Positions 1 to 57,117 of a stretch of DNA of 57,117 nt are shown here, piece by piece. Numbering within the stretch: the stretch's first letter is position 1; the number at the start of each line of letters is the position of its first letter. The stretch comes from an uncultured Planctomycetota bacterium (GTDB taxonomy: Bacteria; Planctomycetota; UBA11346), in NCBI GenBank assembly GCA_903902515.1, contig CAIUVD010000253.1, positions 1 through 57,117 on the forward strand, given 5' to 3'. Both the position numbers and the translations under genes were made by a program. A model generated the notes under the pieces. That model was given only the letters and a program-made list of their open reading frames with translations. It was not told the DNA's origin and searched no databases.

Positions 1-67
1 AAATGTTGTATGTTTTTTATAGAACTCAATTTGTTTTTGGTAGTTAGAGTGATTGTTGCTATTTGGG

Positions 68-709
68 TCAATACCTAAATAAAACTTTGTTGTTTCCCCC
101 GACAAATGTTACAGACATTCTGGAACGATGACGTACTTCCAGATCACCGATTGGCGGATTTACCCCAGTCCAAAACTCAGAAGAATCTGCCAGATACCCT
201 CTGGTATTCGGCTTAGAAACCTTCGATAACTTGAATTCGACGAAATTTTCACTCCCCATAGAGCCGCCAATTCGATTATGCAGGAGGTTTGAAACTCCAC
301 CATTCCCATAGGCCAAAAATGCGTTGATGCCAAATGAGTACGCCGGCGCACTTGAAGGATCATATGTAAATTCTGGACAGCCACCAATAACAGTCTTAGA
401 CATTGGAATGTTCGGAGCCAAACTAAGATAATCACCGATTAATGAAAACCAGTAGATATTTGATACTCGTGTAGCTGGGAGCCCGCCCCGGCTATCAAGT
501 GCATACGCATGACAGGAAAGAACCACTTGCCTTTGACTTCCAATGCATTGGGTGAATTTCGCTCCGGCTCGAATTGCCTCAATGGTTGGAAGAAGCAATC
601 CAACAAGCACAGCCACTATCACCATGACGATCAAGATTTCAATGATGGTAAATGCGCCGCGTGAATCCCGTTTAAACAAAGATTTTTGAGTGGTTTTTTC
701 GTTTTTCAT
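68..709 (-). CDS. Prepilin-type N-terminal cleavage/methylation domain protein (H-X9-DG family, motif degenerate)
   Basis: RGA|FTIIEILIVMVIVAVLVGLLLP type IV prepilin-like N-terminus, then CxxxQRQ, GLP and GCP motifs. The C-terminal H-RSRMSVTFV-GG has GG where the family has DG. Start taken at ATG 709; the ORF track starts at 760. Confidence 0.85.
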   Translation of the reverse strand: MKNEKTTQKSLFKRDSRGAFTIIEILIVMVIVAVLVGLLLPTIEAIRAGAKFTQCIGSQRQVVLSCHAYALDSRGGLPATRVSNIYWFSLIGDYLSLAPNIPMSKTVIGGCPEFTYDPSSAPAYSFGINAFLAYGNGGVSNLLHNRIGGSMGSENFVEFKLSKVSKPNTRGYLADSSEFWTGVNPPIGDLEVRHRSRMSVTFVGGNNKVLFRY

Positions 710-856
710 TGAAGTTATCCATGGCCATGATGAACGAATTGACATTAACACCGCATCCAAAGGTAATGCGATTGCCTAATGGTTATTCTGACGATTTCGC
801 CATCCCCGTACCCATGCGATGATGAATCATCTACGACGCCTACATTATCGAATCCG

Positions 857-3800
857 TCATTGAGATTTTCTACGTCGAAACCCTATGAATACGCCGGTCA
901 ATATCATAGCTAGACCAACCCCAGAACCGCAGCCTCCTCCACCATCGGCCAACAGTCGACCATCAGAGTCCGCCACCTGGTCGCTGATAGTTAAATCAAC
1001 GGAAGCACCGCGCATTTCGCCCGTTACATCAATTCGTATAGACTCGTCTTCCTCGTGAATTCCATCGTTTACGACCGCAACAATGAACGATATCGAAGAC
1101 ATTTCACTTTCGGAATCGGGAAGCGTCACAGATACAGGAAGCCCCGAGTAGTCATCACCCGCTGTGGCAGTACCACTCGCCGAGATCTTATAGGTGGTTT
1201 TTTTCGGCCCAGTAACGGTGACCACCGCCGTTGAAGACGGCTCATTCAAGCTACGAATCGAGGTCGTCACCGATACGCCCATTTCATCATCAAGTATTCC
1301 TACCTCACCGGAACTTTGGGCTCCCAGTGCGTAACCCTCACCGATCGTCAACATCACCGTTACAATTTCCGAACCTTCACGGAGCCGATCATCAACAGGA
1401 ATGACCCGCAGTCGGGCCACGTGATCCAGCCCGCTCTCCTTGGCAGGAATTGAGAATGTCAGAACACCCGACGTAGCGACGGCCGGGGTTACCTCACCGC
1501 CAGCAACGACTTCCAAGATGTAATCAACCTCAAAAGTAGCAGTCCCCGCCACCGCCATAGCCACCACGATGGGCCTCTTTATCACCCTATCACTCCCGAT
1601 CACCAACTCGCCCCCACCGGCCGAAACGGAATCTTCGTCAATGGTAAATGACGATGATGTAAATTGCAACGTCGGTTCATCATCGTGTATACTCACGGTA
1701 CCTGAGGTGGTGCCACCCACGACATAACCTGCGCCGGCCATGAGGATCACCGTCACGGACTCTTCCCCTTCGCCAAGAAGATCGTCGATAGGCGTTACCA
1801 TGAGCTTCACCTCCTTACTCGTCACCGAGGGGGGGAACACCAATGCACCGACCCCCAAGGGCGCTATAAACGAGGCCCTCATGCCATCGATTTCCGTCGT
1901 CAAGACGTAGTCGACATCTAAGGTCGCAGACCCCTCTACTCGAAGAGCAACCGTCACAGGTTGTGTTAGGAAATGATCACTCACGACAGCCAGCTCGCCC
2001 ACCTTTGGAGATAACGGATCCTCAGAAGCAATGGCCCGGGAGGATATCAAGCTCAACGTTGGCTCATCATCGTGAATCGTCACGGTGCCCGAGTCCGCCG
2101 ACCCGATCATGTAACCCGTTCCAGCAGCCAAGGTCACTTGAACAACTTCTTCCCCTTCAGCGATGTCATCATTGAGAGCGGTCACCAGAAGCCGAACCTT
2201 TTGGCTCGTCGCTGACTCGGGAATCTCCAACGAACCCACCCCACGAGATGTGACAACTGGTGATGTCACACCACCCACCTCCACGCTCAAGATATAGTCG
2301 ACATCTATGGTAGCAGTACCCGCCACCATGACGTTGAGGATTAAGGATTCCTTAACGGCCGTGCCGATACCAATCATCAACTCACCCAAAGAGGAGGTTA
2401 CGGGCGCCTCCGACACGGCGGACGTGGGCGAAAGGAAGCTGATCGTCGGCTCGCTGTCCTCTTGAATGGTCACCGTACCGGAATTCAAGGGGCCAACCGT
2501 ATAACCTTCACCAGAATTTAGGGTCACCGTCATGAATTCGTGAGGCTCCGCTATCGCATCGTGGATGGGCGTTAATCGAAGCACCGCGAGCCGACTTAAC
2601 TGAGTAACGGTGGGGGGTATCACCAGCGAACCCGTGCCTGACGTTATGAGGACGGATGATGACGCCCCACCCACAATGACACTCAAAGCGTAATCGGTGT
2701 CGACACTGGCAGTGCCCCCGACCAAGAAATTGATGGTCGTAGCATGTTTTATGGCACCGGCACTGCCGATAATTAATTCACCAACCATCGGACTTACCGG
2801 ACTCTCTGACGCAATGGCCGCGGACGAAGTAAAACTTAGGGTCGGCTCATTATCTTGAATGGTCACCGTTCCGATTTTTCTTGGCCCGATGGCATAGCCT
2901 ACACCAGCAACCAATGCCACTCTGACCTCTTCCGAGGGTTCACCCACGGCATCATCAATGGGAACCACCACGAGCCTGACCTCCTGGGCTGTTGCCGATG
3001 CAGGGATGCTGAGGGAACCGGAACCCGATCTGACCGTAACCAAGGAGCTCACCCCACCCACAACCATTTTTAACTGATAATCCGCATCTATGCCTGCACT
3101 GCCCGAAACTGTGAAATTCAGTGTCACGGGCCTCTTCACAGGGGTATTGCTGCCAATGATCAACTCGCCAACCCTTGGTGGATCCGAATCTTCAGAGACC
3201 ATGGAGGAGGAGGATTTGAATCCGAGGATCAATTCATTATCTTCAATGGTAATCTCCCCCGAACTCGTGGCCCCCCTCCAATAACCAACACCCGCATTCA
3301 GGGACAACAGCACGGACTCATCCGACTCTATTTCGGTATCATCAAGGGGCGTTACCTGCAACACGGCAAGCCGATTCAATTGCACAGCGGTGGCAGGAAT
3401 GACAAAAGAACCAACTCCCGAGGCGATGACAACCGACAACGTTTCGCGTCCCGTGATCACTCTCAGGAGATAATCAGCGCCAGGAACCGCAGTGCCTGAC
3501 ACCGCAACATGGACCGTCATTGGCCTCTTGATCGCCATGTTACTGCCAATGATCACCTCACCAATCCTGGGCGACGTCGGATCTTCAGATGCCGTGGACG
3601 ACGATGAGGTAAAATTCAGGACCGGCTCATCATCCTGAATGTTGACTGTCCCAGAACTCTCACCACCCAAGCCATAGCCAGTTCCTGTCATCAAGGTAAC
3701 CGTAACGGTTTCCTGACCCTCACCGATGGAATCATCATTCGGCACAACGAGGATTTTTGCAACCTGGTTCGTGGCCGAGGCAGGGATAACGAACGACCCC

Positions 3801-6364
3801 ACACCTGATGCGATGGCCAGCGTGGAAGTCACCCCACCCGTAACGACTTTGATTGCATAATCCATACCTGTCGTTGCCGTACCCGCCAACGAGACTCGCA
3901 CCGTAAGAGGAGACCTTAAAAAGATGCTGCTTCGAACGGCTAGCTCTCCCATAGCAGAGGGCGCCGGACCCTCCTTTGCCGTGCCCGATGACACCGCCAG
4001 GGAAAGAACGGGTTCATTGTCGGCAATTAAACCCGTCGCCGTAGAACGTGTGCTGTCGAGCACATATACGGCAAAGTCAGTATCCTTGATTCCGAGCACC
4101 ATGGATTCTGATGGCTCTACCACTCCATCGTCCATCGGCGAAACACGAAAGATAACCTCATTTTTATTAGCCGGAATGATCACCTGCGTAGGCGGAACAC
4201 CATAATCCGCCCCAACCGTTGCCGTACCCCCATCGATCTTCAGCTGGACCACAATGGCTCGATCCAGAGGACGACCATCGGGTCCATTATCGTAAGCGAC
4301 TTTAAAGACAATCGGGGCACCAGATTCACTCCCATCAGACACCTTGGCAATTCTTATGGCAGGCTTCACCTTGGGAGGAATCGGATACAGTAAGTTGTCG
4401 ATGTGGTTCGCGCCGCTCACGCGAAGGCGAGCATAGTCGATCACCTTCGGATCTTTGGTGATACTCGCCAGCATCGTCAATGCATCTCTCACATCCGATG
4501 GAACCGGACTAAAATCACCATTATACGGCCAGGGATTACCGTCAATGAACGGCATGAACCACTCGACCGCAACTTGAAGCGATCGACCATCGTCAAGCTT
4601 TAACTTATAAAGATCATCACCGTTGACACGCGCCAAAATCATCATTTGAACCATTGCATTAATGGTAAATGATGCGTATCCAGCTCCATCCGGTCGATCC
4701 AACTCTCTTGGCAAACGACCATCTGGTTGAATCTGCTTGCCAATACGCTCATTAATAAATCGGCTGATTATATCCCGCCTTTCTTCCATATCACCAACAT
4801 AGGCCGCGCCTGCAAATGCCTGCAAATCAAAAAGAACTCCGTGATTGTTATCGGCATTTTTTTCCTGGATGCCAAAATCGCTCGTATTCAGCCACTCAAG
4901 GTAGGATCTGAACCAAACACGCAAACCGATACGATCCTTCAGTGGAATACAGTTTTCTCGTTCAAGGAGAGCAACGGCACTCAACATAGACACAAAACCA
5001 CGAGCATCGATGATTCCGTAACGACTGCCACTGCCCTGCGTTCTACTATTCGGGATAAACTGGGCGTGCTGTAAATGCGGATTCATTCTCGTCGCGGGGT
5101 CGTTGAACCAAACGCGCAACTGCTTTACGGCAGCTTCCGCATATTTTGATTCACCGCCAAACCACCAGGCCATGACAAAGGTTTCGATCCGATCGGTCAT
5201 TTTCTTTAAACGTGGATAATCCGATTGATTGATCATAAACGTGTTTTGATCTCCATCACGATTCACCCACGCTTTTTCCGCATCGGAAGCTTGGGGCGGA
5301 TCTGATATGAATGGCCACGAGTATGTCGCAATACTCACATAGTTATGGGGATCTGCGCTGGGCGAAGGAACGTGGACGCCACCAGGTGTCATAAATCGAG
5401 ACTTGTGGGTAACGGCCACATCAGGTTCACTCAAGGCACTTGCGGCTTTTGCCAACAGGGCCCTGAGCGCCAGATCCGCTTCACCTTCAGTGCGGGTGCG
5501 AGTCCTCGTTGCCACGAGGGTGGTCAAGTCCCACGCCGCAACGGGTGCGACATTGAGCCTTACCATTTTTTCAGCAAACCGCTCACCTAGTTTTCGGGCG
5601 GAAATCGCATCGAAATGTACATCATCGGTATCAACTTTTCCGAAGCCACTTGAAGAAACCACCTCATAGTTTCTTATGCTTCCTACCATTCCTTGGAGAA
5701 CGGCATTAAAATTATTCGTCGGTATTTTCTGGAAATTAATGAACCATGCCAACTCACCCGCAATAACGGGAACCGAGGGGCTATCTAGATCATTTCTTAA
5801 TCTCGCAACAAGCTCAGTAAACTTGGCCGCATAGTCGACGGGCGTACCCCGATCTGTCTCTCCCTGATGCCAAAGAATGCCCTTTAAGACACCGCGCTTA
5901 AGCGCTTCCTTAGCACGCACCATCGCATCATCATAGGGACGCGTTCTGCCGGAGGCACCCACGAGTGGATGTGTTTTTCCTGGCTCCCAACTCAGTATCG
6001 AAGAACCACCGACAGCACACGGAATGAGTCCAATGCGAATCCCTGGATCTGCGTCAGCCAGAAGCTTTCCAAAGGTGAGCCCTGGCCCTACCCCAGCTTC
6101 TGGACGATCAAAATGCAGCGGATCCTTGGCAAGCACCCATTCTTGCGCTTTGGAAAACATGAAAACTCGTGGGTGTGTTGTTGTGCTTTCGGCATCAAGA
6201 ACACCACGTCCCGACATATTGGACTGACCAAGCAAGAGATAGAGATGGAATTGAGGATCCACATCCTCCCCATGAGCCCATCCCTGGTGGAAAATTATTA
6301 GGGCCATTAGAGAGAAAACGAATCTTGATGTAATCTTGATAGCGCGATTGGCCAACGACGACAT
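857..6364 (-). CDS. Secreted multidomain enzyme: SGNH/SASA (CE6-like) acetylesterase + alginate-lyase-family (PL5/PL38-like) domain + about 9 Calx-beta-like repeats + CGxG C-terminal sorting signal
   Basis: Signal peptide; SGNH motifs GQSNM, GILWHQGE and DDVHF; lyase motifs HNYVSIATYSWP, RDG, MNPHLQHAQ, GIID and NNHG; repeats with D..EG.E...V.L..G.GY..G....G.V.I.DDE; tail GGGGCGSG-TM-RRRK. ATG 6364 follows AGGGGG. Confidence 0.88.
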   Translation of the reverse strand: MSSLANRAIKITSRFVFSLMALIIFHQGWAHGEDVDPQFHLYLLLGQSNMSGRGVLDAESTTTHPRVFMFSKAQEWVLAKDPLHFDRPEAGVGPGLTFGKLLADADPGIRIGLIPCAVGGSSILSWEPGKTHPLVGASGRTRPYDDAMVRAKEALKRGVLKGILWHQGETDRGTPVDYAAKFTELVARLRNDLDSPSVPVIAGELAWFINFQKIPTNNFNAVLQGMVGSIRNYEVVSSSGFGKVDTDDVHFDAISARKLGERFAEKMVRLNVAPVAAWDLTTLVATRTRTRTEGEADLALRALLAKAASALSEPDVAVTHKSRFMTPGGVHVPSPSADPHNYVSIATYSWPFISDPPQASDAEKAWVNRDGDQNTFMINQSDYPRLKKMTDRIETFVMAWWFGGESKYAEAAVKQLRVWFNDPATRMNPHLQHAQFIPNSRTQGSGSRYGIIDARGFVSMLSAVALLERENCIPLKDRIGLRVWFRSYLEWLNTSDFGIQEKNADNNHGVLFDLQAFAGAAYVGDMEERRDIISRFINERIGKQIQPDGRLPRELDRPDGAGYASFTINAMVQMMILARVNGDDLYKLKLDDGRSLQVAVEWFMPFIDGNPWPYNGDFSPVPSDVRDALTMLASITKDPKVIDYARLRVSGANHIDNLLYPIPPKVKPAIRIAKVSDGSESGAPIVFKVAYDNGPDGRPLDRAIVVQLKIDGGTATVGADYGVPPTQVIIPANKNEVIFRVSPMDDGVVEPSESMVLGIKDTDFAVYVLDSTRSTATGLIADNEPVLSLAVSSGTAKEGPAPSAMGELAVRSSIFLRSPLTVRVSLAGTATTGMDYAIKVVTGGVTSTLAIASGVGSFVIPASATNQVAKILVVPNDDSIGEGQETVTVTLMTGTGYGLGGESSGTVNIQDDEPVLNFTSSSSTASEDPTSPRIGEVIIGSNMAIKRPMTVHVAVSGTAVPGADYLLRVITGRETLSVVIASGVGSFVIPATAVQLNRLAVLQVTPLDDTEIESDESVLLSLNAGVGYWRGATSSGEITIEDNELILGFKSSSSMVSEDSDPPRVGELIIGSNTPVKRPVTLNFTVSGSAGIDADYQLKMVVGGVSSLVTVRSGSGSLSIPASATAQEVRLVVVPIDDAVGEPSEEVRVALVAGVGYAIGPRKIGTVTIQDNEPTLSFTSSAAIASESPVSPMVGELIIGSAGAIKHATTINFLVGGTASVDTDYALSVIVGGASSSVLITSGTGSLVIPPTVTQLSRLAVLRLTPIHDAIAEPHEFMTVTLNSGEGYTVGPLNSGTVTIQEDSEPTISFLSPTSAVSEAPVTSSLGELMIGIGTAVKESLILNVMVAGTATIDVDYILSVEVGGVTSPVVTSRGVGSLEIPESATSQKVRLLVTALNDDIAEGEEVVQVTLAAGTGYMIGSADSGTVTIHDDEPTLSLISSRAIASEDPLSPKVGELAVVSDHFLTQPVTVALRVEGSATLDVDYVLTTEIDGMRASFIAPLGVGALVFPPSVTSKEVKLMVTPIDDLLGEGEESVTVILMAGAGYVVGGTTSGTVSIHDDEPTLQFTSSSFTIDEDSVSAGGGELVIGSDRVIKRPIVVAMAVAGTATFEVDYILEVVAGGEVTPAVATSGVLTFSIPAKESGLDHVARLRVIPVDDRLREGSEIVTVMLTIGEGYALGAQSSGEVGILDDEMGVSVTTSIRSLNEPSSTAVVTVTGPKKTTYKISASGTATAGDDYSGLPVSVTLPDSESEMSSISFIVAVVNDGIHEEDESIRIDVTGEMRGASVDLTISDQVADSDGRLLADGGGGCGSGVGLAMILTGVFIGFRRRKSQ
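975..4363 (-). repeat. About nine tandem Calx-beta-like protein repeats (about 130 aa each) within the large enzyme gene
   Basis: Units end in ADNE, QDDE, EDNE, QDNE, QEDSE, HDDE, HDDE, LDDE and ISDQ. Each contains a GTAT.G.DY-like motif. Confidence 0.85.
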
Positions 6365-6858
6365 AAAACCCCCTAGACTCAAAGAAAATGACCGAAATGA
6401 TCGGTTATTGGTTGTTTGATTTCGCCCGCGATGTCATCGGCTATTTATATTAACTTGAAATCCCATTTCCTAGTCATTTATAAGCAGGTCTATGCCATTA
6501 ATGACCATCTTCACATTGGAATTATTTTTGTTATCCTTAGATGATGTTGTGCCGTTTCCCTCTCTATAAGGTCATTTCCCAGACTCTTGTCGTAGTCTGG
6601 AACCCAGATCATTACGAATGACGCTTTTGAACGCCACGATGAGGATCTCAACCTCTTCGACTTCACGACCTGATATCATTCGCTGATGGCCATTTTCGAA
6701 CACCTGGAGCCCGAAAAAATCCAACGATGAACCATGAAGGGCTCTCATTTCCCTCGTATTCAAGCCGCCTGAGGGCGCCAAGCCCGCGCATCCCCCTTCG
6801 GTACATCGCCGCGATTATTTTTGCGGTAAAATACCCTGACCACTTATGGCATCAACCT

Positions 6859-7518
6859 ATGCACCATACCTCATTTAAATGCAAGCCACTGATCCACAAT
6901 GGCTTCACTCTCATCGAGCTCCTAGTGGTGATTTCCATCATCGCCGTCCTTGCAGGCCTATTGCTCCCGGGGGTCAACCTCGTCCGTGCCAATGCAAAGA
7001 CCTCCAAGTGTGCCAATGCACAGCGCCAGGTGGTGCTGGCGTGTTACGGGTACGCAAATGACCAAGCCGGTGGGCTTCCAGCAACCCGGGTAAACAACAT
7101 GTATTGGTATGAGCTGATTGAGGACTACCTCGAAGGAAAAAAGAGCAGCTACTACCAAGGAACCGTGATTCGTGGCTGTCCGGAATTCACCTTTGACCTT
7201 GCCGACACCACCGCCTTCTCCTACGGCACCAACACCTTCCTTGCCTACGGTGGCGGTGGCAACTCGAACAACCTTCACAACCGGATTGGCGGAAGCTTTG
7301 GAGCTCTCAACTTTACCGAATTCAATGCCGGCACAGTGACGAAGCAGACCTCACGCGTCTATTTCGCGGATACCGACGCTTTCTGGACCGGATCCTCTCC
7401 ACCGGTCACTGACCTGGAGGTACGGCACCGTGGTAAACTCGTGGTCACCTTTGTGGATGGCCATGGCGGTCGACAGACCCTCGCGGAGGCCACCGCAGGC
7501 GTCGTATCCCCTCCGTAA
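6859..7518 (+). CDS. Prepilin-type N-terminal cleavage/methylation domain protein with H-X9-DG motif
   Basis: NG|FTLIELLVVISIIAVLAGLLLP N-terminus and C-terminal H-RGKLVVTFV-DG. Clear paralog of 68..709. Start taken at ATG 6859. Confidence 0.92.
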   Translation: MHHTSFKCKPLIHNGFTLIELLVVISIIAVLAGLLLPGVNLVRANAKTSKCANAQRQVVLACYGYANDQAGGLPATRVNNMYWYELIEDYLEGKKSSYYQGTVIRGCPEFTFDLADTTAFSYGTNTFLAYGGGGNSNNLHNRIGGSFGALNFTEFNAGTVTKQTSRVYFADTDAFWTGSSPPVTDLEVRHRGKLVVTFVDGHGGRQTLAEATAGVVSPP

Positions 7519-7699
7519 GCAAATCTTATACGCATGCCCGTAGTTGCGCGATTGTGCTCCGATTTGCGGTCGATGCCTGACAGCTCCGGGGTGAAAATTT
7601 GGAAGCCTGCATCGAGGAGGCCATCAATGGACCTTGCATTTCTTCCTCGGTCTAGGCGTGTCCAATCGGTCGGCCGAAAACGGCTTAGACTCACCTCTC

Positions 7700-8120
7700 G
7701 CCACACCAATGCCGATCACTTTGCGGCTCGTGGCATTCTCCCTGGCGTAGACGTAAACCTCGGCCCGGACGACGTCCGGGGAACCTCCGGCAACCATTTT
7801 CCATGCCGTTATGTGAATTTTTTTCCTCCTTCTGGTGATGGTACCGTGACCCAAGCAGGCGTCAGCATCGCCCCTGAGCTTCTTCATCAGGAGGATCACC
7901 ATCGAACAGCGATGGCCCTTCAAGGATCTCTCACCCGAACCTCCGACCTTTGACGCCATCATGGCTGCCCGGCCACCACAAGAGCGCCAGTCCCCATGAG
8001 GTTCGGCTTCGGTCGCGACCCCACGAGCGAGCTGCCCGTGGTGTTCGTGGGGGCATCAACGGGATTAGGCCCAATGATGCTATTCACCGACCTGTCGAAC
8101 CCCGGAGTCGTCAATCCGCG
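7700..8120 (+). pseudogene. Possible decayed remnant of another prepilin/H-X9-DG paralog
   Basis: One frame reads RGILP ... (TGA 7951) ... HGCP-x9-FGFG ... VVFVG ... LSNP, matching the motif order of the neighbouring paralogs. No intact pilin N-terminus. Confidence 0.3.
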
Positions 8121-8147
8121 ACCCCGGGGCTCACCCATCCAACGACG

Positions 8148-8879
8148 TCAGGCGGTAGCTGCTGCGGGCCAGAACGAGCGCTCCAGGGCCTGGCGATCCT
8201 GAATCACGGCGGCAGCGATCTGCTGAGCCATGGGATCGGGGAATACTTCCAGGGTATTCTCCTGCAGGGCAGCGACGATGGCCTCCGCCACCACCGCGGG
8301 CGCGGTGGTGGGGAACGGGACCCCCTTCGCCATGTCCGTCTCAATGGGCCCGGGGTAGACGCCCAGCACTTGGGTGCCTTGGGAGTGGAGCTCCCGCCGC
8401 TGGGCGACGGTCAGGCTATGGAGGGCCGCCTTGGTGTCCGAGTAGACGGCACAAATCGGGAAATTGATGAGGCCGGCCACGGAGTTGACGTTGACCACTG
8501 CACCCTGGGCAAGGGAGGACGCATAGGCCCGCACCAGCCGCTTGGGGGCCAGGTAGTTGACGGCCCACATGGCCTCTCCTTCGCCCTCGCCCAGGGCGGT
8601 GTCGGCGGTGAACACCCCGGCATTGTTGATCAGGACATGGATCGGGCCCGTCTGCGCGGGCAGGGCGGCGATGGCGGTCGCATTGGTCAGATCGATGACC
8701 ACCTCGTCGATGCGGCCGGGGTGCTCGCCCTGCAAGGTAGCCAGTTGGCCCGGGGCACGAACCGTGGCCACCACCCGGTCAGCACCTGCCGCCAGCAAGG
8801 CGCGGATGGTCGCTTGGCCGATGCCGTTAGCTCGGCCGGCGCCGGTGAGAAGGATGGTACGGTGAGCGAGATTCGTCAT
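8148..8879 (-). CDS. Short-chain dehydrogenase/reductase (SDR)
   Basis: TGAGRANGIG, NNAG and catalytic YSDTK; AGGAG RBS before ATG 8879. Confidence 0.93.
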   Translation of the reverse strand: MTNLAHRTILLTGAGRANGIGQATIRALLAAGADRVVATVRAPGQLATLQGEHPGRIDEVVIDLTNATAIAALPAQTGPIHVLINNAGVFTADTALGEGEGEAMWAVNYLAPKRLVRAYASSLAQGAVVNVNSVAGLINFPICAVYSDTKAALHSLTVAQRRELHSQGTQVLGVYPGPIETDMAKGVPFPTTAPAVVAEAIVAALQENTLEVFPDPMAQQIAAAVIQDRQALERSFWPAAATA

Positions 8880-8918
8880 GTCGGACTCCTGCAGGGTGGC
8901 CGCGTGGGCCACGGGGTT

Positions 8919-8939
8919 GTTTATGACTGTTTAGTCAAT
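8919..8939. promoter_or_regulatory. Putative TetR operator upstream of the SDR gene
   Basis: GTTTATGACTGTTTAGTCAAT with inverted repeat TGACT-N4-AGTCA (8924-8937). Near-identical copy at 9551-9571. Confidence 0.75.
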
Positions 8940-8956
8940 AATTAATGCAGAAAAAA

Positions 8957-9535
8957 TCAGGGGGAGGGTCGCAGGCTCTGCACCACGTGGTCGATGGTCT
9001 GTTCGGCGGCGGCCTCTCCGGCTACCGCCGCCAACATGGCGGCGCCATTGCCCGTGGCCCACAACAAGTCCGCCGCCTGTTCCGGCGTCAGACCCGGGCG
9101 AAGGTCACCACGACTCGCCACCGTGGCACAGAGGGTTCGGAATCCTTGACGGACCCGCTGAACCGTGGCCTGGGCCACCTGGCGGCACTCCGCAGGCCCC
9201 TCGCTACCCGCCGCCACGGACGCCGCCAGGCACACGCGGCAGTCCACCGTGGCCATGAAGGCCCGAGCGCGGCGAAAGAAGCGCGGGACGCTGGCCAAAT
9301 CATCCCGGGGCGGCTGGATCTCGGCCAGCAACTGGTCCGACAGCTCCTGATACCGGGCGAGGGCCGCCTGGTACAGATCCGCCTTGTCACGGAACTGATG
9401 GTACAGGCTTTGCCGGCCAAGATCCGTGGCGGCCTCCAGGTGCTCAAGCGTAGTCCCCTCCAACCCATGGCGCCAAAACACGGGCAGAACCCGGTCGACG
9501 ATTTGCTCACGGGTGTATTTGGCGGGTCGGCCCAT
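8957..9535 (-). CDS. TetR/AcrR family transcriptional regulator
   Basis: MGRP...VFWRHGLEGTTLEHLEAATDLGRQSLYHQFRDKADLY is a TetR HTH. Confidence 0.93.
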   Translation of the reverse strand: MGRPAKYTREQIVDRVLPVFWRHGLEGTTLEHLEAATDLGRQSLYHQFRDKADLYQAALARYQELSDQLLAEIQPPRDDLASVPRFFRRARAFMATVDCRVCLAASVAAGSEGPAECRQVAQATVQRVRQGFRTLCATVASRGDLRPGLTPEQAADLLWATGNGAAMLAAVAGEAAAEQTIDHVVQSLRPSP

Positions 9536-9550
9536 GGACAGGAGCATGTC

Positions 9551-9571
9551 GTTTATGACTGTTTGGTCAAT
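9551..9571. promoter_or_regulatory. Putative TetR autoregulatory operator overlapping the promoter
   Basis: GTTTATGACTGTTTGGTCAAT differs by one base from 8919-8939. The minus strand reads TTGACC-16 nt-CATGCT-7 nt-ATG. Confidence 0.75.
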
Positions 9572-9609
9572 TACTTTTTCATGCCGCTGTTTTTAGGATC
9601 CTCACGCCC

Positions 9610-10608
9610 TCAGGTATCTGAGGCCACTGACCCGTCATGCGCCCTGGCGATTTCCTGAAGACACGCCGGGGTCAAGGGGGTGTTGATGGCGGCCATGGTG
9701 CTCTCGAGATGCTCAATGCGGTGGGGGCCGACGGCAGGAATAACCGTCAGCGGTGAGGTCGCAAAAAAGCCGAGCACCAAGGCCTCGATCGACACCGCAT
9801 GTCGCTTGGCGATATCACGCAAACGGTTTGCCAGGGCCTCATTCGGCGGGGTGAAGTAACGCGTGGCGATGGCCTTCTCCCGGGCCGCACCGCCCGCTAA
9901 GAATTTGCTAAAAAATCCATTCGCTTGTGAGGAATGCGGTACGGCGGCGATCCGATGTTCCCGCATGACGGCCTCGGTTTCGTCGGTGTGGGTCAACACA
10001 TCGGCATACCCGGTCGGCGTGGCGTGCCGCAGGGCCATATGCCACTCCACCTGGTTGGTAACAAATCCGGTAACCTGGCGTGACTGGGCATAGCGCATGG
10101 CCTGGTCGATCCGTTGCGGCGTCCAGTTAGAACAGGCGTAATACCGCAGATTCCCCTTCGCGACGAAGTCCTCGAGGGTGTCGATGATCTCCGAAACCGG
10201 AATACGTTCATCATCTCGATGCAGATAGTAGAGATCGATGACGTCCGTACGCAGGGCGGCTAAACTTGCCGCCACATCGATCGCCAGCTCTGCCGGCGAG
10301 AGCTGCGGGCTCCAGGGAACATCCGGAATGCCGATCAGGGGATGCCCGCCCTTGGTGGAAAGGATCACACGGTCACGGACCTTCCGGGAGGCCATCCAGT
10401 CCCCAAGAATCCGTTCGCTCCGGCCCCGTTCACCCGGAACCCAATCCGAGTACACCCGGGCAGTCTCGATAAAGGTTCCGCCAAGCTCAAGGTAGCGGTC
10501 GAACACCGCAAAAGCCTCGGCGTCGGTGTTGAGGATCCCTTGACCCGCAGTTCCTAAACAAACCGCCGAAACCGAAAGCGAGGTGCGGGGAATGGTGAGG
10601 TAATGCAT
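9610..10608 (-). CDS. Aldo/keto reductase
   Basis: SAVCLGT, IETARVY, SERILG, STKGGHP, SLAALRTDVIDLYYLHRDD and SNW motifs. Confidence 0.93.
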   Translation of the reverse strand: MHYLTIPRTSLSVSAVCLGTAGQGILNTDAEAFAVFDRYLELGGTFIETARVYSDWVPGERGRSERILGDWMASRKVRDRVILSTKGGHPLIGIPDVPWSPQLSPAELAIDVAASLAALRTDVIDLYYLHRDDERIPVSEIIDTLEDFVAKGNLRYYACSNWTPQRIDQAMRYAQSRQVTGFVTNQVEWHMALRHATPTGYADVLTHTDETEAVMREHRIAAVPHSSQANGFFSKFLAGGAAREKAIATRYFTPPNEALANRLRDIAKRHAVSIEALVLGFFATSPLTVIPAVGPHRIEHLESTMAAINTPLTPACLQEIARAHDGSVASDT

Positions 10609-11131
10609 AGCGAGAGGGCTTTCGTAGAAAAAAAATGGGAGGCTGCTGGGAATAGGCGGGACCACCACCCTGCGAGGACATGGGACACGTCAGACTTCTC
10701 AGGCGTGGAGAGGGCCGAAATCTGGACTCGCATCACCCGGTGCTGCTGGAAACCCAATACCATGCCATCCGTGATGGCAGATGAAGTCTTGGAAGATGCC
10801 GGACCACGCCAACAGAGCTATCCATTGGCAGAGAATGGCAGCTTTTAGCACATCATTACCTTAGGGTCACCATCAATTCCCGGCCATGACCCTAGTGGGC
10901 GCATGCCTACCCTTCCTGGGCCATGGAGGCGGGCCAGGAGAGAACACGCCGAACCATCCCTGGGAATCCCTCCGGGTGGAAACCCCCAGACGGGTAAGAC
11001 ACGCACCTTAGGCCCGATTGCCAGCTCCGCCCCGCCACGAAGGTAGCCTGCGTTCGAGGCGTCTTAGCCAGGTCCCGTCAGGAGATCCCCATGCCACACG
11101 TTGAGCGATACCACTCCGAGGGGCTCTTCAG

Positions 11132-12706
11132 ATGGCGCGACGCCGTCGCGAGCGTGTGCTGATGCCACCCGTTCCTTCTGTAACCGCCCATCTTTCAGAC
11201 CTCCACGGAATCGATGCCACGGCCGCCTTCCGCGCCGCACTGCCCCGAGCCCCGCCGGATGCACGGCCGGTGTTCCTGACCGGGGCGACCGGATACATCG
11301 GCGGACGGCTGGTTCGGTGGCTCCTCGATCGCGGGTGGTCGGTCCGGGTGGCGGTGCGCTCGCTCGATAAACTCGCGGCCCGGCCGTGGGCCAATGACCC
11401 CCGACTCCAAGCGGTGGCCGTGGACCTCACGGAGGTGGACCGGTTGACCGAGGCCATGCAGGGGTGCGGCCCGGCCTACTACCTCGTCCACTCGATGCTG
11501 GTGGCCGGCAAAGACTTTCATGCCCAGGATCAGACCCTGGCCAAAATCTTTGCCCTGGCGGCCGGGGCGGCCGGATTGGAGCGCATCGTCTACCTCGGCG
11601 GCCTGGGCGAAACCGGGCCAGGCCTGAGCGAACACCTGGCCTCTCGACGGGCGGTGGAAGAAGCCCTGGCGGCGGGTCCGGTGCCCCTGACGGCCTTCCG
11701 CGCCGGGGTGATCCTGGGGAGCGGCTCGACCTCCTTTGAGATCCTCCGCTACCTGGTGGAGCGTCTGCCGGTGATGGTCACTCCCCGGTGGGTCGACACG
11801 GCCTGCCAACCGATCGCCGTGCGCAATGTCCTCCATGCCCTGGTGGCCTGTCTCAGCACACCGGCCACCGTCGGGGCGACCCTAGACCTCGGAGGGCCTG
11901 AGGTCATCAGCTACCGGGAACTGATGCAAACCACCGCCGCCGCCCTGGGCCTGCGCCATCGGTGGATCATCCCGGTACCGGTGCTGACCCCACGGCTGTC
12001 CTCGTGGTGGATCCATCTGGTGACACCGATCGACCATCGCCTCGCTCGGCCCTTGGCCGACGGGCTGCGGAATCCCGTGGTCTGCCGCGATGACCGGGCC
12101 ATCCGCCTGATGCCTCAACGCCTGCTCCGGGTGCGCGAGGCCTGTGATCTGGCCGTGGGCCGGGAGATTGCCGGGTTGGTGGAGACCAGCTGGAGTGACG
12201 CGGGGCCGATGCCCGGGGATCCCCAATGGGCGGGCGGTACCGTGCTGGGAGATCGTCGCGTGGGCATCACCGGGGCCTCGGCTTCGGCGGTTTTTGCGGC
12301 CATTTGCCGGGTTGGCGGCAAACACGGTTGGTATGCCACTGATAGCCTGTGGGCCCTCCGCGGGTGGCTCGACCGCCTGGTGGGGGGGCCTGGGCTGCGT
12401 CGGGGTCGACGGGATCCGCTACGGCTGTTGCCGGGGGACGCGGTGGATTTCTGGCGGGTGGCGGCAGTGGAGACCGACCACCGCCTGGAATTGACCGCTG
12501 AGATGCGATTACCCGGTGAGGCCCGCCTGGAATGGACCATCATCGATCACGGGCACCAACGCGAGGTGGTCCAACAGGCCCGCTTCCGCCCCCGAGGACT
12601 GGCGGGCCTCCTGTATTGGTACGCCGTCGCCCCGCTGCACGGTCTGGTCTTCCCCCGGATGCTCGCCGGCATCCTGCGGGCGGCAGAGGATATCGATCGC
12701 CCCTGA
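11132..12706 (+). CDS. YbjT-like NAD(P)-binding atypical SDR with C-terminal DUF2867-like domain
   Basis: TGATGYIGGRL, YYLVHSM, YLGGLG, QPIAV, GGKHGWY, DFWRV and AEMRLPGEARLEW. The start may be 11162. Confidence 0.88.
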   Translation: MARRRRERVLMPPVPSVTAHLSDLHGIDATAAFRAALPRAPPDARPVFLTGATGYIGGRLVRWLLDRGWSVRVAVRSLDKLAARPWANDPRLQAVAVDLTEVDRLTEAMQGCGPAYYLVHSMLVAGKDFHAQDQTLAKIFALAAGAAGLERIVYLGGLGETGPGLSEHLASRRAVEEALAAGPVPLTAFRAGVILGSGSTSFEILRYLVERLPVMVTPRWVDTACQPIAVRNVLHALVACLSTPATVGATLDLGGPEVISYRELMQTTAAALGLRHRWIIPVPVLTPRLSSWWIHLVTPIDHRLARPLADGLRNPVVCRDDRAIRLMPQRLLRVREACDLAVGREIAGLVETSWSDAGPMPGDPQWAGGTVLGDRRVGITGASASAVFAAICRVGGKHGWYATDSLWALRGWLDRLVGGPGLRRGRRDPLRLLPGDAVDFWRVAAVETDHRLELTAEMRLPGEARLEWTIIDHGHQREVVQQARFRPRGLAGLLYWYAVAPLHGLVFPRMLAGILRAAEDIDRP

Positions 12707-12709
12707 GGA

Positions 12710-14029
12710 CTACCGGGCCTCGGGCCTGCCGCCGGTCGCTTCATCGACAATCACCGCCGTCACCACATCGGCGGCGACGTTCAAAGTCGTGCGGGCCATA
12801 TCGAGCAGGCGGTCGACGCCGAGGACCAGGGCAATGCCTTCCCCAGGCACACCAACGGCGGTGCACAGGCCGATGATCAGGGGCAAGGAACCGCCGGGGA
12901 TGCCGGCCACCGCCACCGCCGACAGCACCGCCAGACCCAAAAGGACCATCTGCTGGGCCAGGGTCAGATCGATGCCGAAGGCCTGGGCCGCAAACAGCAC
13001 CACGCAGCCCTCGTACAGGGCGGTGCCACTCATGTTCATGGTCGCCCCCAGGGGCAACACGAAGGACGCCACGCTGGGCGTTACCCCCAGGCGTTCCCGC
13101 GTGACCTTGATACAGGTCGGCAAGGTGGCGTTCGAGGACGAGGTCGAGAACGCCGTCACCAGGATGGTGCCGATGGCCTTAAAGAAGGGCACCGGCCGGA
13201 CCCGGGAAAACATCAGCAGCAGCAAGGACATGGTGCCGAAGAGGTGGATGGCGATGACCCCCAGCACACCGACCACGAATAGGGCAACGGCGGTCAAATA
13301 AGCCGCGCCAAAACGCATCACCGTCGCCGCCACCAGCAGGGCCACGGCATAGGGCGCCAGGGCCAGGGCCCAGGCCACGATCCGGGCCATCAGGAGATTG
13401 ACGGTCTCCAGGCCGTCCTCCAGGCGTTGCCGACGGTCCTCGGCCAGGGTGGTGGCAGCGGCGCCCGTCAGCAGGGCGGCGATGATCAGGGGCAGGATCT
13501 GGAAGTCCGTGACGGCCTTGAGGACATTGCGCGGCAGCAGCAGGTCGAGAAGGGTCCGGAGCCCGAAACCGCCGGCCTGCTGACTGGCGGCCGTGGCCTG
13601 GATACCCGCCAGGGCCTGACCCTGGGACTCCCGCAGACCATCCCGCACCCCCGCATCCATGGCACTGCCCGGGGCCAGGATGTGCATCATCACCAACCCC
13701 AGGGCGACACTGATCACCATGTTGAGGCCAAACAACGCCATGGTCCGCCAGGCCAAGCCCCCCAGGCGATCCAGCCGCCCCTGCTGAGACACCCCCAGCA
13801 CCAGGCTGGCAAACACCAAAGGCACGACCACCAGGAACAGGAGACGCAGGAAGATCTGACCGACGGGATCCAGGAGGTTAGTCGCCACCCACGTGCCCGT
13901 CGTAGCCCAGGCACCGACCTCAGAGGCCGGCAACGCCCACAGCAGGCCCTGCCACAGCAGACCAACCACGAGGCCCACCACCATACCCACCAGGATGTGA
14001 CCGGCCTGTCGCGACTGGGGGATCGTCAT
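12710..14029 (-). CDS. Dicarboxylate/amino acid:cation symporter (DAACS, GltP-like)
   Basis: TAFSTSSSNATLP, PLGATMNMSGTALY and GVDRLLDMARTTLNV. Confidence 0.95.
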   Translation of the reverse strand: MTIPQSRQAGHILVGMVVGLVVGLLWQGLLWALPASEVGAWATTGTWVATNLLDPVGQIFLRLLFLVVVPLVFASLVLGVSQQGRLDRLGGLAWRTMALFGLNMVISVALGLVMMHILAPGSAMDAGVRDGLRESQGQALAGIQATAASQQAGGFGLRTLLDLLLPRNVLKAVTDFQILPLIIAALLTGAAATTLAEDRRQRLEDGLETVNLLMARIVAWALALAPYAVALLVAATVMRFGAAYLTAVALFVVGVLGVIAIHLFGTMSLLLLMFSRVRPVPFFKAIGTILVTAFSTSSSNATLPTCIKVTRERLGVTPSVASFVLPLGATMNMSGTALYEGCVVLFAAQAFGIDLTLAQQMVLLGLAVLSAVAVAGIPGGSLPLIIGLCTAVGVPGEGIALVLGVDRLLDMARTTLNVAADVVTAVIVDEATGGRPEAR

Positions 14030-14162
14030 AAGCGGTCACGATCAAGTTGAGCCCGGGGAGGGCAATGGTGCGCGAGTGTTACGGTTCTCCTGGCAGACCG
14101 CCGGGTTTGGGGACATCCTGGTGGACTACCTCCCTCTTTTGCCGCGCCGTCCTGGCTGGACC

Positions 14163-15113
14163 ATGCCGACCATGATCGCCATTGCTCACGACCGCCAGCT
14201 GCTCGGAGTCCTGGCTGTCTATGCCGTCGTGGTGTTTTCGGGGCTCAAGAGTTTTGCCCTGTGGGACCAGGTCCGGTTGCTGCTCGATGCCAGTCCCTTG
14301 GCGATGATCCTGCAAGGGCATCCGCACACCCTGCGGTTTCTGGTGGTGCAGCCGGCGGTGATGGCGGATCGGCTCGGAATAGACCCGGATCCGGCATGGA
14401 CGTTGTGTTGTTTTCTGTTGGTAGTTGCCACGGCCCTTTTGTGCGCCCGGGCGGCAGCACTCATAAAGGGGCCAGGCCACCTTATCGCGAGCGATAAGGT
14501 GGCCTGTCCCCTTTGTGGTGAGGTGGCCTTACGAGCCCCAGCCCTGGCCGCCCTGGGCTCCGTCAGCCTGTTCATGAACGGCCGGCTGATCCCAGCCTTT
14601 GCGGGGGTGGCCCTGGCGCTGGCCATCCTGGCCGAACGCCGGGCCGGGATCGCCCGCTGGACCTGGGTTCCGGGTCTGCTGGTGGCCCTGCTGCTGGCCT
14701 CGGTGAGCAGCGGGACCCTGGCAGTGGCCGTCGCAGCCTGCGTCCTGGCCTGGCTGGCGGCCCCGGGGACCTCCCGCTGGCTGGGGGCCGTCGTAGCCGG
14801 CCTCGGCGCGCTCCTGGTGGCGGCCGGGGCGTGGAAGGCGCTGGTCTTCTTCAAGGGCGACATCCTGGCGGCCCTCGCCCATGGGCCGGGGGCCTTTCTA
14901 GCCCCCCTCGGCGCGGCGGCGGGCGGGGTCATCCTGGTCCTCCTGGGCCTGGGGCTGGCCTGGGCCCTGGGCCGGGAGCCATCCCGCCGGCCGGTGCGTC
15001 TCGTCGTCCTGGCCGCCGCCGCCGCGGGCCTATTCGGCTGGTCGACCCTCGCGGTGGGCTTGGTGCCCGCCCTGGTGGTGCTGCTGGCCTGGGCAGCACC
15101 GGAGCCCGCGTAG
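14163..15113 (+). CDS. Polytopic membrane protein of unknown function
   Basis: About 9-10 hydrophobic segments with polar motifs HPHTLR, FMNGR and SVSSG. Start uncertain (14076, 14163 or 14172). Confidence 0.65.
   Translation: MPTMIAIAHDRQLLGVLAVYAVVVFSGLKSFALWDQVRLLLDASPLAMILQGHPHTLRFLVVQPAVMADRLGIDPDPAWTLCCFLLVVATALLCARAAALIKGPGHLIASDKVACPLCGEVALRAPALAALGSVSLFMNGRLIPAFAGVALALAILAERRAGIARWTWVPGLLVALLLASVSSGTLAVAVAACVLAWLAAPGTSRWLGAVVAGLGALLVAAGAWKALVFFKGDILAALAHGPGAFLAPLGAAAGGVILVLLGLGLAWALGREPSRRPVRLVVLAAAAAGLFGWSTLAVGLVPALVVLLAWAAPEPA
14462..14517. repeat. 56-bp palindromic (REP-like) element inside a CDS
   Basis: CATAAAGGGGC-CAGGCCACCTTATCGC-GA-GCGATAAGGTGGCCTG-TCCCCTTTGTG: a perfect 16-bp inner stem extending to 27 bp with two imperfect pairs. 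Confidence 0.85.
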
Positions 15114-15145
15114 ACTTTCGCCCTGCTCCGGGCACCATGGCGGCC

Positions 15146-15976
15146 ATGACCTTTCCCGCCGTCTGCCTCTCGATTGGTTCCTCGGACACCTCCGGCGGGG
15201 CCGGAATCCAAGGGGATCTCAAGACCTTCACCGCCCTCTCGATCCACGGCCTGTCGGTGATCACGGCCGTGAATGCCCAGGGATTGGCTGGTGTTGCCGA
15301 TGTCATGCCCATCCCCGAGGCCCACGTCCGGGCCCAGCTGGAGGCCCTGGAAACCGATTTCACTATCGGCGCCATCAAGGTCGGTTGGTGCCCCACGGTG
15401 GACGTGATGCGAGTCGTCGGCCGCTGGCTGCGCCAGCACCCCCGCATCCCGGTAGTCCTCGATCCGGTGGCCACCGATGGCCGGGGCATTCCCCAGATGA
15501 CCCCGGAAATGGTCGAGGCCCTACGCACGGACCTGCTGCCCCGGGCGACCATCGCCACCCCCAACCGCTTCGAAGCCGCCCTGCTGGCCGGAATGGAGGA
15601 GTGCCTGACCCGCGAGGACATGGAGGCCGCCGCCATCGCCCTGCGGGACCGCCACGGCTGTTCGGTGCTGGTGACCGGCGGCAGTTCCGGCACCGAGGCC
15701 CTGGACGTGCTGGCGGCCATCGACGGCCTGCGCCACTTCTCGACCCCGGCCCACCCTCGGCCCAAGGTCCATGGCCAGGGCTCGTGCCACGCCGCCGCCA
15801 TTGCCGCCGGCCTGGCCCGGCACGACGGCCTGCGGGAAGCCATCGTCGCCGCCAAACTTTACATCGGTGCGGCCATTGCCGCCGCCCCGACGACCACCAC
15901 CGACCGCTCGGTGCTGTGGCATGCGGTGACGGTCCGCGAACAGGTCATCGCGCCGCCGGTGGCTCAGGATCCGTAA
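15146..15976 (+). CDS. thiD: Hydroxymethylpyrimidine/phosphomethylpyrimidine kinase
   Basis: IGSSDTSGGAGIQGDLKTF, VITAVNAQ, IKVG, VLDPV, TPNRFEA and HGQGSC. Confidence 0.88.
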   Translation: MTFPAVCLSIGSSDTSGGAGIQGDLKTFTALSIHGLSVITAVNAQGLAGVADVMPIPEAHVRAQLEALETDFTIGAIKVGWCPTVDVMRVVGRWLRQHPRIPVVLDPVATDGRGIPQMTPEMVEALRTDLLPRATIATPNRFEAALLAGMEECLTREDMEAAAIALRDRHGCSVLVTGGSSGTEALDVLAAIDGLRHFSTPAHPRPKVHGQGSCHAAAIAAGLARHDGLREAIVAAKLYIGAAIAAAPTTTTDRSVLWHAVTVREQVIAPPVAQDP

Positions 15977-16037
15977 GTCACCGCGAACGGCCTAGCGCCT
16001 GCGACGGATCCCATAGGATCAGGCCCAGGAGAATCCC

Positions 16038-16790
16038 ATGCTGTTGGCCCGCCTCGGCAACCTGTTCAAAGGTTTCCTCACCATCTTCGTCTCTAGCGTC
16101 GAGAAGAAGAACCCCGAGGTGCTGCTGGAACTGGAGAAGGAAAACCTCCGGACCCAGATCGGCCAGTACAACCAGGGCTTGGCCTCCCACGCCGGGATGT
16201 GCGAGCGCCTGATGAGCCAGGTTCGCAAGTTGGAACTCGACGAGCGCGACCTCCGGGCCAAGACCACTGCCCACCTCAAGGCCGGCAATCGCGAGGCCGC
16301 CGGACAGTACGCCCTGCGCCTCCAGACCATCGAACGGGAACTGGCGGAAAACCGTACCCAGTTAGAGCAGGCCGAGACCACCTACAAGGATCTGGTGAAG
16401 GCGCGCGATGTCTCCATCAGCGCCGCCAAGGCCAAGATCGAAGCCCTCAAGGGCGCGATTCAGGACCTGCGCATGAAGCAGGCCATGGCCGAGATGAACG
16501 AGATGGCCGCCGGCATGATCAGCCAGGTCGGTGGAGCCGGGGATACCCTCAACCGTCTCACGGAAATGGTCGAGGACGAACGCACCCACGCCGCCGGTCG
16601 GGCCCGGGTGGCCCGGGACGCCGTCGACATGGGCGACATCAAGCTGAAAGAGGCCGAGCAGACCGCCCTGGCGGACCAGGCCCTGGCGGATTTCGCCGCC
16701 AAGTCCGGCATGGCCATCGACGCCCCCGCCGGGGCCGCCCCGGCCGCCGCTCCCCGCACCATGGGCCCCTCCGTTTCCCAGGGGGCCTAA
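16038..16790 (+). CDS. PspA/IM30 (ESCRT-III superfamily) protein
   Basis: All-helical coiled coil of 250 aa with amphipathic N-terminus LARLGNLFKGFL, EKKNPE and A..HLKAGNREAA; AGGAG RBS. Confidence 0.85.
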   Translation: MLLARLGNLFKGFLTIFVSSVEKKNPEVLLELEKENLRTQIGQYNQGLASHAGMCERLMSQVRKLELDERDLRAKTTAHLKAGNREAAGQYALRLQTIERELAENRTQLEQAETTYKDLVKARDVSISAAKAKIEALKGAIQDLRMKQAMAEMNEMAAGMISQVGGAGDTLNRLTEMVEDERTHAAGRARVARDAVDMGDIKLKEAEQTALADQALADFAAKSGMAIDAPAGAAPAAAPRTMGPSVSQGA

Positions 16791-16793
16791 GTC

Positions 16794-18431
16794 ATGCCCA
16801 TGCCCGCCGGGGCGCCGGCCTGGGCCGTGCGCCTGGCCGAGGACTACGAAAGCGGCGCCGCCACCCAGTTCGTGCTCCATGGCGCGGTCGATGACCGCCT
16901 GCCCCAGGGCGATGGCCTCAAACCGGTGGCCGACTGGCTGGTGGAGGCCCTGCTGCCGTCCTTCCCGGTGGTCCTGCAGTACGACCTCGGCAATGGCCTG
17001 CGGGTGTTGCGCGGCACCGACCTGACGGGCCAGTGGTCCGGCTTCACCACGCCCCGCCAGCCCCGGCCGGCGGTCGAATCCATCTCCGGCTACTTGCGCT
17101 ACCTGCATAATCTGCGGGCATTGACCAGCGCCGTGCCGCCCGCCGTGGCGGTGCTGGTGCGTGGGGCGGAACAAGTCTTCCCAGCCCAAACCCCCGGCCA
17201 CGAACAGGCCGGCCTGGTGGCCCTGGTGCGGGAGTGGAGCACCGCCGCGCCCTTCCTGGACCTGCCCTTCGCCAGCATCCTGATCGCCGACAGCGTAGCC
17301 GATCTGAACCCCCTGCTGGCGCGCAATCCCGCGGCCAGCGTGGTCGAGGTCGGCCTGCCGGATGCCACCGCCCTGGGCCGGGGCCTCGACCTGCTGCGGG
17401 CCGCCCACCCGGCGGCCTTCCCCGCCGACCTGACCAGCGCCGTCCTCGCCCCGCAACTCAAGGGCTGTTCGTTAGTGGCGGTGGAATCCGCCGTCCGCCG
17501 GGCCGCCCACCGCCGTACACCCCTGGCCGCCAACGACCTCAGCTCCCTGAAAAAATCCCTGGTCGAGGGCGAAGCCAAGGACCTCCTCGAATTCCTGACC
17601 GCCGACCGGACCCTCGACGACTACCACGGCCAGGAAGCCCTCAAAACCTGGATCCGCCAGGACGCCGCCCTGTGGCGCAAGGGCGACCTCGCGGCCCTGC
17701 CCATGGGCTACCTGCTGTGCGGTCCGGTGGGCACCGGCAAAACCTTCCTGGTCGAGTGCATCGCCGGCGAGGCCGGGGTGCCAGTGGTCAAACTCAAGAA
17801 TTTCCGGGACCGTTGGGTCGGGTCGTCAGAAGCGAATCTCGAAAAAATCTTCCGCCTCGTCCACGCCCTGGACCGCTGCATGGTATTTGTCGACGAAGCC
17901 GACCAGAGCCTCGGCAAGCGCGAGACGGACAGCAGCGATGGCGGCCTAGGCGGCCGGCTCTACGCTCGTTTCGCCGAGGAAATGTCCAACTCCCGCAATC
18001 GGGGCAAGGTCATGTGGCTGCTCGCCTCGTCGCGCCCGGACCTGATTGAGGTCGACCTCAAACGCCCGGGCCGCATCGATGTGAAGGTGCCCCTGCTGCC
18101 CACCGCCACGGTCGAGGAATCCGCCAGCCTGATCGCCATGCTCGCCAAGCGGCGGGGCCTGCTCCTGGATGAGGCGGCCCGCGCCGTCCTTGCCCCGGGC
18201 CTGCCGGTGCGCCTCACGCCGGGCGCCGCCGAGGCCCTGGCGGTCAAGGCCTACCGCCTCGCCCAAACCCGGAACCTCAACGCCTTCGAGGCGATGACCG
18301 CTGCCTTAGAAGGCTGGCAGCCTCCGGTGCCGCCGGATGTCATGGAACGTCAGATGCGCTTGGCGGTGCGCGAAGCCAGCGACCTGGCCTTCGTCCCGCC
18401 CTCCTTCCGCCATCTCGCTGAAGCGCCGTGA
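16794..18431 (+). CDS. Classical-clade AAA+ ATPase with degenerate N-terminal domain
   Basis: Walker A GPVGTGKT, pore loop RWVGSSEANL, Walker B VFVDEAD and SRH SSRPDLIEVDLKRPGRID. Confidence 0.92.
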   Translation: MPMPAGAPAWAVRLAEDYESGAATQFVLHGAVDDRLPQGDGLKPVADWLVEALLPSFPVVLQYDLGNGLRVLRGTDLTGQWSGFTTPRQPRPAVESISGYLRYLHNLRALTSAVPPAVAVLVRGAEQVFPAQTPGHEQAGLVALVREWSTAAPFLDLPFASILIADSVADLNPLLARNPAASVVEVGLPDATALGRGLDLLRAAHPAAFPADLTSAVLAPQLKGCSLVAVESAVRRAAHRRTPLAANDLSSLKKSLVEGEAKDLLEFLTADRTLDDYHGQEALKTWIRQDAALWRKGDLAALPMGYLLCGPVGTGKTFLVECIAGEAGVPVVKLKNFRDRWVGSSEANLEKIFRLVHALDRCMVFVDEADQSLGKRETDSSDGGLGGRLYARFAEEMSNSRNRGKVMWLLASSRPDLIEVDLKRPGRIDVKVPLLPTATVEESASLIAMLAKRRGLLLDEAARAVLAPGLPVRLTPGAAEALAVKAYRLAQTRNLNAFEAMTAALEGWQPPVPPDVMERQMRLAVREASDLAFVPPSFRHLAEAP

Positions 18432-19234
18432 AATACCTGCTCGCCGCCTTCAATGCCCGGCCCCTGGGCCTGCTGGTGCCGCCCAACTGGATCGCCCTCG
18501 GGGTGGTCGGGCTGCTGGGGGTTTTCGTCAATCCCGGCTTCTGGCTGATCGGCGCCGGGCTGGAGGCGGCCTACCTGTGGGCGGTGTCGTCCCACCCCCG
18601 CTTCCGGGCGACGGTGGATGGCCCGGTGGTCGCGGCCCCGGACTTGCGCCATGCCCAGATGCTGGCCGGCCTGACGCCAATCGCCCGCAAGGCCCAGGAG
18701 GCCCTGGAGGCCCGGGGCGCGGAACTGGTGGCCATTCTCGCCCGCACGGGGGCCTTCACTGGCCAGGAGGAAACCGCCCAACTGTGCTGGTTGCACCTGC
18801 GGCTGCTGGCGGCCCGCAGCGGCGTGGCGGCGGTGGCCGGTGGTTCGATGCCGGAGTTGGCCGAACGCCAGGCCACCATCGACGCCCAGTTGGCCGACGC
18901 GGACCAGGACGACGCCACCCGGGGGAGCCTGGAGCGCCAGCGCGAAGTCCTGATCGAACGCCAGGCCAGCCTCAAGGCCGCCGTCGCCCGCCTGCGTTTC
19001 ATCGATGCCGAGCTAGAGCGCATTCGCCAGCAGTTGGAACTGGCCCGGGAGCAAGCCCTCTTGGCGGCCGATGCCGCCGGGCTGGCCCGCTCCGTGGACC
19101 TGGTGGCCGGGTCGTTGACCGAAGCCAACCGCTGGCTGGCCGACCGCCGCGACATCCTCGCCGACCTTGATCCCTTGGCCGAAGCCCCCTCGGCCCAACA
19201 CCTGTTCACCCCCCGCCCGGCCATATCCCAATGA
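18428..19234 (+). CDS. Two-TM membrane protein with C-terminal coiled coil
   Basis: Overlaps the AAA gene by GTGA; two N-terminal hydrophobic helices followed by a heptad-rich region. Confidence 0.8.
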   Translation: MKYLLAAFNARPLGLLVPPNWIALGVVGLLGVFVNPGFWLIGAGLEAAYLWAVSSHPRFRATVDGPVVAAPDLRHAQMLAGLTPIARKAQEALEARGAELVAILARTGAFTGQEETAQLCWLHLRLLAARSGVAAVAGGSMPELAERQATIDAQLADADQDDATRGSLERQREVLIERQASLKAAVARLRFIDAELERIRQQLELAREQALLAADAAGLARSVDLVAGSLTEANRWLADRRDILADLDPLAEAPSAQHLFTPRPAISQ

Positions 19235-20931
19235 TAACCACCTCCCGCCGTGGAGGCGCCCTCGGCGTCCTCCTAACCCTCGTGATGATCGCCGGCCTCG
19301 TGGGCCTGGGCGTATTCCTGGTCCTCAAGAAACCGGAACCCGCCCCGGCGCCTGCCGCCGCCACCCCGACGACGGACGTGACCGCCGTCGCCACCCCGGT
19401 GGTCGCCAAGCCCGAGGGCGCCATGCCCGCGCCGGTGGAACCGGCCCCGGGGGCCAAGCGTCTGGAAGCCGCGGCGCCCCACCAGGCCAAGAACAACGTC
19501 ATCGAACTCGACATCAGCGAATACGCGGGTTACGCCGGGCTGATCGTCGCCAACGGCGGCCTGGAACCGAACCCGGACTCCCTGTTCGCCAAGCAGTACG
19601 GTTTTCAGGTCCGCCTGCTCAACGGTGAAGCCGAAAACTGGGGAGCCGTCAACAACGGCAAGATCGCCGGCTGCGCCACCACCACCGACGTCCTGGCGAT
19701 CATGGGCCGCCAGTTCGAAGTCACCGTCCCGGTGCAGATCGCCTATTCGCGGGGCAGCGACGAAATCGTCGTCGATCGCGGCATTACCTCGGTGAACCAA
19801 TTGGCGGGCAAGGTCATCGCCGCCGAGCAGTTCAACGAAAGTGAGTTCTTTATCCGCATGCTGGCCCAGGAAGCCGGGATCCCGGTGAAGGTCCTGCGGG
19901 ATCTCGACGCCCGGCCCGCCGCCAATGAACTGGGCCTGGTGTTCTACGAGGACGCCTTCACCGCCTGTGACGCCTACCGCTTCGAACTGGCCGGCGCCCG
20001 CCGCCTGGCCGGGGCCGTCAGTTGGACGCCCAAGACCACCGAAGTGGTGGCCGCCAGCAACGGCGCGGCCAAGGTCCTGGTGTCGAACCGCAACCTGCTG
20101 GTGGTGGCCGACATCCTGGTCCTCAACCGGGCCTTCGCCGCCGCCAATCCCCAGATCGTCAAGGGCCTGACCCACGGCGTGCTGGAGGGTAACCGCCTGG
20201 TGCGCGAGAATCCCGAGCCCTACCTCGCCCTGCTGAACAAGGCCTTCAAGTGGAGCCCCGAGGACGCCCGGGAGGAACTCAAAAAAGTCCACTTCGCCAA
20301 TCTACCCGAGAACAATGCGTTTTTTAGCGGGACGATCGACGCCGCCGGATCCTTCGGCGGCATCTACCAGCAGGCGGTGATGGCCTATGGCCCGACCCTG
20401 GTCCCCAATCCCCCGGACGCCGAACGCTTTATTGACGCCTCGGGCCGCAAGACCCTGACGGACGACGGCTACCAGAAAGACGCCGCCATCGCCATCGCCC
20501 CGATCCGTACCTCGGCCCGGGGTGCGCTTGAGGGCGACGCCCTGCTGTCGAAGGACGTGCGCTTTTTCTTCGAACCAAACTCGGCGACCCTTGATGCCAC
20601 CAACACCGCCAATCCCGGTTACCTCGACACCATCCAGCGCTACCTCCAGGTCAGCCCCGGCTCGGTAGTGGTCCTGCGCGGCCACGTCGACGGCAGCCTG
20701 AGGGACCAGTTCCGCAAGGACGGCGGCGACGCCCTGGTCCGCAGCATGGGCCTCAAGGCCTTAGAGCTCTCGAAGCAACGGGCCCAGGCCGTCCGCGCTG
20801 CCCTGCTGGTCCGGCATCCCCGGATCGACCAAAGCCGTGTCGAGGCCGTGGGCCGGGGCTGGGAGGAACCCGCCGGCGGGTCCGCCGAACTCAACCGCCG
20901 GGTCGAGGTGAAGTGGTACACCGTCGAGTGA
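19231..20931 (+). CDS. Membrane-anchored periplasmic binding protein (NMT1/THI5/SsuA-like) fused to an OmpA-like peptidoglycan-binding domain
   Basis: N-terminal TM and Pro/Ala linker; SEYAGYAG, YSRGSDEIV and LAGKVIA; C-terminal FFEPNS, LRGHVD, LSKQRAQAV, GRGWEEP and NRRVEV. ATGA overlap with the upstream gene. Confidence 0.87.
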   Translation: MITTSRRGGALGVLLTLVMIAGLVGLGVFLVLKKPEPAPAPAAATPTTDVTAVATPVVAKPEGAMPAPVEPAPGAKRLEAAAPHQAKNNVIELDISEYAGYAGLIVANGGLEPNPDSLFAKQYGFQVRLLNGEAENWGAVNNGKIAGCATTTDVLAIMGRQFEVTVPVQIAYSRGSDEIVVDRGITSVNQLAGKVIAAEQFNESEFFIRMLAQEAGIPVKVLRDLDARPAANELGLVFYEDAFTACDAYRFELAGARRLAGAVSWTPKTTEVVAASNGAAKVLVSNRNLLVVADILVLNRAFAAANPQIVKGLTHGVLEGNRLVRENPEPYLALLNKAFKWSPEDAREELKKVHFANLPENNAFFSGTIDAAGSFGGIYQQAVMAYGPTLVPNPPDAERFIDASGRKTLTDDGYQKDAAIAIAPIRTSARGALEGDALLSKDVRFFFEPNSATLDATNTANPGYLDTIQRYLQVSPGSVVVLRGHVDGSLRDQFRKDGGDALVRSMGLKALELSKQRAQAVRAALLVRHPRIDQSRVEAVGRGWEEPAGGSAELNRRVEVKWYTVE

Positions 20932-21013
20932 CCGTACCCCGCACCGCCCCAGCCCGCGGGTGCCTTCCGGGGTGACAGGGGCGGTGCTTGCCCAGCATGG
21001 CTTCGGATTTCCC

Positions 21014-21655
21014 ATGACCGGACCCCGCCTCGCCGTACCCCTCCTCCTGGCCGCCGCCCTCGGTGCCGCCGACCCGGATGACCTCACCCCCAACGACCTG
21101 CGCCTCCAGGTGGGACTGCCGCCATCCAACGCGGAGATCACCTCCCGCCGGATTGGCAGCCAGGCCGAGCAGACGAGCACCATCACCTGGGAGGAAAGCG
21201 GGCGCTGGAGTCTGCAGTGGGTACCGCCGGTGGCCCGATTGACGCCCCAGAGCGACGGGATGTGCATCCTCGAGATCACCTCGACGCGCCTGGTGAGCGG
21301 CAGGACCGCCACCACGGATCCGTTAATTGCCCGGGCCGTCACCGGAGGCCTGCACCTCGGACTCGGCTGGGTGGTCCTGCAGAATACCACCCTTGAACTC
21401 ACGGCCTTTGGCAATGGGGGCATGGCTTGGCAGGAGGGCAGCGACCACTACGGCAGCGCTTGGGAAGTCGGAGCCCGCCTCGGCCTGACCTGGGCCCCCC
21501 TGGGTCTTGCGGGTGGGCGACCGTTGATCGGTGCCGCCTTGCTGGGCATGTACGGCCAACTCCAGCATCACGCCACCCTGACAAATCAGGAATATGATTT
21601 AACCGTCACCTCCAAGGGGTACTCACCGGCGGTCGTTCTCGGTTGGCGTTTTTGA
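21014..21655 (+). CDS. Probable outer-membrane beta-barrel protein
   Basis: Signal peptide, alternating amphipathic strands and a terminal VVLGWRF beta-signal. Confidence 0.7.
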   Translation: MTGPRLAVPLLLAAALGAADPDDLTPNDLRLQVGLPPSNAEITSRRIGSQAEQTSTITWEESGRWSLQWVPPVARLTPQSDGMCILEITSTRLVSGRTATTDPLIARAVTGGLHLGLGWVVLQNTTLELTAFGNGGMAWQEGSDHYGSAWEVGARLGLTWAPLGLAGGRPLIGAALLGMYGQLQHHATLTNQEYDLTVTSKGYSPAVVLGWRF

Positions 21656-21753
21656 TAGTTCGGTATCTCTTGTTTTAACATGTGAATCAATCGCCCCCAA
21701 GGGCGGATGAGGTTCCCATGTTCTCTTAAAGGCCCACCCGCAACGATGCGGGG

Positions 21754-24700
21754 ATGACTTCTCCCCATTGCGCCCCCTGGTCGAACCTCCTTCTGCGGCT
21801 GGTGGCCGGGCTGTTGCCCTGGCTCGTGCTATCCTCGCAGTCGCACGCGGCGACCGGTCAGCCGGATTATGCTCAAGCCATTACCGTTAATGACGATGGG
21901 ACGCTTACCTACGTTCCCAATCCGCGCGGGGACATGGTTCCGGATTTCTCGGCGGTAGGGTGGCGAAATGGGGATCAACCACTGCCCGGCCAACCCGGCG
22001 GCATCACCGTGCCGGTGGTCGTGACCCTGGACCCCGGCACGGGCGACCAGTCGAGCCGTATCCAGGCGGCCATCTGGCGGGTTGCCCAACTACCCCTGGA
22101 TGCGAACGGTTTCCGGGGGGCCATCCTCCTGAAAGCCGGGACCTGGGAGATCAATCGCACCCTTCTCATCGACCAATCGGGTATTGTTCTGCGGGGCGAA
22201 GGCCGGGACCCATCGGGGGTCCATACGCACCTCATCGCCACGATGATCACCAATGACGGCTATACCGGCGTCAGCCAGGGTGGATCCATGATCCGGGTCC
22301 GCGGCAACTTTGACGATACCCCGCGTTTCACCTCCGATGCCACCAGCATGGTGAATACCTCTCCCCAGACCTGGGACATTGTCGGCCGGGTGCCGGTGGG
22401 CGCGAAGTCCATCACGGTGTCATCTATTCCGACCCTCCAGGTCGGGGAGTTGGTCCGGATCCACCGGCCGGTGACCCAAAACTGGGTAGATGACGAGGGA
22501 CTGGCCTTCAACACCAGCGCCTACATCAGCGCCGGCCAAAACCAGGTGGCCCATCGTCGGGTCGTCAGCGTTGACGGGACCACGATCCACCTCAATGCAC
22601 CCATCACGTTGGCCATCGATCCGACGTATGGGGGCGGCAAGGTCCTCAAGGTGACCGCGGAGGGGTACATCCGTAACGTGGGCATCGAAAATCTCTACGC
22701 GACATCGGCTTACGCCAACCCCATGGACCAGAACCATGCCTGGAATGTGGTGGCCATGGAGCGTACCGAAGACAGTTACGTCCAGGACGTCACCGCCCGC
22801 TATTTTGGCTATGCGCTCTGCTACATCACCACGACGGCCCGCCAGATCAGCGTCGAACGGTGCCAGATGATCGATCCAGTATCCTGGGTTACCAATGGCA
22901 TGCATGAGAGTGGCCGCCGGATCCAGGATGCGGGGGGTAACCGCTATGCGTACTTGAATAATGGTGAACTGACCCTGGTCCGCGACAGCTACTCCCGCCA
23001 CTCGCGCCATGAGTTCCCGACCAGCTGGTTCCTGTCGGCCGGCCCAGCGGCGTTTGTGGACTGTCTGGGGGAAAACGGCCACAACGAATCCGGGGCCCAT
23101 ATTTATTGGACCACGGGCACGCTGTGGGACAACGTCCGGATGGAAAGCCTGCAGAACAAGCGGGAACGTCCGACGGGCAATAATGTCATCTGGAACTGCG
23201 TCCTCTACGGCGGGCCGAACATCGTTGAAAACGCCGTGACCGCGGTGAATTGGGCCTTCGGTTCGACCACCGCCAGCGGCGGGGCGGTCACCTTTTCGGC
23301 CTCCAATCCCCCCGGTGGCGTGCCAAGGAATCAGGGCGGTGAGATCTTCTCGAACGGCACCCGGATGAGCGTCCGCAGCCTGCACGATGCTCAGGTGGCA
23401 GCGCGACGGCTGGCCCAGGGCCTGACCTACACCCCCCGCACCACCCACCAGCGACCGGCCTTGGTTCCGATCCTTCCCACCATCACACCCTACGATGCGA
23501 CCGGCAAGGTCGGCACGGCGTTTTCCTATGCCGTTAAGGCCGATCCCATGCCGATCCGACTCAGCGGGGGCACCTACTACACCGCCACGGGACTTCCGCC
23601 CGGCCTCAGTATCACCACCGGGAATAATAAGACCTACGGCTACATCACCGGCACCCCAACCACCTCAGGCGACTACACCGTGACCCTGGTGGCCATCAAT
23701 CAGGACGGAAGTTCGACGCCAACGCCGGTCACGTTCACGATCCTATCGAGCACCGATAGCACCACCTTCCCCTTGAGTCTGAGCCTGCGGGCGGACTACC
23801 CGGATGGGTTCCGTTACGACACCATGGTCGTGACCCCCATGACGGCCAACTACGACCGCAACGGAGATCTCGATTTCACCAATAATGTCGATCCAGCCCT
23901 CGATGAGACGGGGGTGGTCGTGCCGGTGACGGTGGTGGCCTCCCACCAGTTCCCCGCCCTGCGCATCCCGATCACGGTGACCTACAATGGCTCCGCCACC
24001 CTGCCCACGGACCCCGGTTCCTACACCGTGACCGCCACGTCGACCAACCCCCTCTATCCGGGCACGGTGACGGACACGTTGATCATCAAAACTCCAGGAT
24101 CGATCTCCCTGGGTAATCTCACCAGGACGTACAACGGCTCCGCCCAAGCCCCCAGCGTCACCACCACGCCCGCAGGGTTGACGGTCGATCTCGTCTATGA
24201 AACGCCCGACGGCCCGACCACCACCGCCCCGACGCTTCCGGGCGCCTACACCGTCCGGGGCAGCATCCGGGACCCGGCCTACGCGGGAAGGACCACCTCC
24301 AATTCCACGGATTTGCGGCTGTTCGTCATCAACAAAGGCAGTGCCACCATCACTCTGGGGTCCCTGAGCCAGACATGGAATGGCTCCGCCCGTACACCGA
24401 TCGCTACCACCGTTCCTGCAGGCCTGACGGTCACCTATGCCTTCACCAAAGACGGGGTGCCGGCGGCGGCCATTGAACCCGGCACTTATGCCGTGACGGC
24501 CACCATCGATTCCCCCCTCTACGCCGGCACCCGCACTGGCACCCTGACCATCGCCAAGGCCCCTGCCACCATCACCCTCGGTAACCTGACCCAGGCCTAT
24601 GCCGGCAGTGATCTCGTTCCGACGGTGACCACTGTTCCCCCAGGCTTGGCGGTCGTGATGTCGTATAACGGTGGGGCTCTGACGACAGTTCAGCTTCCCG

Positions 24701-27540
24701 GAACCTACTCCGCCACCGCCACGATTAATGACCCCCACTACCAGGGCGCCAACTCCTCCCCGTTCACCATCACCAAGATGACCGGCCAAGTGCTGCTGGA
24801 AACGGCCGACCTGGCCCAGACCTATGATGGAACACCCCGAGTGGTCAGGACGACCACCATCCCGCCAGGATTGGCGGTGGTCCTTCGCTATAATAGTGCT
24901 GAAAACGTCACCAATGCAGGCACCTACGCGGTAAGCGCGACCCTCAACGACCCCCTGTACCAAGGCACGTCGACCCCGGCGAACCTCGTGGTGGCCAAGT
25001 TACCCACCACCATCACCCTCGACGATCTGGCTCAGGATTTCACGGGCGGTCTGCGACCCGTGACCACCTCGACCATCCCCTCGGGTCAAACGGTGGTCGT
25101 CACCTATGATGGACGTTCGACGGTGCCCTCGGCCGTCGGCGTTTATGCCGTCAGCGCCACCGTCAACACCACCAATCACTTGGGGACTGCCACCGGGAGC
25201 CTGATGGTGCGGCCGGTGATCACCACCATCAGCAATCTGTTCGGCAGCGTCGGCCAAGCCTTCACGGCCACCATCACCGCCACCGGCAGTCCAACAGCCT
25301 TCGGCGCGAGTTCCCTGCCCAGCTGGCTGACCGTGAACCCGAGCACGGGAGCCCTGACCGGCACCCCGACCACCGCCGCGTCGGTGACCATCACCCTCAC
25401 GGCCAGCCGCACCACCACCGGGGGCACCGCCACCGGCTCCAAGGAGGTGACCATCAGCGTCCTGCCGAGTGGCCAGCAGATGACCTGGCCGACGCCTGGG
25501 GCGGTGCCCTACGGGACGCTCCTCGGGTCTTCCCAGTTGAACGCCACCAGCACCGTGGCCGGTAGTTTCTCGTATGACCCGCCGGCGGGAACCCTGTTGC
25601 CGATCGGCAGTCAGACCCTGCGAACCACATTCACCCCCACGGACACCAGCACCTACAGCACGGTGCAGCAGACGGTGACCCTGACCGTGACCAAGGCGCC
25701 AGTGACCGTGACGGTGGCCAATGCCAGCCGGGTATATGGAGCCGCCAATCCGACCTTCACCACCAGTGTCAGCGGCCTCGTCGGGACGGATGCCCTGGCC
25801 AGTGTCACCCCCACGACCACGGCCATCGCGACCTCGGCAGCGGGCACCTACCCCATCACCGCTACCGCCCCGAGCCTGACCAGCGGTTCCGCCAGCAACT
25901 ACACGGTGACGGTCGTTCCAGGAATTCTGACCGTCAGTCCGGCACCGTTGACGATCCGGGCCGGGGATGCCACCCGGACCTACGGCAGCGCCAATCCCGT
26001 ATTCACCAGCACGGTCAATGGCTTGGTGGGCGCGGACACCATCAGCTCCGTTTCCATGACCACCTCAGCCGGGGCCAGCACGCCGATCGGCCCCGCCTCG
26101 ATTATCCCGGGGACCCCGACGTTCGCGGTTGGCCGGGCCAGCAACTACGCCATCACGGCTGAAAATGGCACGCTGACCATTACCGCCGCACCCCTCACCG
26201 TGTACCTGGACCGTACCGTCTACCGGGTGCAGGGCGGATTGGATGCCACCATCAATCCCAAGGCCACCGGACTGCAGGGGTCTGACCGGCTGGCAGGAGC
26301 TGACATCGCCTATCCGGCCCAGGATGTGGCCGTGGGGTCCTATCCCTTGCCCCTCAGCAATGCCCGTCTCGCCGTCGGCTCCCTGGGCAATTACACCATC
26401 TCCTATTCGGCCGGCACCCTGGTGGTGGTGGATCCCCTGAGCGTCACCATCCCGGTGATCACCTGGGCTACCCCCTCAGCCGTCACCTACGGCTCCGTGC
26501 TGGGGACCTCCCAACTGAATGCCGTGGCGGATGCCGCGGGGACCATCACCTACGACCCCCCCCTGGGAGCCTTGCTGGGAGCGGGCACCCAAACCCTGGT
26601 CGCCACCTTCACCCCCGACAATCCCGCCCTGGTCGCTCCGGCGACCACTAGCGTGAGGCTGGAGGTGCTGCCCACCCCCCTGCAGATCACCGCCCTCGCC
26701 GCCAGCCGGGTGTACGGTGCCACGGATCCCGTCTTCACGGCTCGCCTCACGGGTCTTCAGGGAACAGATGCCGCCACCACGGCGGTCACGACCAGCACGG
26801 ATGCCAGCACTCCAGTGGGGCTCCAGGTCGGCAGCCTCACGCCGACGATCGTGCAGTTCACGGTCGGCAGCCTGAGCAACTACGCCCTGACCACGGTCCT
26901 GGGGGATCTCCAGATCACCCCGGCGAATCTGACGATCACCGCCCGGGATGCGACCCGCGTCGTCGGGACTGACAATCCGGAATTCCCCTGCCTGGTCACG
27001 GGACTAGTCAGCGGGGATACCCTCGAACCGATCCTGGCCACCACCACGGCGACGGTGGACTCGGTGGCGGGGGCCTATGCCCTCACCCCGTCGGAACCTC
27101 GTTTCCTCACGGGAAGCGCGGGAAACTACCGGATCACTCTGACCAACGGCCGCCTGGCCATCACGGAGGCGATGCCCGTAATCACCTCGGCCCTGGTCAC
27201 GGGCATCGTCGGCCAAGCCGTGCGACACCAGGTGGCCGTCTCGTCCACCACCCGGTGGTTCAGTGCCAGCGGATTGCCCGACGGACTGACCATCAGCTCC
27301 ACCGGGTTGATTGCGGGGATCCCCTCCACTGCAGGACTTTTCCTGGTGACGGTGGATGCCCAAAACCAAGCCGGCCGGGGCAGCGGCACGATTTCGATCC
27401 TGATCACCGAGGAGGCCTTCCCCGTTGGAACCAGCGAGGATTCCTCCAGCACCCCTGCCTCCTGCGGGTCCGGCACCGCTCTGGTGGGCTTGATCGGGCT
27501 GCTGGGCCTGGCCCTGACGGGCCGGCGGCGGCGCGGCTGA
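21754..27540 (+). CDS. Secreted beta-helix (pectin-lyase-fold-like) protein with putative-Ig and MBG-like repeats and CGxG C-terminal sorting signal
   Basis: Signal peptide; GDMVPDFSAVGW, IQAAI, GAILLKAG, GIVLRGEG, NVGIENL, GNRYAY and GTLWDNV; Ig repeats (ATGLPPGLSI...ITGTPT) and MBG-like repeats (YNGS...P...G.Y.V.AT; ASRVYGAANP.FT); tail ASCGSG-TM-RRRR. Confidence 0.82.
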   Translation: MTSPHCAPWSNLLLRLVAGLLPWLVLSSQSHAATGQPDYAQAITVNDDGTLTYVPNPRGDMVPDFSAVGWRNGDQPLPGQPGGITVPVVVTLDPGTGDQSSRIQAAIWRVAQLPLDANGFRGAILLKAGTWEINRTLLIDQSGIVLRGEGRDPSGVHTHLIATMITNDGYTGVSQGGSMIRVRGNFDDTPRFTSDATSMVNTSPQTWDIVGRVPVGAKSITVSSIPTLQVGELVRIHRPVTQNWVDDEGLAFNTSAYISAGQNQVAHRRVVSVDGTTIHLNAPITLAIDPTYGGGKVLKVTAEGYIRNVGIENLYATSAYANPMDQNHAWNVVAMERTEDSYVQDVTARYFGYALCYITTTARQISVERCQMIDPVSWVTNGMHESGRRIQDAGGNRYAYLNNGELTLVRDSYSRHSRHEFPTSWFLSAGPAAFVDCLGENGHNESGAHIYWTTGTLWDNVRMESLQNKRERPTGNNVIWNCVLYGGPNIVENAVTAVNWAFGSTTASGGAVTFSASNPPGGVPRNQGGEIFSNGTRMSVRSLHDAQVAARRLAQGLTYTPRTTHQRPALVPILPTITPYDATGKVGTAFSYAVKADPMPIRLSGGTYYTATGLPPGLSITTGNNKTYGYITGTPTTSGDYTVTLVAINQDGSSTPTPVTFTILSSTDSTTFPLSLSLRADYPDGFRYDTMVVTPMTANYDRNGDLDFTNNVDPALDETGVVVPVTVVASHQFPALRIPITVTYNGSATLPTDPGSYTVTATSTNPLYPGTVTDTLIIKTPGSISLGNLTRTYNGSAQAPSVTTTPAGLTVDLVYETPDGPTTTAPTLPGAYTVRGSIRDPAYAGRTTSNSTDLRLFVINKGSATITLGSLSQTWNGSARTPIATTVPAGLTVTYAFTKDGVPAAAIEPGTYAVTATIDSPLYAGTRTGTLTIAKAPATITLGNLTQAYAGSDLVPTVTTVPPGLAVVMSYNGGALTTVQLPGTYSATATINDPHYQGANSSPFTITKMTGQVLLETADLAQTYDGTPRVVRTTTIPPGLAVVLRYNSAENVTNAGTYAVSATLNDPLYQGTSTPANLVVAKLPTTITLDDLAQDFTGGLRPVTTSTIPSGQTVVVTYDGRSTVPSAVGVYAVSATVNTTNHLGTATGSLMVRPVITTISNLFGSVGQAFTATITATGSPTAFGASSLPSWLTVNPSTGALTGTPTTAASVTITLTASRTTTGGTATGSKEVTISVLPSGQQMTWPTPGAVPYGTLLGSSQLNATSTVAGSFSYDPPAGTLLPIGSQTLRTTFTPTDTSTYSTVQQTVTLTVTKAPVTVTVANASRVYGAANPTFTTSVSGLVGTDALASVTPTTTAIATSAAGTYPITATAPSLTSGSASNYTVTVVPGILTVSPAPLTIRAGDATRTYGSANPVFTSTVNGLVGADTISSVSMTTSAGASTPIGPASIIPGTPTFAVGRASNYAITAENGTLTITAAPLTVYLDRTVYRVQGGLDATINPKATGLQGSDRLAGADIAYPAQDVAVGSYPLPLSNARLAVGSLGNYTISYSAGTLVVVDPLSVTIPVITWATPSAVTYGSVLGTSQLNAVADAAGTITYDPPLGALLGAGTQTLVATFTPDNPALVAPATTSVRLEVLPTPLQITALAASRVYGATDPVFTARLTGLQGTDAATTAVTTSTDASTPVGLQVGSLTPTIVQFTVGSLSNYALTTVLGDLQITPANLTITARDATRVVGTDNPEFPCLVTGLVSGDTLEPILATTTATVDSVAGAYALTPSEPRFLTGSAGNYRITLTNGRLAITEAMPVITSALVTGIVGQAVRHQVAVSSTTRWFSASGLPDGLTISSTGLIAGIPSTAGLFLVTVDAQNQAGRGSGTISILITEEAFPVGTSEDSSSTPASCGSGTALVGLIGLLGLALTGRRRRG

Positions 27541-28878
27541 TCAGTCCCGCACAACCTCGGCGACGCTCTCGGCCAGGATCGCCAGCAGGCGGTCCTGGTC
27601 TCCAGGTTCCGTGATCAGGGGCGGCAGCAGATAGACCGTATCGCCCAGGGAGCGCAGCAGGGCGCCTCGGCGCAGGGCCGCCTGGAAGCACCGCCAGCCG
27701 GTGCGTCGTTCCCGGGGGAAGGGCGTGCCATCGGCCCGGACTAGATCGGCGGCGGCCATCATGCCAACGCCGCGCACGGCGTTCAGGTGGGGGCTGTCCA
27801 GGGACGCCAAGCCCTGGCGCAGGCGCGGACCGTGGCGGGCGACCCGGCCGAGGATGTCCTCGTCTTCGTAGACCGACAGCACCTCGTTGGCGACCGCACA
27901 GGCGAGGGCGTGGCCCGTGTACGTATTGCTGTGGAGGAAGGCCCGACCCGCGATCCAGGGTGCCTCGAAGGCCTGGGCGATGGCCTCGGGAATCAGCACC
28001 GCGCACAGGGGCAGGACGCCACCCGTCAGGCCCTTCGAGAGCACCGCGAGGTCCGGGAGCGCCTCGTCACCGCCGAGGCTGCTCGCCAGCCACGCCCCGC
28101 AGCGACCGCTGCCGGCGGCGATTTCGTCGGCGATCAGCAGCACCCCGTGGGCCCGGCACCAGGCCGCCATCCGACGCAGCAGGTCCGGGCTGACCAAACG
28201 CATGCCGCCGGCACCTTGCAACACGGGTTCGACCACCACCCCGGCGAGGGTCGGAGCGATGGCCGCCAACTGGCGTTCGATGGCCGGCCACTCGGCCGAA
28301 GCATCGAGCCACCGGGGGTCCTCGGGGCCGCTGCGCCGGGGCAGGCCGGTCAGGACCGTGGCGTCAAAGCACAGGTCCTGAAAGGGCGCGCGGAACACGC
28401 CGCAGTCGCTGACCGACATGGTGGCGATGGTTTCACCGTGGTAGCCGTCCTCCAGGCCCGCAAAGCGGGTGCGCCCGGTCTGACCGCGCTGACGCTGCCA
28501 CTGGACCGCCATCTTGAGGGCGATTTCGATGCCAGTGGAACCATCCCCGGCCAGGAACACCCGGCCCCAGCGCCCGGGATGCAGGGCCAGCAACCGCTCG
28601 CACAGGCGGACGGTGGGCTCCTGCACGGTATTGGCGGCGATCACATGCTCGAAGCGGCCCGCCTGGTCCGTAAGGGCGCGGATCAGGCGCGGGTGGCGGT
28701 GACCCAGGCTTTTGCACCACCAGGAACTGATGCCGTCGATCAGGCTCCGGCCATCGGCCAAGTGGAGGTGGATCCCCTCGGCCCCGACCACCTCGATGGG
28801 GGGAACGAGGTCGTGGTCGGTCATCTGGGTGCAGGGGTGCCAAAACACTCGTCGGTCGCGGGCCAGGAGGTCGCTCAT
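27541..28878 (-). CDS. bioA: Adenosylmethionine-8-amino-7-oxononanoate aminotransferase
   Basis: WHPCTQM, DGISSWW, ALKMA, YHGET, EPVLQGAGGM, IADEI, SKGLTGGVLP and HSNTYTG. Confidence 0.93.
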   Translation of the reverse strand: MSDLLARDRRVFWHPCTQMTDHDLVPPIEVVGAEGIHLHLADGRSLIDGISSWWCKSLGHRHPRLIRALTDQAGRFEHVIAANTVQEPTVRLCERLLALHPGRWGRVFLAGDGSTGIEIALKMAVQWQRQRGQTGRTRFAGLEDGYHGETIATMSVSDCGVFRAPFQDLCFDATVLTGLPRRSGPEDPRWLDASAEWPAIERQLAAIAPTLAGVVVEPVLQGAGGMRLVSPDLLRRMAAWCRAHGVLLIADEIAAGSGRCGAWLASSLGGDEALPDLAVLSKGLTGGVLPLCAVLIPEAIAQAFEAPWIAGRAFLHSNTYTGHALACAVANEVLSVYEDEDILGRVARHGPRLRQGLASLDSPHLNAVRGVGMMAAADLVRADGTPFPRERRTGWRCFQAALRRGALLRSLGDTVYLLPPLITEPGDQDRLLAILAESVAEVVRD

Positions 28879-29453
28879 GGGGCGGCAGCGTCGGGCGTCC
28901 GGCGGCACGCCAAGGCCCAGGCCTCGGGGGTATCGCAGTCCTCCAGGCGGTCGGCCAGGTCTGGCGGGGCGGCATAGGCGTTGACCGCGGCGGCCTCCAG
29001 GACCGCCAGGGGCGAGCGTCGACCACCCGTCAACGCCGCCTGGACCGCCGGGGCCAACCCCGGGTGCCAACGGGCGAACAGGGGCTCGATCCGGCCCTGC
29101 CGCAGCACCACGGTTCCATCCAGTCCCGGGGGCACATCCGCCAGCCAGTGGAGGTCCGCCGCCGTCAGCCACGGCAGATCGACGGCCAGAATCAGCACCG
29201 GATCCGGGGCCGCCCACGCGAGGGCGGCGGCGATGCCCGCCAAGGGTCCGCCCTCGGCCACCGCATCGGGGAGAAACACCGCCTTAAGTCCTGGCACCGG
29301 AGCCCGCCCGGCCACCGCCACCGGGCCGAGGGTCCGGCCAGCCGTCACCAAACGGGCCAGCAGGGTCGCGCCATCCCGCTCCAACAGGGCCTTGTCCCGG
29401 CCCATGCGGGTCGAGTGGCCCCCGGCCAAAATAGCCACGCGGATCACCGCCAT
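28875..29453 (-). CDS. mobA: Molybdenum cofactor guanylyltransferase-like NTP transferase
   Basis: ILAGGHSTRMGRDKA, GPLAGI, AVDLP, EPLFA and DCDTPE. The start may be GTG 29447. Confidence 0.85.
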   Translation of the reverse strand: MAVIRVAILAGGHSTRMGRDKALLERDGATLLARLVTAGRTLGPVAVAGRAPVPGLKAVFLPDAVAEGGPLAGIAAALAWAAPDPVLILAVDLPWLTAADLHWLADVPPGLDGTVVLRQGRIEPLFARWHPGLAPAVQAALTGGRRSPLAVLEAAAVNAYAAPPDLADRLEDCDTPEAWALACRRTPDAAAP

Positions 29454-30535
29454 CCGACCTCCAGATTGCCCCGGCCCTCGGCGCCCTCGACGGTGCGCCA
29501 GGTCACGGCCAGACGTTCGCCCACGCCCCGGGGGGCCGTGGCCCGCAGGACATCCAGGCGCGAGCGGATCACGTTGCCATCGATGGTGAGCAGGGTCGCC
29601 TGTTTCGGCACGCCTCCATGGCCCGCAGGACCGGGTACCTCGACCGCCGCCACCACCACCCGCCCACCCCGGTCCTCCACGGTCCAACCCAGCCAGGGCG
29701 TCCCCGGCAGGGGATGGCGAGCCAACCGCGCCGGCCGAACCCCCGTCGCCGTGGTTAGGTCGATCCGCAGGTCCGCCCGCCACACCCGGGCCACGGCCGC
29801 CGCCCGAACGGCCGCGGCCGATACCACCGGCCGACCGTTAGCGGCCAGGATGCGGATCCCCGCAGCATCCACCGGGCCCTCCGGGCCGTCGCGGACCACC
29901 TCATCGAGGACCGCCCGGGCCACGGTGCCCCGTTCCAGGGCTGGCAAGACCTCCCGCAGTTGGGGCGCGGCGATGGCGATGGCGATGCCGCTATTGGCCG
30001 CGAAGCCCGTGCGGCTGCGGATCTGACCGTTGATCCCGGCCAGGGCCCCGCCGTCGGCCAGGAACAGGCCACCGCCGGAGTTGCCGGGATTGACCGGCGC
30101 ATCCGAAAGAACCGCCAGGGGATAAGCCCCCCGGGCCACCAATCCGGTGGACAATACCCCATGGGTGACCGTCGGCCGATCATCCCAGTCCGCCAAGCCA
30201 AAGGGGTTGCCGATGGCAATCACCGCCCGCCCCGGCACCAGGTCGGCATCAGCGGCCAGGGTGGCCCCCGGTAGACCCGCCGGCGGCTCCACCAGCACCA
30301 ACAGGGACAGGTCCCCCACGGGATCCGTCCCCACCAGCCGGGCCGGCAGTTCCCGGCCATCCGTCAGGCGCACGGTGCAGCCCGGTGCCCAGGGCCGGGC
30401 GACATCCTCCGCCACATGGTGACAGGTGATCACTCGCCCGCCGGGCAGCAGCACCCCGGAGCCCCGAGCGACCACCACCGCCACGGGGTCCATGGCCATC
30501 GCAAGGGCGCTGAGCATCAGCAGGAGCAGGGGCAT
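29444..30535 (-). CDS. HtrA/DegP-like trypsin-family serine protease with PDZ-like C-terminus
   Basis: Signal peptide; GSGV, ITCHHV (His), GDLSLL (Asp), AIGNPFG and VNPGNSGG (Ser). Confidence 0.88.
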   Translation of the reverse strand: MPLLLLMLSALAMAMDPVAVVVARGSGVLLPGGRVITCHHVAEDVARPWAPGCTVRLTDGRELPARLVGTDPVGDLSLLVLVEPPAGLPGATLAADADLVPGRAVIAIGNPFGLADWDDRPTVTHGVLSTGLVARGAYPLAVLSDAPVNPGNSGGGLFLADGGALAGINGQIRSRTGFAANSGIAIAIAAPQLREVLPALERGTVARAVLDEVVRDGPEGPVDAAGIRILAANGRPVVSAAAVRAAAVARVWRADLRIDLTTATGVRPARLARHPLPGTPWLGWTVEDRGGRVVVAAVEVPGPAGHGGVPKQATLLTIDGNVIRSRLDVLRATAPRGVGERLAVTWRTVEGAEGRGNLEVGWR

Positions 30536-30631
30536 GGGGGGATCGTCCACAGGCCCCTGGCCCGGGAAGGCCCGACCCGGGCCAGGATCCCGGACTTCCC
30601 CCCTCACCTCGGGCCATATCCTGCCCCGTCT

Positions 30632-31249
30632 ATGCGCGCTTTCCTGCCCCTGCTGTTGGTCTTTTCCGCCCTCCTGACCCCCGCCCTGGTCGCCGCCGAG
30701 GCCACCAAGCCCGCCGCGCCCAAGATTTGCGTGCTGCGGCTGGAGGACGTGCTCAAGGCCAATAAAGAGTACCTGGACGGGATGGCTTCGTGGAAGAAGG
30801 ACCAGGAAACCATCGGCGCGACCCTCAAGGCCATCGATGAGAAGCTCCAGGACCTTGACGGCAAACTTCAGGTTCTGAAGTCGGACCATCCGAGCTTCGC
30901 CTCGTTCCAGGAAGAACTCGAAAGCCTCAAGCTGAAAAAGAAGCTGACCATCGACCGGGCCCGGGCCGACCTTGAAAAGCGCCAGGTGACCCTGGTGAAG
31001 AAGGTTTTCGCCCAGGTCCGGACCCAGCTGAGCACCTTCTGCCAAGAGCGCGGGATCATGCTCGTCCACCTGGCTCCGGATGGTGAACTCAACAGCAACG
31101 GCTTCAGCGACTTGCAGCTCGAACTCGGCATCAAGTCGGTGCTCTGGTACGACGCCAGCATGGACATCACGGAGGCCTTCATCCCGTTCATGAACGGCGC
31201 CCCCGGTGCGGTCGCCCCTGCCGCTCCCGTTGACGCCCCGAAGCCCTGA
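30632..31249 (+). CDS. skp: OmpH/Skp family periplasmic chaperone
   Basis: Signal peptide, KICVL strand, long coiled coil and VLWYDASMDIT; lies directly upstream of lpxD. Confidence 0.82.
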   Translation: MRAFLPLLLVFSALLTPALVAAEATKPAAPKICVLRLEDVLKANKEYLDGMASWKKDQETIGATLKAIDEKLQDLDGKLQVLKSDHPSFASFQEELESLKLKKKLTIDRARADLEKRQVTLVKKVFAQVRTQLSTFCQERGIMLVHLAPDGELNSNGFSDLQLELGIKSVLWYDASMDITEAFIPFMNGAPGAVAPAAPVDAPKP

Positions 31250-31255
31250 ACCCCC

Positions 31256-32308
31256 ATGCAGATCCGCGCCCAGGATGTGGCCGCCTTCCTTGGCGGCAGC
31301 GTGGTCGGCGACGCCGACACGCTCCTCTCCGGCATTGCCGGCCTCAATGAGGCCAAGACCGGCGATCTGTCGTTTTTGGCCAACCCCAAGTACGGCCCGA
31401 TGCTGGCCACCACCCAGGCCAGCGCGGTGTTAGTGGCGGAGGCCCGGGAGGGTATCCGCCCGGCGCAGATCGTGGTCGCCAATCCCGACCTCGCCTTTGC
31501 CAAACTGGTGACGGCCTTCGGCCCCAAACCCATTCACCCGGCGGTCGGTGTTCATCCGACGGCCGTCATCGGTGAGCGGGTCCAGCTCGGTGCCAACGTC
31601 CGCATCGGCCCCCAGGTGGTCATTGGCGACGATGCGGTAATCGGGGACGACACGGTCCTGTATCCCCAGGTGGTGATCGGTGCCCAGGCTCAGGTCGGGG
31701 CAGACTGTGTGCTCTACGCCCACGCCAGCGTCCGCGAGCGCTGCCGCCTCGGCTCCCGGGTCATTCTCCAGCCCGGGGCCGTGATCGGCAGCGACGGTTT
31801 CGGCTACGCCCTCCAGGACGGCAAACATACGAAGATCCCCCAGGTTGGCATCGCGGTCGTTGAAGATGACGTCGAAATCGGCGCCAACACCACCATCGAC
31901 CGGGCCCGCTTCGGCAAGACCCGGATCGGCGCCGGGACCAAAATCGACAATCTGGTGCAGATCGCCCACAACGTCGAAACCGGCAGCCACTGCATCATCG
32001 TCGCCCAGGTGGGCATTGCCGGCAGCACCCGCCTCGGCAATTACGTGACCCTCGGCGGCCAGGCCGGCATCACCGGCCACATCACCATCGGCGACCAGGC
32101 CAGTGTCACCGCCCAGTCCGGCGTCTCCAAGAGCATCCCGCCCAAGGCCATCATGCGCGGCAGCCCGGCTCAAGAGTTCAAAGCCTTCCAGGCCCAGGAG
32201 GTCCACCTTCGCCGCCTGGGCACCACCCAGCAAACCGTGAAATCCCTCGAACAGCGGGTCGCCGAGCTGGAGGCCCTGGTGAAGAAACTGACGGAGAAGG
32301 CGGGATGA
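31256..32308 (+). CDS. lpxD: UDP-3-O-acyl-glucosamine N-acyltransferase
   Basis: LSFLANPKY, hexapeptide repeats, [18 protein letters not shown] and [11 protein letters not shown]. Confidence 0.97.
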
Positions 32309-33594
32309 GCGTTCAACGCACCATCGCCCGCGAGGCCAGCGTCACCGGCGTCGGCCTGCACTCGGGCGAAACCTGCACCCTGACCTTCAAGCCCGGCCTG
32401 GCCGACCGGGGGATGGTCTTCATCCGCGCCGACCTGCCGGGAAGACCGGCCATCACCAGCCATCCCGACCGCCTGTGCCAGCGCCAACGCCGCACCGCCC
32501 TGGCCGAAGTCATCGACGGCCATGAGGTCGAGGTCCACACCACGGAACACCTCCTGGCCGCCTGCCAGGGCCTGGGCATCGACAACCTCGTCATCGAACT
32601 GACCGCCGTCGAACTGCCGGGCCTGGATGGATCCGCCAAGGATTTTGCGGATTGCCTGCGCGGTGCGGGGATCGTCGAGCAGGACGTGGAACGCCGGACC
32701 TTCGATGTCACGACCCCGGTCTCCATCAGCGACGGCAAGAGCAGCATCGTTGCCCTGCCCTACGCCAACGGCCTCAAGATCACCTACACCCTGGACGATC
32801 ACGGCGGGGCCCTGGGTGGTGCCCAGATCGTCGAAGTGGAACTGACCGAGGAATCTTTCGCCACCAAGATCGCCCCGGCGCGCACTTTCTGCATGGCCAA
32901 GGAAGTCGAGATGCTGCGGGCCCTCGGTCTCGGCAAAGGTGCGACCTACCAGAACACCTGCGTCTACGACGGCGACCGGCTGATCGATAACACCCTGCGC
33001 TTCAAGGACGAGGCGGCCCGCCACAAGATCCTCGACCTGATCGGCGACCTGGCCCACTGCCGCCGCCGCCTGAACGCCCACATCATCGCCGTGCGCACGG
33101 GCCACCGCGAGAACATGCTCCTAGTCCAGGAGCTGAACCGCCGGATCGCCGAAGCCGAACGGCCCAAGGTCGCCTTCGACATCCAGGCGATCCTCGGCAA
33201 ACTGCCCCACCGCTACCCCCTGCTGCTGGTCGACCGGATCCTCGAATACGTCCCGGCCAAGCGCATCGTCGGCCTCAAGAACGTGACCTTCAACGAACCG
33301 TTCTTCCAGGGTCACTTCCCCGGCCGCCCGGTGATGCCCGGCGTCCTCCAGCTGGAAGCCATGGCCCAGGTGGCGGCCGTTCTATTGCTGACCGAACAGG
33401 ACAGCGGCGGCAAGATCCCCTACTTCATGAGTGTCGACAAGGTGAAGTGGCGCCGCCCGGTGGTTCCCGGTGACCAACTGCGGATCGAAATCGACACCGT
33501 GCGCATCCGCGCCAGCCTAGCCGCCTGCACTGGCCGCATCCTGGTCGATGGCCAGGTGGTGTGCGAAGGTGAACTCCGTTCGATGCTGGTCTGA
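32305..33594 (+). CDS. lpxC-fabZ: Bifunctional LpxC deacetylase / FabZ dehydratase fusion
   Basis: LpxC motifs [29 protein letters not shown] and [10 protein letters not shown]; FabZ motifs [13 protein letters not shown] and [22 protein letters not shown]. Confidence 0.96.
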
Positions 33595-33595
33595 C

Positions 33596-34069
33596 ATGAC
33601 CCCCCGCACCGTCGCCTGGGCCTGGCTGGTGCATGGGATCCTGGTGGTGGTACTGGCGCTCATGCTGGAGCCGATGGCCGATCAGGTGCAGTCCGAGGCG
33701 TGGGCCGACGCCATGAGCCTGCTGGGAGCGGGAACCTTCATCCCGCCCCTTCAGGCCGTCATGCCGCCCCTGGCAGCCCTCGCCCCCTTGGTGGCCGGGG
33801 TTGGAGCCGCTTGCGTCATGGCCGCCGTCGTGGCCTTCCGCTGGGGATTGCGCTGGCCCCTCCAGACCGTGGCCGTGGCCCATCTTGTTCTGCTGCCCCT
33901 CGCCACCTGGTGGACCCGCCGTCAGGTCGAGGCGGTGTGGCCGGCGACCACTGGGGAACTCGTGGCGGAATGGGTGACGACCGTCCTGTGCCTCGTGCCG
34001 GTGGTGGTGGGAATGGTGGTCATCCACCGGGCTCGGCCGGCGACGTCGGCGAAACCCGCGCCGCCTTGA
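33596..34069 (+). CDS. Small four-TM membrane protein of unknown function
   Basis: Starts 1 nt after the lpxC-fabZ stop; four hydrophobic stretches. Confidence 0.65.
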   Translation: MTPRTVAWAWLVHGILVVVLALMLEPMADQVQSEAWADAMSLLGAGTFIPPLQAVMPPLAALAPLVAGVGAACVMAAVVAFRWGLRWPLQTVAVAHLVLLPLATWWTRRQVEAVWPATTGELVAEWVTTVLCLVPVVVGMVVIHRARPATSAKPAPP

Positions 34070-34208
34070 GGGATCTCGTACCGCGCTTCGTGGTCGGCAT
34101 GAGGCCGACGGTCCAGCTGCCAGGGATGGCTGGCTGACATCACTAGCATAGGCGCCACGATGGCCGCCGTTTGACGGCTCACCGGGCGGATCAGCCTACA
34201 CCACTTCT

Positions 34209-37200
34209 TTAGAGAACCCTCCGCCGGCGCCATGCGAGCAACGGAAGGACCAACCCGAAGAGCAGAGAGGCCAATCCATTTCCTGCCCCACAGGAACCGG
34301 ATGCAGAGTCGGGGACGACTTTGCCCTCTCGCGCGGCATCGAAGGTGAATCCCTGCTCGCGCATCACGGCACCAAAGGAGGTTTGGATCTTCACCTGGAC
34401 CGGGCCGGCAGCCTGCGTCGGAGTGACGCAGGTGCAGGTCTGCTCATCCACGAGGACCACCTGGGTTGCGGGAAGGTCACCAAAGGTGACCGAAGGCACG
34501 TCAACGAACTGGCCACCCGTGATGGTGACCATCGTTCCGCCTGTCGAAGGTCCGCTGGCAGGATGCAACGTTGTCAAAACAGGAGGACCGACGTAGCGAT
34601 AGCTCGCCGCCGCCTGAGCCGAACCCGTCGTTATCGTCACGGGCACAATGCCAGCCGTCCCAGCAGGCGTCCGGCATTGCACCGTGGCCGCATCAATCAC
34701 CACGACGTCCGTCGCAAGTGCCCCTCCAAAGCGCACCTCAGATGCTCCTGCCAACCCGGTGCCCACCACCGTCACGAGGGTTCCCCCCGCCGCGGCTCCC
34801 CGATCCGGTGATAGCTGGGTTACCGTAGGGCCTGGAGTCTCCTCGGCGACATACGCAAAACCATCAGCCTTGGTGAAGACCCCCTGGGTCGTGGTTAACG
34901 CCACATGCACTGCACCCGCAGCGTGAGCCGGCGCCGTGCACGTGAGCGAGGTTGCGCTCACGACCGTGACATTCGCCGCAGCAATCCCACCAAAAGTCAC
35001 CGCCGTGGTTCCGGTCAAATTGGCGCCCGTGATCGTGACCGTTGTGCCGCCAGATGCGCTGCCGCTGGCCGGACTCAACGATGAAATGGTCGGCGCTGCA
35101 TCAATGAACAATGACGCCGACTTCAGCATCTGTCGATCTCCGGCGACCAAGAAGAAGATTTTATACCAACCAGGATTCACGGGCACATCTTGGCTCCACA
35201 TGGATCCGATCTTTGGCAATCCACCATTGGCTGGGTCGCCTTGATATGCTCTGTAGAGTTTCATCCCACACACATTGCCGATGAGGTCGTTGAAGATATC
35301 CGGCTCCACATCCTGCGGCGATCCCAAATGGTTCAAAACATACTGACCTTGAACTTCGGCATTGAATGCGGTTGGCACAACAGGGACATAATCATAAATT
35401 TTATTGGGGGTAAGACGATTCACGGCGATTGGCATGTCGACAATTCTCGAAACGACCGGGGAGGTGCTCTGGGGCTCCTCCGTTATGATGTCTTCTTGCG
35501 ACTCGCTGTCGCCAAAGGACCCGAAACGCCCATCAATGGAGTTGTTAACAACCGATATTCCAGCCTCCGCATCAACATCCATGACTGCTCGTATGGTCGT
35601 GTTCCCCACGCGGAACTCGGAATCCGATATCCTAACGATAGGGAGAATTCCAGCCGTGGTATCCTTGCATTGAATGATGGACAGAAATCGCTTCGATCTT
35701 CCGGAATTCTGGGTGCATGAAATATTCATAGGCAACGGCGGATTGGGATCGTTGCCAAAATTGGTAGGCCTAACAAGGAATCCGGTAGTGGTTGATAATT
35801 CTATTGGCGACGACCCGAAAAATGCAATTTCCGCCGCATAAGGAACCACTCCGCGTGCAGCCGCCACAGAATATCCGTAACGATTATCTCCGGTTCTCGA
35901 CCACATTTTAGTTTTATCCGTGTGAAATCTTGCGGTCCAAGACTGCCGCTCTTCCTCGCTTTCCAAGTCGTCATAAATGACAATTAGGCCATCGTGCGTG
36001 TTAAGAATATGCCTATCAAATTTCTGTAATTTTTTATCGCCAAAATACAGTAATTTCTCCGCTTCAGTATATCTATTGTATAGCCATGCATTACCTAGGC
36101 GATAGCTATACTTGGCATCGCCTTTAACGTACGAAAGATTTCTTCCGGTGTAAAACCGTGCAATTCTTCCGTAGCTATCAGATCCAAATCCCTGGCCGCT
36201 TTCTCCGTCAATGACAATCCCATTATGGGCACGCGTTGACTTGTAGTCCCAGTATGAATGGGCGGCATTATCGTAATAGCCAACGGACCAGAATATCCTT
36301 TGATTTTTATATGCCAAGTTGAAGCAATTTTGGTTTGCGTGTGCATGGCTATACGCCCCAAACGGGCTCGACCTAAAAAAGAGAGCCAAATCACTCGAAC
36401 TCGTCAGGGCCCGAGTGTGCATGGTGACCTCGCCAATCTCAGGTGCGCATATCGCCTTCGGCAATTCACTTTCTTGCAGCATGGCCGGGAGAGGTTCATT
36501 GTTGATGTTCAATGCAATTTGCTGCATGCCGCTTAGCCACTGCCCCCTCTTCCGGACAAGCTCGCCAGCATAAGAATCACCATTGGAGTAAAACACAAAA
36601 TCAGCCAGCTTATCTCCGGTCGATCCAATTCTTTCATGCATGTCTCCAAATCCATTCGACAATGACGACGGATACGAGTTATAAAGAAGATACTTCGCTG
36701 TGTTTCTAAACCATGGAGTCCCCGATAAATCTGCCCCCAACGACTTTAAGTGAACGGCAATGTCAACCAATCCAATTGCTTCGAGTCCAAAATAACCGAG
36801 ACCTTGGGACCACCCACCGCCATTGCCGCTCGATGTGGGAGCTCTCGCCAAATAGACCCCTACCGAGTATTCAAAGCATTTTTTCATGTATTCCGGATTC
36901 TTGTTTTTCAGTGCCATTGCAACCATCATCAAGCACGATAGCTCCGTTTGCCAAAAGTGATTATCCGCCATCACCGCCTCACGATTATTGGGCCATGCAT
37001 TATACGCACCCTGGATCCAGTTTGTCATATAATTTTCATACCGCGCTCGCTCTTCGTCGCTCGATTCGTTGTAGGATGCGTCATACAATTCAGCCATAAC
37101 GGAAATTGTAAGACCGAGCACAAATCCACCAATAACGTTGGTGCCCGTCCCATTGCCGATATTCTTTTCGACCTCAGCCATTCTCCTCTTGGCCTCGTCC

Positions 37201-37865
37201 ATGTATTTTTGGTCGCCGCTCGCCAAATATCCGTAGATAAGCTCCCTGATTTTCCATGGTTGCTCTCCTGTGCCGGTAACCGGAGAGGCCATCGCTCTAT
37301 CTGCAGCTTCCGTAACTTTATTTTTAGAAGCAACCATTGAAGATGCGCGATTTCTAAAATCAGACAATGATGATCCCCAGGTGGAGAGAAATGGCTTTTC
37401 GTCGGGGATGTTTTCAAACAAGGCTCCAGGATTAATCTCTGGATACTCTACGGTTTTCTCCGTTATCCTAAAGGGAATCGTTTGACCAGTGACCACCGTC
37501 CCGTTCGCCGAAATGACCTTTAATCGCCAAAACCACGTCCCTCTTTGGAGCCTTATGTCTGGAACATAAAATGCATGCCGCGTGACACTCGAGTTCAGAG
37601 TGATCTCGGTAAAGCTTGGATCCTGAGAAACCTCCACTTGGTACCGCGCGCCAAGTGTGCGTGGCCACAAAAAGGCCGGCGGATTACGTGCCGATTCGTC
37701 ATTTAATCCGGGAGACATTCCCGTGCGCCAAACGAGATGATAAACCGCGTCAGGACGTTCAACTGCTTCAGAAAGACCGCTCAAGATCGTTACCGACGCC
37801 AAAAAGACGAGGGATGCGACAAGTCGCCCACTCGCGATCGTAAGAAGAAAAATACGACTAAACAT
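34209..37865 (-). CDS. Secreted DUF4962/heparinase II-III-like polysaccharide lyase (PL15-like) with three IPT/TIG domains and CGxG C-terminal sorting signal
   Basis: Signal peptide; NPPAFLWP, DNHFWQ, GGWSQGLGY, GFGD, FRSSPFGAYSHAHANQN and TRAHNGI; three PT...L.P..G...GGT.VT..G IPT repeats; tail GSCGAG-TM-RRRR. Confidence 0.88.
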   Translation of the reverse strand: MFSRIFLLTIASGRLVASLVFLASVTILSGLSEAVERPDAVYHLVWRTGMSPGLNDESARNPPAFLWPRTLGARYQVEVSQDPSFTEITLNSSVTRHAFYVPDIRLQRGTWFWRLKVISANGTVVTGQTIPFRITEKTVEYPEINPGALFENIPDEKPFLSTWGSSLSDFRNRASSMVASKNKVTEAADRAMASPVTGTGEQPWKIRELIYGYLASGDQKYMDEAKRRMAEVEKNIGNGTGTNVIGGFVLGLTISVMAELYDASYNESSDEERARYENYMTNWIQGAYNAWPNNREAVMADNHFWQTELSCLMMVAMALKNKNPEYMKKCFEYSVGVYLARAPTSSGNGGGWSQGLGYFGLEAIGLVDIAVHLKSLGADLSGTPWFRNTAKYLLYNSYPSSLSNGFGDMHERIGSTGDKLADFVFYSNGDSYAGELVRKRGQWLSGMQQIALNINNEPLPAMLQESELPKAICAPEIGEVTMHTRALTSSSDLALFFRSSPFGAYSHAHANQNCFNLAYKNQRIFWSVGYYDNAAHSYWDYKSTRAHNGIVIDGESGQGFGSDSYGRIARFYTGRNLSYVKGDAKYSYRLGNAWLYNRYTEAEKLLYFGDKKLQKFDRHILNTHDGLIVIYDDLESEEERQSWTARFHTDKTKMWSRTGDNRYGYSVAAARGVVPYAAEIAFFGSSPIELSTTTGFLVRPTNFGNDPNPPLPMNISCTQNSGRSKRFLSIIQCKDTTAGILPIVRISDSEFRVGNTTIRAVMDVDAEAGISVVNNSIDGRFGSFGDSESQEDIITEEPQSTSPVVSRIVDMPIAVNRLTPNKIYDYVPVVPTAFNAEVQGQYVLNHLGSPQDVEPDIFNDLIGNVCGMKLYRAYQGDPANGGLPKIGSMWSQDVPVNPGWYKIFFLVAGDRQMLKSASLFIDAAPTISSLSPASGSASGGTTVTITGANLTGTTAVTFGGIAAANVTVVSATSLTCTAPAHAAGAVHVALTTTQGVFTKADGFAYVAEETPGPTVTQLSPDRGAAAGGTLVTVVGTGLAGASEVRFGGALATDVVVIDAATVQCRTPAGTAGIVPVTITTGSAQAAASYRYVGPPVLTTLHPASGPSTGGTMVTITGGQFVDVPSVTFGDLPATQVVLVDEQTCTCVTPTQAAGPVQVKIQTSFGAVMREQGFTFDAAREGKVVPDSASGSCGAGNGLASLLFGLVLPLLAWRRRRVL

Positions 37866-38912
37866 GATGAAGCTTCTCCTGGGTGAGCCCCGGTAAGCGG
37901 TGTAAGGTTGCCGATGGATTCACGGATGATGAGTCATGGTTTCGCAATGACGGCGAGGATCGGCACGTCGGGAAGCCTCTGTCCCTGACGTGCCGAGACG
38001 GCAGCCAGCAAGGGCTTCGGCGTCATTTCCATTTGCGGTAAATGTGCCATAGCCGACGATCGAAACCGCTGTTGTTTGAGTCAGCAAGGTTCCATAAAAT
38101 TCACCGAGCGCAGCATTCGGCACAGACCACACATGGGCTGTCAGGCTTGCGATACGCACGGGAATACCTCCAGAGAAAGTAACGTTCACTTCGCTTTGTT
38201 TACGCGAGACAGCAGGCCATTACGCTCGAAAATCGCCTGCTGGTGACCTGATCAGGCTATAGGAGGGGGCATTAATGATCTCATCGAAGTGTTGTGCAAT
38301 TTACCTGCATACCCCCCAAGCACCCTCGCTTTCAACGATGCCGAACGTGGGAACCTGGCGGTGCAGATAGCGCAGGCGGAACCTGACGATTGAGACGCCG
38401 CTCCTCATCCCCATGTCGCGCAGCAACCGTGCCGGACGTGATCCATGACGATCGGGCGAGGAACGCCTCGTTCATCTTGAGGCTTGAGCTATTTTGCACG
38501 ATCACTGGCCGAGATCGGGTGGCCAGATAGTCCTCTTGTGCCAAGTGCGGATCGGCGGCTCCAGAAGCAAACAAGAGGCTCTGTCCGGCCGATTCCACGG
38601 AACTCTACGCGGCGTGCTTGCGTCAGATACCGAGCGGTCCACCCCACGCTGACGCTCCAGGCTGCAGGGGTGGATGGGAGGCTCACTTCACGTCACGGCA
38701 TTCTGTTTTTCGCACGTCGCTGCAGAGATGCACCGCGACGGAGCCCAACCAGGCTGGCGAAGGGGATTAAGCAGGAGTGAACTCGCCAAGACATCGTCTC
38801 AGGGGCAAATGCCTTCATGGGGCTGGGCTCTCCGTGGACGTCATCGAGTGCCCCCACGGACCAAACAACAATGCCGTGTGCTCAGGTTCGGCATGTATTC
38901 ATAGGAGGAATC

Positions 38913-39596
38913 GTGTCGGTACGGATCTTGGTGATTCTTCTCATGATGACTCACCTCCTCGCGGTGGATGTCCAATTGATCGTCGGCGGGATGCCGTCGT
39001 CAGGATCAGCGACATATACCTGGAGTGTGCTGTCCTTTCCCGATGGGGGGACCCCACCAATCCTGGCAACGACGACCACAACGACGGGCACCAATCGAGC
39101 GACCTTCGATCCGTCGGCACTTCCCGGCACCTACTGGTTTCAAGCCTCCATTCAGGATCGTTTTCCCAATCCCGTCCTAGCGCGCACGGCGGTTCAGGTG
39201 TCCAGACCACAGCAAACATCCTTTCCTGGGGGCGGGTCTCAGGTGATGACCTACCAGCCTTCGGCAATCCCGGATCTGGATCCAGGCGCAACGACCACGG
39301 CACCAGGGATGCGAGTCGTCTACCGTATTAAGGAAGGGACGGCGGCGGTGCTCGTCGGTCAGCGTCTTCGGCCGGTGGGGAGCGGGGCCGTGGTCGTTGA
39401 GGCGGATGTGGAGGACCATAGCCCCGTGCGGTACCGCGCTCATCCCGCGCATAAAACCTTTATCTTTACTGCTCAAGCCAATGACCGCATTGGGGATCTA
39501 GATAGCGATAAAGGCACTGGTGGGTGTGGTAGTGGCATGGGCGTCATGCTCCTGTTCGCCCTCCTGAGTCTCGTCCGCGTAAGGAGATCTCTGTGA
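38913..39596 (+). CDS. Small secreted Ig/PKD-like protein with CGxG C-terminal sorting signal and no catalytic domain
   Basis: AGGAGG at 38903-38908 before GTG 38913; 17-aa signal peptide; ATYTWSV...PGTYWFQASIQD; tail GGCGSG-TM-RVRRSL. Confidence 0.8.
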   Translation: MSVRILVILLMMTHLLAVDVQLIVGGMPSSGSATYTWSVLSFPDGGTPPILATTTTTTGTNRATFDPSALPGTYWFQASIQDRFPNPVLARTAVQVSRPQQTSFPGGGSQVMTYQPSAIPDLDPGATTTAPGMRVVYRIKEGTAAVLVGQRLRPVGSGAVVVEADVEDHSPVRYRAHPAHKTFIFTAQANDRIGDLDSDKGTGGCGSGMGVMLLFALLSLVRVRRSL

Positions 39597-42391
39597 ATGT
39601 CCGATATTGGGCGATCGCCCTGTGGTACGTGGTCATCCCAGGTTTTCTCTCGGCCGTTGAGGTTCCGGCGATCTCAAGCCTGCCTGGTCATCCACGCCTG
39701 CTCATGAGCACCGCCCAGCTGCAATCGATCAAGAATGGACCTTCGGATGAACTCCGGAACCAACTGAAGGCATACCTGTATGCCCTGGCGGATGCTGCGA
39801 CGGAGACCGATATCCAGACCTATTCGCAGATTACGTCACGATTTTCGGCGCAATTTCCTTCGCCATCAGAATCGGAACTGCGGGAGCAGGGGCTGCGGAC
39901 AGCACGGCGCGTTCAAGGTCTTCTCCTCACGTGGGCAATGGCGTCACGTATTGCCGAAGTGGTGGATAATGACCGGGTGAAAAGCGAGCGCTGGGCACGG
40001 CGTGCCATCCGTCAAATGGCGACGGTCTCATCTGCCAATTTTCAGTGGGATCCTGCTCGAGACGCCGTGCTCCCGGGAAGGGCAGATCCTTTGAATGGTC
40101 AATTTCTCAATGTCGCTGAAATGGCGTTGGGAGTCTCCATTGCCTATGACTGGTTATGGCATCGCGGTACCTGGTGGGTGATCAATGGCGTTGATCAGCG
40201 ACCGCTCGTCCGCCAAGCCTTGTATGACAAGGCACTTCGTTGGGGGGCCGATGCCTACGGCGATGCCCCATCCAGCTATACGACATTTTGGGTCAATGGT
40301 GCCTACAACTGGACTCAAGTTTGTAATGCTGGCCTTCTTGCGGCCGCCCTGGCCCTCGCTGGGGATTCCGTGGCGTCGGGCCCAAACCAGAGTGCCCTCA
40401 ATATGGAGATTCAACGGGTTATCGATGGCGCTTGCCGGTCCTTGGAGTCGTCCCAGTCCATGTACCAACCTGCCGGCGTCTACCCCGAGGGGCTAGGTTA
40501 TTGGGCCTATGGCACGGTCTACCAGGTGTTGGCCATCGGGATGCTCGAAAGCACTCTTGGATCCACCTCCACATTCGCCACCGAGCGTGTTCAACCCCTG
40601 TGGAATAGTCCTGGGTTCCAAAAGACGGCGGCCTATCGCATGGCGATGATTGGTCCCACGGGTAATCCATTTACCTACTCCGACACGGGATTTGTCCAAA
40701 GCGCCACGACCCGAACGGACGGGCCCAGTTTGCCCCTCATTTGGCTCGGCCTGCGTTTCAACGACCTGCATATTCAAAACTATCACCGGACATGCTTGGA
40801 TAATGATCTGCCAAAAACGGCCACATCGACCATCGATGATGGGACGTTCTTCGGATTCTATGCCTATCCCCTCCTGTACTTGTGGATGCCTCCGTCAGCG
40901 AACACCGATCCTCTGCGTGACCTTACCTTCAAGGATGATTATTTCCCAGGAAGGCCCCTTGGGAATCGTGGCACCAATGCCGTGGAATTGGCGATTTTCC
41001 GAAACCAGCCCACGCAAACGGATGATTGGTGGGTTGCCATGAAGGGCGGTGCGAGTGGTAATAATCACAGTCACCATGATCTCGGGTCATTCAGCATGGA
41101 TTTCCAGGGCGTGCGATGGGCAGAGGATTTGGGCGCCGATGATTACGGACTCCCCGGCTACGGCGATGACCACCATGGAGGGTCACGATGGGAGTACCTG
41201 TTATGCGGAACGCAGGGACATAACACCCTGTCCCCGGGTGGCATGCAGCAGCACCTGGTGGCGTTGGCCCCCATCACCCTGTTCAGTTCCACCGCGACCA
41301 GCGCCAAGGCGGTGGTAGACTTGACGGCGTTGTACCCGGGAATGGGACACCGGATCATGCGCGGGGTGGAAATGGTGGATGCACGACAGCAAGTGCTCCT
41401 CCAGGACGATGTCCAGGCCCTGCCGGCCGGGGTTCCGTTGCTGTGGCGCATGATGACCAAAGCTTCGATTGTCGTTGAGTCCGGGAATCCGAGGAACCTC
41501 ATTTTGACGCGCTCATTAGAGGGCGTTCCTCGCACTTTGCGTTTGGAGGTGCTGCACCCTGGGAATGCGGAGGTCTCGATCCAGGCCGTCGATAGCCTGC
41601 AAAATGGTTCGGTGGCATTTCCTGGGTACTCACGCATTACGGTGCGGGTGCCTCCCAGCTCTGCGCCGGTCGACCGTCAAATCCTGGTGCGTTTCCGGGC
41701 GTCTGATCGTTCGGCATTCAACGTGGGGTCGGCGCCTCGAAACCCGGTGTGGAATTGGACGGCGGAATCAGCATCCCCGTTGATGCCGCCCACGCTCACG
41801 ATTCCGACCAGCGTGGCGGTTTCCCCCGGGTCTTCCTGGAGCTTCGTACTGACGGGCACGGCAAAGCCGTGGACAACGCTCCGCGTTACGAATCGACCGT
41901 CCTGGCTCGTCCTTGATGAGGTGGCAGGCCGGCTTTACGGGGAGGTGCCAACGGATTTTGCAGCCAAGGTAACCATGAACGTCCAGGCCACGAACAGCGC
42001 CGGCAGTTGTTCTGCCAGTCTCACCATGGCTCCCGCGGCTCGGGTTCTTGCCGTACTGATTTCCGACACGCTGACATTCACACGTGGTTCGGCTATCACA
42101 TCATTTTCAGGATCATCAACGGTGAGCTTGGTCCAGGCATCAAGTCTCCAATCTTCCTGGTATGAACGTCCCTTCTCGATTCGTGCATGGGGACTTCCGC
42201 CAGGGGTGACAATGAAGCCGTGGCTGGCCGTTGGTGGCACCCCGACGCAAGCGGGTCGTTATGATGTTCAGATTGAGGCGCAGCACGTCTTCGGCGTCGT
42301 TCGTGGCACCGTGACGATGATCGTCCAGGACACGGCCCGCGCTGATCAGCCCACTCTCTCGGCCACGCCGTCCTCTTTGGACTTGCCGTAA
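39593..42391 (+). CDS. Secreted heparinase II/III-like polysaccharide lyase with putative-Ig domains and no C-terminal anchor
   Basis: Signal peptide; HPRLL, FLNVAEM, AYDWL, NWTQVCNAG, YPEGLGYWAYG, MKGG...HSHHDLGSF, WAEDLG and HNTL. GTGA overlap with the upstream gene. Confidence 0.88.
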   Translation: MNVRYWAIALWYVVIPGFLSAVEVPAISSLPGHPRLLMSTAQLQSIKNGPSDELRNQLKAYLYALADAATETDIQTYSQITSRFSAQFPSPSESELREQGLRTARRVQGLLLTWAMASRIAEVVDNDRVKSERWARRAIRQMATVSSANFQWDPARDAVLPGRADPLNGQFLNVAEMALGVSIAYDWLWHRGTWWVINGVDQRPLVRQALYDKALRWGADAYGDAPSSYTTFWVNGAYNWTQVCNAGLLAAALALAGDSVASGPNQSALNMEIQRVIDGACRSLESSQSMYQPAGVYPEGLGYWAYGTVYQVLAIGMLESTLGSTSTFATERVQPLWNSPGFQKTAAYRMAMIGPTGNPFTYSDTGFVQSATTRTDGPSLPLIWLGLRFNDLHIQNYHRTCLDNDLPKTATSTIDDGTFFGFYAYPLLYLWMPPSANTDPLRDLTFKDDYFPGRPLGNRGTNAVELAIFRNQPTQTDDWWVAMKGGASGNNHSHHDLGSFSMDFQGVRWAEDLGADDYGLPGYGDDHHGGSRWEYLLCGTQGHNTLSPGGMQQHLVALAPITLFSSTATSAKAVVDLTALYPGMGHRIMRGVEMVDARQQVLLQDDVQALPAGVPLLWRMMTKASIVVESGNPRNLILTRSLEGVPRTLRLEVLHPGNAEVSIQAVDSLQNGSVAFPGYSRITVRVPPSSAPVDRQILVRFRASDRSAFNVGSAPRNPVWNWTAESASPLMPPTLTIPTSVAVSPGSSWSFVLTGTAKPWTTLRVTNRPSWLVLDEVAGRLYGEVPTDFAAKVTMNVQATNSAGSCSASLTMAPAARVLAVLISDTLTFTRGSAITSFSGSSTVSLVQASSLQSSWYERPFSIRAWGLPPGVTMKPWLAVGGTPTQAGRYDVQIEAQHVFGVVRGTVTMIVQDTARADQPTLSATPSSLDLP

Positions 42392-42549
42392 CTATGGGAG
42401 TGCTCGCCATGCAAGGGCCAGACCCCTACGGTTCGGTTCGGGATCGATGGGAAACAGTTGAGGTCTGAAGGGCCACTCTCACCAGGTGATGATGAACCGT
42501 TTGACCTGCGCCCCGTCGAAGGGGCCCGGGGCGACGAAGGGATTCTCGC

Positions 42550-43895
42550 TTAGAGGAGATTGGCGGCCTTGATCTCCAGGTAGCGGGAGATGAGCGCCGG
42601 GGTTAGGTCCGCCGGGACGATGTCGAGGACCAGGCAGCCCTTGGCCCGGAGGCGTTCAATCAGGGCCGCCCGGGCATTCAGGACCGAGGCGGCGGCCCCG
42701 GCCAGCCAAAAAGCGTCCTGATCCGGCGTCAGGGCAACGCTCGCCGGGGGTACGGCGGCGTGGAGGTCATCGTCGCGGATCAGCACGATCAGGGGCAGGT
42801 GGCGACCCGCCAGGGAGGCGGCGTGGCGTTCGAGGAGTTCGGCGGAGACGTCATCCAAGACCTGGGTCAGGATCACCACCAAGGAGCGTTTGCGCTCGGT
42901 CCGGGCGAGGGTCGCCAGGGCCTCGTCGTGGCGACTGAGGACCGGCTCCGCCTCTAAATCGTGAAGGGCATGGACCAACTGGTGGAAGCGGCGGGGGCCG
43001 CCGCCCGTGGGCATGCGGCGGCGGATACCATCGGCGTAGGCAATCAGGCCGACCCGGTCGCGCTGGGCCAGGGCGACATAACCTAGGAGCAGGGCTGCGT
43101 CGATGGCGTGGTCCAGGAGGGCCCGGGTACCGCCCGCAGACCCGACGACCCGGGCCGCCATCAAGCGCCCGGCATCGACCAACAGGGTCAGGGCCTGACA
43201 CTGGCTGGTCTGGTAGTCCCGGACCGTCAGCCGGTCTCGACGGGCGGTGGCCTTCCAGTCGATGCGGTTCAGGGGGTCGTCGCTGTGGTGGTCCCGCAGG
43301 CGCTCGAACTCCGTGTCGCCGCCGGTCCGTCGGGCCCGGCGGACCCCGATCAGGTCGAGGCGATCAGCCCGGGCCAGGAGGGCATAATCGTTGATCTGGC
43401 GTAGGTCAGGATGTACGGCCACCGTCAGGTCCGGGCCGGTGCGACGGGTCAAACGCCACAGGCCCAGGCGGCTTGCCAGGCCGAGATGCAACCCGTGGAG
43501 GACGACCGTGCCCCGCCGGGTGCCCGTGACGCGGAAGGTCAGTTCGGCCCGCCGTCGACCGGGGATGCGGACGTCCTGGGAGGCTGGGTCGGCTACCAGG
43601 GCCCGGGGCAGATCCGGCACCACCGTCAGGGCCACCGCCAGACGCCCGGGGGCCTCGATCACCGCCCGCAGGGTCTCGGGGCGATCCCGGGACCAAATGC
43701 GCGGGGCTTCGATCTGGACCCGCAGGCGGCGGAGGGCCGGCCATGACAGCAGCAGGTCGAGAACCGCCGCCCCGGCCACCAGCAAGTCGAGGCCGATGAC
43801 CGCCGGCCACAGGCCGGGATCGACGACGGCGGCGATGGCCGCCACCGCACACAGGCCGCTGGCCGCCAGCAGGGCACGGGTCGCGGACAGGCCCA

Positions 43896-43896
<1 letters not shown>
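42550..43896 (-). CDS. DUF58 (vWA-related) membrane-anchored protein
   Basis: GDTEFERLRDH..DDPLNRIDWKATARR, LLVDAGRLM and DRVGLIAY. Confidence 0.92.
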
Positions 43897-44899
<1,003 letters not shown>

Positions 44900-44903
<4 letters not shown>

Positions 44904-46033
44904 GGTCGGGGTCCCTGGTCGGGTGGCGGGGTGCCCCGCCAGCGGGTGAGTTCGGTATGGACGGCACGCCGGGCGTCCTCCCGGCGGAGGTGCCGGGCGA
45001 GGGCCTGGACGTGGACGAGGAAGCGTTGGCGGTCCTCGGTGAGCGGGGCCTCGCGGCGGCCCAACCAGCGGTTGCGCCAGACGAGGAAGACCACCAGCAC
45101 CGCCAACAGATGCCAGGCGACGTAACTGATGGGCGGAGTGGCGAACAGCAGGTGCAGCATGTCGAGGTCTTGCTCATCCCCCCGGCGCACCGCCAAGCGA
45201 CCCACCAGGGCCGTCTCCTCCGGTCCTGAGGACTCCTGGCGGTAGCGGGCCAGATCCGCCACCAGGGCCGCGAGGAAGGCCCGGGCGGCGGGATCCGGAA
45301 GGGCTCCGTCAAGAAGGCCGGTGGCGGTGGTGACGACGACCAACCGACCCTTGCCAAGGTCCCCCGCCAGGACCACCGGCCGGGCACCGCCGGGGACGGA
45401 CACGCGCACCACCGGTGCCAGGTTCGGGGCCTCAAGAATCTGGGACACGACGAGGTGGCGGGGCGTGGTCGTAAGGCCCCAGCCGGTCAACGGGCGGGTC
45501 AGGGGCTGTGCTGAATCCGGGCGCAGCCGGAATCCGAGACGGCCGTAATCCAGGATCTTGCCAGCAATCCGGAACGGCTCCCGCCGGTCCTCGGCCATCG
45601 CCCGCTCATCGAAACGCTCGGCCAGGGCTAACAGGGGCAGGTCCTGGGGCGACCCCAGGCGTTCGGCTTCCTGCCGGGCCTGGTCGGCCCAAGTCCGACA
45701 GAGGGGCCCGCCCAGGGCCCCGTCCCGCAGGATCAGCACCACCTGACGACCAGACTCCTCCTCCAGCCAGTCGAGGAGCCAGGCCTGGGCCTCGGGGCTG
45801 GGGGGCTCGTCGGTGGTCGCGACATGGACCAGGCAACCGAGGTTCTCCTCCTGCAGACGGTCCGACAGCATGCCGCTGCGCCGCACGGCCTGACCATCCC
45901 CCAAGGCCTGACGCAGGACCATCACGCCATTGACGCTCGCCCGACCGGCGTCGCTGACCCCATAAGTGGTGTCGAGGTCGGCCCCGCAGCCCGCGAGGAC
46001 CACCAGGGGCAGGATGAGCAGGAGGCACCTCAT
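44900..46033 (-). CDS. DUF4350-like lipoprotein/membrane protein of the MoxR cluster
   Basis: LAGC lipobox, YG...ASVNG, GKGRLVVV, a C-terminal TM and FLVHVQALA; operon position. Confidence 0.7.
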
Positions 46034-46737
46034 CGCCGCCGATCCTCGCCCGCAAGGAGGACCCCGATCTCTGCCAGCCCGGCCCGAATCTCCTCGGCCT
46101 CGGCCCGCGTTGCCGGCTGGTGGCCGAAGTAGGCCCGTTCGAAAATGCCCACCGTGCGTTCGAGGTGGTCCGCCAGGCCCACCGGACGGCCCTCGGCGGC
46201 GGCGGCCCGCGCCTGGCGCAGACAGCCACGGTCCGTCGCTCCGGGGCCCAGGTGGATGACCCCCGCCTGGTCGAGACGCAACAGTTGCAGGACGTAGGTC
46301 CAGATCACCGCCCGAGTCCAATCCCCGGCCGCAAAGGCGGCTTCCGCCTCGTGGGCCGGATCGGAACTTTCATCGACCTGGAAGGGCAGGGTCGAGAGAT
46401 CGATGGGCCGGGGTGCCGGGCGACCCTTCGTCTCGACCTCCGATCCCCCGGCCCGGGGCCGGAGTTGACGCAGGAGGTCCACCACCAGCAGGGCCACGGC
46501 CGTCACCACCAGGACGAGAACAACCCAGCCGAAGAGGCTCATGCCCAGGCCACCGGTTTCTCGGGAGGACTGCTCAGGGGTGGGTGGTTGGGGGATTTCG
46601 ATCCGCCGCCAATCGTCCTTCGCGGCATCATACCACGGCGCCTCCAGGCCCCGCAGGTGTTCACGGATGGGGTCGGGGGATTCCGCCGCTCCGGCGGCCA
46701 AGCCCAGGACCACGGCCAGCAGCAAAGCCCGGATCAC
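46030..46737 (-). CDS. DUF4129 domain membrane protein
   Basis: PWYD, a TM helix, AEAAFAAGDW..AV, L..LDQAGVI..GATDR and FERAYFG; GTG start overlaps the upstream stop. Confidence 0.8.
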   Translation of the reverse strand: MIRALLLAVVLGLAAGAAESPDPIREHLRGLEAPWYDAAKDDWRRIEIPQPPTPEQSSRETGGLGMSLFGWVVLVLVVTAVALLVVDLLRQLRPRAGGSEVETKGRPAPRPIDLSTLPFQVDESSDPAHEAEAAFAAGDWTRAVIWTYVLQLLRLDQAGVIHLGPGATDRGCLRQARAAAAEGRPVGLADHLERTVGIFERAYFGHQPATRAEAEEIRAGLAEIGVLLAGEDRRR

Positions 46738-47525
46738 GAGCCACCTCCCGGAAGACGGCTGGCAGCCCGCCGCAGGTCCAGTTCCACGTCCCAGCCCTCG
46801 TGGCGCGTCCGCAGGTCGAGGTAATTGACGAACCGCACCACCCCGAGGTAGGCCAAACCCAGCCACAGGCCGATGGTTGGCAGCACGGCCTGGCCCGGCA
46901 GCCATTCCTCAAAGTCCCCATCGTGCCACAGGTCACCCCGGCGCAGCAAGCCATCGAAGGCCTGGACGGTGCCGGTCACCACCCAGATGGCGATGACCAC
47001 CGTCACCGCCGCCGTCAGGAGATGCAGGACCTCCCGCGCGTGGCCGACCTGGGTCAGGGCCCGGGCCCGCTGCCAGGTGGCTTTGAAGCCCTGGCGTTCC
47101 AGACACAGCACCTCGGTGAGGTGCCCCAGGGACCACGGAAGGCCGATCAGCGTCAGGGCACACACCGCCCGCCACAGCCCGACCAAAGCGAGGGCTGGCA
47201 GGGCCCGCAGGGCCGGGCCCCAGGCATCGCGGATGCGCGGCCGGGGACTGAACATGGCTTGGCCGAGGAAGCAGGTGATAGGCGCCACCGCCAGGGGAGC
47301 CTGGGCAAAGGCCAGCACCGCCAGCAGCCAAGCCGCCGGGCCGGGGCGCGGCACGAGGGACAACAGCAGGGCATCCAGGACCACCCACGGTGCCAGACCC
47401 ACGGTCCCCAGGACCAGCAGGGGCCCGGCGTGCCGCCGCACCAACAGGGCTGCCAGGTCGTGGACTTCCCCCAGGTTCCGGGGCCGGGCGACGACCGTGA
47501 TGTGGTCGAGGAGACTACCGGCCAT
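46734..47525 (-). CDS. Conserved membrane protein of the MoxR/SpoIIM cluster
   Basis: RPRNLGEVHDLA N-terminus and YLDLRTRHEGWDVEL C-terminus; several TM helices. Confidence 0.8.
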   Translation of the reverse strand: MAGSLLDHITVVARPRNLGEVHDLAALLVRRHAGPLLVLGTVGLAPWVVLDALLLSLVPRPGPAAWLLAVLAFAQAPLAVAPITCFLGQAMFSPRPRIRDAWGPALRALPALALVGLWRAVCALTLIGLPWSLGHLTEVLCLERQGFKATWQRARALTQVGHAREVLHLLTAAVTVVIAIWVVTGTVQAFDGLLRRGDLWHDGDFEEWLPGQAVLPTIGLWLGLAYLGVVRFVNYLDLRTRHEGWDVELDLRRAASRLPGGGS

Positions 47526-49263
47526 CAGCGTCTCCGCTCCGGGCCCGGGCCCCGAGGACCACCAGATAGCCCATCAACAGGAGGGTGCTGGCCACCGCCA
47601 CCGCGCGTTTCAAGCCCAGGGGGACGGAGGACGGCGACACCCAGGCCTCGATGGGCGCCGCCAGGGCCACCGAGCAGGCGGCCACGGCGATGATCGGCAC
47701 GGCCCGCCCGGCGGCCCGCCGGAGGCTGTCCAGGCGCGGCAGACCGCCGGTGTCGATGATCCCGAGGCCCAGGCGCAACCCGGCCGCCCCGGCCAGGGCG
47801 ATGCCCGTCAATTCAAAGGGCCCATGGGCGGTCACGAATTCGAAGAAATGGCCCCGGGTGGCGTCATCGACGGTCAGCATGGCGCCAAAGGCCAGACCCA
47901 GCACCACGCCGTTGAAGGCCAGAAAAATCAGGCTGCCAACCCCGGCAAACACCCCGGCGGCGAAACAGGCCAGGGCGATGCCGACGTTGTGCATGAGGTA
48001 GAAGCCATGCATCAGGGCCGCCTCCTCGGCATTGCGACCCGAGGGATGGTCACGGTACATGTCCCGCAACTGATCAACAAAACCCGGGCCCATGACCGCC
48101 TCGGCGGTACCCGGCCGCAGGGCCGCGAGGATGATGCACAGGAAAAACGTCCCGAAAAACGCCAGGAGGGCGGCCCGCAGGCAGGGGTCGCCGTAGAGTC
48201 GCCCGGGGATGACCTCCAGCACCAGGCGGCGGATGTCCGCCCAACCGGGGGGAACCGGTGGATGGAAGCCCAGGTGGGCCCGGGCGACCACTCGATGGAG
48301 GCGATCGACCGTGCGGTGGGGCAGATGGAGAGCCTCCGCCAAGGACAGGTCGGCGCACGCCGAGCGGTAGAGCCGGGCAAAGGCCAGGGCCGGCGATTCC
48401 CGCACCCGGTCCCCGGGGATCCCGCCCCGGGCCAGGGCATCCAGGCGACTCCACTCGCTTTCACGACGCGCCAGGAAGGCCGCCCCCCGGGCCAGGGCCT
48501 GATCGTCGACGCTGGCCGTCAGCCGGTGATGAACCGCCGCCAGCAGGCGATCCGGGTCGGTGGCCATGGGCAGGCCCAGACGGCGGGCCAGGGGCGTGGC
48601 CAGGTGGCTCGCCAATTCCATCCGACGAGCTTCATGGAAATCCCGCCGCCGGGCGAGGTAGGTGGCAATCGCCCGCAGGGCCGGGGGATCAACCAGCAGC
48701 CCGACCTCGGCCGGCAGGGTCGCCGCCAGGGCCCGCTCCGACGGGGCCGCCGTCAGGCTGGTCCGCCGGGCGGCGGGATCCTCGCCGTCATGGACCACCA
48801 ACGTCCCAGCCGCCAGATCCCCCAGACGTCGAAAATCCCGCGAGCACACCATAGTCACCGCCGCCATCGCCACCGTCGGCAGGGCATCGGCATAGCGCAG
48901 GAGGGTCCGCAGGGTGGTCGCGGCCAGTCCCGGCGGCAGGCCCTCGTTGGTGACCGTGCGGAGCCCCAGGAGGGCCTTGCCAGGGGTCCGGCCGCGCCAC
49001 CGCCATTCCACCAATGCCCCCGCCAGCCACAGCAGGAGAAAGGTCAGGCCGAAGGCCAGGCCCACGGCCAAGCCCCCCAGACCCGTGACCGTCCCCACCA
49101 GCGCGAGCAGCAGCCAGCCCACCACCAGCAGCAGCACCACCACCAGGGCGTCGATCAGGAAGGCCAGACTCCGAACCAAGGGACCCGCCACCCGGTAACG
49201 GTAGGCCGCTTGCTCCGGCGTCCGGAATAGGGTCACCGTGTCGAGAAGTACAGGGGTGGTCAT
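47515..49263 (-). CDS. RDD domain / stage II sporulation protein M (SpoIIM/DUF95-like) fusion membrane protein
   Basis: RDD motifs TPE..., RSLAFLID, GRTPGKALLGLR and RRLGDLAAGTLVV; SpoIIM-like LYRSACADLS, HNVGIAL, FNG and HGPFELTGI. Confidence 0.87.
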   Translation of the reverse strand: MTTPVLLDTVTLFRTPEQAAYRYRVAGPLVRSLAFLIDALVVVLLLVVGWLLLALVGTVTGLGGLAVGLAFGLTFLLLWLAGALVEWRWRGRTPGKALLGLRTVTNEGLPPGLAATTLRTLLRYADALPTVAMAAVTMVCSRDFRRLGDLAAGTLVVHDGEDPAARRTSLTAAPSERALAATLPAEVGLLVDPPALRAIATYLARRRDFHEARRMELASHLATPLARRLGLPMATDPDRLLAAVHHRLTASVDDQALARGAAFLARRESEWSRLDALARGGIPGDRVRESPALAFARLYRSACADLSLAEALHLPHRTVDRLHRVVARAHLGFHPPVPPGWADIRRLVLEVIPGRLYGDPCLRAALLAFFGTFFLCIILAALRPGTAEAVMGPGFVDQLRDMYRDHPSGRNAEEAALMHGFYLMHNVGIALACFAAGVFAGVGSLIFLAFNGVVLGLAFGAMLTVDDATRGHFFEFVTAHGPFELTGIALAGAAGLRLGLGIIDTGGLPRLDSLRRAAGRAVPIIAVAACSVALAAPIEAWVSPSSVPLGLKRAVAVASTLLLMGYLVVLGARARSGDADGR

Positions 49264-49358
49264 GGGGAGTGGGAATGGTGCGACGAAGCCGTTGGTCGGC
49301 AAGGTTGCGCCTTGCGCTCTTGCATACCTACGGGGGGATTCCTAGGATTCACCCTTCC

Positions 49359-49874
49359 ATGACTTCATCCGATAACCCCTTCGCTGCGCCCGCCTCGGGA
49401 GCCGCTGCCCTCACCCCGGAACCCGTGGAGGGTGAACTGGCCAGCCGCGGCTCGCGTTTGGCCGCCGCCATCATCGATGTCCTGATCATGATGGCAGTTT
49501 TTTTTCCCATTATCTTGGTCCTTGGGTTCACGGTGACGGAACAGCAAGGGCCGATGGTCCAGATCATGATCGGCGGAGTAGCGGTTTTGGTGTCCTTGGG
49601 CATCAACGGCTGGTTGCTGCACACCCGAGGCCAAACCTTGGGGAAAATGGTGATGAAAATTCGTATTGTGCGCGTCGATGGCGTCGCGACCACGGGTTGG
49701 GACACCATCGGTAAGCGCCTCCTCCCGCTGTGGCTGGTGCAAATGATCCCAGTAATCGGCAGCTTTCTCGGGCTGCTGGATGTCCTGTTCATCTTCCGCC
49801 AGGATCGGCGCTGTCTGCACGACATGATCGCCGGCACCGAAGTCATCAGCCTCAAGTCGGCCAGCGGTCGCTGA
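49359..49874 (+). CDS. RDD family protein
   Basis: NPFAAP, LASRGSRLAAAIID, GQTLGKMVMKIRIV and RRCLHDMIAGTEV. Confidence 0.92.
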   Translation: MTSSDNPFAAPASGAAALTPEPVEGELASRGSRLAAAIIDVLIMMAVFFPIILVLGFTVTEQQGPMVQIMIGGVAVLVSLGINGWLLHTRGQTLGKMVMKIRIVRVDGVATTGWDTIGKRLLPLWLVQMIPVIGSFLGLLDVLFIFRQDRRCLHDMIAGTEVISLKSASGR

Positions 49875-49887
49875 GGCATCGGCTCCG

Positions 49888-50490
49888 TCAACGCCGCGGG
49901 ATCGTCAGCACCGCACCGGCCTCCGGCCGTTCGGCGCCGCCATTGGCGTCGCGAATGACCCGCCAGCCGTCCGGCGAGCCATAGAAAGCGGTGCTGACAT
50001 CGGCCCAGGTGTCCCCGGCTTGGGCGGTGTAGCGGCGTTCGCTGGTCGCCGGGGGAGCCACCGGGGGAGCCGAGGGGCTCTGGACTTGGACCGTCACTAC
50101 CACGGGACCCGGGGCCTTGGGGGCCAGTTTGCGGGTCAGGTAACGCTCGACCCCAGCCTGGATCTCGGCGGTCGGGACGCTCGGCGTGCCGGGCCCCACC
50201 AGGACCACCTGGGCATGGGCCGAGGCCCACCGCCACTCCGGAATGCCCTGGTCCGGATCCCCGTGCAACTCAGGCATCTCGGTGATTTCCGCCCGAACCT
50301 GCCAGGTCACCCCCAGGCGTTCACCGATGCTGACGGTGATGGCCCGTTCGGCCTCGGCCTTGGCATTACGGTCGGTGTTGGCGAGGAACCGGCCATCGCT
50401 GGTGATCAGCGTCCCGCCGCCGGAACGGGCCCCGTCCTCGGCACAGCCAGCAGCAAAGAGGATCAGGGCAGGCAGGAGGAGGCGCTTCAT
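49888..50490 (-). CDS. Lipoprotein with C-terminal LysM domain
   Basis: MKRLLLPALILFAAGC lipobox; YTAQAGDTWADVSTAFYG...WRVIRDAN...GAVLTIP is LysM. Confidence 0.85.
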   Translation of the reverse strand: MKRLLLPALILFAAGCAEDGARSGGGTLITSDGRFLANTDRNAKAEAERAITVSIGERLGVTWQVRAEITEMPELHGDPDQGIPEWRWASAHAQVVLVGPGTPSVPTAEIQAGVERYLTRKLAPKAPGPVVVTVQVQSPSAPPVAPPATSERRYTAQAGDTWADVSTAFYGSPDGWRVIRDANGGAERPEAGAVLTIPRR

Positions 50491-50544
50491 GGGGGGCCCA
50501 GCATGGCCCTGGTCCCGCAGGGGAAACCGCCACCATCCCCGCCC

Positions 50545-51363
50545 ATGTCCAAGGACTTCCCCGCCCGCTCCTACGCCCCCCGCCCCCGCAAGACGGCGGC
50601 GGCCGCCACCGCCTGGGAGAAACCCGCCCAGTGGTACGACAACCTGGTGGGGGCCGAAGGCGATGACTTCTACCAGAAACTGATCCTGCCGACGGTCCTG
50701 AAACGCCTGGACCCCAAGCCCGGTCAAACGGTGCTGGATGTCGCCTGCGGCCAGGGCGTGCTGGGCCGGGTGCTGGCGGCCAAGGGCGTCAAATCCCTGG
50801 GGGTCGATGCCAGCCCAAGCCTGATCGAGTCCGCCCGCACCCGGGCCGGTCCCTTGGAACAGCATGCCGTGGGCGATGCCCGCAAACTCGGGGACGCCGT
50901 GCCCGCCGGCACCCAGGCCGACCACGCGGCCCTGGTCATGTGCCTCCAGGACCTGGACCCCATCGCCCCGGTGCTGTCCGGCACCGCCGCCCTCATCAAA
51001 CGGGGCGGGCGGGTGGTGATCGCCCTCACCCACCCCTGTTTCCGCATCCCCCGCCGCAGTCTGTGGGGCTGGGACGAGGAACAGGGCATGCAGTACCGCC
51101 GTCTCGACGGCTACCTGTCGCCCTTGTCGGTCCCGATCAAAATCCATCCGGGCAAGCCCGAGGACCCGACCCGGACCACCAGTTTCCACCGGCCCATATC
51201 GACCTATCTCAGCGCCCTCGGCGGCGCCGGGCTGGGCGTCATTGCCGCTGACGAACTGTGCAGCCACCGCCGGGGCACCAAGGGCGCCCGCAGCGCCGCC
51301 GAGGACCTGTCAGCCCGGGAGTTCCCGGTTTTCCTGGTGCTGACGGCCGTGCGCCTGGGCTGA
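50545..51363 (+). CDS. Class I SAM-dependent methyltransferase
   Basis: AQWYD, VLDVACGQG, GVDASPSLI, HPCFRIP and FHRPISTY. Confidence 0.9.
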   Translation: MSKDFPARSYAPRPRKTAAAATAWEKPAQWYDNLVGAEGDDFYQKLILPTVLKRLDPKPGQTVLDVACGQGVLGRVLAAKGVKSLGVDASPSLIESARTRAGPLEQHAVGDARKLGDAVPAGTQADHAALVMCLQDLDPIAPVLSGTAALIKRGGRVVIALTHPCFRIPRRSLWGWDEEQGMQYRRLDGYLSPLSVPIKIHPGKPEDPTRTTSFHRPISTYLSALGGAGLGVIAADELCSHRRGTKGARSAAEDLSAREFPVFLVLTAVRLG

Positions 51364-51436
51364 CATCGTCTTTCCCGATGGCTGCGTCTAGCCGACCTTC
51401 CTTGCGGGGCGGGCGGAATCGGCCAAGGGATGGGGT

Positions 51437-52495
51437 ATGAACTCCGTCCCCGCCTCCACCTGGTTCATCGTCCATGCCGCCGGCGAGGAGGGCCCCCTGG
51501 ACCCACCCGCCGTCCGGGCCCGGGTGGCCGATGGCCGCATCGGTCCCACCACGCTCCTGCGCCGGGGGGATCTTGGCCATCCCGTTCCAGCCGCCCAGAT
51601 CCGCGGCCTGCTGCCCAACGTCGTCCAAACGACCAGCAGCATTCGGACGGCCGTGGCGGCGGTGAAGTCGGCGGGACCCCGGCGCGTCACCACCCAGGTC
51701 TTGTCAGTCCTGCCCGCCGGCTCGGCCCCGGACCCGGTGCCCCCGGGCCGGGCGATTGGTAAACCTCGGGTCCTGGCCTTGGGCATTGATGTGCTGCTGG
51801 TCGGGGGCCTGCTGGTGGGACTGCTGCTGGGATCCCTGTCCCTGTGGCAGGGTTCCGGGGATAAGGTCCTGGCCGAGATTGAGGCCCTGCGGGCAGAACA
51901 GTCCGTGGCCGCCGTGGCCAATCGCGGCGACCCCCGGCCGCGCTACGTGGATTGGCCGACCGTCGAGCCGGCCCTGGTCCAGGCCCTGGCGCTCAAGCAG
52001 GCGGCCCTGGCCGCCAAACCCCAGGAGGACGAAGCCCGCCGTCTGCGGGAGGAAATCGCCTACGCCGAACAGCGCCTAACCTTCGAGCGCACCGCCTACG
52101 CCCGGGACCGGGCCCGCATCACCCACGCCGACACCGCCACCCGGCCCATCGGCGCGGTCCTCGTCGGCCTGACGGTCATCCTGGCGGCGGTGGCCATGCC
52201 CCTCATGGAACTGCTGGCCGGGGGCACCCCGGGCAAACTGTTGTTGGGCCTGCGGACCGTCGGCCCCGGTCGGCGGCGGCTGGCACCTGGGGAAGCCTTC
52301 CTTCGCCATGCCGGGCGCTGCCTGCCGGGCATCCACTTCAGCTTGCTGCTGCGGGAAGACGGCCGGGCCACCCATGAGGTCTGGTCACGCACGGAGGTGG
52401 TGCCGGTGGACCAGGTCCGCCTGCGGCCCACCCTCCGCCCGGTGGCGGCACCCGTTGCCCCGGCCAGCGGACGGATGCGGCGGCGGGTGGCCTGA
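51437..52495 (+). CDS. GYF_2 (DUF4339)-like + RDD domain membrane protein
   Basis: N-terminal WF......EEGP..........GRIGPTTLL; RDD-like RVLALGID, GGTPGKLLLGLR and HEVWSRTEVV. Confidence 0.72.
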   Translation: MNSVPASTWFIVHAAGEEGPLDPPAVRARVADGRIGPTTLLRRGDLGHPVPAAQIRGLLPNVVQTTSSIRTAVAAVKSAGPRRVTTQVLSVLPAGSAPDPVPPGRAIGKPRVLALGIDVLLVGGLLVGLLLGSLSLWQGSGDKVLAEIEALRAEQSVAAVANRGDPRPRYVDWPTVEPALVQALALKQAALAAKPQEDEARRLREEIAYAEQRLTFERTAYARDRARITHADTATRPIGAVLVGLTVILAAVAMPLMELLAGGTPGKLLLGLRTVGPGRRRLAPGEAFLRHAGRCLPGIHFSLLLREDGRATHEVWSRTEVVPVDQVRLRPTLRPVAAPVAPASGRMRRRVA

Positions 52496-52608
52496 GGGCC
52501 CCGCCGCTTTTGGCACACCCCGTGCCCCCAACCCTCCGAGCGGACCTCCGCCCCCGGTGACGTGTCGGACTTCCCGACGTGCCGGTGGCGATCCGCGACG
52601 GAGTCCGT

Positions 52609-54684
52609 ATGGCCACCGCCGCTCCCACCGCACCCGCGGTGATGACCTCGCTGCAACGCTTCGCCAAGAAGAGCGAATTGGTATTTGCCCTGGGCGTGGT
52701 CGGCGTGCTGGCCGTCCTGGTCCTACCGATCCCCGGGCCGATCCTGTCGACCCTGATCGCGTTCAATCTGGCCCTGTCCCTGGTCATCCTGCTGGTTTGT
52801 ATCTACGCCAAGAACCCCCTGGAATTCAGCGCCTTTCCCAGCCTGCTGCTGATCACCACCATGCTGCGCCTGGGCCTGAATGTGGCCTCGACGCGCCTGA
52901 TCCTGCTCACCGGGTCTGGTGGCGGCGTGATCGAAACCTTTGGACAGTTTGTGGTTGGGGGGAATTTCATCGTCGGCGTGGTGGTCTTTATCATCCTCCT
53001 CATCATCCAGTTGATCGTGATCACCAAGGGTTCGGGCCGCATTTCGGAAGTCGCGGCGCGCTTCGTATTGGATGCCATGCCCGGCAAGCAGATGGCCATC
53101 GATGCCGACCTCAACGCCGGCTTGATCAGTGAAAAGGACGCCCGGGAACGGCGCGAACGAATTTCGCAAGAGGCCGAGTTCTACGGCTCGATGGACGGTG
53201 CTGGCAAGTTCGTGAAGGGTGACGCCATCGCCGGCCTGATCATCACCATCGTCAATATCGTGGCCGGGTTCATCATCGGCATGACGATGATGAATATGTC
53301 GGCGGCCGACAGCCTGACCCGCTTCACCTTGCTGACCATCGGCGACGGCCTGGTCAGCCAGATCCCCAGCCTGTTCGTCACCATCGGCGCGGGCCTGTTG
53401 GTGACCAAGACCAAGAATGACAGCACCGTCGGCCAGGAATTGGCCGGTGAACTGTTCATTCGCCCCACGGCCATCTATGTCTCGGGTGGGATGATCACGG
53501 CCCTGGGCCTGATCCCCGGCATGCCCCTGCTGCCCTTCGCGATGTTCGGCGGCCTGCTGGCCTTTATCGCCTACCAGTTGCGAGATTCCGAGAGCGAAGG
53601 CGTCGCTGCCAAGGTCCAAGCCGACAAGGCCGCCGAACCCAAGGTCGAGGAAAAACCCGAGGACCTCATCGGCAGCGATCGCCTGGGGGTCGAGATCGGC
53701 TACCGCCTGATCACCCTCGTCGATAAAGAGCGCGGCGGCACCCTCCTCGACCGGGTCACGGCCCTGCGCAAGCAAATCGCCCGGGACAGCGGCCTGATCG
53801 TTCCGCCGATCCGCATCAAGGACAACATCCAGCTGCCCCCCAGTTCCTACCGGATCCTGGTCGGCGGCCAGCAGGTGGCCAATGGCGAACTGCACCACGA
53901 CCGCCTGCTGGCCATCGACGGCGGCGGGGTGGCCGGCCCCGTCCAGGGGATCGACACCAAGGAACCGGCCTTCGGCCTGCCCGCCGTGTGGATCGACACC
54001 AGCCGCCGCACCGAGGCCGAGGGCCTGGGGTGGACGGTCACGGATCCCGCCAGCGTCTTCATCACCCACCTGACCCAGGTCCTCAAGGCCAACGCCGGCC
54101 AGATCCTCAACCGCGAAGACGTGCAGGCGATGCTCAACGCCCTCAAGAAGGAGGCCCCCGTCCTGGTCAAGGACATCGAGGCCAACGCCAAGTTGGGCAC
54201 CGTGCAAAAGGTCATCGCCCACCTGTTGGAGGAGAAGGTCAGCATCGCCAACCTGGAGAAGATCCTGGAAGCCATCGCCGACGCCCCCGGCGGCGACCCG
54301 GCGACCCTGGCCGAGCAGGCCCGCTCGCGCATCGGCCGGGCGGTGGTGTCGCCGTACCTCGGGACCGATGGCCGCTTGATGGCCATCATCCTCGAACCCC
54401 AGACCGAAGCCCGCCTGTCCCAGGCCATGCTGCAAGCCAACCAGGGCGGTGCCCTGGCCATCGCCCCCCAGGAGGCCAGCGGATTGGTCGACCAACTCGG
54501 CAAGGCCCTCCAGGACGCCCAGGCCCAGGGCCACGACCCGGTGTTGCTGACCACCGGCGCCCTCCGCCGCAGCCTGCGCCAAATCAGCGGCCGCTTCTTC
54601 CCCGACCTTGCGGTCGTCTCGTACACCGAACTGGGGTCTTCGACGGCCGTGGAAGTGGTCGGAACCATCGCCCTGTCCAAGTGA
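52609..54684 (+). CDS. flhA: Flagellar export gate protein FlhA
   Basis: FSAFPSLLLITT, ITKGSGRISEVAARFVLDAMPGKQMAIDADL, FYGSMDGA and IGDGLVSQIP; followed by flhF and flhG. Confidence 0.96.
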   Translation: MATAAPTAPAVMTSLQRFAKKSELVFALGVVGVLAVLVLPIPGPILSTLIAFNLALSLVILLVCIYAKNPLEFSAFPSLLLITTMLRLGLNVASTRLILLTGSGGGVIETFGQFVVGGNFIVGVVVFIILLIIQLIVITKGSGRISEVAARFVLDAMPGKQMAIDADLNAGLISEKDARERRERISQEAEFYGSMDGAGKFVKGDAIAGLIITIVNIVAGFIIGMTMMNMSAADSLTRFTLLTIGDGLVSQIPSLFVTIGAGLLVTKTKNDSTVGQELAGELFIRPTAIYVSGGMITALGLIPGMPLLPFAMFGGLLAFIAYQLRDSESEGVAAKVQADKAAEPKVEEKPEDLIGSDRLGVEIGYRLITLVDKERGGTLLDRVTALRKQIARDSGLIVPPIRIKDNIQLPPSSYRILVGGQQVANGELHHDRLLAIDGGGVAGPVQGIDTKEPAFGLPAVWIDTSRRTEAEGLGWTVTDPASVFITHLTQVLKANAGQILNREDVQAMLNALKKEAPVLVKDIEANAKLGTVQKVIAHLLEEKVSIANLEKILEAIADAPGGDPATLAEQARSRIGRAVVSPYLGTDGRLMAIILEPQTEARLSQAMLQANQGGALAIAPQEASGLVDQLGKALQDAQAQGHDPVLLTTGALRRSLRQISGRFFPDLAVVSYTELGSSTAVEVVGTIALSK

Positions 54685-54708
54685 TGCAGGCGATGGAGGC
54701 GATACCTT

Positions 54709-54742
54709 TGCATCAGGGCGGGCCTCGGCCCGCCCTGATGCA
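54709..54742. repeat. Perfect 16-bp inverted repeat between flhA and flhF (possible terminator, attenuator or REP)
   Basis: TGCATCAGGGCGGGCC-TC-GGCCCGCCCTGATGCA followed by TTTCT. Confidence 0.75.
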
Positions 54743-54861
54743 TTTCTGGACCCGGGGATCCCGCCGCACTTGGCACTGTGGTTGCTCCCTTCCTTCCGAC
54801 GCCGCTGCGCGTCCATGACCACGACAGCGCCCCCGGCCTCCCCTGTGAACGGACTCCACCC

Positions 54862-56034
54862 ATGATCGTCAAATCCTACTCCGGCCGGACCATGGCCGAG
54901 GCCCTGGAAAAGGTGAAGAACGACCTCGGCGACCAGGCGCTCATCATCGAGACCCGCACGGTCCGCGAACCAGGGCTGCTCGGTCGTAAGGCGGGCTACG
55001 AGGTGGTCGCCGCCCGCGAGGATGCCTCCGCCGCCCCGGCCCCGGCCCCGCGCTTGGCCCCGGAACCCCAGATCCGCTCCTGGGAAGCCCAGGATTTGGC
55101 CCCCCGGCGCACCCATTCGTCCGGGCAGGCCGCCGCCCTGGCCCAGCGCATGGCTGTGCCGAGTCGTGACGAGGCCCCGACGCCCCCCGGCCTGGAAGAG
55201 GAACTCGCCAGCATTCGCCGCCAACTGTCGCGGCTTGCCGCCGGACAGGGCACGCCCACGGGCCACCTGGGCGAAGACCTGGCCCGGGCTTTTGAAGATG
55301 CGGAGATGCCCGCCGACATCATCGCCGAACTCGACACCGCCTGCGGCAAGGCCGGGGCCCGTCTCGACAAGGCCAAGAAGCCCGAGTTCTGCGGCCTGCT
55401 GCTGGAGCGCGGCCTGCCCAATGTCAGCCCCCTCGACTTCAGCACCTGTAAACGCCTGATGCTGGTCGGCGCCACCGGCGTCGGCAAGACCACCACCATC
55501 GCCAAGATGGCCGGCGATCTGGTGCTGAACCACAAGAAGAAGGTGGCCCTGATCACCATCGACACCTACCGCGTTGGCGCGACCGATCAGTTGCGGGCCT
55601 ACGCCGACCTGCTGTCGATCCCCCTGGAAGTCGCCACCACCCCGGCCCACCTCGGCCGCCTGCTGGAGCAGTTCGCGGGCTATGACCACGTCCTGATCGA
55701 CACCGCCGGCCGCAGCCCTGCCGACGCCACCCGCGTCCATGAATTGAAGGGCTTCTGCCGCGCTGCCCCGGGCATCAGCGTGATGCTGGCCGCCGCCGCC
55801 ACCAACGGCCGGGCCGAGTTCGCTGCCGTCGTCGAACGCTTCAGCATCCTGCCCCTCGAACACGTCGTCATCACCAAACTCGACGAATGCGTCGCCCCCG
55901 GTCGCCTTTACGGCTGCCTGCGCCGCCACCGCCTGCCCGTCCGCCTGGTGACCACCGGCCAGGAAGTCCCCGACGACATCGCCCCCGCCACCCCGGCGAC
56001 CTTTGCCCGCCGGGCGGTGCCGGAGTTTGCGTGA
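54862..56034 (+). CDS. flhF: Flagellar SRP-type GTPase FlhF
   Basis: MAEALEKVKNDLG.ALII.TR, GATGVGKTTTIAK, DTYRVGA, DTAGRS, TKLDE and TGQEVPDDI. Confidence 0.95.
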   Translation: MIVKSYSGRTMAEALEKVKNDLGDQALIIETRTVREPGLLGRKAGYEVVAAREDASAAPAPAPRLAPEPQIRSWEAQDLAPRRTHSSGQAAALAQRMAVPSRDEAPTPPGLEEELASIRRQLSRLAAGQGTPTGHLGEDLARAFEDAEMPADIIAELDTACGKAGARLDKAKKPEFCGLLLERGLPNVSPLDFSTCKRLMLVGATGVGKTTTIAKMAGDLVLNHKKKVALITIDTYRVGATDQLRAYADLLSIPLEVATTPAHLGRLLEQFAGYDHVLIDTAGRSPADATRVHELKGFCRAAPGISVMLAAAATNGRAEFAAVVERFSILPLEHVVITKLDECVAPGRLYGCLRRHRLPVRLVTTGQEVPDDIAPATPATFARRAVPEFA

Positions 56035-56057
56035 GGCTCGCTGTCGCTCGCATCCGA

Positions 56058-56183
56058 GGTCCGGGGTCCGGGGTCCGGGGTCCGGGGTCAAAGACAAAAT
56101 CGGTGATGGGCCCCCAACGCCGGGACTATTCCCACGCACCGGATTTCGCAGGACCCCGGACCCCGGACCCCGGACCCCGGACC
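56058..56183. repeat. 126-bp palindromic element: (TCCGGGG)4 arm, 62-bp core, (CCCCGGA)4 arm; copy 1
   Basis: Perfect 32-bp inverted arms at 56058-56089 and 56152-56183. Confidence 0.92.
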
Positions 56184-56209
56184 GCTGACGACCGGGCAAG
56201 AGGCCCCCG

Positions 56210-57007
56210 ATGAACGACCAAGCCCAACGCCTCCGCGATGCGGTAAAGGCCAGTGGCCCCCGGCTGCCCGCCTTGGCGGTGACCGGCGGCAAGGGTGGAG
56301 TCGGCAAGACCTGCGTGGCGGTCAACCTGGCGGTGCTGCTGGCCAAGGCCGGGCTGAAGCCCCTGCTGGTGGATATCGACCTGGGCCTGGCCAACGCCGA
56401 CATTCTCCTTGGTGTGAATCCCGAAAAAACCCTGGGGGACGTATTGGCCGGGGCGGTGCCCATGACCCAAGCGGTGGCCAAGACTTCCTATGGGCTGGAC
56501 CTCTTGCCGGCGGCCAGCGGGGTCGAGGAATTGGCTCGCCTGACGCCGGAACGTCTGACGGGCCTGATCGACGGCCTCGGCCGCGTGGCGGCGGACTACG
56601 ATCTACTCATCCTCGATACTCCAGCGGGCATCGGCCGCGAAGTCATGGCCAGCCTGGCCGCCGCCAAAATCGTCCTGGTGGTCCTGACCCCGGATCCCAC
56701 GGCCCTGACGGATGCCTACGCCCTGATCAAGGTCCTGGACGCCCAAAGTCCCGGCAAAGACATCCGCATCCTGGTCAACCAGGCCGCCACCGCCCACGAA
56801 GGCCAGGCCGTTTTCGCCCGCCTCCAGGCGGTCGCCCGCAAACACCTGCGCCGGGAACTGACCTACGTCGGCGACCTCCCCCGGGATCCCGCGGTGGTCG
56901 AAAGCGTCCGCCGCCGCAAACCCTTCGCCGCTGGTGTCACGGATAGCCCAGCCCTGGCAGCCCTGCGTCCCATCGCGGCCCGGTTCAAAGGCGAACGCTG
57001 GCGGTAG
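56210..57007 (+). CDS. flhG: MinD-like flagellar number regulator FlhG/FleN
   Basis: MNDQAQRLR N-terminus, TGGKGGVGKT, DIDLGLAN, LDTPAGI, PDPTALTDAYALIK and LVNQ. Confidence 0.93.
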   Translation: MNDQAQRLRDAVKASGPRLPALAVTGGKGGVGKTCVAVNLAVLLAKAGLKPLLVDIDLGLANADILLGVNPEKTLGDVLAGAVPMTQAVAKTSYGLDLLPAASGVEELARLTPERLTGLIDGLGRVAADYDLLILDTPAGIGREVMASLAAAKIVLVVLTPDPTALTDAYALIKVLDAQSPGKDIRILVNQAATAHEGQAVFARLQAVARKHLRRELTYVGDLPRDPAVVESVRRRKPFAAGVTDSPALAALRPIAARFKGERWR

Positions 57008-57023
57008 AGGGCCTTCGGCCCTG

Positions 57024-57117
57024 TCCGGGGTCCGGGGTCCGGGGTCCGGGGTCAAAGACAGGATCGGTGACGGGTCGTCAACGCCGGTACCATTCCCACG
57101 CCCCGGACTTTACGGGA
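57024..57117. repeat. Second copy of the heptamer-armed element, truncated by the window end
   Basis: (TCCGGGG)4-TC, then a 62-bp core matching copy 1 at 49 of 62 positions by manual count, then GA, the start of the right arm. Confidence 0.9.

Follow-up and report, generated by a model that had tools for sequence, protein, structure and literature searches.

Why do four secreted proteins with unrelated bodies end in almost the same way? The question is raised by a 57,117-nucleotide contig stretch from an uncultured Planctomycetota bacterium (hereafter the window), in which an initial annotation had noticed four open reading frames (ORFs) sharing a C-terminal tail with a Gly-flanked Cys, a hydrophobic helix and an Arg cluster. 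All four ORFs and their tails were found where that annotation had placed them, the four bodies are unrelated by Pfam, and the window contains no processing enzyme, as had been said. The Planctomycetota-like origin read from the letters agrees with the nearest named homologues, which bear Planctomycetota names. The relevant features are as follows.

68..760, minus strand: prepilin-type N-terminal methylation-motif protein, pseudopilin-like, adjoining cargo 1
857..949, minus strand: tail 1, ADGGGGCGSGVGLAMILTGVFIGFRRRKSQ; stop codon 857-859; 39.2 bits on tail model A2
857..6382, minus strand: cargo 1, 1841 aa, ending ...GGGGCGSGVGLAMILTGVFIGFRRRKSQ; signal peptide, SASA esterase, alginate lyase, Calx-beta repeats, tail
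6727..7518, plus strand: second N_methyl protein, pseudopilin-like, on the opposite side of cargo 1
21754..27540, plus strand: cargo 2, 1928 aa, ending ...PASCGSGTALVGLIGLLGLALTGRRRRG; signal peptide, MBG_3/MBG_2/He_PIG repeats, adhesin-like, tail
27445..27540, plus strand: tail 2, SSTPASCGSGTALVGLIGLLGLALTGRRRRG; the sole window tail above a curated cut-off
34209..34310, minus strand: tail 3, DSASGSCGAGNGLASLLFGLVLPLLAWRRRRVL
34209..37865, minus strand: cargo 3, 1218 aa, ending ...SGSCGAGNGLASLLFGLVLPLLAWRRRRVL; signal peptide, DUF4962 and heparinase II/III, three TIG domains, tail
38817..39596, plus strand: cargo 4, at most 259 aa, ending ...TGGCGSGMGVMLLFALLSLVRVRRSL; no Pfam family
39507..39596, plus strand: tail 4, DKGTGGCGSGMGVMLLFALLSLVRVRRSL; Synerg-CTERM 19.6 bits against a cut-off of 22.5

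The cargo 1 gene has a low GC content (52%), and in cargo 3 the N-terminal catalytic part is low (48%) compared with the C-terminal part (58%). Cargo 4 has a signal-peptide-like start at an inner Met, at about 38871, and its stop overlaps the start of a heparinase-like gene that carries no tail (39593-42391). A search of genome contigs for cargo orthologues returned catalytic bodies from Bacteroidota and Akkermansia that are only 28-31% identical and lack both TIG repeats and tail, so there is no evidence of tail swapping. The impression that the cargo consists mostly of polysaccharide lyases holds for two of the four window proteins and for 4 of the 20 cargo proteins scanned.

Across the 3.9-Mb draft genome, 29 ORFs carry the pattern [G/S]-G-C-G-x-G, followed by 15-20 uncharged residues and, after these, by an Arg/Lys cluster. 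This number is made up of 26 ORF ends that match, at E<1e-3, a hidden Markov model (HMM) built from 22 tails, together with three weaker motif-bearing ends. When the full lengths of all 23,523 stop-to-stop ORFs were searched, of which the last 45 residues account for 24% of the total sequence, the 20 domains found at E<=1e-3 all had their ends no more than 16 residues from the C-terminus and none was internal; the tail HMM matched nothing in a reversed-sequence control. Every one of the 29 tails has a single Cys in the stretch from -6 to +7 around the motif, and this Cys is flanked by Gly at -1 (25/29), +1 (27/29) and +3 (29/29). The first Arg or Lys follows the Cys by 15-20 residues, and the 20 residues upstream of the motif contain on average 7.4 Gly/Ser and 2.1 Asp/Glu. 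Of the 24 ORFs whose 5' end is complete, 22 begin, by a simple heuristic, with a signal-peptide-like sequence (the remaining five ORFs are cut by contig ends), and the bodies are unrelated lyases, subtilases and Ig/MBG/TIG/Calx-beta repeat proteins. The proposed check by an HMM of the tails has brought out a real, lineage-restricted C-terminal signal with an invariant Cys on unrelated secreted proteins, and it is very probable that the tails are a genuine sorting signal of the Cys-containing tripartite class.

The same signal recurs among relatives. With model A2, each of the 24 genomes of the same family (f1) gives at least one match at E<=1, and 18 give 6-23. Model A2 is genome-specific and finds one tail per genome in a second Planctomycetota family, f53, and its negatives are therefore unreliable; a further model, A3, was used to scan 301 genomes of the phylum, in which genomes with multiple matches are limited to f1, f53 and one f31 genome. 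The f53 tails are a GGGC[AST] variant, and four of nine pass curated cut-offs (TIGR03901, 27.1 and 27.9 bits against 20; TIGR03382, 22.7 against 15.85; Synerg-CTERM, 30.9 against 22.5).

These scores bear on the earlier suggestion of a distinct sorting family, which did not stand: judged by sequence, the tails are a planctomycete variant of the known Cys-containing tripartite class that includes MYXO-CTERM, GC_trans_RRR and Synerg-CTERM. The nearest curated models are the MYXO-CTERM pair TIGR03382 and TIGR03901 together with Synerg-CTERM, which at E<=1 match 7, 6 and 5 of the 29 tails. Scoring against existing CTERM models had itself been proposed as a way to recognize a known system, and it does so for tail 2 alone (27388-27537; GC_trans_RRR, 19.1 bits against 15.85), the other three window tails lying below every curated cut-off. 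Thus one of the four window tails passes TIGR03382 and none passes TIGR03901. In pooled output over all 29 tails, between one and seven can pass TIGR03382, and the best E-value on TIGR03901 is 0.0063, which is below the cut-off as judged from the relation of bits to E.

The likeness to MYXO-CTERM/GC_trans_RRR (myxosortases MrtX/MrtC/MrtP) extends to the whole tripartite layout at the extreme C-terminus (Gly-flanked invariant Cys, uncharged helix, Arg cluster), to the many-to-one housekeeping arrangement, in which each genome encodes dozens of secreted cargo proteins unrelated to one another, and to one window tail and three of nine f53 tails that pass the cut-offs. However, the present tails have one Cys in 29/29 cases, whereas the preprint by Haft (10.1101/2023.06.07.544157) describes a second Cys, GCGC, as frequent in MYXO-CTERM; they have a fixed Gly at +3; they occur in Planctomycetota rather than Myxococcota or Bradymonadales; most are below cut-off; and they are accompanied by an extra Lgt paralog and by no CPBP protein that reaches the Mrt_core cut-off. 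Synerg-CTERM (TIGR04564, MrtS) is likewise a short Cys-containing tripartite signal, the best model for tail 4 and passed by one f53 tail, but no tail of the window genome passes it (best 19.6 bits against 22.5), the best MrtS score is 36 against 130, the phylum is different, and the invariant Pro of its helix, as described in the same preprint, has no conserved counterpart column here. GlyGly-CTERM/rhombosortase (TIGR03501, TIGR03902) shares a Gly-rich signature, helix and basic cluster, as well as type II-secreted surface enzymes, yet its VIT/vWA pairs in this family are Cys-less and occur independently of the CGxG tails, and the GlyGly_CTERM model matches one of the 29 tails at E<=1. PEP-CTERM/exosortase has the same tripartite architecture and many-to-one logic, with exosortases in some relatives, but the tails lack the PEP motif and 4/29 match weakly, through the helix only. 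CGP-CTERM and JDVT-CTERM, which are marked by GP immediately behind the Cys or by a DP motif ahead of a Leu-rich helix and are served by MrtA or MrtJ, are not among the 25 families most matched by the 29 tails, in which +1 is Gly or Ala and +2 is never Pro. The literature searched gave no description of this signal and no link of Lgt with MYXO-CTERM.

What might act on the Cys? The window genome encodes a second Lgt-family protein, Lgt2 (G000:C217:4497-5507). Among 28 genomes of the order, all of them f1, 18 of the 20 with tails at E<=1e-3 have such a second Lgt (155-185 bits), while of the other two G010 has only fragments and G023 (83% complete) lacks it. Of the eight f1 genomes without tails at that threshold, seven lack any tail signal and have a single Lgt, and the eighth, G006, has both the paralog and weak tails. 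Since the family genomes are related to one another and the five genera without tails could belong to a single clade, no more than one evolutionary event may lie behind this co-occurrence. The f53 genomes have three Lgt each. Of two genomes checked outside both families, G025 has one Lgt and the tail-less G027 has two, both with the GCxxNGCC motif of Lgt2, a motif that also matches more than 595 metagenome stretches; this sequence type is thus not peculiar to genomes with tails, and Lgt2 may simply be an ordinary second Lgt. In a phylogenetic tree, 18 of 19 f1 Lgt2 rows form a clade (94/94), which a 100/99 branch separates from the primary Lgts, and the extra f53 copies form a separate clade (98/96), so that the paralogs of the two families arose independently.

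Gene order adds to this association. In five genomes of one genus (G316, G237, G317, G209 and G194), the gene immediately upstream of Lgt2 encodes a Cys tail, with 18-46 bp to the assigned Lgt2 start codon in the first four, and in all three f53 genomes inspected (G170, G216 and G282) two Cys-tail genes lie directly upstream of LgtB, at 49-109 bp. Direct adjacency in f1 is limited to that one genus. No tail gene was found at six primary Lgt loci, in 80 metagenome loci with the Lgt2-type motif, or within 5 kb of Lgt2 in the window genome. The protein itself scores 168 bits on PF01790 (cut-off 24.9), has seven hydrophobic segments and retains equivalents of the essential R143 and R239 of Escherichia coli Lgt, the Arg of GRxG and the Arg of WRF being invariant in the clade. 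It scores 44 bits against E. coli Lgt, compared with 207 for the primary copy, and both H103 and the G142-G154 signature motif, which according to the review PMC8048626 binds the lipobox, are changed. The association with Lgt paralogs lends support to the earlier idea that the Cys is lipidated, and the chances that Lgt2 is the lipid transferase of the Cys tails seem to us about even.

The reading that we favor, and regard as somewhat probable, is a mirror image of the lipoprotein pathway, in which the extra Lgt lipidates the Cys and an intramembrane protease then removes the helix. The N-terminal signal peptide would bring the protein through Sec, and the C-terminal helix would anchor it in the cytoplasmic membrane, the Arg cluster pointing into the cell and the invariant Cys lying on the outer side. 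Lgt2, as a diacylglyceryl transferase of the Lgt family, would then lipidate the tail Cys, mirroring N-terminal lipoprotein modification, and an intramembrane protease would cut distal to the Cys and free the helix with its Arg peptide; the candidates are an ABC-permease/CPBP fusion (C231) and a short rhomboid (C172). Finally, the lipid-anchored enzyme or adhesin would travel to the cell surface, probably via a type II-like system built on a secretin; the window genome contains secretin genes as well as GspF-type platform genes. Lipidation, cleavage and surface exposure of the tail proteins are all predictions of this scheme. The tails resemble the N-terminal lipobox pathway (Lgt, LspA) in having an outer-face Cys beside a helix whose cytoplasmic end is positively charged, in the small residues that precede this Cys and in the linkage to an enzyme of the Lgt family. 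They differ in that the topology is inverted, with the helix following the Cys, that cleavage must fall after the Cys, that position -3 lacks Leu, and that the linked Lgt is a divergent paralog.

The protease is the point at which other explanations compete. The initial annotation expected a dedicated intramembrane enzyme, and searches of the window genome identified none: it has no curated myxosortase, rhombosortase or exosortase, and a defining partner of MYXO-CTERM is thus missing or very divergent here. Phylogenetic profiling, which had been recommended for finding a co-occurring enzyme, shows that the tails track an extra copy of Lgt. That no search found a dedicated protease for the predicted cleavage speaks for the tails as plain, uncleaved anchors in the cytoplasmic membrane, with Gly-Cys-Gly serving packing or a disulfide. 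We consider this very improbable, given one invariant Cys with fixed Gly neighbors at a fixed distance from the Arg cluster on 29 unrelated proteins, the resemblance to MYXO-CTERM, which is cleaved experimentally, the linkage of tail genes with Lgt paralogs, and a cargo of polysaccharide lyases, proteases and adhesin-like repeat proteins that must reach substrates outside the cell. A less improbable, though still doubtful, alternative is a classical MYXO-CTERM-type system, in which the housekeeping Lgt lipidates, the second Lgt is an unrelated accessory, and a CPBP (Rce1-like) glutamic protease, the ABC-2 permease/CPBP fusion G000:C231:5915-7816, cuts. All four known Cys-containing signals are assigned in the Haft preprint (10.1101/2023.06.07.544157) to CPBP enzymes that cut after the modified Cys, and PMC11980579 reports experiments on MrtX, which works in E. 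coli without a dedicated transferase. The C231 fusion keeps the EExxxR, FxxxH and HxxxN motifs, and scores 393 bits on NF041647, and in G008 and G024, two near-complete genomes rich in tails, no CPBP other than its type was found. However, a long CPBP-bearing frame (745-908 aa) occurs in f1 genomes with and without tails alike and thus shows no specificity, while in five f53 genomes 24 of 25 such frames have 206-460 aa and one has 677 aa. All CPBPs stay below the cut-offs of Mrt_core, MrtS and MrtJ; on Mrt_core (NF040914, cut-off 100) the best score is 39.1 in the window genome and 21-31 in f53, and 14 control genomes also match below the cut-off. The most myxosortase-like CPBP, C114 (MrtJ 50.5 against 75), is frameshifted and its N-domain was not found in five genus relatives; it was rejected as the general enzyme, since that domain is also weak in 3/24 family genomes and G008 and G024 have no second CPBP. 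The C231 neighborhood was uninformative, none of six f53 CPBP loci encodes a close counterpart of the window-genome CPBPs, and no family obviously recurs, judged by coordinates and sizes, among the multi-helix proteins encoded up to 8 kb from the 29 cargo genes. The adjacency of Lgt paralogs in two orders is also left unexplained by a CPBP with the housekeeping Lgt.

Rhomboid substrates have a Gly-rich helix start, as do the tails, and the tails could be a Cys-bearing GlyGly-CTERM variant cleaved by the 209-aa C172 protein (G000:C172:7909-8535), the only rhomboid in the genome. Its sole NCBIfam match is rhombosortase, and orthologues (E<=1e-30) are present in 20 of the 24 genomes of the family; those that lack it include G009, G014 and G018, which have no tail or one. 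Rhombosortase/VIT-vWA GlyGly pairs exceed the cut-off in G021 and G022 and come near it in G018, whose lone CGxG-tail gene lies 2.3 kb from that pair. Yet C172 reaches 43 of the 84 bits required by TIGR03902, a score like those of the other below-cut-off rhomboids in these genomes (23-53 bits), G011 and G016 have the rhomboid and no tails, and no f53 genome matches it at E<=1e-12 despite many Cys tails. Second-tier homologues occur in 12 tail-less genomes of other families, no tail gene stands beside the rhomboid in 15 second-tier loci, GlyGly_CTERM fits just 1/29 tails at E<=1, and the invariant Cys has no explanation under a rhomboid. This reading seems unlikely to us. Other candidates were set aside: true rhombosortases belong to the Cys-less VIT/vWA pairs, rhomboids of about 236-240 aa beside hisS are of the housekeeping type, and exosortase (PF09721) is absent from the window genome and present in 6/24 family genomes, unrelated to tails.

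To return to the mirror-image pathway, Cys-containing C-terminal signals were tied to CPBP proteases only recently, and PMC11980579, where it treats MYXO-CTERM, explicitly leaves the Cys-modifying enzyme unidentified, "Lgt-like" being a guess. From co-occurrence and two independent gene neighborhoods, the present lineage gives a concrete candidate acyltransferase. Dedicated Lgt paralogs may, somewhat short of an even chance, be the missing lipid transferases of Cys-containing C-terminal signals, recruited independently in two Planctomycetota orders, in places within the same cassette as their substrates, and working with a protease partner outside the curated myxosortase families. The signal class is extended to Planctomycetota, in which it decorates polysaccharide lyases, subtilases and adhesin-like proteins, the enzymes of a polymer degrader. 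Because current models miss most of these tails, their recognition improves annotation, and it helps to predict which enzymes are tethered to the surface and which are released.

The four open reading frames (ORFs) and their C-terminal tails are present in the window as the initial annotation described them, and their Pfam architectures are all different:

857-6382, minus strand: cargo 1, SASA esterase, alginate lyase and Calx-beta
21754-27540, plus strand: cargo 2, MBG and He_PIG repeats
34209-37865, minus strand: cargo 3, DUF4962/heparinase II-III and TIG
38817-39596, plus strand: cargo 4, no family

The window spans contig C253, part of a draft genome of 3.93 Mb (338 contigs, GC 65%, 91% complete), which we searched for further tails with a regular-expression scan and then with an HMM built from 22 tails. 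At E<1e-3 the HMM matched 26 ORF ends, and a further three that scored more weakly share the motif, giving 29 tails. In a full-length search of the complete set of 23,523 stop-to-stop ORFs, every one of the 20 significant domains ends at most 16 residues from the C-terminus, and a reversed-sequence control of the HMM search returned no matches. The consensus is [G/S]-G-C-G-x-G, with a single Cys in all 29 tails and, relative to that Cys, Gly at -1 in 25, at +1 in 27, and at +3 in 29; the first Arg or Lys follows the Cys by 15-20 residues, and the next six residues contain 2-5 basic ones. A signal-peptide-like start was seen in 22 of the 24 tail ORFs with a complete 5' end. The 16 further cargo proteins that were scanned comprise two subtilases, one lyase each of the PL8 and alginate types, F5/8-type lectin, MBG, TIG, Calx-beta, and Ig repeat proteins, and one with no family assignment. 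This pattern is the signature of a sorting signal rather than of a shared domain.

Two low-GC islands are found in the window at 1-8000 and 34000-42000 (48-58%, against 65-73% around them), and they hold three of the four tail genes together with a heparinase-like gene that has no tail. The GC content of cargo 3 is 48% in the N-terminal catalytic part and 58% across TIG and tail; the closest catalytic relatives, 28-31% identical, are proteins of Bacteroidota and Akkermansia without TIG and without a tail. This pattern looks like acquired enzyme modules joined to native repeats and a tail. The alginate-lyase gene of cargo 1 is flanked by two genes with prepilin-type N-methylation motifs (pseudopilin-like; 68-760, minus strand, and 6727-7518, plus strand). 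Elsewhere in the window, a 429-aa ORF at 32305-33594, read by eye as a fused LpxC/FabZ-like protein, adjoins an ORF at 31256-32308 that was likewise read as LpxD-like.

The distinct sorting family proposed in the initial annotation gave way in the case of tail 2, which passes the curated NCBIfam model GC_trans_RRR (19.1 against a cut-off of 15.85), a model that now bears the name MYXO-CTERM sorting domain; tails 1, 3 and 4 stay below every cut-off, their best near-misses being Synerg-CTERM (19.6 against 22.5) and MYXO-CTERM (15.3 against 20). Over the 29 tails, the pooled rather than per-tail NCBIfam output at E<=1 contains seven matches to GC_trans_RRR, six to MYXO-CTERM, five to Synerg-CTERM, and one to GlyGly-CTERM. 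The tails of this genome are similar to the MYXO-CTERM class. The descriptions of Cys signals in the Haft preprint (10.1101/2023.06.07.544157) fit the architecture of the tails but not its detail: there, GCGC is frequent in MYXO-CTERM, which is reported from Myxococcota and Bradymonadales alone; an invariant Pro marks Synerg-CTERM; and in CGP-CTERM the Cys is followed by GP. A literature search confined to papers without their supplements found none on a Planctomycetota Cys tail or on a link between such signals and an Lgt paralog.

For two proteins of this genome, the nearest named homologues carry the label Planctomycetota. An HMM specific to the tails of the window genome matches 24 of 24 genomes of the same family (f1) at E<=1, with 6-23 matches in each of 18. 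Loci with single matches in another family, f53, were inspected and contain several variant tails each (GGGC[AST], helix, RRRR), and four of nine such tails pass the curated cut-offs of MYXO-CTERM, GC_trans_RRR, or Synerg-CTERM. With a merged HMM, multi-match genomes among 301 genomes of the phylum (>=85% complete) occur only in f1, in f53, and in one f31 genome; several matches were found in 12 of 17 f1 genomes besides the window genome, one match in G018, and 3-12 in each of 11 f53 genomes. Because the order of the window genome holds only f1, f53 belongs to another order. Within f1, tails at E<=1e-3 occur in 20 of 28 genomes and in 8 of 13 genera, and are absent at this threshold from both sampled genomes of genus g7 and both of g10. 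The tail is thus a Cys-containing C-terminal signal, position-specific and lineage-restricted, carried by unrelated secreted proteins.

The published model of MYXO-CTERM, as outlined in PMC11980579, postulates an Lgt-like acyltransferase that is not yet identified; we therefore counted Lgt homologues (PF01790) across the order (28 genomes) and set the counts against the tails. A second Lgt (Lgt2; 155-185 bits) is encoded by 18 of the 20 genomes with tails at E<=1e-3, the exceptions being G010, which has two fragments of it, and G023 (83% complete), which has none. Among the eight genomes without such tails, seven have exactly one Lgt and one, G006, has the paralog together with weak tails (seven at E<=1 with the genome-specific HMM, two at E<=0.01 with the merged one). 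G018, with its single tail, also has the paralog. Three Lgt homologues each were found in three f53 genomes, and the two outgroup genomes counted outside f1 and f53, both tail-less, have one (G025) and two (G027). In a maximum-likelihood tree of 30 sequences, 18 of 19 f1 paralogs form one clade (94/94), which a 100/99 branch separates from the primary Lgts of the window genome, G025, and f53; the G018 copy and the main copy of G027 lie on long branches beside it. The extra f53 copies group in a separate clade (98/96) on the primary side, and f1 and f53 therefore have different extra Lgts. The co-occurrence of Lgt2 and tails lies among relatives and may reflect few events.

In five genomes of genus g6 (G316, G237, G317, G209, and G194), the same-strand gene immediately upstream of Lgt2 is a tail gene encoding a protein of about 850-1010 aa that ends in K/R-C-G-[FL]-G-x-G, a helix, and RLRRR; the gap is 18-46 bp in the first four, with start codons assigned by us. 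In G008, a Cys-tail gene is followed by conserved kinase/FGE, beta-barrel-like, and Pro-rich genes and then by Lgt2. In f53, two Cys-tail genes lie directly upstream of the Lgt paralog LgtB (49-109 bp) at all three loci fetched, from three genera (G170, G216, and G282). No tail gene was found at six primary Lgt loci, nor in 80 metagenome loci (410 kb) with an Lgt2-type motif, nor within 5 kb of Lgt2 in the window genome (G000:C217:4497-5507), where a downstream 1505-aa ORF runs off the contig end so that its C-terminus is not covered. Co-occurrence and two independent neighbourhoods thus link the tails to extra Lgt paralogs. A conserved string upstream of Lgt2 (L141:2-5177 in G003; same order in L137, L143, L142, and L154) encodes a fusion of a Ser/Thr kinase and an FGE-sulfatase domain, a ~400-550-aa protein whose C-terminus is beta-barrel-like (weak autotransporter match), and a ~275-340-aa protein ending in a Pro run. 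The gene downstream of Lgt2 is rplS (ribosomal protein L19), identified by Pfam in G003 only.

Lgt2 has seven hydrophobic segments and scores 168 bits with PF01790; its score against E. coli Lgt (5AZB) is 44 bits, and that of the primary copy 207 bits. According to a review (PMC8048626), R143 and R239 of Lgt are essential, the signature motif binds the lipobox, and H103 is the proton acceptor. The Lgt2 clade keeps the equivalents of both Arg residues, replaces the His of the H103-GGL motif with Tyr, Phe, or Leu, and has G-R-x-G-C-x-x-N-G-C-C-x-G in place of the signature motif G142-G154, with the named residues invariant. The two Lgt-like genes of G027, a tail-less genome, share this Cys-rich motif, as do >595 metagenome stretches, so the Lgt2 sequence type is not tail-specific.

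Curated cognate proteases are absent. The window genome (G000) has no exosortase, and it has one rhomboid, with 43.5 bits against a rhombosortase cut-off of 84, and three CPBP proteins:

G000:C231:5133-7816 (locus L037): probable ABC ATPase ORF, then ABC-2 permease fused to an intact CPBP domain (NF041647-like; 393 bits, cut-off 435)
Contig C200: weak second CPBP
G000:C114:2824-4259 (L004:1426-2861, minus strand): frameshifted, low-GC, most myxosortase-like CPBP (MrtJ 50.5 against 75, Mrt_core 39.1 against 100)

In the assembly, a frameshift in a run of A's splits the C114 gene into an N-terminal ORF of 368 aa and a frame of 131 aa with EExxxR, FxxxH, and HxxxN; the gene was rejected as the general sorting enzyme because it is frameshifted and not conserved. 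In the near-complete, tail-rich genomes G008 and G024, the one CPBP frame is long and of the fusion type. Long frames of the C231 kind occur in 23 of 24 family genomes, including tail-less ones, which argues against a tail-specific role. The five f53 genomes examined contain 25 CPBP-bearing frames, 24 of them of 206-460 aa and one of 677 aa, none exceeding 31 bits with Mrt_core. The short rhomboid of the window genome, which 20 of 24 family genomes share and G009, G014, and G018 lack, fits the tail distribution inside the family better than the CPBP candidates. Against it as the tail enzyme are its presence in tail-less G011 and G016 and its second-tier homologues in other families, in 12 genomes without tails; it has no match in f53 genomes at E<=1e-12, and no tail gene lies beside the second-tier homologues at 15 loci. 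Its score with the rhombosortase model, too, is like those of other rhomboids below the cut-off. Rhombosortases do pass the cut-off in G021 and G022 (99.7 and 91.9 bits between them) and come near it in G018 (69.9 bits), and each adjoins a protein of 660-745 aa with a Cys-less GG tail:

L054:11206-13817: rhombosortase pair of G018, GG-tail protein VIT/vWA-like (the only one of the three scanned)
L074:5598-8446: rhombosortase pair of G022
L075:9725-12597: rhombosortase pair of G021

These pairs are classical dedicated GlyGly-CTERM systems, an arrangement described by Haft and Varghese (PMC3237569), within this Planctomycetota family, and they are independent of the CGxG tails.

The Planctomycetota Cys tail is a variant of the known class of Cys-containing C-terminal signals. 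We infer a pathway in which the extra Lgt paralog would lipidate the tail Cys, a CPBP or rhomboid protease would cleave distal to it, and the tail-bearing cargo would be exported to the cell surface, in an organism whose genome has secretin and GspF-type platform genes.

Follow-up and report, generated by a model that had tools for sequence, protein, structure and literature searches.

A planctomycetal operon pairing PspA with a tandem AAA+ ATPase: a candidate membrane-remodelling module

Introduction

We describe a four-gene operon of an uncultured Planctomycetota bacterium in which a PspA protein is encoded next to a tandem AAA+ ATPase. Our analysis establishes its gene content, linkage and co-inheritance, the layout of the ATPase (a dead first module, D1, followed by an active second one, D2), the intact threading motifs of this enzyme and a conserved motif in the PspA tail. 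We hold with about even confidence that the operon encodes a PspA membrane-remodelling module whose own motor likely acts on the conserved C-terminal tail to recycle or reshape PspA polymers.

The gene set and the ESCRT analogy are already in print, and the idea of a partnership between PspA and the ATPase is not new. In the entries that concern this system (section 18, Text S2.2 and Table S3 row OGG56892.1), Ravi et al. (2024; PMC11237479) report an operon of PspA, PBPB+OmpA, an ABC permease and ATPase, ‘TM+Snf7’ and ‘inactive+active AAA’. The linked ABC permease and ABC ATPase are optional in their text, and section 18 draws the ESCRT analogy together with the same membrane-remodelling inference. 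What we add here are co-inheritance counts, the tail motif, a permease-free clade of binding proteins and the finding that the Snf7 label is not reproduced. According to Liu et al. (2021; PMC8281802), the C-terminal MIM region of ESCRT-III binds Vps4, and whether any ATPase fills a Vps4-like role on PspA was left open. According to a 2025 review, bacteria appear to lack a Vps4-like regulator for the assembly of PspA (PMC7619361). Our literature searches, which covered papers outside subscription, found no experimental study of the present ATPase family.

Layout of the operon

The stretch analysed, hereafter the window, comprises 57,117 nucleotides of contig CAIUVD010000253.1 (assembly GCA_903902515.1). 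Checking its open reading frames and translations gave four genes between positions 16038 and 20931, all on the forward strand: gene 1 (PspA, 16038-16790, 250 aa), gene 2 (tandem AAA+ ATPase, 16794-18431, 545 aa), gene 3 (membrane-anchored helical protein, 18428-19234, 268 aa, GTG start) and gene 4 (TauA/SsuA-type binding domain plus OmpA domain, 19231-20931, 566 aa). An earlier note on this DNA had described the genes as tightly coupled and, on re-reading the junction letters, we found the same: genes 1 and 2 are separated by a 3-nt gap (TAA-GTC-ATG), genes 2 and 3 overlap in GTGA and genes 3 and 4 in ATGA. A scan for promoters and terminators gave no excess over shuffles.

Also in agreement with the note, the flanks of the operon hold no pspB, pspC or pspF. 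The genome, which is 91% complete, has a single PF04012 gene; genome-wide searches detected no PspB and no PspF match above cut-off, and two PspC-domain genes lie on contigs other than that of the operon. The system shares a PspA with a membrane partner with E. coli pspFABC and the mycobacterial PspA-PspM pair (Rv2744c-Rv2743c) but differs from pspFABC in lacking PspB and PspF and in its unlinked PspC-domain genes. We rejected a connection with thiamine salvage by way of the thiD-like gene that lies upstream (15137-15976) because thiD and two other flanking genes had no match in any of 80 stretches (67 + 13).

A PspA protein with a conserved tail motif

Gene 1 is assigned to the PspA/IM30 family, part of the ESCRT-III superfamily, by its match to PF04012 (53.6 bits, cut-off 33.9) and by the homology of its profile to solved Vipp1/PspA structures (E 4e-11). 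The predicted protein has no transmembrane segment, begins with an amphipathic helix 0 (residues 2-21, hydrophobic moment 1.39) and carries a Pro/Ala linker after helix 5.

This linker bears the motif R240-T-M-G-P244 (16755-16769, forward strand), whose family pattern is [KR]-x(1-2)-[MLI]-G. Among the 49 ATPase-linked PspAs of our tail alignment (A6, from which L021, L027, L069 and L074 were left out), 44 carry the motif, compared with a mean of 1.7 and a maximum of 8 in 1000 shuffles of the tails; it is missing in L005, L018, L019, L096 and L098. Loci that consist of the PspA-ATPase pair alone retain it, and so do four PspAs encoded away from their ATPase. Reading the tails of 25 PspAs of other clades by eye, we saw no linker-borne copy. 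In six of these 25 controls the pattern occurs where helix 5 ends or earlier, and the motif may accordingly represent a duplicated helix cap and not a handle for the ATPase. We regard it as a candidate docking or threading handle for the ATPase.

A tandem ATPase with a dead first module

The earlier note had called gene 2 a classical AAA+ ATPase. This description fits the C-terminal module D2 (17574-18431, forward strand) but misses that the N-terminal half is a second, dead AAA+ module. Residues 306-432 match PF00004 with 83.9 bits, and the Walker A motif GPVGTGKT lies at 17721-17744 on the forward strand. In an alignment of 62 homologues (A5; L011, L020, L021, L023, L027 and L028 were left out as frameshifted, cut or near-identical), Walker A K316, Walker B D367/E368 and the arginines R424 and R427 are invariant, and position 341 in pore loop 1 is W in 55 and Y in 7. 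The RWVG aromatic pore loop and the second region of homology (SRH) noticed before are present, with key residues kept in 62/62 homologues, and by these features gene 2 is placed in the classical AAA clade with Walker A/B, aromatic pore loop 1 and SRH arginine fingers.

D1 spans about residues 1-260 (16794-17573, forward strand). Here F-x-L-x-G-N-V-x-D replaces Walker A, and G-x4-GK[ST] occurs in none of the 62 homologues. Its AlphaFold model (pLDDT 92.5) has the AAA+ order of strands and helices, and in Foldseek searches the whole model aligns to the D1-D2 tandem of p97/Cdc48/Rix7/Drg1 over about 560-600 columns, with E-values of about 1e-20 to 1e-19 and TM scores that reach 0.61. Sequence and model together identify gene 2 as a tandem AAA+ protein, Cdc48-like in layout, with a catalytically dead D1 and a predicted active D2. 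An Atlas search with the N-terminal half returned one AAA-labelled cluster (score 0.90), which is a lead only. The family may also be kin to Ycf46-type ATPases.

The ATPase does not group with bacterial Vps4-like proteins

The likeness to Vps4/CdvC lies in the arrangement: a gene for an ESCRT-III-superfamily polymer adjoins one for a classical AAA+ ATPase whose pore loop is aromatic, and, as in ESCRT-III, a short conserved motif sits on a flexible C-terminal tail. In contrast to Vps4/CdvC, gene 2 has two AAA modules instead of one and lacks MIT and Vps4_C. No MIT match was found and the N-terminal half is modelled with an alpha/beta AAA+ fold; PF09336 (Vps4_C) did not match either, whereas the same library detects it in L231:4558-5784. 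The CdvC model NF041006 reached 33 bits against a cut-off of 650. We found that a single clade of seven family members with ten bacterial Vps4-like rows is rejected (AU p=0.00027) in a tree whose Vps4 side consists entirely of bacterial Vps4-like proteins. The ‘Vps4-analogous’ ATPase of the earlier note thus stands as a functional analogy, and placement with the bacterial Vps4-like proteins does not.

The family also forms a branch separate from Cdc48. Cdc48/p97/VAT, Rix7 and Drg1, type II AAA+ unfoldases with tandem D1-D2, are its best matches in sequence and structure but share only 14-18% identity with gene 2. Unlike Cdc48/p97/VAT, gene 2 has no N-terminal barrel domain (its model starts at D1) and its D1 is dead; TIGR01243 scored 68 bits against a cut-off of 803.

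Gene 3 is a membrane protein without a detectable Snf7 domain

Gene 3 (18428-19234, forward strand) has a predicted N-terminal hydrophobic helical hairpin followed by a helical bundle; the model (pLDDT 81) places helices at 19-33, 37-55 and then 70-239, with a hydropathy peak at 16-40. We infer that the bundle lies on the cytoplasmic side, and the product is likely a PspA anchor. Its homologues comprise 1169 clusters at E<=0.001, and it matched no Pfam family.

By synteny, gene 3 occupies the gene position of the ‘SIG+TM+Snf7’ protein of Ravi et al.; our match to that system rests on this position and not on the published accessions. The Snf7 model PF03357 gave no match in our searches for gene 3, and the same model detects a Snf7-like gene elsewhere in genome G081. 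Snf7 was likewise not among the 25 of 82 families listed for gene 3, and hhalign against the PspA profile gave a probability of 1-3%. Searches with a deep profile against solved structures found no ESCRT-III chain at E<=10, no Foldseek match reached E<=0.001, and no ESCRT-III chain is among the 50 VIA matches listed, the best of which are designed helical proteins (Z 9.0, within the range of common arrangements). By these sequence and fold comparisons the ‘Snf7’ label is not reproduced, and a distant relation is possible.

The nearest named Atlas cluster to gene 3 is Rv2743c (score 0.88, 185/256 features, the family on 40% of the cluster), again a lead only. In HMMER searches, PF25587 (PspM) matched neither gene 3 nor 33 relatives.

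PspA and the ATPase are inherited together

We analyzed 401 genomes of the phylum. The ATPase family and the window PspA clade occur together in 56, the ATPase alone in 3, PspA alone in 3 and neither in 339. Because 27 of the 56 genomes supplied rows to the PspA profile, the informative part consists of the remaining 29 together with the 339 genomes that have neither gene; moreover, the genomes are related, so that the counts do not represent independent events. Of the neighbours at 67 ATPase loci, PspA is the most constant, being present at 52, against 38 for gene 4, 35 for gene 3 and 21 for a permease, and at 14 of these loci PspA and the ATPase stand alone as a pair. The synteny survey that the earlier note had suggested found the four-gene order conserved, in 15 of 27 loci. 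Across 26 loci and the window, gene 3 correlates with PspA at a Spearman coefficient of 0.82, PspA with the ATPase at 0.80 and gene 3 with the ATPase at 0.74, whereas the binding protein correlates poorly with the other three genes (0.44-0.56).

Co-inheritance, the constancy of PspA at ATPase loci, the tail motif and the conserved pore loop and arginine fingers favour an ATPase that acts on PspA. PspA might instead be an adaptor or regulator of the ATPase and not its substrate. The motor would then extract or assemble a client in the envelope, which could be the product of gene 3, the anchored binding protein or, where the operon is long, the ABC transporter; PspA would gate the motor in the way that it gates PspF in E. 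coli. There is precedent, as E. coli PspA is known to regulate PspF, an AAA+ protein (PMC7619361; PMC8281802). Gene 3 co-varies with PspA and with the ATPase, and in many of the long operons it lies directly 5' of the gene for the ATPase. However, the pair-only loci, the poor tracking of the binding protein and the failure to find a cognate permease in the four-gene genomes searched indicate that gene 4 and the transporter are dispensable as clients while PspA stays. Neither linkage nor co-inheritance distinguishes a PspA substrate from a PspA regulator; on balance we think the regulator explanation unlikely, though it deserves serious weight. The correlation of gene 3 with PspA is no weaker than that of the ATPase, which makes gene 3 an equally good candidate partner for the tail.

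No cognate permease was found for the binding protein

Gene 4 (19231-20931, forward strand) combines a TauA/SsuA-type binding domain with a C-terminal OmpA wall-binding domain. An inner-membrane anchor is predicted (TM 13-31), and there is no lipobox Cys. Residues 446-555 match OmpA PF00691 with 36.7 bits, and structure profiles match TauA (6ssy, E 3e-15) and OmpA (3td3, E 4e-16); TIGR01728 is matched at E 2e-10, under its cut-off. On this basis we assign gene 4 as a homologue of TauA/SsuA-type binding proteins. The wall-binding Asp and Arg are kept (D487 in 30/31, R517 in 31/31), in line with the peptidoglycan tether proposed earlier.

We wondered how such a protein might relate to transport. 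It could bring its ligand to an ABC transporter encoded elsewhere, with PspA and the ATPase reshaping or maintaining the surrounding membrane. The TauA/SsuA-like fold, a dedicated permease and ABC ATPase at 17 of the 67 loci, the unrelated NitT/TauT-type permeases in most four-gene genomes and two genomes (G197 and G229) in which a window-type binding protein is encoded on its own in addition to the six-gene system all speak for this. However, held-out cognate permeases score 298-387 bits (17/17), whereas the best matches in the 11 four-gene genomes searched, the window genome included, reach 25-199 bits and three of these genomes have none above 74. The best match of the window genome (167 bits) has a binding protein of its own; the ‘orphan’ status given to gene 4 by the earlier note is thus borne out in the 91%-complete genome. 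Moreover, in our tree (which leaves out L007, L011, L015, L018, L020, L021, L026 and L027) the window-type clade of 36 rows never adjoins a cognate permease, and it has conserved motifs of its own and a 12-residue insertion (13/13 vs 1/18). We consider solute uptake improbable. A role in anti-phage defence or toxin control with the ATPase as a sensor, like IetA, is very improbable: the patchy spread over phyla and weak matches to IetA models (36 bits; 20.5 bits against a cut-off of 510) would fit, but the matches span the P-loop region only, and no protease, nuclease or other effector was seen among the conserved neighbours.

Discussion

The window operon has the same four gene types as the system reported by Ravi et al. 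It differs from the published description in the absence of the ABC permease and ATPase, in gene order and in a binding protein of a separate clade. With profiles built from the window genes, we found the published six-gene order in 8 of 17 six-gene loci. We conclude that the window operon is a reduced variant of that system without the ABC genes. Neither the tail motif nor the ABC-less form appears in the passages and table of PMC11237479 named above.

A PspA-remodelling motor is supported by the end-to-end alignment of the ATPase to substrate-threading D1-D2 unfoldases. In such a module, PspA would bind the inner membrane through helix 0 and polymerise like PspA/Vipp1, and the gene 3 product would act as an adaptor that holds or nucleates the polymer at the membrane. 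The [KR]-x-[MLI]-G tail may enter or dock at the dead D1 ring of the hexamer, and PspA subunits would be drawn through the D2 pore, so that an unrelated enzyme would do the recycling job of Vps4. Gene 4 would have separated from its transporter; its product would link the site to the cell wall and might also sense a ligand in the periplasm.

More tentatively, and with somewhat less than even confidence, we speculate that these ATPases are bacterial motors dedicated to the disassembly of ESCRT-III and of Vps4-independent origin. Their dead AAA ring would replace MIT and read the PspA tail in the way that MIT reads MIM. A binding protein that once served an ABC transporter would, in the four-gene form, now work without one as a sensor or anchor tethered to the wall and place the polymer across the envelope.

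The ATPase family, previously flagged by comparative genomics, is a concrete candidate for the Vps4-like regulator of PspA. If this ATPase does disassemble PspA, ESCRT-III recycling would have arisen by convergent evolution.

Conservation of the operon

The operon is a real and conserved variant of a system that is already in print. Checked on the sequence, the four genes, the span and the junctions given in the earlier note were all confirmed. The reading frames encode pspA (gene 1, 16038-16790), a tandem AAA+ ATPase (gene 2, 16794-18431), a membrane-anchored helical protein (gene 3, 18428-19234) and a TauA/SsuA-type binding domain joined to OmpA (gene 4, 19231-20931), all on the forward strand. 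Gene 1 belongs to the PspA/IM30 family (PF04012, 53.6 bits; cut-off 33.9) and no second PF04012 gene turned up in the genome, which is 91% complete. The reported lack of pspB, pspC or pspF nearby was likewise confirmed; in the whole genome PspB was not found, PspF gave no match above the cut-off, and a PspC domain occurred in two genes, both placed on other contigs.

A synteny survey, as the earlier note had proposed, was performed on GTDB genomes using the ATPase as query. All four genes were found in the same order in 15 of 27 loci; these 15 come from records of Gamma- and Alphaproteobacteria, Desulfobacteraceae/Desulfatirhabdiaceae, Anaeromyxobacter and Acidoferrum. A phylum search added 40 stretches, taken from 58 matches outside the window's genome. 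Among the resulting 67 ATPase loci PspA was present in 52; 16 were four-gene loci without ABC genes, 17 were six-gene loci in which a permease and an ABC ATPase are added, and another 14 held the PspA and ATPase pair alone.

The available portion of Ravi et al., 2024 (PMC11237479) describes PspA next to a protein with one inactive and one active AAA domain, a membrane-anchored ‘divergent Snf7’ protein, and longer operons that further contain PBPB+OmpA together with ABC ATPase and permease genes; the authors propose ESCRT-like, ATP-dependent remodelling. The gene order of their row OGG56892.1 recurred in 8 of the 17 six-gene loci, which ties gene 3 by position to their ‘SIG+TM+Snf7’ protein. 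The earlier note's remark that PspA-AAA neighbourhoods had been noted computationally is thus borne out, and this portion already covers the longer system. Our literature searches listed no experimental study of the ATPase family.

The ATPase and its relation to Vps4

The structural model of gene 2 (pLDDT 92.5) contains two AAA+ modules and can be aligned with p97/Cdc48/Rix7/Drg1 across about 560-600 columns, with concordant sequence profiles. The two-module layout is common to these proteins and the window ATPase, but the first module of the latter lacks Walker A, as it does in 62 of 62 homologues. The second module keeps Walker A/B as well as the previously noticed aromatic pore loop and the arginines of the SRH, again in all 62. 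In contrast to Vps4, which has MIT and Vps4_C domains, gene 2 contains neither.

In active-module trees the ATPase family formed one long-stemmed clade (22 rows, SH-aLRT 99; 7 rows, 100/100). Two plasmid-borne ATPases, L162 (NC_014628.2) and L163 (CP017425.1), are similar in length, and neither has a gene annotated as PspA in the surrounding 5 kb. The one from Paenibacillus is sister to the clade and 25% identical to the window ATPase across 97% of its length. One clade of the family with 10 bacterial Vps4-like ATPases was rejected (AU p=0.00027), in a tree whose Vps4-like rows were all bacterial. In the parts available, reviews still call a bacterial Vps4 equivalent absent or open (PMC7619361, PMC8281802, PMC10936438), and the part of PMC13051332 at hand names none.

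Other genomes of the phylum carry Snf7-like genes beside one or two Vps4/CdvC-like ATPases (L230:4371-7577 on G081:C20; L231:2031-6562 on G197:C42). The Snf7-like genes match Pfam Snf7 just below the cut-off (E 9.5e-6), and one of the ATPases has Vps4_C above it. Of 201 genomes, 41 have a homologue of L231:5966-6559, and in 31 of these it lies within about 5 kb of a listed CdvC-model match. The accessible text of Makarova et al., 2024 (PMC10936438) limits such Snf7-Vps4 systems to archaea and eukaryotes.

Co-inheritance and the PspA tail

The ATPase and the window's PspA clade were each present in 59 of 401 genomes: both in 56, ATPase only in 3, PspA only in 3 and neither in 339, counts that come from related genomes and are not independent events. 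27 of the 56 double-positive genomes supplied rows to the PspA profile. Gene 3 followed PspA as closely as the ATPase did (Spearman 0.82 vs 0.80).

In the PspAs, helix 5 is followed by a variable Pro/Ala/Glu linker, beyond which 44 of 49 tails carry the motif [KR]-x(1-2)-[MLI]-G, 39 of the 44 having a single spacer residue; with shuffled tails the count averaged 1.7 and never exceeded 8. In a control set of the best 30 PF04012 matches of 151 genomes, the motif was present in 5/5 window-clade PspAs, 4 of them encoded apart from their ATPase. The linker-borne motif was absent from the other 25, although in 6 of them the pattern occurs further upstream, no later than where helix 5 ends. Because Vps4 is bound by ESCRT-III tails (PMC8281802, as far as available), the motif is by analogy a candidate handle. 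Alternatively, PspA might be a regulator or adaptor of an ATPase working on an envelope client, which we regard as possible but rather unlikely.

A divergent arrangement was seen in Opitutales (L019:3150-13732), where PspA is preceded by genes for an ABC transporter and that transporter's binding protein, and followed by the ATPase, a divergent form of binding protein-OmpA, a VWA-like gene, a second binding protein and a TM-coil gene; here PspA tails end in KAGM in place of the usual motif.

Gene 3

Gene 3 leads a family that has no name and is large, with 1169 clusters at E<=0.001, including the 65% identical homologue P0010. In its model, two hydrophobic helices at the N-terminus precede a helical bundle. 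No Pfam family exceeded the cut-off among the listed matches (best 25 families) of 132 close members or in 33 diverse members, the Snf7 model did not match gene 3, and profile comparison with PspA was insignificant. By structure, the best match of the gene 3 model was to designed helical proteins (VIA Z 9.0), a score in the range of common helical arrangements, and the 50 rows listed contained no ESCRT-III chain. An Atlas lead to Rv2743c/PspM (0.88) received no confirmation from HMMER. We infer that gene 3 is a membrane anchor for PspA. In relatives of the same family (L211, L212, L214, L215, L218, L220, L222) genes 3 and 4 stand as a pair of their own, away from PspA/ATPase genes.

Gene 4 and the search for its permease

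Gene 4 starts with a single TM helix, without a lipobox Cys, and has a TauA-like domain. Its OmpA domain keeps the Asp and Arg aligned to those in OmpA 3td3, two residues with a role in peptidoglycan binding. When held out, cognate permeases scored 298-387 bits and 17/17 were recovered, whereas best matches in the window's 91%-complete genome and 10 other four-gene genomes reached 25-199 bits, and no cognate-level permease was found there. The best match in the window's genome also adjoins its own binding protein. Gene 4 was rightly termed an orphan as far as this genome goes.

A 54-row tree grouped the 36 gene 4 proteins that lack an adjacent cognate permease into one clade, separate from the 18 that have it; the split represents a single evolutionary event, and several loci end near gene 4. 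The window-type clade has its own conserved motifs, a 12-residue insertion (13/13 vs 1/18) and 57-60% identity across phyla, sequence features indicating that it is under selection without its transporter, although two genomes hold both gene 4 types. A role of the operon linked to uptake appears improbable to us. At L063-L065 a close PspA/ATPase pair is linked to the ABC-linked type.

Window-type binding proteins also follow two helical proteins of ~250 aa (L216:4344-5878, L217, L223, L224, L226, L227, L228). These are paralogous (hhalign 95%), have N-terminal TM or lipoprotein-like signals and may be exported PspA-like proteins, although comparison with PspA gave one PF04012 match at E 0.007 and hhalign 3%.

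Flanking genes and proposed function

Upstream (+ strand) lie a membrane protein (14076-15113) and, after it and ending 61 bases before pspA, a thiD-like hydroxymethylpyrimidine kinase gene (15137-15976). Downstream, also on the + strand, are a 231-aa signal-peptide protein resembling a small outer-membrane barrel, with no family match (20960-21655), and a surface protein of 1928 aa that is rich in repeats and ends in Cys-Gly plus a hydrophobic/basic tail (21754-27540). Neither upstream gene was found beside related operons, and the flanking genes compared had no match in the related stretches searched. GC is 48-59% at 1-8000 and 34001-42000 and 62-73% elsewhere, suggesting that these two regions are acquired islands; the operon, at 68-70%, has the GC of its host. 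That the operon is a defence module seems highly improbable.

Gene 4 shows poor co-variation with the remaining three genes (Spearman 0.44-0.56), indicating that the envelope part has been exchanged while the core was kept together. The reading we prefer, at about even chances, is that the ATPase would thread the PspA tail and thereby recycle or reshape PspA polymers, while gene 3 would anchor the system in the membrane and gene 4 would act as a sensor or tether it to the wall.

Follow-up and report, generated by a model that had tools for sequence, protein, structure and literature searches.

How is the heparinase-like protein encoded at 39593..42391 of the window held by the cell? The window is the whole stretch of DNA analysed (57,117 nucleotides, contig CAIUVD010000253.1 of an uncultured Planctomycetota bacterium). 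Three other large lyase-like ORFs (857..6382, 21754..27540 and 34209..37865) terminate in a CGxG motif, a hydrophobic stretch and an Arg cluster. The enzyme has no CGxG tail and ends with DQPTLSATPSSLDLP and the stop codon (42344–42391), i.e. at ...SATPSSLDLP. The initial annotation had pointed to this anchor-less enzyme and to a translationally coupled adaptor gene with a ribosome binding site, a signal peptide, a CGxG tail and no catalytic domain, and all these points were confirmed from the sequence. The adaptor ORF comprises 227 aa, with a GTG start at 38913 preceded by AGGAGG. A hydrophobic leader up to ...HLLA is followed by the mature start VDVQLIVGG, and the C-terminus consists of GGCGSG, a hydrophobic stretch and RVRRSL; no Pfam match to the adaptor was found. 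Its TGA overlaps the enzyme start (GTGA, 39593–39596), and the enzyme gene has its own AAGGAG (39581–39586). The enzyme (932 aa) matched Hepar_II_III_C (E 1.4e-8) and He_PIG (E 3.4e-7) in Pfam. With 35 bits for PF07940 (cut-off 24), located after a long N-terminal region, it is a putative heparinase II/III-like polysaccharide lyase.

The answer we consider probable is donor-strand complementation, by which enzymes would be docked on anchors, directly or through shafts. Three gene types were found: payloads carry only a C-terminal tail ('plug'), shafts carry a headless PKD domain ('socket') and a tail, and anchors carry a headless domain and a CGxG tail. The window adaptor consists of a socket, one complete-looking Ig-like stalk domain (aa 99–186) and an anchor. 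The features of the pair are as follows.

38903..38908, + strand: Shine-Dalgarno sequence AGGAGG of the adaptor gene (sequence)
38913..38963, + strand: predicted signal peptide of the adaptor, aa 1–17 (mean hydropathy 2.8 over 10 aa; cleavage inferred from alignment)
38964..39203, + strand: socket, a K319L-type PKD domain without its first (A/A') strands (model, structural alignment, family profile)
39207..39470, + strand: one Ig-like stalk domain, homologous to the first stalk domain of the shafts on contigs C134 and C91 (BLASTP of the adaptor: 49% over 153 aa and 47% over 155 aa, respectively)
39519..39596, + strand: CGxG C-terminal sorting tail (Gly-rich, Cys, hydrophobic helix, Arg cluster) and stop (sequence)
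39593..39655, + strand: enzyme start (GTGA overlap) and predicted signal peptide (sequence, hydropathy)
39656..41773, + strand: heparinase II/III-like lyase body, the putative payload (PF07940 at aa 468–631; paralogues on C49, C91 and C134, 44–58%)
41786..42328, + strand: two He_PIG-type Ig domains as spacer (PF05345, E 3.4e-7, at aa 733–811; the second from paralogue alignment, with two PF05345 stretches in the C91 paralogue)
42344..42391, + strand: plug tail DQPTLSATPSSLDLP and stop, the presumed A/A' donor strand of a PKD domain (paralogue conservation; the tail family matches the starts of intact PKD domains)

A scan for promoters and terminators stayed at chance level.

One alternative is that a recent nonsense or frameshift change, or a misassembly, cut the enzyme. 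Both had been named by the initial annotation as points to check. The three lyase paralogues (44–58% identity) terminate at the same column as the window enzyme. No assembly joints were found across the six runs compared. The gene junction is bridged by contigs X1, X5 and X8 from three studies, and the enzyme stop by X1 and X2 (study P1, possibly the source of the window) and X5 (P2). X8 and X9 also span the stop unchanged, with fewer than 31 letters on one side. A single polypeptide of enzyme and adaptor, which had been suggested as a search target, was absent among 13 matches of 512–1631 aa. Damage of either kind was rejected on the paralogue stops and the cross-study contigs, and its probability is practically nil.

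The AlphaFold2 model of the window socket alone had five strands and a pLDDT of 93.5. It aligned to 2yrl 22..95 (rmsd 2.3, 73 aligned) and to AAVR PKD1 324..399; the Z-score was 7.7 to both 2yrl and 7kpn, a value within the range that common Ig folds reach. The alignments begin ~15–20 residues into the solved PKD domains. The profile of the socket family matched KIAA0319L chains (E 3.5e-12), and the anchor of genome G059 scored above the PF22352 cut-off (model positions 12–78). The best feature matches in the ESM Atlas were K319L-like PKD clusters (0.87), which we take as a lead only. By profile and model, the sockets thus appear K319L-like (PF22352) over strands B–G, and strands A/A' are missing from the same chain. 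All 13 sockets begin at positions 25–28 of a 106-position model built from 39 intact domains, and a signal-like leader directly precedes every socket. The proposal that the first domain of the adaptor has a PKD-like sandwich fold but lacks the initial strands is therefore supported by profile, model and structural alignment.

With the socket profile, the best 150 matches among 1.84 billion representatives were all long repeat proteins, which supplied intact domains and no range for the split forms. Of two metagenome scans, one gave no locus and the other one partial match, to the stalk domain. A genome scan with the socket of G007 gave 19 loci; besides L108, 12 of 18 were intact domains (profile-scored) and six did not score.

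Given the high pLDDT of the socket alone, the model does not indicate that the socket is unstable. This also fits a different reading, in which the tail descends from a PKD strand but works on its own as a signal for export or processing, recognised by another machine, and the sockets fold alone or as homodimers without binding it. We regard this as unlikely. Sorting signals do look like this, with an invariant terminal Pro on unrelated payloads: every tail ends at Pro and stop. Yet the tails stop at the exact residue before which the sockets start. In intact PKD domains, an LxLP motif falls immediately before the start position of the headless domains. Among 294 intact domains of unrelated proteins, offset -1 relative to the socket start was the commonest position for the Pro of [LIVT]x[LIV]P (13 of 37 occurrences); LxLP itself is carried by a minority (15 of 294). 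The intact form in G023 reads ASASPSGLTLP before and TSSTTL after this point.

The tail is conserved. The last 10 aa of the lyase are 68% identical among the four paralogues, compared with 40–42% in the Ig domains and 22% in the linker just before the tail. Between strains, both differences in the tail are silent, while two of three in the linker are non-silent. The higher identity than in the linker and the silent strain differences indicate selection on the tail.

Tails were also scored against the segments preceding intact domains. In a gapped test, 11 of 12 tails scored higher than 95% of 500 ORF tails from the genome, and for 8 of 12 the comparison with shuffled versions of the same tail gave 0.05 or less. 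This test was run after an ungapped one, and both results are reported. The ungapped profile of the intact domains of the family was weak for the window tail (rank 1450 of 9396 ORF tails) and for most of its clade. In the gapped test, 23% of the shuffles of the window tail scored as high. The window tail is diverged, and it is assigned to strand A through its relatives, whose tail family corresponds to strands A/A' of intact PKD domains. To this extent, the proposed role of the enzyme tail as the missing strand is upheld. We infer physical insertion of the tail strand into the socket. A complex prediction of the socket with a 35-residue tail scored 0.10 (mark 0.32); the controls were not folded, and the result was counted neither way. 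A single-sequence fold of the C69 shaft for self-insertion was too low to use (pLDDT 47.5).

The source genome (G000) contains ten tails and nine headless domains, and nine of the ten tail-bearing ORFs sit in loci that also encode headless domains. The window pair is therefore not due to chance. Three-gene sets were found on C134, C91, C287 and C69; the window has a two-gene set, and on C49 a lyase stands alone. Accordingly, the split anchor/enzyme pair of the initial annotation is real; however, it is not a one-off, but part of a family-level system with shafts and unlinked payloads. The payloads are of unrelated types: lyases, beta-helix proteins, an esterase, BNR-repeat proteins and M12 peptidase proteins. 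The shafts contain both halves, and small anchors of 138–157 aa comprise a socket, a CGxG tail and nothing else. Both observations speak against the tail as a mere sorting signal, as it is not evident what such anchors would do without a partner. Two downstream genes are common to C91 and C134. No conserved chaperone-like neighbour was seen among six loci.

Gene order bears on a third reading, in which the halves are joined covalently after export (the Pro of the tail to the new N-terminus of the socket) or rejoined during translation. A completed domain would place the last residue of the tail and the first of the socket as neighbours, and on C69 and C287 the tail genes directly precede the socket genes. 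However, a signal-like leader lies between the halves in every case, and the window, C134, C91, G004 and G059:C109 show the reverse order. With reversed order and some payloads unlinked, readthrough or frameshifting cannot be general and was rejected. Neither a conserved nucleophile nor a conserved neighbouring enzyme was seen. Joining of the halves is highly improbable.

Both halves recur on unrelated payloads in three further genomes from two more genera (G004, G007 and G059), giving four genomes and three genera in total. In G059:C109, the order is that of the window (anchor, then payload), with a predicted beta-propeller as payload. Terminal tails were found only in socket-bearing genomes (4 of 48 family genomes), which counts against the signal reading. 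The strict tail motif and the profiles were built from these proteins, and their own strong matches are hence circular. In the socket-bearing genomes G007 and G059, three new long proteins were recovered with a tail profile in which they themselves were not included. These end with NQPPAIQSVTATPSTVTLP, NQAPAIVVPAAAAPATVVLP and NQPPTISGVSASPSVLVLP, each followed by a stop, and the tail prediction was borne out by them. In 13 other family genomes, none of 15 weak matches to the tail profile ended at a stop, and six of the 15 lay on the starts of intact PKD domains. Among 401 phylum genomes, the 377 outside the family gave no match at E 0.01, at the low sensitivity of a 21-position profile.

Two further observations fit the signal reading. 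Some payloads are unlinked to anchors (C49, and G007:C3, G007:C63 and G059:C93 in two of the three further genomes), and in G011 (91% complete), where the insensitive tail-profile search found no tail, a socket-like protein carries a different C-terminal domain.

The two halves have diverged in step. All eight tails with N-x-x-P pair with sockets in which D-D/D-x-D is retained (7 of 7), and all eight tails without N-x-x-P pair with a long-branch clade of seven sockets, six of which have lost D-D/D-x-D; this is one split on the tree, not a series of independent cases. Intact and split PKD forms exist side by side in this bacterial family.

A last alternative is that the genes are non-interacting remnants of old enzyme-PKD-CTERM fissions, with the enzyme released into the medium. 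Some loci do decay: on C134, an in-frame stop and a frameshift interrupt the lyase paralogue, and a transposase-like ORF is found nearby. Gene order is variable as well. But for relics, both PKD domains would have to be cut at the same point in several loci, with a new signal peptide gained each time, and the tail would have to be better conserved than the folded domains that precede it, all this on unrelated proteins from three genera. We judge it very unlikely.

In donor-strand complementation, both PKD halves would be exported separately, probably by Sec, judging from the signal-like leaders. The enzyme tail would insert as strands A/A' and complete the headless PKD domain of the adaptor. 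The lyase would thereby be tethered to the cell surface through the CGxG anchor. The presumed order payload, shaft, anchor would rebuild the enzyme-PKD-Ig(n)-PKD-CTERM architecture of ordinary one-chain CGxG proteins. The window adaptor would be a short form, in which the head of a shaft is joined directly to the tail of an anchor; hence, a third gene would be unnecessary for this pair. The CGxG tail may be processed by a CPBP-family protease, in analogy to myxosortase. CPBP (PF02517) is encoded by three genes in G000, and the family is also present in 11 of 14 control genomes. Ends of the CGxG type (Cys motif, hydrophobic helix, Arg cluster) were found in the adaptor and ~20 other ORFs of the genome. 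On the adaptor tail, the Synerg-CTERM model gave 16.6 bits (cut-off 22.5) and other CTERM models gave no match, so that no curated cut-off was reached.

The system most likely arose by the splitting of an ancestral gene and was then kept and reused. The initial annotation had offered such a split as an alternative to complementation; it stands as the origin, not as a rival. The architecture of the shafts (socket and tail), as read from their sequences, would allow polymerisation into a fibre. A chaperone-free modular display fibre, in which shafts would polymerise in a head-to-tail manner to link a CTERM anchor with any enzyme of the genome that bears the tag, and in which the two diverged plug–socket classes would serve as orthogonal channels in one cell, is conceivable but rather doubtful.

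If true, docking by strand complementation would be a third route for surface-held degradative enzymes, beside proteins with their own anchor and cohesin-dockerin scaffolds, and exchangeable shafts would set the distance of the enzyme from the cell. It would suggest an origin for strand-complemented fibres: a repeat protein is cut inside a domain and its second half is given a signal peptide. It accounts for proteins that annotation would label truncated. The 80-residue domain and the 17-residue peptide are possibly a useful new tag/catcher pair. The fibre reading, if true, would amount to an analogue of the cellulosome built on strand complementation, and to a minimal tag/catcher pair of natural origin.

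No literature on a naturally split PKD or donor-strand display system was found in a search that left most subscription journals and bioRxiv supplements outside. In SpyTag/SpyCatcher, a peptide strand and a protein lacking it rebuild one sandwich domain; this pair is engineered, has a CnaB fold and forms a covalent isopeptide bond. The split PKD pair, in contrast, is natural and likely non-covalent. In chaperone-usher pilins, the missing strand is the last (G) strand. The likeness to these pili proposed initially thus holds for strand completion but not for polarity, as the donor here is C-terminal and it is the first strand that is lacking. The headless domain opens the mature chains, which have no N-terminal donor extension.

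An incomplete Ig-like fold completed by a strand of the next subunit is shared with chaperone-usher, Elr/WxL (10.64898/2026.10.17.759780) and CPR Pam pili (PMC13278184), and so is a variable payload on a constant attachment module. As in Elr (same source), the base subunit is linked to a C-terminal sorting signal. The Elr and chaperone-usher subunits have an N-terminal donor and are primed by a chaperone, whereas neither an usher (PF00577) nor a PapD-type chaperone (PF00345) was matched in G000 (91% complete).

Type V pili (FimA/Mfa1) are described in PMC13655056 as self-complementing lipoprotein pilins that need protease cleavage, with donors on anchor and stalk and a tip without one. The C-terminal donor (in position only) and the tip, stalk and anchor roles are shared. 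In the split PKD system, by contrast, anchors end in a CGxG tail and lack a donor, payloads carry a donor only, and one PKD domain of 80 residues serves as the unit; it does not show the lipidated N-terminal anchor strand that a protease removes in type V pili.

Anchor-less enzymes with a docking tag, gathered on anchored adaptors, are also known from cohesin-dockerin cellulosomes and the proposed 'planctosome' (PMC6461901). Docking there is between two folded domains. Each socket protein here has one socket, and Pfam scans of the payloads, shafts and anchors revealed neither cohesin nor dockerin.

The anchor tail shares a short Cys motif, a hydrophobic helix and an Arg cluster with the myxosortase-processed, Cys-containing CTERM signals (10.1101/2023.06.07.544157; PMC11980579); the former paper does not contain the string 'planctomyce' in its main text. 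In contrast to MYXO-, Synerg-, JDVT- and CGP-CTERM, the CGxG tail lies below every curated cut-off.

The BppU-BppA joint of the Lactococcus phage Tuc2009 has a C-terminal extension of ~25 residues that completes the beta-sheet of a partner's sandwich, giving a composite Ig/titin-like domain (PMC4742702). The tail described here would likewise complete the sandwich domain of another protein. In BppU-BppA, the joint is fixed in the virion, a beta-hairpin acts as the donor and the acceptor domain is C-terminal. The split PKD system differs in its N-terminal acceptor, its PKD domain, its export leaders, its membrane tail and its one type of tag on many payloads.

Both genes of the pair were confirmed as initially annotated: an adaptor with a probable surface anchor, overlapping through GTGA with an enzyme lacking one. 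The relevant features of the window are:

38913-39596: adaptor gene (227 aa) with a Shine-Dalgarno site, a hydrophobic leader and the mature start VDVQLIVGG
39593-42391: enzyme gene (932 aa) with its own Shine-Dalgarno site and leader
857-6382: large alginate lyase/esterase gene, flanked by prepilin N-methylation proteins (68-760 and 6727-9658)
42550-52495, minus strand: MoxR AAA ATPase, DUF58, DUF4350, DUF4129 and SpoIIM/RDD cluster, a common module, converging on the lyase gene
34000-42500 and 1-7500: lyase-gene stretches, G+C 44-61% versus a background of 65-74%, which suggests acquired or specialised cassettes

The adaptor contained a second Ig-like domain besides the headless one and ended in GGCGSG, a hydrophobic stretch and an Arg tail. 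The enzyme comprised a Hepar_II_III_C domain (E 1.4e-8) and two He_PIG-type domains, and its end was indeed DQPTLSATPSSLDLP followed by the stop. The window's three other large lyase-like proteins do carry their own CGxG tails. Sequencing runs with contigs matching the window were labelled as lake or freshwater metagenomes.

Accidental truncation or misassembly of the enzyme was ruled out by bridging contigs, absent joints and a stop shared with three paralogues. The assembly check proposed earlier found no joints in contigs of six runs. Contigs from three studies bridged the adaptor/enzyme junction, and contigs from two bridged the stop, one of these studies possibly being the source of the sequence. 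Both strain differences within the tail were silent, and two of three in the preceding linker changed a residue. The lyase paralogues on contigs C49, C91 and C134 of the same genome (44-58% identical) stopped at the same column, with LNLP or LDLP. Identity among the four lyases was 68% in the last 10 residues, 22% in the preceding 10 and 40-42% in the Ig domains. The C134 copy (locus L001, G000:C134:4295-7103, minus strand) was disrupted close to its start (in-frame stop, frameshift), with its tail intact. A transposase-like ORF lay directly upstream of the C134 shaft gene (C134:8640-9902).

The headless domains (sockets) are K319L-type PKD domains. The socket profile matched KIAA0319L (E 3.5e-12), and some relatives passed the PF22352 cut-off, from model position 12-14. 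The AlphaFold2 model of the window's socket (pLDDT 93.5) had five strands at least three residues long, and its alignment with solved PKD domains began about 15-20 residues into those domains. For 2yrl, the alignment covered 22..95 of 102 (73 aligned, Z 7.7, rmsd 2.3); the aligned range outweighs the score, as a Z of about 7.7 is common for Ig folds. In a model of 39 intact family domains, all 13 sockets started at positions 25-28. The late start and the structure alignments bore out the earlier claim that the adaptor domain lacks its first strand. In 294 intact PKD domains from unrelated repeat proteins, the Pro of [LIVT]x[LIV]P lay at offset -1 relative to the start of the sockets more often than at any other offset (13 of 37 occurrences), e.g. 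NQPPVANAGANQTITLP followed by TNSVTL. Together with an unsplit form in the relative G023 (ASASPSGLTLP followed by TSSTTL), this places the last tail residue directly before the socket start. In a locus of G004 (L037:4172-5530, contig C334), an M12-like metallopeptidase domain was inserted after the third strand of an otherwise intact PKD domain.

The window's genome contained five socket-bearing loci, with 10 tails and nine headless domains in total. Gene orders on four contigs were:

C134 and C91: shaft, anchor, lyase
C287 and C69: payload, shaft, anchor

Shafts consisted of a leader, a headless domain, one or two Ig domains and a tail; anchors (only 142-157 aa) of a leader, a headless domain and a CGxG tail; payloads had the tail only. 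The metagenomic shafts P0002, P0005 and P0069 had the same ends and three, three and one stalk domains. Judged by sequence, the window's adaptor combines the head of a shaft with the tail of an anchor: over 153 aa it shared 49% identity with the C134 shaft, and in the tree it grouped with shaft heads. Downstream of the C91 and C134 loci, two genes (C91:78610-81837; C134:284-3454) were homologous to each other (38% identity).

The strict motif P..[LIV].[LVI]P-stop occurred in 12 of 35,133 ORFs, nine being the system's own tail proteins, from which the motif was taken. Scored against the stretches that lie before intact domains, 11 of the 12 tails exceeded the 95% quantile set by 500 ORF tails of the genome; eight of the 12 scored higher than their own shuffles at 0.05 or less. 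The window's own tail fell short: 23% of its shuffles scored as high, and an ungapped test gave it rank 1450 of 9396. It is tied to the family by the shared A-x-P-x-x-L-x-L-P end and by intermediates, e.g. VSASPSVLVLP at the stop.

Tails and sockets diverged in parallel. Eight tails kept N-x-x-P and occurred with seven sockets keeping D-D or D-x-D; eight without N-x-x-P occurred with one marked clade of seven sockets, six of which lacked the Asp pair. Both classes were present in the window's genome. By analogy with cadherin-like domains, the two motifs may come together at the same end of a complete domain, perhaps around a calcium ion. In a tree built on few columns from 15 split domains and 39 intact ones, the split label required 3 changes versus 13 in shuffles. 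The split forms may have a single origin; this tree is compatible with one origin or several.

The socket-profile search covered 41 relatives and all 48 family genomes. We inspected the loci returned and a further 21 regions picked largely for their short frames, with part of the long-frame matches. Among these, split sockets were found in G004, G007, G059 and G011. G004, of the same genus, had a shaft and an anchor, followed by a tail-bearing M12 peptidase. G059 had two anchors, and its contig C109 repeated the window's gene order with a predicted beta-propeller as payload. A tail profile built without them recovered three long proteins of G007 and G059 that ended exactly in NQPP...LP or NQAP...LP at the stop; their contigs had no sockets nearby. 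The profile's 10 new matches also included a 57-aa frame with the match at its stop and six others whose match was not followed by a stop. A widened profile gave 15 weak matches in 13 other family genomes: six fell on the beginnings of intact PKD domains, and in no case did the match end at a stop. Terminal tails were thus found in four of 48 family genomes, all socket-bearing, most genomes being 60-90% complete and kin not independent. The low-sensitivity tail profile found none in 377 phylum genomes outside the family.

G011 had a socket-like protein with another C-terminal domain, and the tail-profile search found no tail there. Secreted proteins of genera g7 and g10 (L039:1780-5714 on G011:C73; L051 on G058:C686) carried an end domain of ~50 residues (...GHxWxxDP...H.L...) in place of CGxG, in G011 after the headless PKD domain; it is possibly another C-terminal sorting domain. 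In G008, where no socket was seen, a 904-aa frame (L045:2578-5289, contig C8) ended in VVVPTPTAVTTTLP at the stop, directly before another secreted protein. This end, which the tail profile did not score, is possibly a shorter version of the tail.

In the most likely mechanism, all parts would be exported through Sec, the socket would present an open groove in place of strands A/A', and this groove would receive the C-terminal tail of a payload or shaft. Linked in the order payload, shaft, anchor, the parts would restore the usual single-chain arrangement enzyme-PKD-Ig-PKD-CTERM. More speculatively, since each shaft carries both halves, shafts might join into a polymer with anchors at its base and payloads as its caps. 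Neither an usher nor a PapD chaperone was found in the window's genome, which has three CPBP genes, none assigned as a sorting protease. The anchor's Cys tail resembles signals cleaved by myxosortases for surface display (10.1101/2023.06.07.544157; PMC11980579).

The split PKD system is real and conserved. No paper on a split PKD tag was found in the literature open to search, and its likely use of donor-strand complementation for enzyme display would be a variant new to that literature. Two recent preprints report donor-strand assembly in WxL pili (10.64898/2026.10.17.759780) and CPR pili (PMC13278184), with other folds and with chaperones. The system falls outside the defining tests of chaperone-usher pili, of type V pili (PMC13655056) and of cohesin-dockerin systems (PMC6461901). 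The BppU-BppA joint of phage Tuc2009 (PMC4742702) is the closest solved case. The split PKD system would work like donor-strand pili and serve like a cellulosome.
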